The notes under the pieces were generated by a model. It searched no databases. It was given only the letters and a program-made list of their open reading frames with translations, and was not told where the DNA came from. From Rozella allomycis CSF55 (lineage: Eukaryota), in contig KE560959.1 in NCBI GenBank assembly GCA_000442015.1, positions 186,001 to 250,000 on the forward strand: a stretch of DNA of 64,000 nt, in the 5' to 3' direction. Position numbers and translations under genes: made by a program. Below are positions 1 to 64,000 of the stretch, one piece after another. Each line of letters starts with the position of its first letter. The first letter of the stretch is position 1.

Positions 1-275
1 AAGTCAAAAGTAACGTTCCATACAGGATTGGTTTGTTTTCGACAAACAGGAGTAGTTTTAGTTTGTTCACCATCAACTGTAATAATAACGAATGGGTCTG
101 GCGATCCTATCTCTCAACTATTAGTGTAGTTTACGGAAAATATGCTGTTTATATAAATTGCTTGCATTTAAAACTGTCTTTATAATATAATCATATTGTA
201 CCTGTTAGCCTTATAGTCTTTGGTTGTCTAAATTTACGAAAATAAATAATCTTACAAAGACTCTGGTGAAGCCAT
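1..275 (-). CDS. RSP5: Rsp5/Pub1/NEDD4-family ubiquitin ligase, 5' part only (C2 domain); runs off the window
   Basis: After removing 3 short GT-AG introns it reads [63 protein letters not shown], matching the Rsp5/Pub1 C2 domain. WW and HECT domains are not visible here. Confidence 0.7.
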
Positions 276-420
276 TGAACTTAGCCACAATCTATTTTCG
301 AATCAAATGAAATAATATCAAATGTGAATATGCGAGTAAGAATAAAATTATAAAAATGTTTAAATATCTGTTGTTTATCTTTGTGTGTGTATAATCTCGA
401 AAATTAATTCGGGAAATTTC

Positions 421-3400
421 ATGAATTCTCCGGATGAAACCCACACTGAAAAACCAGAAGAATGTCGATATATAAATACATCTGACGCTGATAACAAAAA
501 CTTATTTCCCGATAACCGAGTTCGGACTGCGCGTTATACGTTATATTCATTTTTACCAAAACAATTGTTGTATCAGTTTTCCAAGATTGCTAATGTGTAT
601 TTTTTGTTTATATCTGTGCTTCAAATGATACCGGGACTATCACCGACTGGAACATGGACTACGATAGTTCCACTTTCTGTATTTGTGGTACTTGGTATGT
701 TGCGAGAAGGCTATGACGATCATAAGAGATATCAGCAGGATGATGTTGAAAATAATACGCCTGCGATTGTTATGAGGAAAAAGGATGATAAGATGGAATG
801 GGTGACAGTTCCATGGTGGGATGTGAGAGTTGGCGAAAAGTTGATTGTGAGAAACAATGAATTTTTCCCAGCGGATATATTATTGTTGAATTCTAGTGAG
901 ATTGAAGGGGTGTGTTATGTTGAGACTGCGAATTTAGATGGAGAAACCAATTTGAAGAGCAAAGAGTCGCTGGACGTGACTGTTAAAGCAGCGTGGACGG
1001 AAGACCATTTAAAGGAGTTGAATAGTAAAAACATGGAATTGTTAGAATAGTGAATATTAAAGTGCAATTGCCAGATAATGATTTGTATAACTTTGATGGG
1101 GCGATTGTATTGACTGAAAATGGAGAAGAGATTAAGCGACCTGTTGGGATTAATCAGTTGTTGCTTAGAGGGAGTCAGTTGAAGAAGACAAGTTTTATTT
1201 ATGGGGTTGTTGTTTATACTGGTGAGGATACAAAGATTAGAAGGAATGGAAATGCCAATATCAAGAGTAAAATGTCTGTGATGGAAACGAGAATAACCAA
1301 CAGAATAATAGCGATGGTGTTTATATTTGTATTGATGGTTGCACTAATTTCATTTCTAGTTTTTATATTCCAGAATGGAGATTTGCCATGGTATGTTTCT
1401 AGCCAAACTACTGCCGATTTAGCGATGCAGTATTTTACGTTTGTAGTTTTGTACAATACGATGATTCCAATTTCATTGTATGTTACATTAGAAATTGTTA
1501 GAATGACGCAGGCATTTTATATTGACAGTGACGTGGAAATGTACTGTGCTGAATCTGACACCCCTGCCAAAGCGAGGACTAGTTCATTGAATGAAGATTT
1601 GGGGCAAATAAGTTATTTATTCTCTGACAAGGTAGAAATAAATTGAAATAACGATAGACGGGAACATTAACTGAGAATAAAATGATAATGCGATATTTTA
1701 CAACAAAGGGGATGTTGATACAACAGGGGTTGGTTGATGGTAAAATAAAACTGAAATAAATTTGTAGAATCGATGAAGATTAAGAGTGAAAAGGTTATAT
1801 TGGATCCAAGTAGGGAACAAAAAGAGATGATGGTTGAGTTTATGCAGTGTTTGTCACTTTGTCACACTGTGTTGCCTACAATTCCAGAACATTCTGTAAT
1901 CACTAAGCCATCAGAAGATAAGAATGGAATAACAATGAACAAATTCAAAACACTTGATGAGAGTGAAAATGGGTATTTCAAGTCTATAGAGTACCAAGCA
2001 ATGTCACCAGATGAGGTAGCATTGTTGAATGGAGCCAGGGATAATGGGTTTGTATTTCACCAAAGAAGGAATAAAATGGTTGTTATTAGAGAAGTTGATG
2101 TTGATGTTGAATATGAATTGTTGGATGTTTTAGAGTTTTCATCATCTCGAAAGAGGATGTCGACTATTTACAGAATGCCGAATAATAAAATAATGTTAAT
2201 ATGCAAGGGTGCTGACAATGTGATAACTAGGAGGCTAAAGAGCGATAATGATATCGCAAGGGAATTAAAAGACAGAAGCAATAAAAAGAATAATGAAAGT
2301 AATTTAGAAATAGAGAAATATAAAAATGATTTAGAGAATAATAAAAATGAGTTAAATGATTTAACATTTGAATTGATTGATTTAATGGCAATACAAGGCT
2401 ATCGAACCTTGTTGTATGGAAAACGTGAAATTTCAGAAACTGAATATAAAGAGTGGAAAAAAGTTTATCAAGATGCGTGTTTGACTTTGAATAATAGAAA
2501 TGAAGAGATAGAGAAAGCATGTGAGTTGATGGAAAGAGATTTAATATTGGTTGGTGGAACAGGCATTGAAGATAAATTGCAGGACAAGGTTGGAGAAACG
2601 ATTGATTTATTAAAGAAGATGGGAATAAAAGTTTGGGTGTTGACTGGCGATAAAAGAGAAACGGTTATTAACATTGGCAAAGCGTCATCAATTATTAAAC
2701 CAAATTCTGAGATATTTCAATTGAATGAAAAAGGATCAATAGAAGAAAATTTGAATTTTATATGGCGAGATTTGAATAAGAGAAATGAGAGAGTCAAAGG
2801 TGAAGGTGAACAAGTTGATGTTAATGGTGAAGTCAAAGTTAATGAAGAAGTTAAATACATCAAAGTTGAAGTCAAAGTTGAAAGTGATCAAGACGCAAAA
2901 GCTAATATTGAGGTTCCCCATGTGAATAAANGAGATAGAGAAAGCATGTGAGTTGATGGAAAGAGATTTAATATTGGTTGGTGGAACAGGCATAGAAGAT
3001 AAATTGCAGGACAAGGTTGGAGAAACGATTGATTTATTAAAGAAGATGGGAATAAAAGTTTGGGTGTTGACTGGCGATAAAAGAGAAACGGTTATTAACA
3101 TTGGCAAAGCGTCATCAATTATTAAACCAAATTCTGAGATATTTCAATTGAATGAAAAAGGATCAATAGAAGAAAATTTGAATTTTATATGGCGAGATTT
3201 GAATAAGAGAAATGAGAGAGTCAAAGGTGAAGGTGAACAAGTTGATGATAATGGTGAAGTCAAAGTTGAAAGTGAGCAAGACGCAAATGCTAATATTGAG
3301 GTTCCCCATGTGAATAAACGCCAAGGTTTAATTTATAATTTGATAGTTGATGGACAAGAATTAATTGAGATTGAAGAGAATCCAATTTTGCTTGATAAAT

Positions 3401-4473
3401 TTCTTCTTGTTGCATCTAAAATGGAGACTGTTATTTGTTGTCGAGTGTCGCCTGTGCAAAAGGCTAAAATAGTAAAGTTTGCTAGAGATCGATTGCAAGA
3501 ATTATTAGAAACAAATGACTGGCCAGATGACAGAATAGAATTCAAATCAAACAGATTTATTAAATTTATTAAAGATTTTAAAAAGACGCCAGTTGTGACA
3601 TGTGCTATTGGTGATGGTGCCAATGACATTTCAATGATTCAAGAAGCTCACGTTGGAATTGGCATAACTGGGAAAGAAGGTCTACAAGCAGCTAGAGCAA
3701 GCGATTATTCCATTGCCCAGTTTCGCCATCTCCAAAGACTTTTACTTGTTCATGGCCATTACTCTTACTACAGAACAAGCAACTTTCTCTTGTCCACCTT
3801 TTACAAGAATATAATGTTCTACCTAACCCAACTATTCTTTCAAATATTCACCAAATTCTCTGGCACAAGCATGTATGAACAATGGACTCTTTCTCTATTC
3901 AACATTGCCTGGTGTGCTCTAATTGTTATCTTTGTCGGTGTCTTTGATAGAGATTATCCCATCAATTTCCTCTTCTCAAACCCTTCAATCTACTCACATG
4001 GCCAACTCTTCAAATATATCAATTTTAAAAAATTCTTTCAATGGATGGCCTTTTCTTTATATCATTCCCTTATCCTGGTTTTCGGGATAGTTGGTATCTC
4101 ATATTTTTCATCTTCAGATCTATACAACTCTGATTATCTATATAACATGGGTGTCATTGTGTACACGTGTGTTGTACTTCTAGTTAATTTTAAATTGGCG
4201 TATTTGGAAACTAAGTATTGGGCTTGGCCTATCCAAGTAATCTTTCTATTAACAGTTCTTGTATGGTATTGTCTGTATCAGCCAGTGTATACCTTGTTCT
4301 ATTCTTTCACGTCTCTTGGCTTTGAAGTTTATGGTCAATTCTCTGTTCTGTTCAGCACCTTTTATTTCCACTTCTCTGTCTTGTTTTTATTACTTGTCGC
4401 CTTGATCCCTGACATTATAAAGTTTGTTGTCAATAAAATGTCTAATCCCAGTTTCAACACAATCTCTATATAG
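421..4473 (+). CDS. P4-type ATPase (phospholipid flippase, Dnf/ATP8-like); internal duplication at the N at 2931
   Basis: Motifs ETANLDGETNLK, IPISL, FSDK|TGTLTEN (across intron 1632-1657), SPDEVAL, LTGDK, GDGANDISMIQEAHVGIG and a C-terminal TM bundle; three 26-28 nt introns. Confidence 0.92.
2505..3318 (+). repeat. Tandem duplication flanking a single N (2505-2930 vs 2932-3318); probably an unmerged contig or haplotype overlap
   Basis: Near-identical copies either side of N2931, differing by about 4 substitutions and one 39-bp in-frame indel. Confidence 0.9.
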
Positions 4474-4616
4474 ACAAATAATGGCGAAACTTCACTTAAT
4501 AAAATATAGAATTTCAAATTAGCGATTTTTAGAAATTAATTTAGAAATGAGGTTAAAACTTCTTACTTCAGAAATTTAATACAAAATTATACAAATCAAA
4601 TTTACAAATCAAATCT

Positions 4617-6097
4617 TTATTTCTTTAATTGAAACTTTTCAATAATAGATTCAGTCGTTAAACTCTTTGGTCTCTCAATTGGAAATCCAAGAGCTCGGTT
4701 CCAAATCAATCCACTCAACACTCCCAATGAACGCGAAACTCCAAACAACACAGTATAGAAATCTTGTTCTTTCAATCCATAATATTGAAGTAAAACTCCA
4801 CTGTGGGCATCAACGTTGGGCCATGGATTCTTTGTCTTGCCATGCTCTGTCAACACATTAGGCACAATGTTATACAACTGACTCACCAACTTAAATAATT
4901 TATCATTAGGCAAATGCTTCAATGCAAATTCTCGCTGGCAAATATATCGCGGATCTACTTTCATCCCACCTTAACTCTTACCAGTCTTTCTCAACACCGC
5001 ATGTCCAAATCCAGGCACCACTTGTCCATTATTCAATGTATTCCAAATATATTCCTTAATCTTTTCATCACTGGGATTATCTCCAACATCCTCTTGAAGC
5101 TTCAACGTCCATCTCAACACTTCCTGGTTAGCCAATCCATGCAACGGTCCAGCTAGCCCATTCATGCCAGCTGCAAATGATAAATATGGATCACTCAACG
5201 CACTGCCAACTAACTGCGTCGCATGTGCTGACACATTGCCTCCCTCATGGTCAGAATGTATACTCAAATACAATCTCATCAACTCTACAAATTCAGGATG
5301 CTCAAACCCTAGCAACTTGCAAAAATTTGCAGACCAATCCAATTTAGAATCAATCTCTCCTATCTTGCCATCCTTAAATACATTCCTATATATCTTGGCG
5401 GCAACCAACGGAAGTCGGGCAATCAAATCATTCGCATCCTCAAACGCATACTCCCAATACAAATTCTTGGAAATCCCCTCATGATACGCTCTCGCAAATG
5501 AACTCTCCGTTTGCATAGCATTCACCGCCACACACAGCTGCGTCATGGGATGCATCGTATTCGGGCATCGGTCAATTATATCCCACACATGTATGGGCAC
5601 CTTTGCACGCGCCGCCCAATCTTCACTAAGCATCTTCACTTGCTCCTTGGTAGGTATCTCTCCAGTCAACAACAACCAAAACAATCCCTCAGGTAATGGT
5701 TCCTCTCCGCCAGGGGCACTAGGAAGTCGCTCCTGACACTGGGGAATTGTCAGTCCTCGGAATCTTATCCCCTATTAAATTGCTTCAATGATTCATACCT
5801 CTTCAGGATCCAATAGAGAGGTTTCATAGATAAGCCCCTTAATTCCTCGCATCCCTCCATATGCCTACTACATTACATTCAATTATTTACCATATCTACA
5901 GTCACATTGCCGAGAGTCTTTTCCCCATACTCTGCTCTCACCATCTTTACCCTCTCTTGTTGTTTTGGGATTACGTCACAAAGAGTTTCTTTCAAACTCT
6001 GATATCTTTCCTGCTAATCATAAATTACCTTGGGACGTGTGCCATAAAACGCTCTGCCTCGATGACCAATGGTTCGTCTTATTGATGTTGCAAACAT
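4617..6097 (-). CDS. CIT1: Citrate synthase, mitochondrial
   Basis: [52 protein letters not shown]; Arg-rich presequence [18 protein letters not shown]; 4 short introns. Confidence 0.96.
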
Positions 6098-6245
6098 CTG
6101 ATTCCTTGCCGGGGTCAACAATATGCTAATTATCTAATTCTTTCTTTGTAAATAATATTGAAAATTGAAATTTATCCTTATTGCAAATATAAAGATTTAT
6201 TTTTTTCATCGTAACAATTATCATGTGATTCATAAATCCGGCTTT

Positions 6246-7753
6246 ATGAAATTTCCAATGCAATCAAACGAACAGGCTCGCAACTTGTTAAAGTTTATTG
6301 AAAAGTCGCCTTCTCCATTCCACGCGGTAGAAGAAGTAAAACAAAAATTAATTGCTGTTGGATTTAAAGAGCTAAGCGAAAGAAAATGTTGGCCTGTATT
6401 TAAACCCTCCGAAAAGTACTTTTTCACCAGAAATAGCTCGTCAATAATAGCTTTTCATATAGGATCCAAATACGTAAATAATATTTCGATATCTTATGAA
6501 GAAACCAGGCAATGGTTTTAGTATCATCGCTGCCCATACGGATTCTCCGTGTTTGAAAGTTAAGCCAATCTCAAAAATTGTAACGAAAAACTATCTTCAA
6601 ATCGGTGTACAAACATATGGGGGTGGTTTGTGGCACACATGGTTTGATCGAGATCTCTCTGTGGCTGGCAGGGTCATTGTCGAGGAGAATGGCTTAAAAG
6701 AAAGACTCGTTAAAATTGACAGGTATATATATATTCTGCATAAAATTTTGATCCATCTTAAGGATTCCTACATTGGCTATACATTTAGACCGCTCTGTTA
6801 ACGAAGGTTTCAATTTCAACAAGGAATCAAATTTCGTTCCCATATTTTCCTTGGGTTGTGCTGATGAAAAATCCAAAAATCACCACGAACAATTTTTACA
6901 GCTCCTGGCAGAGGAATTGAAAGTCCAGTCTAATCAAATACTTGATTTCGAACTTTGTTTGTATGACACTCAAGCACCTAATTTTGGGGGATTGAATAAT
7001 GAGTTTATTCAATCTGCACGCTTAGACAATTTGTTGATGTCTTATATAGCGATGGAAGTACCTTTGTCAAGAATTGTAACATTAGTCCTTTATGCAAAGT
7101 GCATCAAATAATGAACAAGAAAATATAACAATGACAGCCTTATTTGATAATGAAGAAGTCGGTTCTAGTTCTGCTTATGGGGCTGGCTCAAATTTACTAA
7201 AAGTATCGTTGGAAAGAATACTCGAAAGTCTTGAATGTCAAGTAGGATATTGTTCAAAAGTTGAAATAGAAACATTTTCATGAAACTATTCAAAGAAGTT
7301 ACTTGATCAGCGCTGATTGCGCTCATGCCATTCACCCAAATTACAGGTATCGATTAGAAGCTTCTTAAATAAGTGACAAACATGAACAGAATCACGCGCC
7401 AAGACTCAATGAAGGGATTGTTATTAAAGTGAATGCCAATCAAAGGTACGCTACTACTTCACTTACTTCGTCTATATTCAAGCAGATTGCCAACAAAAAC
7501 AATATTCCTTTCCAAGAATTCGTAGTAAAGAATGATTCTCCTTGTGGAAGCACCATTGGTCCCATACTATCAACATTAATTGGGATAAGAACGATCGGTA
7601 TTGAATTAATATTGTAAGAACTAAGATGTGGGAAATGCACAGCTTAGCATGCATTCCATTAGAGAAATGGCCGGTGTAAATGATGTTTTACTGTCAATCA
7701 ATTTGTTTAATAGCTTTTATCGGGACTTTCCAGAGATTGATAAACAATTATAA
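6246..7753 (+). CDS. DNPEP: Aspartyl aminopeptidase (M18)
   Basis: SPSPFHAV, AHTDSP, YGGGLWHTWFDRDLS, RLDN, FDNEEVGS, ADCAHAIHPNY, SPCGSTIGP, MHSIRE. Confidence 0.95.
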
Positions 7754-7760
7754 TAAAAGT

Positions 7761-8261
7761 TTATTCTAGGGCGTACGGGTAATTCGGGTGTCGATGGTAG
7801 TGATTAATATAATTTTCATGTGGAACTATGTTTTGAATTTTTGGCAACATGTTAAGTTTGGAACTATAATCTTCAAAAACTGTATTCTTGTTCCCTGTTA
7901 ACAGATAACTCTGGGAATCAAATCTTTCTCTATAATAATTCGAAGGATGCGTCTTCATTATATTTTTAAGCACATCGTTTAGTTCGTCTTGCAGTCGTCT
8001 ATTTTCATGCCGAAGATACTAATTATTCTTTAATATAATTTTTACTTCAATTTCTAATTTTTGATTAAAGATAGTCTCTTTCAAAGACTCCAATTCCTTT
8101 TTCTTCCTGTCTCTACACCTTTTTGCCGCCAATCTGTTCTTTTCGGATCGTGAGAGAACTTCTCCATTAAATAATTTTCCAACTGTTTCATTTCTAAAAT
8201 CTGCATTTGAATTGGATAACAAGTCATTAGAAGACAAATTTTTCAACATGATCACTTTCAT
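7761..8261 (-). CDS. bZIP transcription factor (ATF/Jun-like basic region)
   Basis: EKNRLAAKRCRDRKK followed by leucine heptads continuing across one 27-nt intron. Confidence 0.85.
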
Positions 8262-8285
8262 AAATGTTTGATTGTATCTTTTGGA

Positions 8286-8325
8286 ATGACGTCATAGCTA
8301 TGCCACATACGTAATCCATGAGTCA
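8286..8325. promoter_or_regulatory. Perfect CRE (ATGACGTCAT, 8286-8295) and AP-1/TRE (TGAGTCA, 8319-8325) upstream of the bZIP gene
   Basis: Exact consensus bZIP sites 25-65 bp upstream of the bZIP ATG at 8261. Confidence 0.55.
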
Positions 8326-8547
8326 CGAAATCTATACTTGCTTTTTCGGCAAATACACTTCCTTATTGCAATATTTGTAACATTAAGAACTAAATTCGTA
8401 ACGTCAAAAAGAAGTGAATAAGGTTCATGACATCCTGCAAATGTGCAAAATATCACCACTCACCAGCAATCATGTATTTGCAAACTGTGAATCTAAATTG
8501 TCGTTAAAATGAATAACTAGATACTTCAATAATCAATTAAGTATTAT

Positions 8548-9594
8548 TTATTGAAATGCAAAATCAAAAGACTTGACAGTAACGTTGCCTCTTCCAGAAA
8601 ATCCAGTTCCTTCACTATGAATTTTAAGCAGATCTTTATCTTTAAACTTTTTTTCACAACAATAACAATTATTTGTCTTTTTTAGGATTTTATCGCCGCA
8701 AACACTGCAGTACACATGGCTGCAACTTTTTACAACTATAATTTCCATGGCATTGTTGAATGTCTTTAAACAACAAGGGCAAATCTTTTTGTGTTGGTCA
8801 TCGCTAAGGGTAAAATTGACAGATATAAGTTTTTTAATCCTTTAAAATGTATAATCTAAAGTTACGTTATAGGCTGGCTATCCAACGGGCACTCTACATA
8901 TCGCTTAACAGATTCAGCCTTTATCTCCCCCTGTTTTTCTTCTGGTGCTAATGAGGGAACCCAAAAACTAGGAAGTAGATGTTTCTTTTTTGTACTTTCT
9001 TCTTGTTCAATAAACTCTTTTGCCTTTTCAATCTCGCTCTGGACTTTTTCTCCAAAGCTCGTTACGAGAGTTTGATCCAATTCACCTTTCTGAAAAGATG
9101 ATGAAAATGTTACCATTCGTATATTCTATTCGTAGTCTTTTATTTTTAGGGGCATCTTGTTGGGTTATGTTCAATCTGGATTTTGGGGCTGTGTGGTTTT
9201 GAGAGTCTTGGAACGATTGAATGACTAAAGCCTTCGCCTTTTCTTCTAAAAGTTTATTTTTCTCCTCTTTCTTCGTTTCTTGATTTTTAAATAGTGTTTC
9301 TTGCCTATTGATTTCATTCTTTTGCGACAAGATATTTTTATACCAGCACTCTTTGCAAGCCATATGACCATGTGAACTAATTCTTTTCAAAATAATACCA
9401 TACCACATTAAAGGCTCTCTGACAGATTGCAGACATAAAAAACATGAGTCAAAATCACGAAGGCTATCTTTTCCAATACGGTGCTAATTTGACTAAGAAC
9501 ATATTGGTACCTCTTTGGTGCCATATTTTAGCTTGGACTTTTCGTGATAAGTAAAAAAGGAGGACGCAGTGTTGTTTTTGGAATGCCTACCCAT
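8548..9594 (-). CDS. NOSIP: Nitric oxide synthase-interacting protein homolog (RING/U-box)
   Basis: MGRHSKNNTASSFFTYHE, LPSFWVPSLAP, C-terminal RING and GTGFS; 4 short introns. Confidence 0.9.
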
Positions 9595-9628
9595 GCTGCG
9601 CCAACATATACTAACTTCACAAATCAAA

Positions 9629-10520
9629 ATGAAAGCCTTTAAAAATTCTGAATCAGAGAAAAACAATTTCAATCCACATGATAAATTCTTATTTGACGCC
9701 CCAATGTTTTGTGATTTTACGACAGAGAAGTTCCAGTTGGGTAAACAACTTTTGGAGCAATATCTGTATTGTCATGATGCAGATCAATTCAGCATTAGCG
9801 AGGAACTTTCTCAGTAAATTGTAAGCTTTGAATATATAAGAATATTAAATGGTACGGACCATGAATCAGAAAATGATGATTGGTTTCAAAATCTGCATCC
9901 TAGGCACGATAATCTTCAACCTGCTCAGTCTCCAGAGAGTAACAATGTAACTCCTTCACGAAAATTTAAACCACTGAAAAGCAAACTGGACCATACTAAG
10001 GATATGAATTCTACACCAATTTTGAATAAAAAGGCAACGGACAAAATAAAGATTGAAGATTTAAATAGTGTGCACGGTATAATGTCTCCATTGCTAAATG
10101 CGTGGAAAAAGAATAAAAGCGAAAGAAACAGAAAATCGGATGAAAATGAGGATAAAGTAAAACGTATCACACAGAGCAAAATAACATCGAGAAATAGAAT
10201 CACTAACGATAAGATTACTGAAACAGATTTTAACTCACTTCAAGATTTGATTGATCCCGTCTCAAGGAATGAATTGAGCAATTTGAAGATGTTGGATACT
10301 CACAACTACAAACCGAAGGCCCAAAACTACACAAATCAGAACACGAGGGTAAATGTAATTTATTTAACTAATGCAGAAACCCGTTTTAAATCCTATTTTA
10401 CAAGAACGGAGGGACGCACGTAAAATTCAAGCGTCTACTGATGAGATAAAGAAAATGATTTCGGAACATAACGCCAGGATAAGAAGTAGAGTTAAAAATA
10501 AAATCACTAAACCTATTTAA
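9629..10520 (+). CDS. Hypothetical protein with a TPX2-type Aurora-binding N-terminal motif
   Basis: Spliced (9814-9840, 10349-10376) it reads FLFDAPMFCDF...ENDDWFQNLHPRHD, then a disordered basic tail. Confidence 0.55.
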
Positions 10521-10522
10521 TT

Positions 10523-11581
10523 TTATTGATTTGTTAGCTCTGGTTTTAGATTATGGACACTCTGTTCAACATCAACACCTGGATCTTGGTTTAATTCTAT
10601 GATATTCTTGGTTAGATCAAGCCTTCTATATCTCCAGTTTAGAAAAAATATTGCGGCGATGGATGCAGTAGAAACAGATGTAATAAATGAAGCTAACATT
10701 CCCCATGTCAGTCCAATTAATGGAATAATAAGGCCAGCAGTTATACTGAATATTGAAAATGAAGAAGCTCCGAGTATTAATGGGTAAATTGCGCCATTTG
10801 TCACTGCTCTTCCTTGCGATAATGTTACTCCGACCATCGTTGTGTACAGCAAAGATGGGAATACCGAAAATAAACCACCCACGATATCTGAATATTTACT
10901 TATAAATACTGAAGTTCCATTAAAAATATTAACATCTAATTACCGACTGTTATACCCGCAAACATCCCTCTCAATAGAATAATGTACCTTTTAACTTTTC
11001 TGGTTCCTTTAATTGGCTTTTCGGGCTTATAACAAACCCAGTAACCTAAAAGAACTTGAAAGATAAGAGAAGCTACAGAACAGTAAAGTGAAATCGATGA
11101 TTTATCTGTTGGAACATAGTTGCCATAAAGAAACAACAGAGAGCTAGAAGCAATGGCCCAATAAATAAATGTTATTAATGATGTAAGGATCGTTCGTTTT
11201 GTATTCACCAAATGAGAATCTTTCCCGACATAAATTTTGTCTGGCGCAAACTATGTGATATTAATAAAAGGAACCAACTGTACTCGCCAAATTATGAGAA
11301 ATATAACATTGATAGTTATTCCGAGTGGAACCATAAACATTGCTCTTTGAAACTTAATTATTGCCGTTTCGGGATCGAGGGCACTTGAGTCAAAGAATTG
11401 TATATATATTCCGACACATGTAACTAGTATGGTGTTTGGTGCTGATGCTATTAATCCTCCAACAAGTCCACCAAATTTTTCTATCGCAGTCGTTGAACCC
11501 TAAGTGCCCAAAACTCTACCTTGTTACGACCGCTACTAATCCTGCGACTAAACCAGAGACAATTGGCTTCCATTCATTCAT
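10523..11581 (-). CDS. Multi-pass membrane protein with an internal two-fold repeat, function unknown
   Basis: Many hydrophobic segments; repeated motif AIEKFGGLVGGLIASAP / ISKYSDIVGGLFSVFP; 3 short introns. Confidence 0.75.
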
Positions 11582-11698
11582 GACTTATAAGGAAATAAAT
11601 ATTTGATGTATCGGAAATTAATCTTTGCTGAAATTTTAAATATTTTTTGAAATATTCCGATTTAATTAAATTTCTGATTTAAATTTCATATCCTTATC

Positions 11699-12168
11699 AT
11701 GACAATTCCTGTGCAACATGAAAAATCTTTAAACACATTTAGGGTAATTGTTTGCTTTAATGTTTATTAGTACAATTCAATAAACTCGGCGTCTGTTTTG
11801 GCGGCTCTTCAAGACAAAGGTAATTTATACCTTATTAAATCAATGAAGATTTAGAATTAAGCTACCCTCTTATTTTTTCACCACATATAGCTTCACATTC
11901 ATCGAGTTCATCTGAGGGACAATCTGATTACCGTGACGAGGCCAAGTCCCAAAAATTAAAGCAAAAACCCTATAAGCAAAATTCATTTAATTGTAGAAAG
12001 TGCGGAAAGATGTATAAAAGCAAAAACTGCCTAAATAAGCACGCATGGGAGCATCACGAAATGTGGGAAGCCACCAAGCGACTCGGGTTAACCAAACATC
12101 AACAAGTCCAATTACTAGAGGGCGCTCAAGCTTTGTATCTTATAACAAAGAGTTTTAAATCCAAATAA
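11699..12168 (+). CDS. Small C2H2 zinc-finger protein (fungal type)
   Basis: CRKCGKMYKSKNCLNKHAWEH followed by KHQQVQLLEGAQAL; 2 short introns. Confidence 0.8.
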
Positions 12169-12317
12169 TTTCTCTAATAAACTTAAATTTTCTTTGGCCT
12201 ACGAATATATATGTATAATTCATATTGTATGTCATAATATTATAAAGTAAATTACTAAGTTTACCATTAAAGTTACGGACAGAATGTGGATGCTTGACCC
12301 TTGTCACTTTGAATAAG

Positions 12318-14208
12318 ATGGTGTCTACTGAAGCTCTAAAAGCTATTCAGATGCATTTTGATTTGTCAGAATCTGAAATTGAATTATATCATAAGTACTT
12401 TTTGAAGTACGACCCCAGGTGGACAGGATCGATTTCAAAATCATCCGTGGCAAGAATATTGAAAGATCTAAGTATAACAATAGAAGAAACATTTTTTGAA
12501 GAGTTTTATGGACGATCTAAACTAAAATTTAACAGGGAAATAAGTGAAATCGAGTATTTAAAAGTAACACCTTCACTTGGACTAAATAGTTAATGGGCCG
12601 AATTCACAAGTTTACAAAAGAAAGAGAAATTTTATATTCAAAATCTCGGGCTAATCATGGATCTAAATTTAACCAGTTGCTTGATTTTGTGGCTGGGAGA
12701 TCTCCAAACGACTCTATGAGAAGTGGTACTATTTTTGCGAGGAAAAAAGATTTTTTGCCTGACGTAGAATCTTTAGGGCCGAATTCTTGGAGCATTAACA
12801 CGCGGGCAGAAAATTCCATGAAACATGTTATTGAGCCTACCAGTCCATACGATTTTGGCAAAGAAAACAAGGTTTTCGAGAAATATTTCAATGATGCTGA
12901 ATCTGAATGTTCTGAATATAACTACTTCGATGATGATGAAGACATGCTTTTCCTCGAACTTGAAAATATAAACTACATGGATATCAGACATGATTTGAAA
13001 AACAAAAAAGATTCATTTGACAATGAAAAAGTTATATTTTTAGACGACAAAGATGACGATGAAAAGAAGAAGATTTTTGATCAATTAGACAAGATTAGAA
13101 AAAGGAGAGAAGATGATGACTCTAGAAAGAGAACTATTAGAAAAAGTAAAGAAGATTTATCATTATCATTGCCAAGCGCTTTGATGGATCCAAAGGTTAG
13201 GAAGCAAATTTTAAAACAGAAAATTCACAAAGTACGAAAATAAGTTGCCTCGTTTATTTCTAGCCTTACTTTTTAATTTTCATGCTACTTGCATTGACAG
13301 TTATTATGATCGCTGAAATAGTTATGAACAAGGGATTTGAAAGTATTTCTGCCAACTACTTGTTTGGACCAAGTGCAATGACACTTGTCGGAATGGGCGG
13401 AAAGTATGTCCAGTGTATGAGAACAAATCATACAATAACACCGGAAGCTTTAACTCCGTGTGCTCCAGGTTACAATGGTCCTTCGAAAGTGTCCACCTCT
13501 AGCAATATGTGTCGATACTATGACTATATTAATGAATTGTGTGGATTTGGAGGATTCGCACAAAAATATAAACCCGATCAATGGTTTCGATTTTTCACCC
13601 CAATGTTTCTTCATAGTGGAATAATTCACTTGTTTTTGAACGCGTTGATGATCTATAGAAATGGGTTTCCTTTAGAAGAACAATTAGGCAGTTTTCGAAT
13701 GTCGATTCTCTACATCATCAGCGGCGTCGGAGGGATTCTTTTTTCTTGTCTTATGATCCCTACAAATAGTAAGATATTATTGCACATTAAAACCTTAGTT
13801 AGCGTTGGCGCCTCGAGTGCCATTTATGGTCTTTTTGGAATGCTATACTTGGATCTGTTCTTCAACTGGCCAATGCTTGTTCACCCTATGAAGGACTGTA
13901 TCATCGTCACAATGCAACTGGTGGTATCTTTTTCCATTGGGCTGCTTCCTGGGATTGATAATTTTGCTCATATAGGGGGTTTTATTACCGGTATACTAGC
14001 TAGTTGTATTCTTACACCTAAAATTTTCTACAGCAGCTGGGATAAAGGCCGTAAAATTATATTGATGATAATTTGCTTCCCAATTTTGGTTGGTCTTTTC
14101 CTATATGGATTTTTAGCGTTTTATAGCAACATATCTTCTACTGAAATATGTTCGTGGTGTAAATATCTAGATTGTCCCGTCCCTGATAATGCATTCTGTC
14201 AGCAATAA
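12318..14208 (+). CDS. Rhomboid intramembrane serine protease with an N-terminal EF-hand-like region
   Basis: Short introns near 12565-12590 and 13232-13263 join three ORFs in frame; QWFRFF, HSGIIHLFLN, catalytic GASS and AHIGG. Confidence 0.88.
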
Positions 14209-14253
14209 ACTTTTTAGAATTTTTATCAATTGAGCTTTTATGACGTTATCAAA

Positions 14254-14270
14254 ATAAACAAAGTAAACAA
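14254..14270 (+). promoter_or_regulatory. Tandem forkhead-type motifs (ATAAACA, GTAAACAA) abutting the FAM92 ATG
   Basis: Sequence aaaATAAACAaaGTAAACAATG. Confidence 0.4.
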
Positions 14271-15173
14271 TGTTGGGCTCCGGTGGGTAATTCAGCATTT
14301 TATTGTTTAAAAAGATCTGATGATTTGGCACGCTGGATAAAGAAACGAGTTCATAACACCGAGAAGTGTTTTGCGTTCTTTGAATCAGAACTTGGGGGTT
14401 ACCTAAGGAATCAAGGACGTAATATAAACATTTACATTGTCAAAGGAACGCGAGAAAAGAATTTGAAAATATCAGGTGTTTTAAAAAACATTTCTGATCT
14501 TGAAACACCAAACTTGAATGCTGCTTTAGAAAATGTGGCACTTGCCTTTGATGCAGTTGAGCAGCATAGAAAAATTATGGTAATAGACTTTGTTGGACCT
14601 GATTAGATTGACAGGATGGATGTTCGTGCAAAACAAAACCTACATTTATATAAAATAATATGTAAAAGTGTAAAGGTAAGTGGCTCACAAGATCATTATT
14701 TTAAAGGATGAACTGAAACTGAGAGAAAATGCAGTGACAAAAGAAACAAAGAAGCAGCAGGCACTTGAAAAAGCTACGATTAAATCAGGAATTGATAAGA
14801 CTAAAATAGTACATCTAATTAAGGAAATATAATGTTAGGTTCAAGTAACTAATGATTATTTTAATGTTAGTCACAATTAGAGTTGGCAGGGGCAAATCAA
14901 GAAGTTGTTCACAGCAACCTTGCTCTAACTGAACATGTTGAACGCTTTGAAACACAGAAAATGTTAGATATCAAGGTGATTTTTATATTTTCCATTAAAA
15001 AGTCCATTTTAGAAGAAATTCTCTATTCTGAAATGGTTTTTCACGCAAAAAGCCTCGAACTGTATTCTGAAGCTAAAAACATACTTCAAGCGGCAAATAT
15101 AGAAGAAGACATTGAATATATGAATGAAAGATTAAAGTTTACCCATGAAGAAGATTTAATAAAAAAACAATAA
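14270..15173 (+). CDS. FAM92: FAM92/CIBAR ciliary BAR-domain protein
   Basis: FETQKMLDIKSILEEILYSEMVFHAKSLELYSEA...IEEDIE matches the FAM92 C-terminal region; 7 short introns including a 6-nt microexon. Confidence 0.8.
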
Positions 15174-15187
15174 GTGGACATCTTTAT

Positions 15188-15802
15188 TTAAAGAGACAAT
15201 TCCATAATCGCTGTCACCACATCGTTGTTATTTTCTCTTAGAGCCTTAATCGCTTTATTTCTGCTGCAATTGGTTTGGGACATTATCATGTCTATATCAG
15301 ATGAATCAAGTCCGGTTGCGTCAGCATCATTCTCATTGTCATCTTCCTCTTCTTTGACCTCAGCCTTAGTTTCTACTTTCTCTTCAGTTTTTTCTTCACT
15401 AGCTTTAAACCTTTCTGCGGCAGCAGCAGCTTGGCTGGCGGCGCTCAAGTCTTCGACACGTGCTTCCCCAAATACGATATAAGTGCCGTTAAGTGGATTT
15501 TTGTAAACTTCGGGATGAGCAATAGAAAAGACAATCTAATAGTAATATAAATGTATTTTTACGTTCTTTGAGCGTTTCATTGTTAAGCGAGTAATTCCAG
15601 TGATGCGTTTTAATCCCAATTTGAGAAGAGCTTTGCGGGCTTTCTTTTCTCCGCGAGAAACTTTGACTCCTTGGGCGTTTGTAGAATGTTCATGACCTTC
15701 TTCGTCACTGTCACTTTCATGAGCACAATCGTCGTCGTGCTTGCAGTTAGCAGTGTGTTTATGAGTTTCGGAGACAACAGCGTTCATTTCGTCTAAAGTC
15801 AT
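15188..15802 (-). CDS. EGD2: Nascent polypeptide-associated complex alpha subunit
   Basis: [29 protein letters not shown] and a C-terminal UBA ([34 protein letters not shown]). Confidence 0.95.
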
Positions 15803-15989
15803 TTTGCCCTGAGAAGAAAATGTGGCGTTTAACTTGGACAAGGGTACAGTTTAGGTAGAGCGTTTGACTGAGGCCACTTTTCAATTTACTGGTCAAGTGG
15901 TCATATTGTAGAATTAACAGCAAAATTGAAAAAAGTTTTTACGTTAGACTTCTTGCATTGGACTCTAGTAATCTAAGCCACCGATTGAA

Positions 15990-16665
15990 ATGATATTGAA
16001 TCTAATGGAATATCTAATCTCTGTCATTTTTCTACTCTCTTTGAATCAAACGTCTGCATTTCATGTTGATGAAGAATTCAAATACGTTACGCTTGGAAGT
16101 TTGATAAAGTTAACACATAAATCGACTTCCTACAAACTCCATTCTCATAATGTTATGTATTCTACGGGAAGCCAGCAACAGGTAGCATTTATATTATGAA
16201 TTTGTAGTCTGTAACAGCTTATAAAAATGTAGACGATTCTAATAGTCTATTTATTGTGATTGGGCCATTTGGTGATTCATATCATAGAGGGTAAGAGATT
16301 GTAACAAACTTAAAAGTCAAAAAATTAAATGTGGGCAAAATATACGTTTGAAACATTCAGAAACCAAGAAGTACTTACATAGTCATTACCACACGTCAGT
16401 TTTGTCTAATAACCAAGAAATCAGTGCATATGAAGGATCCGACAGTGGAGATAATTGGACATTGGAGTGTTCAAAAACTTTTTGGGAGAGAGAGAATGAT
16501 GTGCGACTAAAGCATGCTGACACCAAAATGTATTTGACGACTAGTTCAAGCTATTCTTTCACGCAAGGCCCCATACCCGGGCAATTAGAAGTGCATGGAT
16601 ACGCTATAAAAAATAATAATAACATTTGGATTGCCCAAGAAGGCTATTACTTTCAACAAGAGTAG
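15990..16665 (+). CDS. SDF2: SDF2-like MIR-domain ER protein
   Basis: Signal peptide, VTLGSLIKL, LHSHNVMYSTGSQQQSVT, GDNW, PIPGQLEV, WIAQEG. Confidence 0.9.
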
Positions 16666-16679
16666 AAAATAAAGATCAA

Positions 16680-19600
16680 TTATTTGGACTTTATATACTG
16701 TGCAAGAGTTTCGCTTAATTCATTATATCCTTTTTCTAAATCTGCTTGATATTCCAATTGATCGTGTTTGATCATCATTCTATTCAATTTGATGGCTCTT
16801 TCGCAGACTTGAGTAAATTTTTCAAATAGTGATTGCAATTCAGTAATTTTTTCGGTAGGATAAAAATCCCGTTGTGTATGATCAAGAAAAACCTTTGCGA
16901 TTTCCAATGGGCCAGCGTTGACTTGCAAACGGACACTTCCTTGCAAAACCATTTGTAAAGTTTTGATATTTACAACAGTGCTATCTAATATTTTAGACAA
17001 TTTATCACATCTAAGCTTGATAGCTTCGATTGCAACGTCGATCGGTTCCATATTGACCTTTTGAATTTAAATATTGACGTTACCTCATTCTTGGATTCTA
17101 TCGTCAATCGAGACGAGCAAAACGGAAAGGGAACGTTTGTTTTCAAATAAATCTTCTTTTTACATTGAGAACTAATAGTGCCATGAGATTTACCAGACAG
17201 CGTATAGGGAACTTCATATATGAATGAATCTATGAAAATGGCAACTACATTAGACTACCTATAAAGAAGTCGTTGTAATCGTAATATTTATTATGTGCTT
17301 TCTTCTTGGGGATTGGATCAACATAGTTAATACCGAGGTAGATACATCCATCATCCATTTCAGATTCCTCGAATTTCCTGCCTTTTAAAATTTTGACTTT
17401 ATGATTATTTAAATTCAAATAATATCCTTCTATGTATTCACAAAATGTAGCTAGCGTTGTGAATGGCTTTTGGCGAAAGATGTATTCCTTATCATGAAGG
17501 GTCGGATAAAAGGGACAATAAAAGTGAATGTAATAAAACGATCCAAAACATCTCTTGGATATTTTTTCTGCTTTTATTAGATTTTCAAAAAGATCTTTTA
17601 GCAGTCCATGAGTTTTCATTAAATTTTGATTGTCATGGTTTTTTTCATATAGATGTAATACTATCTTAAAAATTTCAAAAGCCACTTCAAACATTCCGGC
17701 CTGAGAAAACAAGGAAGACGCACTCTCAAGCATGGCTATTAAATTTGATTCAGAAAAATGATCATTTTGACAAATTCCATCCTCCTCAAAGTTTAACTCA
17801 TCACTAAAGCATATGGATTCATCAATAAATGGAAATAAGATTGTAAAATCTTTAGACCCTTTTGGCTTGGTGTACTGCGCACATGTCCTATTTAAATACT
17901 CAGCTATTAAAGCACAACAATGTAATTTTGCAATTGCAGCTTCGCAAAAAAAGGAATTCTTTGTTAAATTATGAGTTGCATTACCCTTTCATGGAGAAGT
18001 GAGAGGTCAAGAAAGGTCAATAAGCGAAGGTCTGGAGTTCCAACATGGCAATTTGCCAAGCTATAATATACATCTGCAAGATTATAATAGTCATTAGCAA
18101 ATTCATCTAGTTTTACTGAATCTTTTACCACTTGCTTTAATATGTCCGAAAACTGGATTATTTCTTCTTTAAAAAAGACTGATATTTGCTTTGGATCATT
18201 TTCCGCTAAAATTCGTAACTTATCCAGTGTCGTTGAAAACTTTGTGCCAGGCTTTAAATTGTACAGAGCTAGTGTCATTTGAATTTTGACCTTGTTAAAA
18301 TTTTTGCCTGTAATTCTCATATTCATCTTCAGCATTAGATACAAAAGAGATATCGCTTTATTTTGAACACTAACATTCAAAGATGTACACTTTTTCATCA
18401 ATTCATGGCATAAATCATAACAAAGATTATTTCTGGTTTTAAAAATACCAATCGAGTTCGATAATTAAGTAACTCAAACTTTTACTTTCTGAATAAATAT
18501 TTTTATTGCATCAAATAGAACAAGCAATGCATCTATGCTTTGGTTTAAAGACAAGGGGTTAATGGGAATCCTTCCAATGATTACTAAATCATTTTTATCA
18601 TTAATTGTCTCTTTATTTAGAGCCAGGAATACATTAATTGATATGCAGCACATTTTGTAGGAGGTCCATCCTTCCAGTTTTACTTCTCTCTTTACGTTAC
18701 GAAGATTGTAAACTGTTTGAGTTGAATTAATGGACGCATGCTTTCGAGTCACTAGTGTATTGAATAGGATATTCCTACAAGTATTGGATTTTTGTTTGAG
18801 GGTTTCCCTTATTTCCCTTAGTGACTGTCCAGGAGCATTGCTCTTGAATAAATCTTCGATATATTTCTTTGAAACATAATTTTATGCAGGTTACTTTGGC
18901 TTCAGTCGCAGTGCTCTTCAGCGAATGGCTAGACGCTATAAACTTCTCTTCTAAAATTTTCTTTCCAGGATACAGTTATTCTATCACAAAAAAACCTTTA
19001 CTTGGAAAACAGTGTTTGCGAATGCTAATATCTCGCAAAAGTTGAATAACTTGTTATGTTGCGGATCGTTCGAATACAGCCAGTCCACAAGTATATTCAA
19101 AGAGATATTATTTAGAATATGAAATACTATCAAAGAAATTAATTTTCTTTCGCTTTCATTAAAGTTTGCAGGATCTATAACGTAAGCATGAAATTGACAA
19201 ATTTCAGTAGCGAAAGGAAAGAACATCAAAGATATTCTTTGCTTCCATTCTCGGTCTTGATACCTATCATCGAATTCTATTTTGCATAAAAGGTCTTTAA
19301 AAGTGCTTAAAGCCTTTAATCGAACCTCCTGAGACGTGTGAGTAATATCTCGCAAAACTTCATGAACCACGTGCCCTGGAAGATAGTACCTTTTCCTATT
19401 CATGTTTTACAGTTAATATATACCAAAATTCTTTAGGTACATTTTCAATTTCACAAAATTTAATGTCACTGTACACTTGTAGTGGCAAAGAGAGTACAAT
19501 AAAGACCTCGCTGGAACAAATAGTTTTGATAAAATCATATTTCAAAAAGTACAAACTTTCCTTATCTTTCTCGGAGAGCTCTATTATATGCTGAGAAACC

Positions 19601-22463
19601 TGATTCTCTTAGTTCTAAATGTAAGTACCAGTTCATAGATAATTGACCTTGGTAATACCGAAAAACAATTTGTTAGAAATTGTGCTAGTCCATCGTTCAA
19701 TTGTCTAGCAGCGCCAAACCCTGAAACGCACCTTCTCAAGACTATTTCCACAGGAAACAATATTCTTACTTTCTTGAGTTAATTCAGGGACCAGTAAACA
19801 CAATTCCGAGATGAACTGGTCTTCTTTGTTTATTGTACTTTCCTTTTTATAATCCAAGAATTGAATCATTGATTTAAGAACTGTTTCAAAAACAAACCAA
19901 GAAGAAATAATATACTCCTTATGAAGTGGATTCTAAATGTTTCAATTTAGCTTTGATTACACATTCCAATAACATCTCCCTCCATAGCTTTATTATTTCG
20001 TAATGATATTTAAACTTCCATGATATGTTGATTCTGAAATATAACTGTACATAACGTTCTAGATTCTCTGTGTGTTTTAACTGCGGATCTTTCTGAATTC
20101 TAAATTGTTATCTATAGGCGAAACTCATTACTTGCTGACAAGCATGCAGATCCCCAGAAAAGCTGAATACTGTAATTCTTTACATGCAGATTCACAAATA
20201 ATGAAAATTAAAGCCTCAAGTATAGGGATCATAAATTTCAGCAAATCAAAGGAATCAGTGTTTTTCAGACTATCAATTTTCTGAATCCCTGATTTTTCAA
20301 TCAAAGAGTCACCAGGTATACGATTACTAAACCAGCCAAAAAAATCTCCTATTTTGTTATTTTGAGTAAGAAATGAAGAGTCCAGTTTAATGGAGACCTT
20401 TAATAAAGGTCTTTTACTATCTAGCCATTTCATATAAGGATGTGTCTCAAGATTAAGATAATCATTTGCTAATTCCGAAGCTACAGGTATTTCATATTGG
20501 CCATCTTCAATAACTCCATTCCTCTATATTACAATATACAATCTTACATTTCTGTATTTTTTAGTTTTAAATAAGAGTAACCAACAATCTCATGCTCTGA
20601 TTTCACATTATTAAGCCTAGATTTACAAGACACGTGATAGAATGTAAACAATATATGCTCTTCGTCGTTCACTTCGGGATTCAAAAATATTTTTATTTCA
20701 TCTGAAAAATTTGGATATTTATTATGATAAGTAACCGTGGATATTGAAAATTCCGCCCAATCAGCGATTCCATCGTTGCGAAAGATCGTTTTCTGAGCCT
20801 TTCCATCTCTAATATGCTCAATTTTACACATAATATTCCTTGCCCTGCCCATTGCTTTTCGCAGATCAACTTCGTGAATGTAAACGTACATTAGATTCTT
20901 AAATTCATAATCATTGACTACCTTTTCCGGTAAAAGTCCGACTTCATACGATAAAACAGGCAGTTTTTCATTAAAATTTATATGTTTGAATAGATGACAA
21001 TTAACTGTATTTGAGCTTTGTTCTTTTATCAATTTTTCATTTTCTAAAAGACGAGATGTAATGTCAATAAATGCTTCGGGGTATTTTTTATTATGCTTGT
21101 TGTTAAAGCCTCCCACATTTACTTCTGAAAGTACTTCACGCAGATAAGTATTAAAATTCCTATCATTTTGTATCCTAAATATAGGTAGTTCTCGTTTTTG
21201 ATCTTTTTCTCGGACCACTTCTGAAACTAAATAGTAACTCCAACCAAATGATTGCCATATTTGAGACGAAGTAATGGAACATAGTCTTGAACCAAAGCTT
21301 TCGTCATATTTTGCCTTGGGATTCACATACTTGTCGATGACAGCATTAAAATCACTCTCTAGTATTTTGTCAACTTTAAATATTAAGCATAATTCACAAT
21401 TTGAAACTGGTAAATTGAAAACAAATCTCTTCAATAAAGTATCGTATTCATGACCAAATGTCGATGTTAATTTATCCGGGATGATTAATGTATAAATGGT
21501 CTCTGTTACACGCCTTCCTTGTGAAAAATCATAAAGATAGGTCGATATTCTAAAAATTTCGAGCAGTCCTATCTTGGTCCTCAAACCTGAAACGTCAATT
21601 ACAAACGACGGCCTAAATTATCTCCTTTAATATTAAATACCTTCTATTAACATCAATATCAGTTTCTTCATGCTCTGATAACATGTTATTTTCTAATTCT
21701 GGAAATGCATGTAAATCCGGATCATTGTATACACAAAATAGGCTAGGGATGTGATGCTTATGGCGCCTTATATTTTAGATTACTTTTATTAAAGATTTAT
21801 TCCACATAGAAAAGTCAATGTCAAAAAAGGTTAAATCAAAATCCTCTGTGATGGACTTAAATGCCAAATTTTCAAATTCATTAATAATATTAAAATCTTT
21901 AGAATCTAAAACCAACAACTTGAAATTATACTTTTCTCATCAATCTCAAAAACAAGGTTTTCGAACTTGGAATCCGCTGAACCAAGTTTCTCCCTCATAT
22001 TCGGGTGAGCTCTATACATCCCAATTTTTCTCCTTAATGTTACCCAAAACTTAGTTTCAAAATAGTTCATCAAGCTCTTCTGGTAAAAAGGTATCTCATT
22101 ATCATTCTTCTTTTGAATTTGAAATCGAAATACCTTTTGAAAATTAGGTGTAAAGGATAATTCTTTTTCAATATGGTATATTTGTAAAATATTTTGAGGA
22201 AATTGTAGATAGTCCTTAAAACGGTCATGTACTAAGGCGGCCTATTTTCAAAAGAACACTCTTTTACTTTAGATGTCACCTTCCAATATTCTATATGTTC
22301 TTGCACCGAAAGTCTTATGTATTTCTAAAAAATACAGGCATAAAAATTTTACTTCCACTGAATAAGGTTTAGATAAATCAGAGGCATATGTGCTGCCCCC
22401 ATCCTCACCAAATGATGAAAATATACTTGACCTAGACTTAGTTTGAAAGCTTTGATTATCCAT
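16680..22463 (-). CDS. DOCK-C/D (DOCK6-11-like) Rho-family GEF
   Basis: DHR-1 (YHNKYPNFSDEIKI, HILFTFYHVSC) and DHR-2 (LQMVLQGSVRLQVNAGPLEIAKVFL); many short introns, two with non-AG acceptors. Confidence 0.92.
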
Positions 22464-22529
22464 AAACGGAGGGTACCTTGATAAGGCAATAAATTGTTTT
22501 TTACAAGTGGATTTTCAAAATAGTAAACA

Positions 22530-23714
22530 ATGGGTCAATCAGAAGATGTAATTTGTGTCACTTCATTTCAATCAGGCTTTACAAATTAAGAGCGCTCTAC
22601 AAATAAAAATAAGCACAGTAATGTTCTATGTCACTTTCAAGTTGCTAATGCATACCCCCAACCGCTCTGATGACGAAGAAAAGCTTTTGGCAGGGCTTTT
22701 AAAAATAGAAGAGCTAGACAAGATTTTAAAAGAAAAATCTAATGTATTACATATTCAATTCATCAAAATAGCTGGAAAAGAACATGGAGAAGCAAACTCA
22801 TGATGATGGCAAAGTTGATGTTATTGAAACTATGGGTCTTGATGATCCTGATAATAATAGTATATTTATGACAAGTCCCGAATATAAAAATAGTCCAACA
22901 AAGAGAAATTCTTTTCAAAAGGATGTTCTTCTCAAAGGTCTCTGAATAAAGTGTGTCTATTTGTAGATAATAGGAAGCCACTCGAAATAAAACTAGGAAC
23001 ATTTGAGAAAAGGAACATTGAAGTATATAAAAAAATAAACTTAAATTCTTGTTAGGACCAAATGCCAGATACTTCACTGCATTAACACCAGACGAAAAGT
23101 GCAGGATTTCCAATATAATGAAAATTCTTGATTATGATGACACGGTATTGTATTTCTTTGTGACTAATAGGTTAACCTTGATGAAGAGAGCGCAACTCCA
23201 AGTGTGGGAAACGAAGATTACTTAAATTTCATCAATGGATACCTTCCAGATAAAAAGGCTTTGGAGTCAATAGTTTGCATAGACCAGTATTAATCGGTGA
23301 TTTTTTTATTGAGAAAACTTCAAAATTTAGTACCTTCCTCAGAGTGGGAAGGCAAAGGCTTGCAGCCGTCACAGTCAAGAAATTATTCATCTCTTAGTTT
23401 CACTGACTCAATCTCTTATATACATTGTGGGGCAGATGTAGAATCAATTTCTACAATCAGAGGTATATAAATGATACCTGGCACATTTAGACTTGGAATC
23501 TATCATTTGCGAAGAGAATCCCTCCAACTATATGTCGAAAAAAATAACAAATGATCGCAAAAGAATAGCAGACATAGATAAGAAAATAGAGGAACTAAAG
23601 ATTTCATTAAATGATATATTTTCAAATGTATTGAATTATATGACACTTTCTTAGAGTATTCTAGAAAAGATTCTTGTTAAGAGTAAACATGAATTTATAA
23701 CATCCGATGAATAA
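22530..23714 (+). CDS. FSIP1-like coiled-coil protein (putatively flagellar)
   Basis: LLKIEELDKILKEK, FEKRNIELG...LTPDEKCRI and IADIDKKIEEL resemble remembered FSIP1 blocks. Confidence 0.5.
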
Positions 23715-24114
23715 AACGTGTCATTGATTTACTTACTATTTTGGCACATCAAGTCTTGAATCTTGATCTCATTCTCTTTTCAATCAAACTCTTTCTTTTA
23801 AGTTTTAATTGTATTTTTAAATCTTCTTTTGTTGTAACATTTTTTAATAGATTTAAAAAATCATTTAGGGCCTGGTAGGAGTAAAAAACCTTAAATTGTT
23901 CTTCAAAAACTAGGAATGAGTATGAGGATGTCTATTTCTTCCTTCGAAGGCTTTTCTGGGTTCAACGTTTCTTGTAATATATATCAACTTTTTTATTGAT
24001 TAATTAAATGTTCTGGCTGATTCTCCGACAAAGTTCTCTTGAAGGCTTCATGAATATAGAACAAAATTGGATCAAACAGAATTTTCGTCATTTTCCAAAA
24101 TCCTACAAGATAAA

Positions 24115-25178
24115 ATGTTCACCAGTTTTTCAAACTATCTGTCACACTTTACGCAGCAATATCGTTGTTATTCTATGATTATGCTAAGAAAAGGTGACCG
24201 TCCTGAACTAAACCACGGAGGAAAAAGTAAGATCTTTGACTAGTTCAAACCAGTAATTATGCCTCCATCTGCCCTGGAAAGGCTCGGTAAATAATATTTA
24301 CAGAAAATAAATAGCTGGCTTAAATATAGCGTATCCCATGTTGTTTCAGCTTAGGAATGAAGAAACAAGGAAGGTCACGCACGCTGGTGTTTTGGAATTC
24401 ATTGCTGAAGAAGGTAGAGTCTACATACCACAGTGGGTATTTTAGTTGACAATTATTTATTAGATGATGGAAACTTTATTTCTTCAAGAAGGTCAGTTAA
24501 TATCATTGGAAAATGTTACATTACCACTGGGGAAGTTTATTAAAATACAGCCTCAATCTATTGACTTTTTGGATATACATGATCCAAAAGCAGTGTAATG
24601 AAGGTAATTTTAAAGCAATAGATTGGAAAATTCTCTACGAAATTTCGCTGCCCTCACTCAAGGAGACATTATAAGTATATTGTACAACCAAACAGTTTAC
24701 GAACTGTTATTGTTAGAGGTTCAACCATCGGGTAGTGGCATCTGTATTCATGAAACCGATTTGGAGGTAGATTTCGCTGCACCTTTAGGATATGTTGAAC
24801 CAGATTATCAAAAACCGAGAGGAAAGTCTATTGTAAGATTGATGAGTGTAATTGACCATAGATAAATTCACTTGAGATATGCTCTTTACCTAGCAAATCG
24901 TCGTTCTTAGGGAAAGGACAAAAATTGAGAAATAGAAAGTAAAGATCACTATGAAATTCAAAAGGAAAAAAGAAACAGATGATGCTTCTGGAGTAAATAC
25001 TCCCAATCTAACGGACGAAGAAATTCGAGATCTTTTAAAAGGCGATGAGCCCCTTGCATTAACAATCCCGAATAACAAGTTATTTTTTGGGTTCCCAGTT
25101 ACTCCATTTGCTAAGGGGAAAGATCTACCTGGCGATAATGTACCTGAAGGTCGGGTTTTGAAGAAAAGGCCGGAATAA
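24115..25178 (+). CDS. UFD1: Ubiquitin fusion degradation protein 1
   Basis: QYRCYS, GGKIIMPPSAL, THAGVLEFIAEEG, LENSLRNFAALTQGD, ETDLEVDFAAPLGY and a fungal-type KLFFG tail. Confidence 0.95.
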
Positions 25179-25202
25179 AAAAATATTTTTGAAATTTCTT
25201 TA

Positions 25203-27018
25203 ATGTCTTTGTACAAGTGTCTGGTGGAGTCTTTTGCAAGGAAGAGAGTTTGGGGATTATCCGTATATTTTTTCATAATCTCTATGTCTTTTCCAGTTTT
25301 TAAGATGCTTGGCCTAGTAACCTTAAATGTGATGTCTTTTGGCATACTGCTGTTAAACGGGTTGTTTATGCTATACAACTTAAATTTATGTACCAAATGT
25401 ATGTTATGTCAATCTTTATTTATTAAGATGACAATGGCAATCATTTAAGACTGGCTACATGTATTGGATTTTATGTTATCTCAGGGCTTGTTCTAGACAT
25501 GTTTATTTTCAATGGGTCCGAATCTTTGCTAGTATATCCTGAAGGGTAATCGATTTAGTTTTTTTGAATAGTGGTTTTGGTCCTCCTGAACTCAATGAGA
25601 GGATTGTGTATTTTAGAATATTGATGGGAATTGTAGCAATGAAGGGCGCAGTGGATAACTATAACTATCAACCAAACTTTCGAAAGGTTCAAGTAAATAC
25701 ACAGATAAACATCGATAGATTCCTATTGGCCAAAGTTTAAAAAGATTGATCCTTAGTTCCTGTAATTTAGAAATCTTGCCTTCTATTTCGATTGCAGTCT
25801 ATTTTTATTTAATATATTTTCTAAGCAATGCAATGCCTTATATTATGGGGAAGAAGGTTGCCGAAATTTTCTTCACGTAAACCTTAAGAACATCACTGAC
25901 GTAGACTTTCTGACTATCATCGTAGCACAATAAGATTTTATCACCTTGGATTGATTCTTACTGGATTTAAAATTTCGTTTATTTCTTGTTGTTATTGGAG
26001 AATATTGCGTGGAGTTTTTGACCTTTTAATGTTTCAATATCGTTGTTTAACAGATGCTCATCAGAATGCTGCTCTAGTTGATGGGCTCTTGGAATGTGAT
26101 CAAAATGTCAAAGTAATTTTTTTTCAATTGCAATACAGAATTTTTGCTCACGAGAAATTTTGATGATCAGTAAATGGGATGAAGATCGCCGCAAAGCATT
26201 TTTCACCGATATTGATGATCTACCCAGACTTTACCAAAGATTACTCAATAATGTTTTATTGGAAATCAATAATATGACGACTATTCTGAACTCTGAAGTT
26301 TCTCAGATTTACAATCATGCAAAGGTCCCTATGAAAAAAATATCAGTCAGTTCAAAAATCAATGGCACCGTTTTAGTTAAGAGCGAAAGCTTTATTGATC
26401 AGCTTATAGGATTGGTATTCGGGCATGAAATACTTGATGAGACCGTTTCAAAGGAAGAATACTCAGCTCCGATGCCTTCTCTCACATCAATTCCATCAAT
26501 TTTTGTTTCCAAAGTTAATTCTTCTAGAAAAAAAGAAGATACGACTTTTGTAAAATCGTCAGTCCCTCGTGTCCCCTTGTTTCATGACACGCAATTGGCG
26601 AAGCAAATGAATGTACGGGCTAGTTGGAATCGCGTGTTTTCTCATAAGGATTGCGCTTTAAATCTTGTTGAAGCGATATCCTTACTAACATTACATTCAG
26701 TAAAGGAAGATCCGTATGGATTAGTACATTCGTCGGTTCCTAATATCCTATGCGCATTTTTAGATTTCCAGCAAGCCATGGAAACGTATCATAAGCGTGT
26801 TATTCTCCATTATTTAAACGTGAGGTCTTTTGGTTATCAAGTATTGGTTTTGCCCATTTATGAAACCCTTGATGGTAAATTCTCTTTTTCTGACCTTATT
26901 AGTAATCAACCAATGCTCTTACCGGATTGTAACAGCATTTTATGAGCATATGGACAAATACAATGTCGAAGATCATTATAGAGCTCGAATTCAAGCTTTG
27001 CTGGACTTTGAAAAATAA
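25203..27018 (+). CDS. NDC1: Nucleoporin NDC1
   Basis: N-terminal TM segments, DRRKAFF, and LHSVKEDPYGLVHSSVPNIL (NDC1 C-terminal motif). Confidence 0.75.
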
Positions 27019-27110
27019 ACGTAATTTTTAACAAGTTAATTTTTTAAGGCAGTAAACATATCTTTTCTCGAACCGAGCTGTCCACGACTGAGCCACCAGC
27101 ATATTTCGTG

Positions 27111-27847
27111 ATGAAGTTTGTATCCGATGAGTATGCCTTTAATGCTCCATGGGAAATAGTTACAGCTGCTACTTGGAGGAAATATCCATCAAAGATAACA
27201 CCTCATGTCGTACAATCTGATTATCTGGATCGATATACCGATCCCAAAGATCATATTTTTATGTCCGAACGTATTTTGACCTGCCAAAGTAGTGTACCGT
27301 TTTTTCTTAGAGCTGTAACATATTTATTTTGTCAGTAAAGTTTGTACCGAGTGAGTTTGCTTATGTAAGGGAAGTGTCAAAGGTAGATCCTTTGAATAAG
27401 CTTCACGTGGTTACATCAACGAATTTAAGTATGTCTAATATTCTAGCCTTTGAAGAAAAGTGCACTTACATACCTCATCCCTCCGATAGAAACAAGTACT
27501 TCACGTCATAGTTGTACATCAGTTAGAACCAAAATGATTCAAGAATACAGATTTCAATTTACAGGTCTCAGCATACTTGGAACTAAACTGGAAGAATTTA
27601 TTGTCAATAGATTTAGAATGAACGCGTTTAAGGTAAAAACCAACAATATTTATGATAGGGGCGGGCTGCCCTTGAGCAGGTTTTAGACAAGCTGAAAGTC
27701 GAAGCCATAGAAGTTGCCGATAGAATAAAAGGCGAGGCGTCCATTGTTGCTGACAGGATAATTGATGAAGCTTCTGTTTTCGCTGATAGAATCAAAGACG
27801 AGGTTGGCGAAATCAAATCAATACAACGAAATCTATCAAATAAATAG
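27111..27847 (+). CDS. PRELI/Ups (MSF1) mitochondrial lipid-transfer protein
   Basis: WEIVTAATWRKYP, SERIL, EVSKVDP, TNLS; C-terminal 11-aa repeats. Confidence 0.9.
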
Positions 27848-27868
27848 TTTTATTGATATTTCCAAAAC

Positions 27869-29095
27869 TTAGTTATCCATCAGTCTACTTTTTCGACGAG
27901 AGTCGCTTATTTTGTGGAGCGGGGTTGGTGGATTGCCAGATTTGTTTATTTTCATTTCATTCTCAATTTTCTCAAGTGATTTTCTTAACTCCACTAACGT
28001 ACAGACGTTTGATCGTAGCTCTTCAAAAATCTCGCAAACCTTTTTGGTAGGCACTTTAGGTTTCAGTGGGATTCCGTAATCCGTCAATGTTTTTTCAACC
28101 TGGCGAATTAAAGTGGATTTTATCGGCAGCAATCGTTGCCCTCGAAGATACAAGCCCGCCATACGTTCTTTCCTATATCCATCAACTAAATCTACATTAA
28201 GGTTATCTATAGACTTTTTTTTCTATATTTTTTTTAATTTTATCATACTTTCAAGTCTGAGCCAGTGCCATTTAATGGACGATGCAGCATTGTAATGGGT
28301 GAAACTAAATTACCGAATTGATCTACAGTTCCACAAAGAAGTTTTAAAAGGAGTTCCCTTTCCTCTTCTAATTGACTTTTCATCTGTTTCACTTTTTTTG
28401 ATTCAATTATTAAGAATTCTTCGTACTAAATGGGTAAACACATCCAAATTTACTTCAAGTTGCTCTTGAGACCTATACTGAAGTGTTTCTAGCTGCCTTT
28501 TTCTTTCTATCTCCTTATTTTTATTGAAATCAAATTGCTTATTTAGATTAGAGTCGGAAGAGAATTGGCGTATCCTGGTCATTTTCTTTTGAATGGAAAT
28601 ATAGCGATCTTTTAAGTCCTAATGAGAATAAATTATCCGAACAGTACTTCTATTGGCCTTTTAATGCCTTCAAAGTCATATCGGTCATGAATAACAAACC
28701 AACGAAGATCAAATCTTTCACATAAATCCATAAAATATAAAGTCTCGTCTTTGCTCCACTCTGCATCTAAATACCTTTATGTCGTCTTTCTTACCGGCTA
28801 AGTAAGTCATGTATTCATTATCTGTAAAGTGCAACGACAGTGGTTCTGCTTGAAACTGATCCGACCAGTCATCTAATTAAACGAAGAGTAATAAATTACT
28901 TGATCTTTGTTCATCATTTTTTACCCATTTTATGAACTGCAAGTCTCGTCTACCACTGGGCACATACGCCTTTTGCTTCCTGATAATAGCACTTCCACAG
29001 AATTACCAAGATGGTTTAATTTTAACGTCTTCGACATTTTGATTGCACCCATTTGTTTTTAAAGGTGCCAGTGTTGTGCACTCTATCTTACGCAT
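27869..29095 (-). CDS. SWC4: SWC4/DMAP1 (NuA4/SWR1 subunit)
   Basis: WSKDETLYFMDLCERFDLRWFVIHDRYDF, EDLKDRY, GLYLR, PTKKVCEIFEELR. Confidence 0.9.
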
Positions 29096-29146
29096 AACCT
29101 TTGTTCAGATTTTCACAAAAGTAGAAAATTGAAATGTTTAAAAGTT

Positions 29147-29154
29147 TTGTTTAC
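29147..29154 (-). promoter_or_regulatory. Forkhead-type motif GTAAACAA about 30 bp upstream of the IFT88 ATG
   Basis: TTGTTTAC on the + strand. Confidence 0.4.
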
Positions 29155-29182
29155 AAATCACAAGAAATAAAAACTGAACCAA

Positions 29183-31771
29183 ATGTTCAAATCTAAACCA
29201 CCCATTCAAACCAAGACCAAAGGATCTTCAAGTCTGGATTCAGATTTATTTAATGGTTTCGATGATATTAGGCCTGTAAAAGGAGATATTGAAATTAATC
29301 TTAGAATACAGCCTATTTTGATTATTCTCAGGAAAATATTGCGACTGCAGGCCAAAAATTTAGAAATCCTGTGAAGAGCAGTTATTTATTGGCGTCAAGT
29401 TATAGTCGCGCAGGCTCGGTTACACGCAAGGCGGATTATAGGCCAGTTACATCAAGAAAAGGTGCTGGATTTACAAGCAAAGGGCGTCCAAAAACCTCAA
29501 TAAAGACAAATCAATTCGATCCCTTAAATCAGGGTAAAAAGTACTATTCAATTAGCATATAGCTTTTGCAGATGCCGAAATAACTACTGAAGATAAATTC
29601 CGGCAGTTAGAAATCAATATAAGTGTTTTAATTAATCAAAGTGTACTGAAGCATGAGAACGGTGATGGTTTGGGTGCTTTGGCTAAAGCAAAAGATGCTG
29701 CTAAGAAAGACCTTTTGCTGAGTAAACAGAGAACTCAAGAAGGTCAACAGGAAATGCAAAATTTAGATCTTTCATTTGTAGCGATTCTTAACTTGGCAAC
29801 TCAATATGAAAACTGCAAAATGTTTCAAGAGGCTTTAAATTCATATTCTATCCTCGTTAAAAACAAGATTTTTAACCAAGCTGGACGTTTTCGAGTGAAT
29901 ATGGGAAACATTTACTTTGTACAAAAGAAGTTTAACCAAGCAATTAAAATGTACAGAATGGCATTGGATCAAATACCGACATCATTCAAGGAAATACGGT
30001 ATCATTACAAATGATCACATTACGCAGAATGAAGATTTTAAAAAATATTGGGCTAGCGTTTGTTGAAGTTGGAAAGTATCATGATGCCATAACATCATTT
30101 GAAAATGTTTTAGACACCAGCGGGGACTATCAAGCTGGTAACTTTAATGAAAAACAGTAACAAGCTTTCAATCTGATTCTTTGTTATTATGCACTAGGAG
30201 ACAAAGAAAATATGAAAAAATGTTTTCACAGATTTGCATTTATCCAACCAATAAATCAGATAGATCAGTACACCGACTTGGAAGCTTCCCACGAGTCTGA
30301 AGAATTTAACGACTCTCTTTCAGGAAATAAAATTGATTCTTTGCGGAAATTGTACATAGAAAGGTAATTGAATTATTAACTTTTAAAAGGAAAAAACAAT
30401 TGGAACGTTACGTTGTTTTGACGGCCAAATTAATTTCTAATGTCATCGAGGAAAATTTTGAAACAGGCTACGATTGGATTATAGATGTCATACGCAGTAG
30501 CCCATTAATAGAATTTGCAGGCGAGTTAGATATTTCGAAAGCTATGCAGTATCTAAAATGTGAAGAATACGATAAAGTACATGAGAAAGAACATATTTAT
30601 TTAGGCTATTGAATGCTTAAAAAATTACGAAAAAAGAGACCAAAAACTCATTTCCACTGCTGCGACTAACATTTCATTCTTGTATTTTTTGGAGTCCGAG
30701 TACAAACTTGCCCAGAAATATGCGCAGACAGCTTTGGACAATGATAAATATAATGCAAAGGCTCTTAACAACGTCGCTAATTGTTTCCTCATTAAAGGTA
30801 TGGCAATTCTTAATTCAGTAATAGGAAACTATGACGAAGCCTTGGATCTATATTCTGAGGCACAGTCGGTGGACGCCACATGCGCTGAATGCATCTTCAA
30901 CACAGGTAATATAAACATATGCCTTTCTCAGGTCTCACGTATAAACGAATGCAAAATTATGACGAGGCTTGCTTCTATTTTGAAAAATTACATTCAATGG
31001 CGAAAAACAATGCAGATGTGCTATGTCAATTAGCGGATTGGTAAAATAAATATTTCTATTATTGTACAGTCACGAGAAATGCGGTAACATTGAACAATCT
31101 ATCGAATACTTGAATATGCTCACGTCAATTGTTCCAACTGATCCCAAAGTGTTAGAAAGGCTTGGATATCTTCATAATCAGATTACAGACAGGTCCCAAG
31201 CTCTTCATTACTATTCAGAATCTTTCCGTTTCTTCCCTTCTTCTTTGGATGTCATAAATTGGTTAGGTACTTACCACATAGAATCGGAAATTTATGAGCA
31301 AGCGCTTTCTTATTACCAAAAGGCGGCAATTTTACAACCTTACGAAATTAAATGGCAACTAATTATATGTAGCTGCTACAGAAGAAGCGGAAATCCAAAG
31401 GCGGCTTTGGAAGGGTATAAAGCAATTCATGACAGGTTTCCATATAACGCTGATTGTAAAAATTGAATAATTTTTATAAAGGCCTAAAATTCTTAATGAA
31501 AATGTGCGAAGACATGGGACTGCATTCAGAGGTAGCGGAATATTCATTAAAACTGGACAAACTTAGCTTAAAACAAGAATATCCAACCCGTTCAATAAGT
31601 AAAACAAGCTCAGGCTCCAGTAAAATTGATTCTTTCCCGTCATCCGCGAATGGGCGACGTTCAGCTTCTCGTAATTCAAATAAGAGTATCGAGAAAGACG
31701 TGACAAAACGCTCAATAGCGGTAAAGGATCAGCTAGAAAATGAAGACATAAATAACATTTTGCCTGAATAG
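29183..31771 (+). CDS. IFT88: Intraflagellar transport protein 88 (TPR)
   Basis: AGRFRVNMGNIYF, AIKMYRMALDQIP, KWQLIICSCYRRSGN; about 10 short introns. Confidence 0.95.
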
Positions 31772-31873
31772 ACTAATAAAATACGCTTTCACATATGATC
31801 TTTCATATTAAATCTTTTTAAGAAGGACTCTTAGTTTTCTTTGAATTATATAAAATATTGTTATCTAGTAGAT

Positions 31874-33483
31874 ATGAATTATGATACAAATTCACTTTCT
31901 AATACAACTGCGATTTGTCGTTTACCAATAATAGATTGGTTACCAAGTAACATGAAAGAATCAAAAAGCAAGGTAAAGCTTTCATGAAATGTACAAAGCG
32001 AATTTCTAGAAATAATATTGTAGAAAGCCTAATTGGAAACGATTTCGAAATTCTTATCTTAATATGTCAAACGCCAATCATAGGCGAAGATGCGAATACT
32101 TTTGCAAAACTAATATTCAAATTTTTACACGGCATCAGCGAAGATACTTTTTTTGAGTTTATTCAGAAAATAGTGAGAGAGAGAATCAAGACATATAGTA
32201 ACTTTTATTGTTAGTTGAAAAATTAGTTCAAGGAAATAAAAGAATTCAGGAACTATTGCGAGACAACAGGTTGGTCTATGTAATATGTCTTTAATTTAGT
32301 ATAGCAAATGTCTTACTAAGTTCCTATCTTAGGGAAACGCAACAAAACTTTCTACGTCAGATTTTGGGAAGCATATTTGATGTATACAAATTCCAAGAGG
32401 AGTTAATTGAAGTAGAGCCTTTAAATATTGATAATAATGCAATTTCTATCATTGACAGTCAACATCGAGTGGAGGAAATGTGTGATGTTATTCTTACAAA
32501 TTTAATAGACGCCTATCGTGACTCTAATTTCCCTTCAGGCTTGAAAAGGATTTGTGGAATCCTTTGGAGGGAAACAAATGATCCAATGGTTTTGACTACT
32601 ATATCAACACCGACTAGTTCGAAGCCATCTTCCTTTCTTTGTGAATTTTTGGACAATAACACCTTGATGGAATCAACGGAAGGGGATAAAGATTTTCTTG
32701 AAAATTGTGATGATTCAAAAGGCCAAATTATCGCGGAAAAAGTTTTAGGGTCTCTTGTTTTTCTACGATTTTTGATCCCAGGTATAATAAATTACAAGGT
32801 AGATAAAATAGCTATCGTTTCTCCCGAGCAAATCAGTTTCGTTACACACAGTTTGGAGAAAAAATATAGAAGGGGCCTTGTGTTGGTGGGGAAAGTATTG
32901 ATGAATCTGTCGAACCAAGTATTTTTCGGAAAGAAAGAATCATGCATGATGATATTTAATTCATATTTACAAAATAAACACTTGCTACTAAAGGGATTCT
33001 TATCGGAAATTGGAGGCGCTGATTTTATCCAAACTAAACCTCTTCAGTCATATTCTTCTATGCCAATATTATCTCAAAAACAAGAAAAATTTTCGATAGG
33101 AAATAGAAAAGGTATTCTTCTTAAATCTCTTTCAGGTTCTAACATGGATATACACGGCTTCAGGAAATCAAACTTAGATGGCCCAGAAGTAGATAAACAT
33201 GCGATGGATGAGTTATTTACATTTATGGCCGATCATTCTGAGAAAATTTTAACGGATTGTCGAACAATCCTTGCGAATTCATATGGAAAAACCTATACAT
33301 CTGTATTTAATTATTTTTTTTATTATCAACAAGAATATTTCAACAAAACTAGAAAACACATTTAAGGAATTAAAGTCAGAGTCATGGGATGCACATGTCA
33401 ACTGGTTCACTAAAATTAAGGAAGTGGTTGAAGAGAAAAGGAGAAGTTTAGAAATAGCAGTTGTCCCTAATTTGCGTAATTAA
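31874..33483 (+). CDS. RasGAP-domain protein
   Basis: Arginine finger LLRDNS (across an intron), FLRFLIPGI and RRGLVLVGKVLMNLSN. Confidence 0.8.
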
Positions 33484-33636
33484 TAAAACACATCATTTTT
33501 AATAGAAAATTCTAGGCTCCAATCTACACAGAAACCAGGGTAAATGAAGAGTGCAATTGAAACGCGGAATTTTGTCCTAAAACAAAAATGGAATAATAAA
33601 TATAAAATTTTTATGAAAATTACATAACCGATCCAT

Positions 33637-34605
33637 ATGTCAGTAGTAGCGTTTTGTCCACTTGATGTTCACGGCTTGAATCCATTTCTGGATATAATTT
33701 TGAAGTATGATGATCCAACCATAGTTTGTATACTGGAGAAATATGTCTACACCATTGGCGAAGTACAAAACTTCTTAAGCCAAATATATTTGGCCCTAGA
33801 AGAAAAACGCGTTGATGTTATCTTTTATCCGTATTGTGGATACAAATTATCGGAAATCAAAACAAGAACGATCCTTGTAACCGATGGTATTCATTACACT
33901 TAACATTTATAGATTACACTCAGGCGCTTGCCACTCAAATAAACTATGAAAAGCTAAAAAACAAACAAGAAACCTTGGAGGTCATTGTAGAAGAGGGCAG
34001 GATTAGATTTGAATGGGCTAGCAAAGTTATTTTTGATGCCTTTAGATTCATGCGGTATAATGGTTCTGTTCTTGGCGGTACATTCGATCATTTGCACAAC
34101 GGACATAAACTGCTATTGTCCATTAGTGCACTATTGTCGAATAACATTGTATTGTGCGGGGTAACAGGTACTGTGTATCGACAAAATTAACAATAGACGG
34201 GGAAATGTTGCAAAATAAAGAATACGGTCAATTCCTTGAACCAATAGACACTAGAATTAACAATGTCCATGAATTTTTGCTTAAGTTTAATTGTAAAAGA
34301 AAATATATAGTAAATAACTGATATTGGCATTTTAGTTAAAGCCTATTTATGATGCATTTGGGCCTTCTATTGTTGATCAAGAGGTTGAATGTATCGTAGT
34401 TTCAGAAGAGACAAAACAAGGTGGTGACATGGGTATATATGAAGATGATTTATAGATAGTCAATTTCAAAAGATTAGAAAGGGGATTGAAAAGACTTGAT
34501 GTGTATGTGGTACCATTAGTTTTGCATGTGAATGGAGAAAAGGCATTACGATCCGAAAAGATTAGTTCTACTTTTATAAGAAAAAGGCTATTCCTGAAAA
34601 AATAA
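33637..34605 (+). CDS. CAB4: Phosphopantetheine adenylyltransferase
   Basis: LGGTFDHLHNGHKLLL, DAFGPS, VVSEET, KISSTFIR. Confidence 0.9.
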
Positions 34606-34645
34606 AGAGTTTAAAATCAGCTACTTATTTTATCCTTTAAAATCA

Positions 34646-36390
34646 TTATTTATTCTTGTCTCCTTTATACTTGTGGTTACCAAACGTATTTTTAGGCCCA
34701 CTTCGTTTATTTTTTGTTTGAGCGTCAGGAGTTGGACGATAATTGTTCAATTCTGTATCCACGAGATATCCTTGACCCGTGTTAAACTGCGATGTAAAGT
34801 TTGGATCTTGTAAAAAATAGCCATAATCCTGGTAAGGCATTTGAAATCCGTATGGATAGCTTGGGAGATTGTAGTAAATTTGAGGTTGTTCAATTTCATT
34901 TTGTAGCAAGTAGTGATGGGTTTTGGTAGAAAAATGAGGCCAGATAGGCGATACATTTTGGATAGGCTCTTTGGAGCCCCTTTCGTAGAACTTAATTATA
35001 ATCCTTTTGCTTAATTTCCCTTCAAATGAAGATTTTTTTGAAATTCTCTCTTTGACAAATGTTTTCTTTGGAAAATTACAAAATAAGAGTTACCATATCT
35101 TTTAGGTGATATCTATTGTGATGATGATGATGATGTACATTCCTGGTCTTGTTTGTAGTAGAGCCAGTTGGGATGAATATATCAGCGTCCATATTTGGCT
35201 TAAATTCAGCAGCGTCAAAGTTATACTTGGGCTTCGTATCTTTAGCAGCCTCTGACTTTGAGGGACTTTGAATTTTGTTTTTTGAAAAAAATTCGTTTAT
35301 TTTTGCCTGGGAAGCTTTTAAATCTGATTCTATATTTTTTCTACTAGTCAATTCTGCATGACGTTGTAATGCGAACTCTTTTTCCGCTTTAGCGAATTCT
35401 TGAAAATCTTTTTGAATTTTTTCTGTAATTTCTTCAGTGGAAATTTCAGCTCTTTCAAAATTTGTATTTCTACTGATAATTTGCCGGATTGTAGATTTAG
35501 ATTCAGAGGAAATCTTCTTCCTCATGGAAGGCAATGATTCTCTAACAACAGCGCCATACCTACTTACAAGATAAAGATAAAGTTACAATGCCTCTTCGTC
35601 CATTACAGTTTCAGAGACAAGGTCCCCTCTTTCTTCCGCTAAATGAACATTTGAAGTGGATTTCTTTTATTATTCTATAGAAATATTACATTCAAAATTT
35701 CATTGGCTATTTTTTGTGCTTCTTTCTCTCTCTTTTTAAAGTTCTCATCATTCTTATCTAGCACAGTGGTATAGATCTCTTCATTGAAATTAGATTTCAC
35801 ACCAAACAGTTTTTCATTAACCTTGAATTGATCCCAGCTCTCATTCTTATTTTCTTTGCTTAGTTCACTGTTGAGACTCAAACTATATATTTACACAAAT
35901 TCTTTGTCATCTGATTCATCTGGAATCCAAGGAGTCAATTCTCTTTCCCTGATATTACCACTAGCACCAGAAATATCGGTGTCTGTGACAAATCCTTTTA
36001 ATCAAAACATTAAACCTAACCTGGTTTGTCTTTTGGCTTTTCAGCAAATGTTGTGTCTACCTTGCTCGCTGTTATGGAGATTATATCGTTATAGGAAAGA
36101 ACAATCTCATCGTGAAAAACGTGATCTTTCTCTAAACTTTGAGCCATAAACAAAGTAATAATTGGAGAGTTTGCTTCTCCAGCAGAATGAAATATTCCTT
36201 CAAAAATACCTCCATCCCTCATACTTACTCTTACAAGTAATCCCTTATAGTTGATGCAGATATCACTTACAACAAGACATTCAAAAACAAAAGATATACG
36301 CAAACTCATTTCTTCGTTTAAACTTTCATTTTTCCTTCTTATTTACAAAATACAAACATACTCCCTTTTAACCTGCTTTCTGTTGAACAT
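34646..36390 (-). CDS. PBP1: Ataxin-2/Pbp1
   Basis: LSm (GIFEGIF), FVTDTDIS, LsmAD (WDQFKVNEKLFGVKSNFNEEIYTT, HLAEERG), PAM2-like FDAAEFKP. Confidence 0.92.
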
Positions 36391-36537
36391 GATTTAATGC
36401 AAAGCCACTTTTGGCAAAAGAACCTTGCTAGTAGCTTATATACATCAAAAATTTTACATTTTTAGATTTTTGTTAAAATATTAGACTCAAAAGATAGTAA
36501 TTTCGGCGCCAATTATTTGAATTTTCATATTTTTCTA

Positions 36538-37839
36538 ATGTCTAAATCGTCCATTGAATTAAGGTCTAGTACAGTATGCTATTTTGTCCCTATTTATATT
36601 TTATAGTCATCTTTAGCGTCATTCATGACAAACAGAAGGTCCTCGCGAAAAATTGATTCTTTATACTCGGAATCTAGAAATTACAGCTGTTTGATACAAG
36701 ATTATGAACTACTTCACCCAATTGGTACTTTATCTTATTTGAATTGTTCTAGGAGTAGATGAAATGGCATATATTTATGCTTGCAAGTTTTTGCCAACAA
36801 AGCAGAATGTAGCAATAAGATATACTGATTTAAGTGCACTGCCAGATTATGAAGTTATCGAAGAAGCCAATGTAATATGCTCTCAACGCCATGTATAGGA
36901 TCATATCCAAAATTCAAAGATGTTCAGGCATTCGAATCTACTTCCATTTTATACTTCGTTCGTAGAAAATGAGAGGCTCTGGACCATTGTTTATCCTATG
37001 GAAGGAGGTAAATAGCAATGATCGTAATATTAGGTTCCTTCAAAAAAATTATGGATGAATATTTCACAGAGGGTTTTTCAGAAAGTATAGTTTCCACAGT
37101 CATCAAGGAAGTGCTAAAGGCTTTGGTCTACCTCCATGAAAATAAGTTAATCCATGGGAACGTTAGAGCCAACAATATACTCTTAAGTAATGAGGGGGAA
37201 GTGAAAATAAGTGGACTGAATTCAAGCAAGCGATTAAACGAATTTGGTACCGTTTTCTCTTTCATTGGCCTCCCGGAGTGGATGGCCCCTGAAGTAATCG
37301 GGCAGGTATTTAGTTCTCTTTTTGGGAATCAGAATAAACCTTTTGATACAAAGGTTGATATATACAGTCTTGGTATAACAACCATAGAGCTACTTTATGG
37401 AAAAACACCATTTGATGAATGGCCTCCTCTTAAAGTATGAGAAATAGTCCTTGTTGATTGATTATGTATTACAAACTAACTCCACATTATTCACGTCAAA
37501 TTATTCCTCAAGATAGTACAATGTCCAAAAGCTGTCAACAATTTTTGCAATTGTGTTGTCATCCATTTGCAAATAATAGGTAATGTATAAGGTGGTTTAT
37601 AGTAATAGACCGCCTGCAAGAAAATTGATAGAGCATTCTTTAATTAAGAAAGCGAAATCAGCGTCTTATTTAGTGTCACATATTATTAAAAAAATGAGAA
37701 AAAGCAAGACTGGTAAATAATATACTTGAAAAATCATTTAGATAATTGTGACGACAATTCCTCGGTGTTTACGAAGCAAGACTCTGTAGGTTCAAGCCGT
37801 GCCCAAACCCCATCAATCGAAATTAGTGAAGCTATATAA
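36538..37839 (+). CDS. STRAD-like STE20 pseudokinase
   Basis: VAIR replaces VAIK, HGN replaces HRD, SGL replaces DFG; SKMFRHSNLLPFYTSFVENERLW; WMAPEV and DIYSLGIT retained. Confidence 0.75.
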
Positions 37840-37919
37840 AGAATAAATTGATATTGATTTTATTTTTAGCCAAATTCAGATCGGACCAAGCCTCCGACAC
37901 TTTCTGTTGCTTTTGCAAA

Positions 37920-40900
37920 ATGTCTATACCATTAAAAGAGTTTAAAAGCAAAAATTCGGATGCCGAGGATTTACCAATGTTAAATAGCCTTTCATCTCTA
38001 ACGTCTTCAAATTTTGATCAGCCAAAAAACAATGGGTTTAGATACAAGTTTAGACAATTTTTTAAACGCAAAAAGAAAGAAAAATTTAGAGAAAGGACAT
38101 TCAAGTTAAACGGTAGCGTATTTTATAAACGTTAAAAGGGTCTGTGACATTTGACAAGTTTTCACCCAATATAATAAGAAACCAGAAGTATACAATCTTC
38201 AATTTTATGTTCTTGATATTATTTGAACAAGTAAGAGTTTAAACGTAGATGTAAAAGTTTCGATTCTTTCTTAACACGTATTTCTTGCTGATTGCATTAT
38301 CACAGCTGATTCCTATGTTGAAAATGGGTATAAATATATGTAAAGTTTGTTTAAGGTTACCTTGTAACATATTTCGGGCCTCTTGGATTTGTGTTAACGA
38401 TAACTATTTGCAAAGAAGCATTTGATGATTATCAGCGGTATAAAATAGACAAGGAAAATAATTCACAAAAATATGAAAAGCTTACGTTAAATGGTACCGT
38501 TACGATTCCCAGTTCTGAGATTAAAGTTGGAGACTTGATTTTGGTGCATAGGAATCAAAGGGTTCCAGCGGACATGATATTAATGAGAACGACTGAAAAA
38601 TCTGGGACATGTTTTATCCGAACTGATCAATTAGATGGTGAAACAGATTGGAAACTGCGGATAGCAGTTCCTACATTTCAAAGGTTAGGGGACAATAGAG
38701 ATATATATTCGTATGATGCGAGTGTATATGGTAATAGGAGTTACGTTACATTAATATAGCGGAAAAGCCCCATAAGAATATTTATAGTTTCGTTGGCACA
38801 ATTTCGTATGAAAGAAACGTAAGGATTTAAAATGGGTTTAAAATCAGGGGATGACAGAGACAGAGCCTTTGAATGCAGAGAACATGATATGGGCGAATAC
38901 TGTAGTTGCGTCAGGTGTTGCTTGTGGGTGCGTTGTTTATACAGGCCAAGACATGCGGGCGATAATGAATACAAATAGACCATCAACAAAAAGAGGGAAA
39001 ATAGATTTAGAGTTGAATAATTTATCGAAATTTCTGTGCATTTTTAGTCTTTTTATTTCATTTATTCTTGTGGCGTTGAAAGGGTTTGTATCATCGTGGC
39101 TGATTGACACTTTTAGATTTTTGATCTTATTTTCATACATCATACCAATTAGTTTACGCGTGACATTGGATATTGTCCGATTGTATTATTCTAAATGTAT
39201 TGAAAAAGATCTAGACATACTTGGAACAAAAGTCAGATCTGGAAATCTACCCGAGGAGCTGGGAAGAATTGAGTATTTATTGACTGACAAAACAGGCACT
39301 TTGACAAAGAACGGTAATTGAATACTTTGTTGCTAATGAAAGAAATGGAACTAAAGAAGCTTCACATGGGTACAATATCATTTGGAAATGAATCCATCAA
39401 TGAAGTAGCGAATCATTTAGATTCTGCATATTTTTTCATATTGTGTAATTTAGTTTTTCTTGTTTTAGTAGCGAATAAAGGTGATAACAGAATGAGACAC
39501 AAGAAGCGAGATATTTCAACGAGAACAAAAGATCTCGTTCAAGCTCTAGCTTTGTGTCACAACGTTACTCCAATCATTGAAGATGGCATTCTTTCTTCGT
39601 ATCAAGCGTCATCGCCTGATGAAATCGCAATTGTGAACTGGACTCAAAAGGTTGGCCTCACGTTGTGCTACAGAGATATTCACTCTATACACATTAGATT
39701 ATCCAACAATCAAATACTGGAATACGAAGTTCTCTACATTTTCCCTTTTACTTCGGAATCAAAAAGAATGGGGATCATAGTGCGCGAAAGGCTTACAGGG
39801 GATATTTATTTTTATCAAAAAGGAGCAGATTCGGTAATGACAAAAATTGTTCAGTACAACGATTGGTATTCACTAAATTCATTTGTTTTTAGGCTGGATG
39901 AGGAGTGTGGAAATATGGCTAGAGAAGGCCTTCGAACATTGGTCATCGCTAGGAAGAAACTCTCGGGTGAAGCCTTTGAAGAGTTTGAGCAGGCGTATCA
40001 AAACGCTCGCATTAGCAAACAATCCAGAAATGAACTAATGCAACAAGTTGTTTCAAATATGCTAGAATTCGATTTAGAACTTTTGGGACTTACAGGGGTT
40101 GAAGACAGGTTACAAGATGACGTCAGAATCACTTTGGAATTACTCAGAAACGCAGGAATTAAAATATGGATGTTAACAGGCGACAAAATTGAAACTGCAA
40201 CAAACATTGCTGTATCAACAAAACTTGTCTCCAGGTCTCAATCCTTTCATATTGTTTCAAAAAGTAGTTTAAATGTTTTATTTATTCTAGTTAATTCAAC
40301 ATTTGAGGCGCAAGAAGCCATAGACAGTCTTAGACAACGCCTTGACCATTGCCTAGTCATCGACGGCCAATCTCTTCAAGTAAGTTTTATTAATTATCTT
40401 TACAGTTTTTCATAGATCATTTTTCTGATGTTTTTATGGAATATTCAACCAGAATGACAGCCGTCGTTTGTTGCAGATGCAGTCCAACACAAAAAGCTGC
40501 AATTGCAAAATTAATAATTAAACACACAAATAAGAGAGTATGCTGCATAGGCGACGGTGGAAACGATGTGTCGATGATTCAAGCTGGGCATGTAGGCGTG
40601 GGCATTGAAGGCAAAGAAGGAAGGCAGGCATCATTGGCTGCTGATTTCAGCGTTCAACAATTCAGCGTTTTAACTAAACTTTTACTTTGGCATGGTCGCA
40701 ATAGCTACAAACGATCATCCAAAGTAAGCCAATTTATCATTCATAGAGGCCTTGTTATTTCGATTATGCAGGCAGTCTTTTCTGCAATCTTCTATTTCGC
40801 TCCTATCGCATTATTTAGAGATATGCTGGCTGTAGGCTACTCAACTTATTACACATCCCTACCAATAATGTCCTTGATGCTGGACCACGACGTCACTCAG

Positions 40901-41374
40901 GAAATTGCTTTAATGTATCCAGAACTCTACAAGGATCTCACAAAAGGCCGCTCATTAACACTAAAAACATTTTTAATTTGGCTTCTTATCAGCGTATTCC
41001 AAGGCGGATCCATCATGGCAGTCACAATACTTCTATTTTCATCACAATTCCTTCATGTTATCTCAATATCTTTCACAGCGCTAATTTTAAACGAACTTTT
41101 AATGGTTATTTTGGAAATACAGACATGGCATAGAGCTATGCTTATATCTGAACTTTTGTCTCTAATATTTTATTTCACATCAGTCCTGATGGTTAAAACA
41201 GACATTAGTAACTTTAATTAATTCTTTATATCGTTAGATGTACATTTCTTACTTTCTTTAGATTGTTTATGGAAAGTATGTGCTATCACAGCAATTAGCT
41301 GCATCCCTTTGTTTCTATTTAAATACATTAAACGATTACTCGCACCTCCAAGCTACGCCAAGTTATCTCAATAA
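37920..41374 (+). CDS. NEO1: Neo1/ATP9 P4-ATPase
   Basis: [52 protein letters not shown]; ends PPSYAKL. Confidence 0.96.
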
Positions 41375-41454
41375 AAGGTTTTGTTTTTAACGATAGATTA
41401 ACCACTATGAATTTTTAAAAATTTGCTGTGTTATAAAGAATTTTCAGAAATTCC

Positions 41455-44400
41455 ATGAGCGACATCATAATTTTATCTTCCGATGGAGAAGAGCAAGATG
41501 TTATAAGATTGGATAGTTCACCTATTATGGTTTCAACTTCTTTGATTAACCAAACCGAAATGCCTCCATTATCGTTACCAAGAGTTAAAAGTCCACAAAG
41601 AAAGAGAGCAAGAGAAGAACTTATAGAGCTGAATAGTGACACCGAAGAAGAGAGCCCTGTGATATTACCTGCAGAAAATACACAGTGTTTCTGGATAGCT
41701 AGAATTTTAGGGAGCACTTATTCAAAACCTGAAGAAAAGGCTCTAGTGTACATTGATTGCACATCTACCCAGTACAGAGTGCATGACTCGGGAACCAACG
41801 TAATATTTTTCAGTATGTTTATTAGAACGTTTATGGTGTTCTTGACAAATCGTCATCGAAATTATTAGCAAACCTGATAAAGGTTGGATTACTTAATGCG
41901 ATAAGACTAAAGGGAAGAATACATAAAGTATATGTCGAGGTAAATAATTCCAAGAGCCTAAACTAGAAAAACAAAGTTATTTTTACATCAGATTTGATTA
42001 TAACTATTCCTTGCTTGATAAAAGACATATTAGCCATTGAAAACAATCTGAATTCCTATGGAAGGTTTTTTCCCGGTCCCAATGCACTAGAACTATATGA
42101 AAGGGGATTGCAACAGAAAGCGGAAATCGAATATGATAAAATTCTAAATAGTACTATGATCTAGTTTGGAATATAGGTATAAAATTAGATGATCGCTTTT
42201 CTATTCCTACAAAAAGGGCAGATTTTATAGTGCCAGACTCACAGACAGAGCAGATGAGGTCTCTTCAAGATGTGTTTTCAAAAGCAAGAAATGGCGTTAA
42301 TTTGATTCCACGTAATGTTGACACCTCAAAAATTGACATTCGAAGTTATCATAAAAAGTCGCCAGATGCTTCTGGAAATGTTCAGGATCACTTTGACTCT
42401 ATCATGCAAGATATGTCACATGCTCTAAAGTTTCCAGAACTAATTGAGGATCCTTTAATAAAGACAAAGCTTTTAAAACATCAAAGGCAGGGATTGTTTT
42501 GGCTGCGGCAGCGAGAAAAAGACTTTGTGCACGTTGAAAATGAAGATTCCTTAATTCCAACGTATTGGCGTAAAGTGTTTGAAGGATTCACTGGATACAA
42601 AAATTTGATAACAGAAAAAGTGATGAAAACTCCTGATATATTCAAGGGCGGAATATTGGCAGACGATGTAATGCACATTTTATTGAATTTTAAAGATGGG
42701 ATTAGGAAAGACGCTTTCTATAATATCATTAATTGTTTCTTCATTGTCTGAGGCTAAAACTGAGGTCAATAAAATAAACTCTACTAAGCCTCCATTCAAA
42801 AGAATAACGACCGGTGCACCTTTCTTTCCTGTTGGTTCCAAATTGTCTTTGAAAGTTATACAGGGTCACCCTATTTCCTTTTTTCCAAGACGACTATCAT
42901 TCGGCACTTTGATTGTATGCCCTTTATCCTTGTTGTCCAATTGGGAAAGTCAAATAGATCAACATACAGTGAATGGAACACTTAAATACATTATTTATCA
43001 TGGCAAAGCGAGGAAATTATCAGTTTCTGATTTACTTGCGTACGATGTTGTAATCACCACATTCCACGTGGTGGCTAATGAACTAAACAAGGCGGTAAAT
43101 TCTGGATGCACAGCTTATGGCGATTACGAATACGTTTGTCCTCTGCATTTGATAAGATGGTATAGAATAGTACTAGTAAAATGTTATTCTGACGATTAAG
43201 TAAGGATGAAGCTCACAATATCAAGCAGCCGAATTCCTTGATGGCTAGAGCTTGTACCAATTTGTCAGGCGAGAGGAGATGGTGCTTGACAGGAACACCT
43301 CTTCAAAATAGACTGTCTGATCTCTATTCCTTGGTGAGATTTATGAAAGTTTATCCGCTTGTTGAAAAGGAGCAATTTGCGCGCCACTTTGGAAGTGACA
43401 CGAGAATAGCAAATATACAAAAGCTACAAGTATTACTTTGTTTTTTTCAATAAAGACTTTTATCAAGAGTATTGTATTGCGCCGAATGAAAGATCAACTG
43501 ATTGATGGGAAGCCTATTATATCTTTACCTCCCAAAAAGGATCACATTATAGCGGTAACATTGGATGAAGAAGAGGCAAGTCTTTACGACCAGGCTTTTG
43601 CAGCCACACGAAAGGAGTTTGATAAGATTATTAAAGATGCCACGATTGTAATTTGATTCTTAATTTAATAGTAGAAAAATAAATATGTTCATATTTTTGA
43701 ACTATTGTTGCGGTTGCGACAACTGTGTACCCACTATGCCATGTGCATAAAATGGCTATTGAAGATTCTGCCCAACCACCCCCTGGTCAAGCAATACTCT
43801 AAATTTGAATTTGAGGAAGAAGATGACACTTGCTTTGTATGCCTTGGATCAGCTATAGATCCAAAGAGAATTAAATCGTGTGGTCATATATTTTGCGAGT
43901 CTTGCATTCAAAATGAAGGATCCAATAAGTGCCCAATTTGTAAGATAGAGTTTAAGAGTGAAGCTTTATTGCCGGTGAAGACGAAGGAATATTTTCCTAA
44001 AGATTATTTAAAGCGTGTTTCCCTTTTGTCGCCATCATCGAAAACAAGAGCGATTGTATCTGATTTGAAGAAGGTGACGGGAGAGAAAACTATTATATTT
44101 TCTCAATGGACGAGTTACTTGAGTCTTCTTGAATATCAACTGTTGGAGGCTAAAATAAAGTTCATTCGCTTTGATGGATCCTTGAGTCGTGAAGACAGGG
44201 AAATTGCCATTGACAAATTTAATCGCGATTCTTCCATCAAAGTATTTCTAATTTCGTTAAGAGCTGGTGGGGTAGGATTGAACCTTACTTCAGCTTCCCG
44301 TGTGTACATAATGGACCCCTGGTGGAATCCAAGCGTTGAAGATCAAGCGATAGATCGCGTATATAGAATTGGACAGAAAAAACCCGTCAATACATTTCGT

Positions 44401-44565
44401 TATGTAATTAAAGATTCCATAGAGGAAAAGCTTTTGGAAATACAAAAAAATAAAGCCGAACTTGCTGCTCAAACCCTAATGGATAAGAAATCTACTAGAG
44501 ACAACCTCGAAGTTAAAGGAAGCTGGGGAATAAACCTTAAAGACTTGAAAGCTTTGATGTCTTGA
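41455..44565 (+). CDS. SNF2-family RING-finger helicase (Rad5/HLTF/Uls1-like)
   Basis: GGILADDMGLGKT, LDEAH, LTGTPLQN, C3HC4 RING, FSQWT, DPWWNPSVEDQAIDRVYRIGQ. Confidence 0.93.
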
Positions 44566-44586
44566 ATAAAACTTAAATTTAAATTC

Positions 44587-44663
44587 TTTATTATTTCATC
44601 TCTCACTGTAAAGTTTAAAAATGTTTATTATTTCATCCCGTTTAAAAATGTTTATTATTTCAT
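44587..44663 (-). repeat. Short tandem repeat of the TPX2 stop/poly(A) cassette
   Basis: ATGAAATAATAAA occurs 3 times on the minus strand; two copies extend to 24 identical nt. Confidence 0.7.
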
Positions 44664-46509
44664 GGCACTCTTCTTTATCGATGGAGATTTTGGCTCCGTA
44701 AGAACTTTGGATGACGGTTTAATTTTAATTTGACTATACTTTCTAATTGGTTGGGCTTTATGCACTAATTTCTTCCGCATTTCTCTAACTTGTTCTTCCT
44801 CCATTTTCTAATGCGAATTTCTAAAGTTATTTACTTGCATCTCTATTTCTTTTTCTTTCTGCATTTGCTCCTCTTGTTGTTTAACTTGCTTGACATGATC
44901 GTCAAACAGTCTTCGTTCCTGACATCTCACCTCTGTTTGTAACAATATGTCCTCCGCCTGCGTCAATGGTTTAGTGGACTTTTTTGGAATGAAAACTGTA
45001 TCTGGGGGAAGTGGATTCGCCTTGAATTGATACTCGTCATGGCCATCTTCCAAAACTTGCTCCTTTCGCCTTACACTGTCACTCAACGAAAATGGAACTG
45101 GAATGGTAGGACTCTTTTTCGCTACTTTAGGCAGTAACTGTCATTAAATACCAACAGTTATATTACCCCTGGCTCTAAAGGAGGGAGTGGCTGTGCTTTA
45201 AACTCCGATAGTTTTCTCTCCTCTTCCTTTTGTTGCTCAATAAGTCTCTTAAATTTTTCCTTCTTTTGCATCATTATAAAATCACCGGGAAGAGTGCCAT
45301 CAAATGAGTGCGCCCTCTTTCTCTTCTTCTTTGGAACCATGTCGTCGCATTTTGCTTCCTTTACTATTTTGGTTATCGCAGGTGATTTTGGCTCTGTTAA
45401 GGGTATTTGTTTCTTTGCAGGAACTCCGACAATCCTTTCAAAGATCTCTACAGGTACAGGGTTGGCCTTGAACTCGGAAAGGTTCTCTTTTGACACGTTC
45501 TCTTTCTCGTGATGCATTTTCAATCTCTCATCAGTCGCAAACTTAATATCCTATACATCAATAAAAGAAAACATACCATCGCTTCTGTAGGCTTGCATTT
45601 CTTGATTTTAGGTACACCGTAATCACCGGCACTGTTTAGCACCCTCGGATCAACAGGATTTGCCTTGAACGGCTTAATACTTTGTATTATTTCTTCCTCC
45701 AGCTCTGAGCTGCTTTTAACACTCATATTATTACAGATTTTCTTTTACTTTGAAATTGGCTTAATCCTTGATTTGGTCAAAAGCAAGGGACTCTTTGGCA
45801 CTGTCAAATCTTGACCATTATTTTTCACAGTAGTCGTCCAATTTTTCCTTAATGTCCTATCAATTTGATCGTCAAATTCTTTTTTCAAACGTTCTGCGAG
45901 AGGCACATAGGGTGAATTCATAGGCTGAGGCTTGGGTTTGCCCGCCAAGTTTAATCGAAACGGTTTTGGACTAGTAACTTTCGCTTTCTTTTTTTCAGGC
46001 TTCATCTTTTCTAAACCAACTTTAATGGATTTTCTAGGTCGCAATGTCATTCTATGACGAGTGCGGTTACGTGTCGCAAGAATAAAGTTGAACTCCTGAG
46101 GAACAGTTAAAGGCTTTGTTGATTTTAACGGCTTCGTTGATGTGTATTTGTTTGCATTTAAAAATTGATGCTCATCGCGATACTCTTTTAGAGTTGCCTT
46201 TTCATCGCAATTATTTTCACCTTCTTTATTATCTGTTATTTGGAAATTAGCTCCTGGCGAATATAAGCTGATTCTTCTACTAGATCGTTTTAGGCGTTTG
46301 AATGGATTAGGGGTTTCTTCTCTACTGATATTTTGGCTCGCGTCAAAAAACAAATCGTCGTCCTCTGCTATAAAACCATTTTGTGAAAATATATTACAAA
46401 TATTTTCGTCAAGTTCAGTTTGTCGTGACAATTTAGACTTTTCTGCTACGAGGCTATTTAATACGTAAAAAGATAAGTACTTGTTGGGTTTTTGCACATT
46501 GAAGGACAT
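44655..46509 (-). CDS. TPX2: TPX2 microtubule/spindle assembly factor
   Basis: Repeated FKANP/FKAQP and LTxPKSP motifs; C-terminus EMRKKLVHKAQPIRKY...LTEPKSP. Confidence 0.85.
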
Positions 46510-46529
46510 TCAAAACTGCGCGCCAAAAA
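46509..46529 (-). promoter_or_regulatory. E2F/CDE site + 4-nt spacer + CHR element at the TPX2 start
   Basis: Minus strand TTTTTGGCGCG-CAGT-TTTGAA, whose last A is the A of the ATG. Confidence 0.55.
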
Positions 46530-46704
46530 TTTAGGAATTTTGAGAATTTTAACACTTACTTGTCTATTTTACTCATAAGATCAAATTAAGACGGTTGACG
46601 CATATTAAACAATGAGATAAGTTATCGCCGNAATATTTTCGTAACTTATTTTAAAGTCTCTGAAATTTTAATATCTCGCCTCTCGGATCTAAGTGATTTC
46701 TGAA

Positions 46705-48210
46705 ATGTCTGATTTCGACCATCTGCCAGTTTTATTAGCAACTTTATTTCCTGAAGAAAAGGAGCTTGCGATTCAGATAGAAACTTGCATATCTAAGTAT
46801 GAGCGCCATCCACCCTCGCTCTCAAGGTCGATATCGGCAATTTTGCTTTCACCGCCTGATTATGACAAATTTCATGCTGTGATAGGATCTGAACAACTTA
46901 AAAATCTAATAAAAATGGATATAGAAATGAGAGAGAAAAGCCGAGAACTATTTCTTCCATTTAAACGGCAAATGGACAATACTATAAAAAGGTATCACGA
47001 ATTTTTAAAATAGATTAGTTACATCTTAGAAAACGAGAGAATAAAAATTTTAAACTCTAGTTGGGCGCTTCCTTTGGACCTTCAAAACAAAGAAGACATT
47101 GAATTGCTTTATGCACGATGGATTAGCCAAGCCGAAGATCTATGGCTTAAACAAAAATCCGAGTATTGGAAAAACGTTGAAAAATGGATATCAGGAAACT
47201 ATTCTCCTCATAATGAAGATAATCAAGACCGTAATGATGATTTTCAGAAAATTCATTCCATGGGATTTGATGACCACATGATTAAAATAGCATTGGATGA
47301 AGCTCAAGGCAATGTTAATGACGCGTTAGAAATACTTCTACGTACTCAACAAAAAGCAAGCAAAATTTCATTGGGGAGGTCCCTGTCATCAAAGATCACA
47401 AAGATATCTAAGAGAATTCTATTTAATAGTCCTAACACTGAATCTGAATTAATCAATTCAAATGGTCCGATTTCTGAAAGCTTTACAATCAGAATTGGGA
47501 CACACGTTAAGATTTTAATGAATCTTAGGCTACAAACTGGAAGCCTTACTGAAAATGATAAATCAGAAGATATATATGCAACAAGGTTGGAAACGCTAAC
47601 ACAACTATATTCTAATAAAATTCATGCCGCGATTTTATTCGTAAATGCGGAAAATGTGAAAACTTATCATCGGGGGTATTCTGAAAATCAGGAAATAATT
47701 TCTCAGTGTTTGGAATCAACAGAGCATCATTTTGATTCATTTGATAAGCAAATTCAAGCAGCTATTAAAATGCGTAAGGGAACTGATATTAAAGAGGGCG
47801 ATTTCTTCATCACACGCCATAGCAACTTGCCGAAAATTCATGTCTTGTTCCATTTAGTGACAAACTCAACCCAAGCAGTGGATTTAAATTCAAGATCTTT
47901 ACTTATTAGCAATTTAAAGTCAATTCTAAGAGTTTGCCATAGAAATGAAATCAATACCGTCTCGTTACCATTGCTTTGGGATCCATCAATCACAGATTAC
48001 AATTTTCAGTCATTTATAAAACGAGTTGACACTGTTATTAAGGGAATAAAATCTTATCTTACGGAGAATATAGTACAATTGAGAATTAACGCCGACAAAA
48101 ATAAGCAAACCACCGTGCATAATACCATCCATCTATTGTTACCAACCAAATACGCCCATTATTTTTCAGAAGTAAGGTCTTTAATACTTCAAACTTTCAA
48201 GACCCTTTAA
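46705..48210 (+). CDS. C12orf4/FERRY3 (DUF2362)-like protein with an internal UBA-like segment
   Basis: ESFTIRIG, GDFFITRHSNLPKIHVLFHLV; SMGFDDHMIKIALDEAQGNVNDALEILL. The start is uncertain (N at 46631). Confidence 0.75.
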
Positions 48211-48254
48211 CAATAAAATTCTCCGATTCATTTTGTTTTACTTTCAATTCTTAC

Positions 48255-48956
48255 ATGAAGGAAGAGGTTTTTCCGCTCATAGTTTTACCCACCGAGATTA
48301 TTTTAAATGTAGCAACATATTTGAATGCAATTGACTTATTTAGTCTTTCAAGAGTAAATTCGAAATTGTACATTGTGTTATCCGACAATGAAGTTTGGCG
48401 AAAAATTTGTCATAGAAGTAATATTAGCGTTAAAAATGTCATTAACCGTGAATTGGAAAATATTTCCCTATTTCCACATAGATGGGCCAATGTTCGACGT
48501 TTGTTCATGAGAAATTTTGACAGCTTATTTAATACAATACATATTAATATTGTTAAAGATAAATTAAATAAGAATGAAAACTCTCTTAGCTATTCTTTCT
48601 GTTGGAAGAATGTTTATCTCCTCAACAGGATTCAAAATGAAAGGATAACCAGAAATGAATTTATTTTTTCAGGAATCAAGTGGAACATCAAACTTGATTC
48701 AGAATTACTGTCTTGTCCTTTCTGCCATTCGATAATGGATATTCGTAACAAGATGTTCCCACAAAACTTTGTAAATGTGAATAATCATAATATACCTGAC
48801 ATATTAAATATATACAGGCCCATTAATCCGATAAAATTAATACCAGACTCATTGATTATAGTGCAACAAAAAAGGACGTGTACACAAACTCGATACACCG
48901 AAAATAAAGTTGATTATTGCTTTAGATGTAGAAACACATCTATGTGTATTCTGTAA
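48255..48956 (+). CDS. F-box protein
   Basis: LPTEIILNVATYLNAIDLFSLSRVNSKL...NEVWRKIC; C-terminal CPFC and CFRC pairs. Confidence 0.8.
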   Translation: MKEEVFPLIVLPTEIILNVATYLNAIDLFSLSRVNSKLYIVLSDNEVWRKICHRSNISVKNVINRELENISLFPHRWANVRRLFMRNFDSLFNTIHINIVKDKLNKNENSLSYSFCWKNVYLLNRIQNERITRNEFIFSGIKWNIKLDSELLSCPFCHSIMDIRNKMFPQNFVNVNNHNIPDILNIYRPINPIKLIPDSLIIVQQKRTCTQTRYTENKVDYCFRCRNTSMCIL

Positions 48957-49067
48957 ATAAATACTCTGGTTTTAACTTTCAAAACTTTCAAATCTTAAAT
49001 TTTGGATAATCTACCCTGGCAATTGTACAATAAAAGTCAGTTGTGGCGCGTTACCCCGAACCCTGAC

Positions 49068-49845
49068 ATGGCTTCTAAGCGATCAATGGCTTCCAAAAGA
49101 GGCGTTAAAAACCCTAAGAAACGAGTGGTTGATTTCGAACCCTCTTCATCAGGAAGTACAGGTGAGTGTTTCTATCAACAATAAATTAGACGATACAACG
49201 TTGGCTAGCAATCGCGAGTTTACTATTGATCAGCAAAGGTAAAAAATATTCTATATTAAAAATTGCGATGATTTAAATAACTTACTTGGTGCATTGCAGA
49301 GTCGTTTTCAAAAGAAAAAGAGTGAAATGCAAAAGACTATGGGCAATGAACTTGAAAAAACATTTTCTAATGCCATTTTATCTATTGAGAGACAGTGCCA
49401 AAACCAAGAGAAGACATTGTAAAAAATTAGTTACCCTTAAATGAAAGGGATGAACGTTTGGGCAATTTAAAAGATAAATTAACAGAGCTGGAAAAAGATA
49501 GAGAAAACCAGTTAATGTTACTCAAAGATGCCATTGACAATTTTAAAACGAGCAATGACAAAATGATAAAGGATTTGGAAGAAAATCAAAGTCATATCGT
49601 CGGGGCCATTAATGAATTTATAAAAGATGTGACTGACATAAGTAAGAGAATAAAAGTAACATAAGCTATGAAGAGAATTTTCAAAGAGAAGAATGCGATT
49701 TGATTAGAGAATCGATTGAAAAGGAGTTTACAACAACTATCAGACAGATAAGAAATAAGGCTAACGATAACCCTATGAGTACCATAAAGTAAAAATCACC
49801 TCAATTCTAAATAGAAAATCATTGAAAGCTATATTTGACTTTTGA
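49068..49845 (+). CDS. Coiled-coil protein, SYCP3/Cor1-like
   Basis: Basic N-terminus and long coiled coil ending EFIKDV...EKEFTTTIRQIRNKANDNPMSTIKKSLKAIFDF. Confidence 0.5.
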
Positions 49846-49985
49846 TGTGCTGGCATACATAAAATTCATTTTTATAAGTTTATTCACTATGTTGTATGAA
49901 TGTAACATTTATTTTATTCTCGCTTAAATTCTTAAATAATGTTCGTTGTGCATAGTTTTCTTTCATTTCGGAAAAATACAAGTTT

Positions 49986-51679
49986 ATGGGTGATACGTTT
50001 ACAGAGGAATACTCCAGTTTTCTCGATGAGCTCACCTTTAATTCAAAACCTATAATTAACAATCTCACTATTATCGCAGCCGAAACTCCGGATTACTCCC
50101 AAATAATCGTGGACCTGATTAAGGCGAAAATTTTCTCTGTAATAAAGTGATCCATGTCATTAAAGGCTTCACCAAAGCATAAACTCCCAGTATTATATCT
50201 TTTAGATTCTATCTGCAAAAACGTTGGAGGAAGATATGTTACTCAATTCGAGAAGGACATCGTCGCTTTGTTTAGCCACTCTTTTATGTCTGTTGACAGC
50301 AAAACTCAAAGAGACTTGATTAAGCTGATGAAAACTTGGAGTCCAATTTTTTCTACGAATATTATGAGTGAAATAGAGGACGTCATATTAGAACACAACA
50401 AGCCTCTCTCCCGACAAGTAAAGTGACCAAACTTAGTAAACTAGGATGTGCAAAGGGTAGCCCAACCATACATACTTCCATCGAGGGAATTAAAAAAGGC
50501 AGTAAAATCTACGAATTCCATCGAAGAAATGATTCAAAGAAGAAAGAGAGAAACAGAGAATTTTCATGCGTCTTCTTTCGATGAAGGAAAAAACAACAAT
50601 AATATAAATGATTTGCTTCATAATTCAAAACTAATAACATCCTCTCCTGAATTGATGCATGAGTTCATTTATTGTAACAAATCCATTTTAGGGGTATTGA
50701 TATATTGTTATTCCTAATAATAGCCAATCTCGGAAAATCTTATCAGTCTTATCAATGATCCAAAATCTCAATTTCAAGTAATGGCATTAATCAGACAGTT
50801 GGTTCCTTCAAATTCCCCTTCGCCAGCAATACTGCTGGAGGCATTAGCGAAGATCAATTCCTTGATTCCTTCAAGCAAAAAGAATGAAGAAGAAATTAAT
50901 AAAGTCATAACTAAGCCTTTAAAAAGTTTAGCTGAAATATCTTTAATATCATTGAACCTTGCAGAATTGTCAAAGTAAAAAATGTGATAATCTTGAACAG
51001 AAATGTTGATTTTGATGCAGCCTTAATGTATGATGCGATGCCATTACAATGTAAGAACTGTGCATTCCGGTTTAACGATGACGATCAAGGCCGTATTCGA
51101 ATGACAAGTCATATGGATTGGCATTTTAGACGAAATAGAAAATTGAAAGATAGGGCGAAAACTGCTATATCGCGAGGATGGTTTTTGGATGAAAATGTAA
51201 AATTGCATGTTTTTGTCAGCCTAGGATTGGGTTACATTAATAGACAGCTCAGAAAGATTACCATTTGAGAGTAATTTGCTTAATGTTATGCAATATTAGT
51301 TTCACCGGAAGACCTTTTTTCTCTACACAAAAATGCCGATGAAAAATTGGAACAAGAAGCAACTTTGGGGAATGATTTTTTTGTTTCCGCGGGGGAAATA
51401 GCCGAAAAATGCAACTTTTGCAAAGAGCGTTTACTTAAGGAGTGGTCCGATAGGTTTGACGACTGGGTTTATAAAAGTTGCATTAGATTTGGTAACGATG
51501 TAACGACATTGATTGTATTATTTTAGCTTTATCACTTCAATTGCTATATTTCACATTACCCAGACGCGAATTTAGAACAAATAAAACAGCGTCAGATAGA
51601 AACACTGGTATTTTATTGTATTTCTGTTAAAAAGAACATCCAAGAAGATCTAAAAGATTTCGACTACAACATTATTTAA
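49986..51679 (+). CDS. PCF11: Pcf11 cleavage/polyadenylation factor
   Basis: CID (LTFNSKPIINNLT, KLPVLYLLDSICKN), QCKNCAFRF...HMDWHFRRN, SRGWF. Confidence 0.93.
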
Positions 51680-51700
51680 TAAATTGCATGTTTTACCATT

Positions 51701-52355
51701 CTAAGACTGATCTGGTCCAGGGCATTTTTCTGGTATTCGAAAAAGTTCAAAATTTAAATCAGTGAAGAGCTTATCGAAATTCTGAGCGATAACGACTTTT
51801 AAGAAATTAAAACCACACTCTTTTTCCAATCCATTAACCATGTCCATTTCAATAAACCTATTTTCATGGAGCTGGTTACTGGGTTTTTCAGGATTATAAT
51901 ATGTAATTTCATTTGAGAAAAGATTTTGTAACACAAATTCCGAAGCCTCCGAAAGACACCCAAGAATATTAGCGCGCGATGTTTGAAATTCGCGAGTCTT
52001 GCTCTGTAAATATAAATTCTTCGTTTCAAAAAATAAATAGTCATACGTATTTATCGAAACTACCATTCCGTGATGCTTGATAGGCCATCCATCGTAGTTC
52101 TTCAAATTGGACATCGCCGCTTATTAACATTGCGCCGTATATCCCGAAACAAGAATACTTCCAAATGTTATATTCAGTTAGATTCTTTTTTATGAAATCT
52201 ATGATTTCGTCAACACTTTTGAATTCACTTCTCTTTGATGCATCTATGACTACCTAAAATTACAAAATACCAGGATGCGTAAACTTGCAATTCGCACCAT
52301 ATTTACATGACCCTGATAAAAAGTACTTGCATATAGCGCCTGTTTGAGGTGGCAT
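51701..52355 (-). CDS. Nup42/CG1/Amo1-like CCCH nucleoporin lacking FG repeats
   Basis: CKYFLSGSCKYGANCKFTH; WKYSCF...GDVQFEELRW; C-terminal FELFRIPEKCP. Confidence 0.7.
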
Positions 52356-52516
52356 GGTTGTATTTTGCCAACGTCTCATAATAGATGTATCAAAAGGTCA
52401 AATTTCAAACTTTAGCGTATTTTGCCTTAGATTATAATCCGGATATATACATGGAAATTAGAAATCTTCATCTTCTATACCCGATTTGGAGATAATTCTG
52501 AAATTATAAATTCCCG

Positions 52517-53385
52517 ATGACTGCTAGTTCATATAGTATAGCTTATTCTAGTTTTATACTATTCGGCATTCTAGTATCATATATACCACAGGTAAAAGTG
52601 TTTAATTGACATATTAGCATTATAAAATTGTTAGCCTGAAATCAAGCGAAGGTATTTCTCTGCATTTTGTAATACTTGGTGGATTGACGGTATTTCCAAA
52701 TATCGCCGCAGTCATTATCCTCAATCTCCCTGATCTGTTAATATCGGAGGTAAAATTTGCTACATATGAAAAAAGGATCCCTTTGAATTAGCGAATTCAT
52801 GCCTAAATATTCTCCAAATAGTAGTTCAAAATTTAATGTTTTTTGTGACGTAAATGTTTATAATATGTGAAAACAGATTTATTCTTTTCTATCTATATTT
52901 AAGCCGTAATCGAAGTCAGTGGGCTTTCCGAGTCTTAAAACTTGTAGTTTGCGAGATTATCATAACATTGGCCGCTTCATGCACAGTTGTTATTCTTTTT
53001 GGTTTGCAAAGTTTCTCTTCGATTTTACTGGGTAGGTCGCTGGGCTATTTCACCTCAATTTTATCTATTCTCCAGTACACCCCACAAATTTTGGAAACAT
53101 ATAAGCTCAAAACTGGGGGTGCTTTAAGCATGCTGACTTTGTCCATCCAATGTCCAGGTACATTCAAAGCTATATCATAATTCAGGAACTATAGCTTTTG
53201 CCGTATCTCAATATCTGAACAAAAGCGATGTTGCTGTGTATTTTAGTTTGGTTATAAACGCCATTCTACAGTTACTCCTCTTGTTCCTTGTAGTCTTTTA
53301 CGACAAAATAAAAGCACCCAGGCACACTTTTGCCAATATAGAAGATGGTGCAGTAGATTCTTCTGTAGTTATCAATGCAAAATAA
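52517..53385 (+). CDS. PQ-loop repeat membrane transporter
   Basis: SYIPQHYKIVSLKSSEGIS and LQYTPQILETYKLKTGGALS. Confidence 0.88.
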
Positions 53386-53573
53386 TTAATAAATACAATA
53401 TTTGTAATACAAATTCTCCTTCAAACGGGACCAAGTGCGTGATCCGAGTAACTTGGTGAAACTTAGATTACAGTTCTCAACTTAAAAGTCTCTGTCTCCC
53501 CCAATGCTTTTTTTCATCTGAAACTTCACCTTGAAATGCTAAATTTCCCATTTTGACCCTTGCACTTTCAAAA

Positions 53574-54157
53574 ATGGGCAAAAGGACTCTTTATATTGCT
53601 GGTGTAAATCCTTCAACACGAGCTCGTGATTTGGCATACGAATTTGAAAGGTTATATTGGCCTATTTTTTGAAATAGGTATGGACGACTTGTAAGGTGTG
53701 ATATTCCTGCACCACGACCAGGAAGTAGACGCGTGTAAGTGTATTATGATGTTTTTAGAAGATATGCATTTGTTGAATTTGAAGATGATCGCGATGCTTC
53801 TCGTGCGTATCGCGAAATGGACGGGCGGTATGTTGATCGTAGTCGTATTACTGTTGAAGTAAACTGCATTGAATTTTCATATATTAGTGGGCTAAAAGTA
53901 CTCGTGGAAGCGGATATCGCGATAGGTCTCGTTCTCCTAGAAGACGCAGCAGGTCCAGAGATAGAAGAAGAAGTGAAAGAAGGGAAGAAAAGTTAGAAAA
54001 CGATGAAAGAAAAAATGAAGATAATCAAGATAGAACCAATGATACCTCTCTTGATAATGAGAAAAACAAGGTAGAGCTGGAAAGTCGTGACGAATCAAAC
54101 GCGGAGCCAAATAATGAGGTAGAATCAAAAGAAGAATCATTAAAAAATGACGAATAG
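53574..54157 (+). CDS. SR-type RRM splicing factor (S. pombe Srp1-like)
   Basis: RTLYIAG...RARDLAYEFERYGRLVRCDIP, YAFVEFED, then RSRSPRRRSRSR and an acidic tail. Confidence 0.88.
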
Positions 54158-54184
54158 TTTTTTATTTAAATAAAACAAACCTTT

Positions 54185-54728
54185 TCAAGCGCTTTTATAT
54201 TCGTATCTGAGTTTCCTCACCGCTTGAATTTCCTTGCTGATGGTATTGAAGTCACATCTTGTTTTATGCACTATGTATGTCAAAGCGAATGGCAATATGC
54301 TTATTATTATACTTGGTAAAGAAACAGTTAATTTAAGAACTTCAAAAATTAAGGGGACAAAATTTAAACTACCGATAATCCAACAAGTCCAAATCCAGAA
54401 TTGACGAGGCACCTGGTAGTTGGTGAAATACATATTCACAAATGATATTAACGATAATAGGGAGAACGCCAGAATATTGGATGAGCATTGAAAGGCAGAA
54501 ACATTGACACTGGCCCCTTTAAATAGCAAGAAAAGATTCAAAAACATTGACACAATAAAAACTGTGGCCTATAAATTTAGTAAAATCTAGTTACATTGTT
54601 CCTTTTAGTGTGATATAATAACGTTTGCTCAAAGTTATTGATTAGCATTTCTTGCACTGCCATAAATTAAAGTAATGTTGTTAACCATGCGATTCTAATG
54701 GAAAATTTTCATCTAGTTTTGATTCCAT
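54185..54728 (-). CDS. Small uncharacterised membrane protein
   Basis: About 4 TM segments ending LRYEYKSA; 5' exon structure uncertain. Confidence 0.5.
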
Positions 54729-54777
54729 TGGATAATTGTCATTTGGTTTAGTCCTTTTCATTTGTGAAAATTCGAAC

Positions 54778-56307
54778 ATGGACGAAGATGCTATTTTGAA
54801 TGCTTTGTTAAACGGGACTTCTTTACCCCCTAGTGCTAGTGGTAAAATAGAAGGAAAACCCCAAACGACTCAAACAATTATGCAAAATAACAATTTGCAA
54901 AGGCCCATGAACTTTCATTCTCCCCATGCTCTTCTTCAAGAAAGTAAAGGATGATTAAATATATTATGAAAGCTATAAATCAGACATTAAAAATAGTAAA
55001 TATAGAAACAAGCAAGAAGTTGAAACGAAGCTGGATGGAATTGAAATCAAGACAAATCAACATGCAAGATTTCTTTAACATGATATTTGATACCTTGCCA
55101 GCAGATATGGCACTGCCTTTTCACCAGGTATTATGAAAGTGTTTTTTAATGTTCAGATAAAGAGCAGCTTTAGCAATGCTCAAATTCCTACCTCTAGTTC
55201 TACCGTCAAAGAACAAACAATAGAAACAGCGTCGGAGATAGCTTTAGCGATGCCTAATTCACCCATGAAGAGGAAAAGGGAAATGGCTGACGCTGATGAT
55301 GTACCTAGAATGACCTTGCGATCGTCTTTAAGTAAATAGTTTTTTTCTGATTTGATAGGCTCCAGGTTAATTTATTTTTGTAAAGATATGTAGCGTACCC
55401 CAAAAAATAATTGAAGATGAAGATGTAGAACTGGAAGAACCGCCAGTGGCCAAGGACGTTGACGTTACAAGAATGAAGAGCGAAGATTTGCAAGATGTTT
55501 TGAAGTATTCGGGCGTAAATGAAGAAGAGGAGGCCAACGAGATGTTAGAAAACATAGAAGAGTATAGCGTAGATGAAGATGACGCAAAAGATTTGATGTC
55601 GTCGTATGTTAATCTTGTGCACGTGGAAGGATTTAAAGCCGCCATTACTCGAGCTAGTAAAATATGTTATTCTCCATGAAAGTGCGAAAAAATGGTCTCG
55701 GAAATATTAAAGAAGTTTGCTTGGACTATTTGGCGATCGCTGTGCATGAGCGAATAAAGCATATGTTAGAAGAGTTGATTGCTATTAGTAGGCATAGATT
55801 GGATACTCAGCGAGAACAATACAGTTGGAAATTGTTGAACGATCCCAAAAAACAAGTTTGGCTCTTAGATAAATACGATTCTGATGTTAACAATTTGTTC
55901 ATGGAAGGGAAGGAAATTTCTGGAATTCAAGGCGATGATGGAAAGATGAAAAAGAACAAAAAAGTCCCAACTAAAAAGAATGAAAAGGAGGAAACAGCCA
56001 TAAAAGCAAAGTTGGCGAATACTACTGCATTCGCCGCATTGGGCGGGACTAAGAAGTCTTGGATGTCTGGAGGTGGATCCTCGGTTAATAACTCATCAAA
56101 TGTAACACGATTACTGCACTATTAGTCTAGCTTAAAAGTAAAGGGTTGAAAGCTGAAAAAAATCAATTGGAGACTGCACAAAAACATCATAAGACTCAAC
56201 TACAAAGGCGATCCATTGCTCTAAAGGATTTGTTGTTCCTGATTGAGACAGAACCACACTACAGAAAGTCAACATTATTGTTTAATCTATTAACTGACCT
56301 AAAATAA
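54778..56307 (+). CDS. TAF4: TFIID subunit TAF4
   Basis: DLQDVLKYSGVNEEEE, histone fold (LAIAVHERIKHMLEELIAISRHR), ANTTAFAALGG, RRSIALKDLLFLIE. Confidence 0.88.
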
Positions 56308-56309
56308 AT

Positions 56310-58655
56310 TTATTTCGTTAAATCTACATCCATTAAAAATTCATCTTGCTCATCTTTAGTTATGGTCATTGATTCTAAACTTGGGGATATCATGCTCAAA
56401 ACTAAATTAGTATCGAGCTCCATCAAAACATCAAATTCTTTTAACAGTTTTTGTACCTCCTTATCTTCATCATTCGAAAGAATCGTCCTTATTGGCAAAA
56501 GGAAGGCATTTGAACATTTACAATGTATAAGCTTTAAAGCGATGTGGCTACGCACATTTTTGACCCTGTCTTTGCAAAGGGCTTCTATTTGTGGCAGAAA
56601 TCTATAATCTTTATTTTCAAACAAGTCAAACGCTATTTCTATAAAACTGAGTATTAGAAAATATAGTTTTCAATACTCTAGTCTAATGTGATAGTTTGGG
56701 TGCTTGGACGCCTCTTCTGCCTTTGATATTACTGTTTCCCACATTTTCCTATTGTAATGTTTTATTTTAGATATCTAACGTCTATAGAATAACCATACGG
56801 TACCTGTGTAGTAACTTCGGACCGAATTTGAGCCACATCATCTATCAATAATTGATAAAATATAGCAGGTAAAACTTCATCTACGTCTTGGAATGCAAAA
56901 ATGGCACAAAATTTTGCTAGTTGCCTTTATATAACATTATTGAAGCATACTCTGCGATTAACAATCGACATCGCCAATTTTTATTGGATTCANCAGTTGC
57001 CTTTATAAAACAATATTGAAAGCATACTCTGCGATTAACAATCGACATCGCCAATTTTTATTGGATTCATTTACTACAAGTTTAATGCGATCAATAAAAT
57101 TCGCGCGATAAGGTATTGAGAACAGTTCAACAAACTCGCAAAAGTGTTCCAAGACCCCTGTCCTTACCAGATATAAAATGGATGAAAATTATACCTCTAT
57201 ACAATCTCTACAAAAAATGTCAAATATTGATATCAAGTCTTTTTTTGAGTCTTCTTCCCCGATGACCTTAGCTATTTCGTGTAACGAGAACGATAATGTG
57301 CGCCTGATTCGCCAATGAACGTCTACGGCCATAGTTTGAAACAATGGCCTTAACCTTGGCCAAAAATTTTTACCAAGAGTCAATAACACACCTGGAAAAT
57401 AATAAGCACATAGCTGTGAGCGCTTGTCGTCATCTCGTTTGGACTCATTTTCGAGTGTCGTCATTTCAAGATACGTCTCTATTATAACTTCTGGGATCTA
57501 TAAAAGATTAAAAATATTTTTGCCTTGTGGTTTTGGAGATTGCATATAATTTGCCCAGTTGATTCAATGGCGGACGAGCGGACCCATACTGACTCGTCAG
57601 ATAAAAGACTCTGAAACGATTTTAATAAATCAATTTTGTCTTGCACTTTCTTTATGACACTTGATATTCCTTGTGCTACGGCATTCCTAACGATCCAACT
57701 AATATCACCACTAGCCCGGACAATCATTGGCTCAAACACATTCTTCACAGCAAGGGTGGATATTTTTTCGCTGTACAAGCAAATATTTTCAATGCAGAGC
57801 TAAACATTCCGCTTTAAATTTATTACTCTTCTGATAAGATAATTATGATGTTTCGCAAAGTCTACAAATATGGGTACGAAATATTCATTTATCACGTCTT
57901 CGCTTACGACTTCATTAAGACCTTGAAGCAACTATACTTTAGACATGCATAAATGACTTACTTCCAATAAGCAACTTATGATTGTTTCTGAAGATTCGGA
58001 AAATGCTTGCCTCATAAACTCCCCAACCATATCTCTTTGGCATTTTATAGGCAAGAATGAAATTGCTTCGATATAGCAATTCCAACAAGCTGCTTTGACA
58101 GCTTCAGCTTGCTTTCTGTCATCTAAAATCCCCTCTATATACGAACGCAAAATTATTGACTCTAAAACTTCTTCAATCCCCTCTATATAAGATAACTGGT
58201 ATGGAATATTTAAAAATAAGTACATTAGGAAGTAAAATTTTAAAGGCTTTGAGGGATTCATATGCAAATCCTTCTCTGATAATATGTTCTGGATCTTGTG
58301 ACAATATCTGCAAAAATGATTTCAATTTTTCCATAAAATCAGTGGAAAACGTTATTTGTCTTTCACAATATATCACAATTTGCTTGCATGCATATAATCG
58401 ATGCAGGACTAGTTCGCTGTTAACACAATACAGTATTTTCTCTTCTAGAGGTAAGTTTTCATCCACAGCCAAATCATCTGGCGTAATTTCATTTGTATCT
58501 TCTGTAAATGCCTCTTCGCTGAAATTATCTTTGCCTCCTGAAATTGTCTCTTTATTATTTTCAACGAGATTGCCTGTGCTTTCTGAAAGTACCGCGTCAC
58601 TATCTAAAACATATAGCTCTTTGCCTGTTAAACATTATAGGATTTTACCAGCCAT
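56310..58655 (-). CDS. PPP4R1: PP4 regulatory subunit 1-like HEAT-repeat protein
   Basis: CAYYFPGVLLTLG..W..L, DVHWRIRRTLSFSLHEIAKVIG, EVRTGVLEH, NWRCR, DRVKNVR. Confidence 0.85.
56919..57069 (+). repeat. About 75-bp tandem duplication flanking N56993 (assembly overlap)
   Basis: Copies 56919-56992 and 56994-57069 differ only inside the intron portion. Confidence 0.85.
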
Positions 58656-58724
58656 TGCGTATTTGGAAAATTTCTGAACCCATTTGAAGTCTGACAATAA
58701 ATAGAATTACTTATTGTTTATGTT

Positions 58725-59586
58725 ATGACCGCTGTAAATAATCGAATAAGATTAAACTCTGTTACTAAAGCGGATCCTATCGTAATATTCAAGAATGCAA
58801 CTGCCGTGGCAAAAAGTAATTAATATATTTACTTATTCTTAGTTGTTACTCATTTATCAGAACCGATTGTATCAATAAAAAATAAAAGAAAGAAAATGGC
58901 GATGCAAATTGCCAATTCAATGATGGAAATAGAGTTTTTGGCGCCATTATGCTCAAATAATGTAAATCTCACCGTTTATTTTGACGTTTAGTCCAGTGCC
59001 GCAGATAGTATCTCCAATAATTTACTTATCATAAATCAGTCATTTCATTCTTTCAGACAAGACATTTTGTTGAAAGTAGGTATATTTGATTAGAATTATA
59101 GGCATTTTTGGCGAGACATGGCTTTGATGTGCTTTTCCCTAACGCTTTTCAAATTGCAACAGGATATGTACCTGCGGATAAAAAACCGGGATTCGATTTT
59201 AAAAGCTTGCTAACGCACTTTTCTCTGGTTAATCAGGTTCTTTCAATGTCAACGCAATTGCATAGGGATATAACATTACAAAATCACAAATATATAGCAC
59301 ACCAAATAGCACTTCTGTATCAATCTATTAATTCAGTATCTGGCTTATTTAACGAGTTTAAACATACTATCGAAGAAGGATTTGACGATATCAAAGCAAC
59401 ATTAAATGAATCCATAGGAATTCCCCAGCTTAGCATTAGTCAAAAACAATGGTAACGTTTGCATAAATTTCAAACGACTAAAGGTTGCGTGAAATCACAT
59501 CTAGAATATCTGAAAAGTCACTCATGTTAACCAGTCAGTGTATAGCAAATACCGCCTACACGGATATGTTTATCGCGTTGAAATAA
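58725..59586 (+). CDS. Hypothetical protein
   Basis: Spliced ORF with 4 short GT-AG introns; block NHKYIAHQIALLYQS; stop within AATAAA. Confidence 0.65.
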
Positions 59587-59595
59587 ATATCATAA

Positions 59596-59676
59596 GACAA
59601 TGTGTCCGAGTGGTTAAGGAGATAGACTTGAAATCTATTGGGATTTCCCGCACAGGTTCAAATCCTGTCGTTGTCG
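59596..59676 (+). tRNA. tRNA-Ser (anticodon UGA)
   Basis: Acceptor GACAATG/CGTTGTC, D-loop with TGG, anticodon arm ATAGA-CTTGAAA-TCTAT, long variable arm, GGTTCAAATCC, followed by a T-run terminator. Confidence 0.95.
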
Positions 59677-59812
59677 TTTTTTTAAGTTCATAAAATTATG
59701 TTTACTTTTCATTGGAAAAGACGCATATTTTATTGGCCCATTGTTTTATATTTCGTTAGTTGCCATTGTACTCTTCTAAGATTTTGAGGTACCTTTATCC
59801 CGAAAATTCGTA

Positions 59813-60508
59813 ATGGAAAATAGGGAAAAACTGATCAAAACTGCATATAAGAATGTAAAGGCTGTAACAATATTGAGAATAGTATAAACACCGAGATAGA
59901 ACTGCCACAGATGTCCAATGGGCGTTGAAAGAATTTCGTAACCTTTTGCTGGAAGTACAAGAATATGAAAGATCAATGTTATATTTATGCCTGACTGGAA
60001 CTTTACCCATATATTACAGAAATTTGCAATACAATATTCCAATCCAGGTACGTATTCCTTGGTCATATCCTTATGAACCACCTCTTTTGTTAGTGCAACC
60101 AACGTCAAATGTAAATCATACATGAAAACAAATCATATATAGATGGTTATCAAGACTTCACAGCATGTAGATTCTCGTGGTTTATTCTACCACCCTTATA
60201 TTTCATATTGGGCTAATCAAGTTAACGTATGGACGTGATATTTATTTTAATACCTAGCAATCATCAATTGTTGGACTTCTCCATATTGCCAAACAAGTCT
60301 TTAGCATGCAGCCCCCTGTATATTCCAAACCATCGCAATTACAACCCCGTGGGGGTCAATATGACTCTTTAGCTGATGAAAGGCCAGTGAAAGAAGCGAC
60401 TATGGAAACATCTATACGTTCTGCGGCAAACGATGCTTTAAATGGCTTGATGTCGCAACTCAAAGCCCAAATATCGAACGAATTAGAAACTGAATTATTA
60501 AACAATGA
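59813..60508 (+). CDS. VPS23: TSG101/Vps23, 5' half (UEV domain and start of coiled coil)
   Basis: LTGTLPIYYRNLQYNIPI, YPYEPP, HVDSRGLFYHPY, PPVYSK; interrupted at N60509. Confidence 0.9.
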
Positions 60509-60509
60509 N

Positions 60510-61448
60510 AATTTAAGTAAACATGTTTACCAAGCCGGGGAGTTCAATTTTGAGAACCAAATACTTTGGTTTTCTGGCCCTAGATTCATTGTTTGAGTAG
60601 TACGCATATTCGGAGTAATCAAATTCACCTCTGTGAATTATGGTGTACTTTGGAGTGACCAATTCTTTCTGTTTCTTTTCTCCAATCATCTTTTCTACAT
60701 ATTCAATAGATGTTTCTTCTTTTCTGTCTTGAATGTCTTTGGAAGGTTCTTTAATGATCGATTTGTAAATGTTTCCTTTGTATTTAATATATTTGATTTC
60801 TTCATAGTCTCCCGTAGCAGTAAAACATAGTACTTACCTTTATCCAAACCCAAATCAAAATTTTTGTTTGCGGAATCAATTGAAATGTCAACCAGCATTT
60901 TTTTAAACAAATCCAAAATATTGTAATACTCAATTATCTCGGGACTCATAAGATATCAACAATGGTAACGATTTGTCCATCTAAATAATACCTCAAGATA
61001 TTCTACCTTCATCAGTATCCTCTCGTGGAGGAACTATCCTATGAGGAATGTGCCACTGTCCGTCCTTTTTCAACTCAACCTTATCAACATTCTTATTAAC
61101 AGCAATATTGACATAAACAAATTTATCTCCTCTTCCTTTACATTTTACGGCAAATCCTAATATCATTCATAGATTCTAGCATACCAGGTGTAGGTTCCAA
61201 AAACACAACGTTATTTCCTTTTTCTTTTTCGAGTTTTGTTATCTCTTCTTCGTATTTCTATTCGAAAACGAAGTTAGTTTTACTTTTCTATTATCAGGAT
61301 CATTAATTTCCTGCAAATATTCACTGAACATTTTTAAGAACTCTTTATCTTTAAAGGCAGTCTCAAATTGTTTCATTTCCTGGTACATTAGGTCTTGATT
61401 ACGTACCTCACGCGTCAATTTAATTTCATTCTCTTCTCCAGAAGTCAT
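60510..61448 (-). CDS. DNAAF2: Kintoun/PF13 dynein assembly factor, 5' part (truncated at N60509)
   Basis: AFKDKEFLKMFSEYLQEINDPDNRKKYEEEI, PTPGFAVK, FVYVNI, WHIPH, KYKG. Confidence 0.88.
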
Positions 61449-61612
61449 AATATGTAATTCAGAATTTTCAGGTTGGATGTTTTCTCATTCTTTTTTCAAT
61501 TAGCTCAAATATCATTCTATTCAGAAGTAGATTAGTAGAGCAGAAGAAGTAAAACTCTTTAATACCAATTACAATAAACTATTCCTCGATTCAAGAATTT
61601 TTAGAAATTACT

Positions 61613-61995
61613 ATGACCAATGTTTACACACCTTTTTGTTTCCCGATATCTTTAAATAGACAAAATGCAAGTAATGAAGTAGATTTTAAGGAACCTGTGG
61701 TAAGTAACATTCCAGAAGGGGAGCTGCTTGTAACACGATAAAAAAATTGATAAAGTAGAATTTAATTGTGTCAATAAGTGCAATATTTGCCTTCTTAATC
61801 AAAAATCAATATTTTTCGTGGATCTCTTTCTTTATGGTTATTCATTGTTTCATCAATACACGCACTGCTAGCGAGAAGAGAAATCTTTTACCCATCTTAA
61901 TGTAAAAACATGTTTTACGAAAAAGCAGGATTTCCATGTCAGGGATATTCGCAACCATGATCGACAAGCAAAAGAGAAACCTCCTGAAAATTTAA
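61613..61995 (+). CDS. Asterix/PAT10 (WDR83OS/UPF0139)-like small membrane protein
   Basis: Spliced LLNLIVSISAIFAFLIKNQYFSWISFFMVIHCFINTR...LMISMSGIF; missed by the ORF track. Confidence 0.65.
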
Positions 61996-62007
61996 GCTAA
62001 AAATAAN

Positions 62008-62463
62008 ACAATGAAATGCTTCATGACAATAACAGATTTCTTTCGACTTTGAAAGAAGAGCTACTTAAAGAAAGAGTACAAATTATACGCCCCATATTTT
62101 ATAGGTTGCCTGTTCAAACGCATGTGAAACGCTTCTGAAAAATGAGCAAATTATATCCACACAGTTGGAAAAATATAATTCTTTAAATGATGTCAATATT
62201 GATGACCTATTTGATACGGATTGCAAATACAAGCAGTAACCATCTCTTCTATTTTTGAAAGACTTCAAGATCTCTCCGCGGAAGAGCACACGATAGAGGA
62301 CTGTATATATTATTTCAGCAAAGCGTTAAATAATGAAACTATTGAGCTTAATGTATTTCTTCGAGTAACATGCTTTGTTCTTATTTAAGAGAATATTCGA
62401 ATTTTGGCCAAAAACCTCTTTTTAAAGAAAGAATTTATTAAAAAATTACAAAATTCGTTGTAA
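62008..62463 (+). CDS. VPS23: TSG101/Vps23, 3' half (coiled coil and steadiness box)
   Basis: AEEHTIEDCIYYFSKALNNETIELNVFLRNIRILAKNLF matches the Vps23 core; continues in frame from 60508. Confidence 0.85.
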
Positions 62464-62744
62464 ATGTATTTGGGCGTTTGCGATTTGGCATCTGAGATTT
62501 CTTACTCTAATAACTGAAACCACTTTTTAATTCTTCTGAGAAAAAGGCCATCAGCCTTAGTATTGTTTTAGCCTTTTTCTCCTCAAATCCCATGAAAATT
62601 GTGACATGAAAATCTTATCTGTTCCGGGACATGGTAAAAGTTGAATATCGAAAATGATTTCCATAATTTAACGCTCAGCCGAGTACGCATAAAGTTGGTA
62701 AAATGGACCAATGGCACGATATAGTTCTAACTTTTTAAGTTTTT

Positions 62745-63177
62745 TCACTTTATTTTCTGTTTTTCGTCCTTGTCTATCAAAAATATACCCATTAAAATGA
62801 CACCTATCCCGATCAACCATAAAGTGTCAATGTTCTCATGTAAAAATGTTTTGCTGATAATTGCCTAATGAATGAATAATCCAAATATTATTACTGTAAA
62901 AATAATGTTGTTTGCTAGTGTGAAACTAGATACTTGAATTGTCGACACTGACGCAGACAATGATCTTGTGTAAAAATACCACATTAATATATTGTATAAT
63001 ATATTCAGGGTTATTTCTGAGATTTTTATGGTGGGAGACCGCTTCATTTAGTCATCGAGAAACTCCTACTGTGATACTATGTGATTCTTGAACGAACGTA
63101 GAGAGAAAAAGTTTTGCAGTCAAAGAGGTGAAGGCAGCGAAAAACCCAGCAGCGGCAGAAAGCAACATCCACTTCAT
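62745..63177 (-). CDS. TMEM42-like small DMT-family membrane protein
   Basis: SAAAGFFAAFTSLTAKL, NILMWYFYTRSL, ANNIIFTAII, LHE, WLIGIGVILMGIFLI. Confidence 0.7.
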
Positions 63178-63236
63178 GAGGATTTAAAATTGAAAAATCA
63201 CAATTTACTATTTATTAAATATTAGCAAAAAATACG

Positions 63237-64000
63237 TTAGGCAGAATGATGAGGGTTTTCAAATTTCTTTGCTGTTTTACTTTGTTTATTCAAATGTTCT
63301 TTTCCGAGCTTATTCCAGGGATAGGCAGTGTTTTCATGTAAGACATGTTTTTTTAACTGAACTGGGACAGAGTATGCCCTTTGTCTCGGCTTTATGGGTA
63401 GAGAAATATATTGTTTTCCTTCTAAAAGCTGTCTACGATATTGGAGTAAATTTTGGTAATCCGTAGCACGCTGCGTTTGTTTTTCAATGACTTGGGCCTT
63501 CAATTGAAAGGCGTAATTTCGAGAGTCATTGATGTCTTTTGGTGGCTAAATTAACATCCGGTATAGAAAGTACTTCAGGATGTAAAATATCTGTGGCGGT
63601 ATGTTTGCCATTCATTTTCGCAACACCCAAATCCCATAATTCAGGAATAGACTGAAACATTTGTTTCTATAAACTTACTTTGGGTTCATTGATCACATCT
63701 TCAAAGTCAGGTGCAACCTACATAAGTTACAGTTATTGCCGTTACTCTGCGATTAGTATTGTTAGTAGGAGCGCCAGCACCTTTGATAAATAAAATCAAT
63801 GTATACCTGGTTTGCCAAAAGGATAATAGTTCAAATTTTTCCTGTCAAGCTCTTCCTCTTGTGTTCTTAATTTATCCACTATTGATTGCTTTTGCAGTCT
63901 TATCATATCCAAATCCAGTTTATATTTCCTGTTTCCCTCTTGGTCCTTTGTAGCTTCTAATTTAACAATAATATTATAACATTATACCAATAGGCAACGG
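63237..64000 (-). CDS. 3' part of a coiled-coil protein with a CSPP1-like motif
   Basis: YYPFGKPGAGAP spliced across a short intron, plus YPWNKLG; the 5' end lies outside the window. Confidence 0.45.

What the first reader, a model, noticed from the sequence alone, without database searches (positions are those of the whole stretch)
6723..57194. Recurrent GT-TG and GT-CG ultra-short introns: candidate length-measured splicing with a relaxed NG acceptor
Seen: among more than 100 introns reconstructed by hand, at least 8 have a normal GTA donor and normal length (26-29 nt), but the conserved frame resumes after TG or CG. They are 6723-6750(+), 10918-10943(-), 18459-18485(-, CG), 18973-19001(-), 23023-23051(+), 37435-37460(+), 49239-49265(+) and 57168-57194(-), across 7 unrelated genes. 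For 18459, 37435 and 57168 I found no nearby AG that restores the frame. For the others the AG alternative needs a 35-77 nt intron and usually deletes conserved residues. Established: AG is nearly invariant in U2 introns; U2AF1 binds it, and at exon ligation G(-1) pairs with G(+1) while A(-2) contacts the branch A. Inference: G(-1) is always kept and only -2 varies, as expected if the 3' site is set by distance from the donor or branch point. A rate of several percent would be far above normal and invisible to AG-only gene finders. I do not know of a prior description.
Basis: partly seen in the sequence, partly recalled or inferred. Interest (0 to 1): 0.92.

Follow-up and report, generated by a model that had tools for sequence, protein, structure and literature searches.

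The report
Tiny Rozella introns ending TG/CG
In this stretch of the fungus-like parasite Rozella allomycis, about one in twenty of the 26-29-base introns appears to end in TG or CG instead of the near-universal AG, which matters because it suggests a natural spliceosome that picks its cutting point largely by distance.

Summary
The window is Rozella allomycis nuclear DNA, packed with GTA...AG introns confined to 26-31 nt. All 8 claimed GT..TG/CG strings are present at the stated coordinates.

- **Homology:** at 5 of the 8 sites (6723, 18459, 18973, 37435, 57168), relatives show that only the non-AG junction keeps conserved residues collinear.
- **AG alternatives:** the in-frame AG options need 35-145 nt introns and delete 3-40 residues.
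- **DNA check:** contigs of another run confirm the bases at sites 1, 3, 4 and 5.
- **Not tested by homology:** sites 2, 5 and 7.
- **No RNA evidence** could be obtained.

In all 8 introns the acceptor is the first G-ending dinucleotide at or beyond 26 nt, and no AG ends at 22-31 nt. This fits distance-constrained 3' site choice with a relaxed -2 base.

TG acceptors in humans and BG acceptors in yeast prp18 mutants are known. A constitutive rate of about 5% is not, and my searches found nothing on it for Rozella. Published Rozella protein models mis-handle two of these genes.

The parts
6723..6750 (+). GT..TG intron, 28 nt, phase 2, in the M18 aspartyl aminopeptidase gene
   Evidence: Pfam PF02127 profile positions abut across the TG join. 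In PDB 7u5h_A the upstream exon ends at chain residue 154 and residue 2 of the downstream exon is chain residue 157. 30 of 30 environmental M18 loci examined read R-[PS]-x-x-R-[IV]-[PS] uninterrupted here. The 40 nt AG alternative deletes SILR. An X1 DNA contig has no difference here.
10918..10943 (-). GT..TG intron, 26 nt, phase 1, in a membrane-protein gene; junction not tested by homology
   Evidence: String and frames. The AG alternative is 35 nt and removes 3 residues. No Pfam family and no homologues were found. Intron interior GC is 0.10.
18459..18485 (-). GT..CG intron, 27 nt, phase 0, in the DOCK gene
   Evidence: 8 of 8 DOCK homologues align without a gap across IQK|NSIGIF..C..LC. 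PDB DOCK6 9vm2_A aligns from residue 5 of the downstream exon. The 96 nt AG alternative deletes these 23 residues. An X1 contig agrees.
18973..19001 (-). GT..TG intron, 29 nt, phase 0, in the DOCK gene
   Evidence: The TG join gives FQ|YPGKK, matching F[EQ]|[YF]xG[KR] in 7 of 8 homologues. The 41 nt AG alternative deletes YPGK. 12 of 12 non-Rozella homologues score higher with the non-AG model covering both DOCK sites. An X1 contig agrees.
23023..23051 (+). GT..TG intron, 29 nt, phase 0, in an unnamed gene (22530-23714); junction not tested by homology
   Evidence: Frames. An AG at 33 nt is out of frame, and the in-frame AG is at 77 nt. Intron interior GC is 0.09, against 0.42 for the next 48 nt. 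An X1 contig is identical.
37435..37460 (+). GT..TG intron, 26 nt, phase 0, in a STE20-like kinase gene
   Evidence: 4 of 4 homologues (P0004, P0005, P0010, P0046) align without a gap across WPPLK|IMYYKL. The only in-frame AG is at 145 nt and skips a 40-residue exon.
49239..49265 (+). GT..TG intron, 27 nt, phase 2, in an F-box/coiled-coil gene; junction not tested by homology
   Evidence: Frames. Chosen by my gene model when non-AG acceptors were allowed. The AG alternative is 63 nt. Intron interior GC is 0.05, against 0.36 for the next 36 nt.
57168..57194 (-). GT..TG intron, 27 nt, phase 0, in a PP4R1/PP2A-A-like HEAT-repeat gene
   Evidence: Relative P0003 aligns through DCIE|VRTGV (score 177, against 164 with the intron read through). 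PP2A-A chains stop aligning at the intron when it is read through. An AG at 32 nt is out of frame. The in-frame AG at 60 nt deletes 11 aligned residues. Annotated Rozella proteins P0001 and P0002 omit these exons.
49642..49670 (+).
   Evidence: Picked when TG was the only extra acceptor allowed. It would extend the reading frame by 40 codons into a canonical 26 nt intron and a final short exon. The alternative is that the gene ends at a stop at 49664. No homologue was available to decide.

Best explanation
These are genuine spliceosomal (U2-type) introns of Rozella allomycis. They belong to the genome's ordinary class of 26-31 nt, A+T-rich, GTA-initiated introns but end in UG (7 cases) or CG (1 case) instead of AG.

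Shown:
- The strings exist, and at four sites contigs of another run agree.
- At five junctions, removing exactly these bases is the only way to keep conserved protein segments in frame and collinear with relatives.
- The introns carry in-frame stops or shift the frame, so they cannot be retained.

Inferred mechanism:
1. With so short an intron, the branch point must lie only a few bases from the 3' end.
2. Exon ligation takes the first acceptable G-ending dinucleotide that can reach the active site, from 26 nt after the 5' splice site.
3. AG is taken if one lies in the roughly 26-32 nt window. Otherwise UG or CG serves.
4. G(-1) is still needed, presumably for its pairing with G(+1) of the 5' site, while the contact made by A(-2) is dispensable.

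This matches the regime known from yeast. [quoted passage not shown] A lost or altered 3'-site fidelity factor in Rozella is therefore predicted, but I did not test it.
For: - **Organism:** near-identical proteins are named Rozella allomycis CSF55.
- **Canonical class:** sharp 26-31 nt length range. The consensus is GTA[A/T] ... [T/A]AG with no branch or pyrimidine motif (145 introns).
- **Site 1:** Pfam and PDB coordinates abut exactly at the TG join. 30 of 30 environmental M18 loci examined keep the four residues that the AG alternative would delete (the first 30 of 80 loci were read).
- **Sites 3 and 4:** 12 of 12 non-Rozella DOCK homologues score higher with the non-AG model. 8 of 8 are gapless at both junctions, with conserved motifs straddling them. 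PDB DOCK6 supports site 3.
- **Site 6:** 4 of 4 kinase homologues are gapless across the junction.
- **Site 8:** one relative, P0003, aligns through it.
- **No canonical equivalent:** no shifted excision with canonical termini gives the same mRNA.
- **DNA:** X1 contigs cover sites 1, 3, 4 and 5, and every one of their listed differences lies elsewhere.
- **Rule:** in 8 of 8 the acceptor is the first G-ending dinucleotide at or beyond 26 nt, and no AG ends at 22-31 nt. 52 AGs ending at 15-25 nt inside canonical introns are bypassed, 27 of them frame-informative.
- **Unbiased tests:** TG is the best of 15 non-AG dinucleotides. 7 of 8 reader-independent cases end in G, P about 3e-5.
- **Precedent:** in yeast lacking Prp18, BG sites (AUG, ACG, UGG, UUG the most efficient) are used, and Prp18 is described as a ruler for the minimum branch-to-3' site distance (PMC10711555, abstract and passages). 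AG is recognised by pairing with the 5' site and the branch adenosine (bioRxiv 10.1101/212811, abstract).
Against: - No RNA evidence at all. No RNA run holds the region, and the one RNA run laid gave only 18-33 nt chance matches.
- Sites 2, 5 and 7 have no homologues to test. Site 2 has an in-frame AG only 9 nt further on (35 nt intron), which is not far outside the normal range.
- Site 8 rests on a single relative at 38% identity, with a one-residue gap three residues before the junction.
- Sites 6, 7 and 8 were not checked against other DNA runs. For site 2 no covering contig with a full difference list was shown.
- X1 may come from the same strain as the assembly.
- The simple 'first G-ending dinucleotide' rule has exceptions. 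In 6 of 145 canonical introns an earlier NG at 26-27 nt is passed over, and in 2 of them a TG or CG at 26 nt loses to an AG at 30 nt with the frame as witness.
- One junction (donor near 48953) has no short solution ending in G.
- My gene model is crude and merges neighbouring genes.
- The branch points are unknown, so a ruler from the donor and a ruler from the branch cannot be told apart.
- The state of U2AF1, Prp18 and Slu7 in Rozella was not examined.
Confidence: 0.72

Rival explanations
1. AG-only splicing. The true acceptors are the next in-frame AGs, giving introns of 35-145 nt, and the Rozella proteins simply lack the residues in between.
For: In-frame AGs exist at all 8 sites: 40, 35, 96, 41, 77, 145, 63 and 60 nt. 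The annotated Rozella DOCK fragment P0075 follows this model. At site 2 the cost is only 3 residues and a 35 nt intron.
Against: - The deleted segments are conserved: ILRIP in M18, Y-x-G-K and 23 residues in DOCK, a 40-residue kinase exon, and VR..V in the HEAT protein.
- 152 of 173 modelled introns are 26-31 nt long. Most of the longer ones are gene-boundary artefacts or these very sites.
- The skipped segments have exon-like GC (0.26-0.52), against 0.05-0.35 for the short introns.
Confidence: 0.07
2. Mixed use. The TG or CG site is used only part of the time, beside nearby AGs (32 and 33 nt at sites 8 and 5, 35 nt at site 2). Much of the output is then unproductive, and the non-AG acceptor acts as a brake on expression rather than a fully efficient site.
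For: Out-of-frame AGs lie 4-5 nt past the TG at sites 5 and 8. In humans, TG acceptors are described as alternative sites (PMC4176328, passages). In yeast, BG sites are low-efficiency and are proofread by Prp22 (PMC10711555, passages).
Against: Five conserved, apparently single-copy genes depend on the non-AG join for a functional product. Canonical introns of 32 nt occur only where no G lies at 22-31 nt (and my reading of those two sequences). Nothing here measures usage.
Confidence: 0.12
3. Artefact. Base-calling or assembly errors at position -2, or decaying pseudogenes.
For: The window holds 5 N's and one assembly duplication beside an N at 56925-57027. Runs differ from the window at many single bases.
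Against: X1 contigs agree at sites 1, 3, 4 and 5, with all their differences listed elsewhere. Eight independent errors all giving G at -1 at the frame-correct distance is implausible. The flanking frames are long and conserved.
Confidence: 0.03
4. A different removal system, either U12-type introns or non-spliceosomal excision.
For: U12-type introns are known to tolerate varied 3' dinucleotides (recalled, not checked here).
Against: The donors are GTATAT, GTAATT, GTAAAA, GTAAAG, GTATGA and GTATAA, the same as the canonical GTA[A/T] class. None resembles the U12 donor or branch consensus (recalled motifs). Length and composition are those of the ordinary introns.
Confidence: 0.02

Closest known systems
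BG 3' splice sites used by S. cerevisiae spliceosomes lacking Prp18 (PMC10711555; abstract and passages read)
   Same: The G at -1 is kept while -2 varies. UUG, AUG and xCG-type trinucleotides are among those used. Use is linked to a short branch-to-3' site distance, and Prp18 is described as a molecular ruler for the minimum distance.
   Different: In yeast these are mutant-dependent, mostly low-efficiency and unproductive events, and non-G sites also appear. Here they look constitutive, lie in conserved genes of a wild organism, and are needed for the productive frame. The status of Prp18 in Rozella is unknown.
Human U2-type GT-TG introns, such as GNAS and TSPYL2 (PMC4176328, passages; Szafranski et al. 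2007 seen only as a reference entry there)
   Same: A U2-like intron with a normal GT donor and TG as the 3' splice site.
   Different: In humans they are very rare (184 non-canonical sites of all kinds in that survey's abstract) and are described as alternative sites. Here they are about 5% of introns in 64 kb, and 6 of 8 have no AG within 5 nt.
Ultra-short-intron genomes: Paramecium about 25 nt, myxozoans and Dicyema 22-27 nt (PMC5014332 and bioRxiv 10.1101/2021.08.05.455221, search listings and abstracts only; PMC13644364, abstract and passages)
   Same: A narrow intron length class below 30 nt with reduced splice-site motifs.
   Different: I saw no report of non-AG acceptors in the abstracts and passages I read. 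Rozella was not mentioned in any of these papers.
Tunicate genomes in which most introns escape GT/AG, with divergent U2AF (PMC13326754; search listing and start of abstract only)
   Same: A genome-scale departure from the terminal-dinucleotide rule, tied to changes in the recognition machinery.
   Different: There the departure affects 95% of introns and both ends. Here the donor stays GT (one GC seen), and only position -2 of the acceptor varies in a minority of introns.

Membership tests
U2-type GT-AG spliceosomal intron | GT (or GC) at the 5' end with a U1/U6-compatible donor | tested here: met
   All 8 begin GTA[A/T], the same as the 145 canonical introns.
U2-type GT-AG spliceosomal intron | AG at the 3' end | tested here: not met
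   Seven end TG and one ends CG. No shifted excision with canonical ends gives the same mRNA.
U2-type GT-AG spliceosomal intron | Branch-point motif and pyrimidine tract upstream of the acceptor | tested here: inconclusive
   Neither is visible even in the 145 canonical introns, apart from T/A at -3. The feature therefore cannot discriminate here.
U2-type GT-AG spliceosomal intron | Precise removal from mRNA | not testable with these tools
   No RNA run holds the region. Removal is inferred from protein collinearity at 5 sites.
U12-type (minor) intron | Extended conserved donor and branch consensus (motifs recalled from memory) | tested here: not met
   The donor hexamers are GTATAT, GTAATT, GTAAAA, GTAAAG, GTATGA and GTATAA. 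By eye, none matches the recalled U12 donor.
Human-type alternative TG acceptor | TG in tandem with, or competing against, a nearby AG and used as an alternative site | tested here: inconclusive
   An AG lies 4-5 nt downstream at sites 5 and 8 only. At the other six the next AG is 9-119 nt away. Usage ratios are not measurable here.
Prp18-independent BG acceptor (yeast mutant phenotype) | BG trinucleotide close to the branch point, in the absence of Prp18 function | not tested
   The trinucleotides are TTG x4, CTG x2, ATG x1 and TCG x1. Branch points are unknown, and the Rozella proteome could not be searched.

The most novel reading that the evidence does not exclude
Rozella allomycis has a spliceosome in which the 3' splice site is set mainly by a molecular ruler: a window of about 26-32 nt from the 5' site, equivalent to a few bases past the branch. 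Only G(-1) is required, so that several percent of all its introns genome-wide are constitutive GT-UG or GT-CG introns. This would follow from loss or remodelling of an AG-reading or fidelity factor (U2AF35, the Prp18 loop, Slu7 or Prp22) on the lineage leading towards microsporidia. Much of the published Rozella gene set would then be mis-modelled at such sites.
Probability: 0.45. Interest if true: 0.88.

Novelty: new variant of a known kind. Interest (0 to 1): 0.8.

Why it matters
AG at the intron's 3' end is among the most invariant signals in eukaryotic genes. [quoted passage not shown]

A wild organism that routinely ligates at UG or CG in essential, conserved genes would be a natural experiment on three questions:
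- which of those contacts is really needed;
- how the step-2 spliceosome measures distance;
- how fidelity factors such as Prp18, Slu7 and Prp22 can be relaxed during genome reduction on the branch that leads to microsporidia.

There is also a practical side. AG-only gene finders delete or skip conserved exons at these sites, as two published Rozella models for the HEAT-repeat gene and one for the DOCK gene do. Comparative studies that rely on the Rozella proteome inherit these errors.

Tried and rejected
- **Whole genome:** none is held, so there was no genome-wide census and no search for U2AF1, Prp18 or Slu7.
- **RNA evidence:** no RNA holder was listed. The one RNA run laid (X9) gave only 18-33 nt matches and no joints.
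- **Sites 2, 5 and 7:** no Pfam family at E up to 1. No homologue of the site 2 gene was found among longer proteins.
- **Downstream kinase exon alone against PDB:** only chance hits, E 0.5 or worse.
- **Metagenome scan with the M18 exon:** run in the hope of finding a close rozellid with the same intron. It found 80 loci at 50-75% identity, and the 30 I read have no intron there. They served only as extra homologues.
- **Ciliate or other non-standard code, and other short-intron hosts:** considered at the start. Dropped because the standard code gives long conserved frames and the name hits point to Rozella.
- **Non-G acceptors proposed by my gene model** (26929 GA, 48172 TT, 49642 CT, 60944 GT, 57002 AA, 25150 AT):\n - 26929 is a gene-boundary bridge, and I read 48172 the same way.\n - 57002 is a by-product of an assembly duplication.\n - 49642 is better read as the candidate TG intron.\n - 60944 has 32 nt AG solutions.\n - 25150 was left unresolved.
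- **Literature:** searches pairing Rozella with introns/splice, spliceosome/U2AF, intron length or short introns, ultra-short introns, non-canonical splicing, and Prp18/Slu7 found no description of short or non-AG introns in Rozella.

Full report
**What the window is**

The window has 34% G+C and uses the standard genetic code. It is dense with eukaryotic genes: two P4-ATPases, citrate synthase, a DOCK protein, Ndc1, a RasGAP, a rhomboid, a FERRY-3 homologue, a SNF2/RING helicase and others. A search with one exon returned two proteins 98% identical to the query over the part they cover, named by NCBI as Rozella allomycis CSF55. I take the window to be nuclear DNA of that organism, a parasite of the water mould Allomyces on the lineage next to microsporidia.

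**The ordinary introns**

I required both flanking frames to stay open for at least 35 codons, and the intron either to shift the frame or to carry an in-frame stop. Under that filter, GTA..AG candidates number 0 at 25 nt, then 21, 26, 9, 16 and 6 at 26 to 30 nt, above a background of about 2-6 per length.

I wrote a simple gene model (codon log-odds, GT donors, an empirical length prior, AG acceptors only). It places 173 introns, 152 of them 26-31 nt long.

Aligned on either end, 145 GTA..AG introns show only GTA[A/T] at the 5' end and [T 59%, A 26%, C 13%, G 3%]-AG at the 3' end. I saw no branch motif and no pyrimidine tract. Their interior G+C is 0.23 ± 0.08, against 0.36 for coding sequence.

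**The eight claimed introns**

All eight strings are at the stated coordinates. Each starts GTA, seven end TG and one ends CG, and they are 26-29 nt long. They fall in seven genes. For none of them does a shifted excision with GT-AG, GC-AG or AT-AC termini give the same mRNA.

Each one either shifts the frame or carries an in-frame stop, so retention is not an option. In-frame downstream AGs exist for all eight, at 40, 35, 96, 41, 77, 145, 63 and 60 nt.

**Homology at the junctions**

*Site 1, M18 aminopeptidase*
- The upstream exon matches Pfam PF02127 up to about profile position 133-135. The downstream exon starts at profile 138 with its second residue.
- Against the solved aspartyl aminopeptidase 7u5h_A, the upstream exon ends at chain residue 154 and downstream residue 2 is chain residue 157.
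- With the split codon and the first downstream residue, the TG join is exactly collinear.
- In the first 30 of 80 environmental M18 loci, all 30 read R/K-P/S-x-x-R-I/V-P/S without interruption at this point. Two read KIDRSILRIP, identical to the Rozella TG product.
- The 40 nt AG alternative would delete SILR.

*Sites 3 and 4, DOCK*
- A full HMMER search with the exon downstream of site 3 gave 140 hits. Many long ones align from query residue 2-6.
- 12 of 12 non-Rozella homologues tested score higher against the non-AG model than against the AG-only model.
- All 8 inspected are gapless at both junctions.
- Site 4 gives FQ|YPGKK, matching F[EQ]|[YF]xG[KR] in 7 of 8.
- Site 3 gives IQK|NSIGIF..C..LC.E.., matching I.K|F...F..C..LC.E.. 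in the homologues.
- The solved DOCK6 chain 9vm2_A aligns from residue 5 of that exon.
- The AG alternatives would remove YPGK and 23 aligned residues respectively.

*Site 6, kinase*
- The upstream exon aligns to MST3-type kinases up to ..HPMK.
- 4 of 4 homologues aligned, including chytrid proteins reading WPPLKILCSKL and WPPLKIIVAKL, run without a gap across WPPLK|IMYYKL.

*Site 8, HEAT protein*
- One relative at 38% identity (P0003) aligns through ..FCRDCIE|VRTGVLEHF.. as ..FLTD-EDVRYVAYENL...
- When the intron is read through with X at its stop, PP2A-A chains stop aligning at the intron.

*Sites 2, 5 and 7*

I found no family and no homologues for these three. For them I have only weaker arguments:
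- the shift in composition, with intron interior G+C of 0.05-0.10 against 0.36-0.44 just downstream;
- the rarity of introns longer than 32 nt.

Site 2, with an in-frame AG at 35 nt, is the weakest.

**DNA check**

Contigs of three DNA runs and one RNA run were laid on 5001-25000. Three X1 contigs cover sites 1, 3, 4 and 5:

| X1 contig | Differences from the window | Covers |
|---|---|---|
| 5001-7208 | 6 | site 1 |
| 17849-21090 | 3 | sites 3, 4 |
| 21509-23895 | 0 | site 5 |

Every one of those nine differences is listed, and none lies in an intron of interest. X1 differs from the window at other bases, so it is not simply the same consensus, but it may be the same strain.

Site 2 could not be confirmed in this way, because the covering contigs or their full difference lists were not shown. 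Sites 6-8 lay outside the 20 kb allowed. The RNA run contributed nothing, and no RNA run holds the region.

**Is the G at -1 a selection artefact?**

*Check 1.* The AG-only model flags abnormal intron lengths. 21 of its 173 introns fall outside 26-31 nt. They break down as follows:
- 7 are the AG alternatives of claimed sites;
- several are bridges between neighbouring genes (and my reading);
- one is really a GC-AG intron;
- one has a canonical 32 nt solution;
- one spans an assembly duplication;
- a few stay unresolved.

For the 7 claimed sites, the frame fixes a single position within 26-29 nt, and it is G in all 7. At the unresolved donor near 48953 it is not. That is 7 of 8 at a G frequency of 0.17, P about 3e-5.

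*Check 2.* I allowed one extra acceptor dinucleotide at a time, at 26-29 nt and with the same penalty. TG gave 6 new introns and +15.2 bits, CG gave 1, and every other dinucleotide gave at most 4 picks and 5.7 bits. Of the 6 TG picks, four are claimed sites, one (49642-49670) is a plausible ninth case, and one is noise beside the duplication.

**What sets the 3' site**

In all eight introns the acceptor is the first G-ending dinucleotide at or beyond 26 nt from the donor, and none has an AG ending at 22-31 nt.
- At sites 8 and 5, AGs ending at 32 and 33 nt (5 and 4 nt past the TG) are out of frame and so presumably not the productive site.
- Inside the 145 canonical introns, 52 AGs ending at 15-25 nt are passed over. 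27 of them are frame-informative. Together with the zero count at 25 nt, this makes 26 nt a hard lower limit.
- In 139 of 145 canonical introns the AG is itself the first G-ending dinucleotide at or beyond 26 nt.
- Of the six exceptions, three are in-frame and uninformative. Two show a TG or CG at 26 nt losing to an AG at 30 nt.
- The two canonical 32 nt introns have no G at 22-31 nt (sequences).

The simplest rule that fits is: within a window of about 26-32 nt, take an AG if there is one, otherwise the first UG or CG. Because no branch motif is visible, I cannot say whether the distance is measured from the donor or from the branch.

**Mechanism and what is known**

[quoted passage not shown] It is clamped by a Prp18 loop and Prp8 (bioRxiv 10.1101/212811, abstract).

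From Roy et al. (PMC10711555, abstract and passages):
- Prp18 and Slu7 are dispensable when the branch-to-3' site distance is short.
- Loss of Prp18 activates BG acceptors, with AUG, ACG, UGG and UUG the most efficient.
- Prp18 acts as a ruler for a minimum distance.
- Prp22 proofreads afterwards.

The Rozella acceptor trinucleotides are TTG x4, CTG x2, ATG x1 and TCG x1. A 26-31 nt intron forces a very short branch-to-3' site distance. My inference, not shown here, is that Rozella splices in that relaxed regime, perhaps with an altered fidelity factor.

In humans, GT-TG introns are known but rare, and are described as alternative sites (PMC4176328, passages). Other ultra-short-intron genomes and the tunicate case are the remaining comparators. 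For those I saw only abstracts, listings or a few passages.

**Novelty**

Six searches pairing Rozella with intron, splice, spliceosome, short-intron, non-canonical and step-2-factor terms found no description of ultra-short or non-AG introns in Rozella. One comparative paper gives only an intron density of 2.5 per kb for it (PMC8476143, passages).

The Rozella genome paper is not held, and supplements are closed, so I cannot exclude a remark there.

The published protein models handle these sites badly. Both annotated versions of the HEAT-repeat protein omit the exons on either side of site 8. The annotated DOCK fragment matches my AG-only model better than the non-AG one, 2038 against 1993.

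**Verdict**

For five of the eight sites it is strongly supported by protein homology, and for four of the eight (three of them among those five) by other DNA contigs. It lacks RNA proof.

The interpretation, distance-set 3' site choice with only G(-1) required, agrees with every test I could run, but it remains an inference. I class this as a new variant of a known kind (non-AG, BG-type acceptors of U2-type introns). It is unusual in being apparently constitutive and affecting about 5% of introns: 8, perhaps 9, beside about 152-155 canonical ones in this window.

Noticed in passing
window 57498-57523 (-): A 26 nt GC-AG intron in the HEAT-repeat gene. My AG-only GT-donor model had put a 92 nt intron here. 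Extending the exon to the GC donor adds 22 residues (VWVRSSAIESTGQIICNLQNHK) that align with relative P0003, score 212 against 180. Annotated protein P0002 reads 'SVW' and then jumps.
   Followed up: yes
window 56925-57027 (-): A tandem duplicate of an exon end plus intron start (..ESNKNWRCRLLIA|GTATGCTT.. appears twice) beside the N at 56993. It looks like an assembly artefact, possibly two haplotypes stacked at a gap, and it produces spurious non-AG 'introns' in gene models.
   Followed up: partly
window 48928-49036 (+): An unresolved junction in the F-box/coiled-coil gene. The upstream frame stops at 48954-48956 and the next exon frame (from 48976) has no ATG. The only AG solutions are 88-118 nt, and the short solutions from the GTAAAT donor at 48953 end CT, TC or AA, not G. 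It is either a rare long intron, a two-gene boundary with a missed first exon, or an exception to the G(-1) rule.
   Followed up: partly
It would continue the coiled-coil gene for 40 codons into a canonical 26 nt intron at 49789-49814 and a short last exon.
   Followed up: partly
window 56310-58655 (-) and 16680-22463 (-): Published Rozella protein models are wrong at the non-AG sites. P0001 (ROZALSC1DRAFT_23373) and P0002 (O9G_000615) leave out about 150 residues around site 8. P0075 follows the AG-only DOCK model.
   Followed up: yes
window 13232-13263 (+) and 20100-20131 (-): Two canonical GTA..AG introns of 32 nt, the longest convincing ones seen. Neither has any G at positions 22-31, which fits the 'first usable G' idea.
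   Followed up: partly
window 23900-24060: A short stretch with about ten times the contig depth of its surroundings in three DNA runs, with many loose ends and small insertions. It is probably a dispersed repeat in the intergenic region.
   Followed up: no
window 10547-10769 and elsewhere in 5001-25000: Many single-base differences between the window and contigs of runs X1, X2 and X5, some shared by only some runs (for example 18536 and 18543 in X1 and X5 but not X2). This suggests heterozygosity or strain variation.
   Followed up: no
window 421-4473 (+) and about 38139-41300 (+): Two P4-type phospholipid-flippase ATPase genes lie 35 kb apart in the same window.
   Followed up: no
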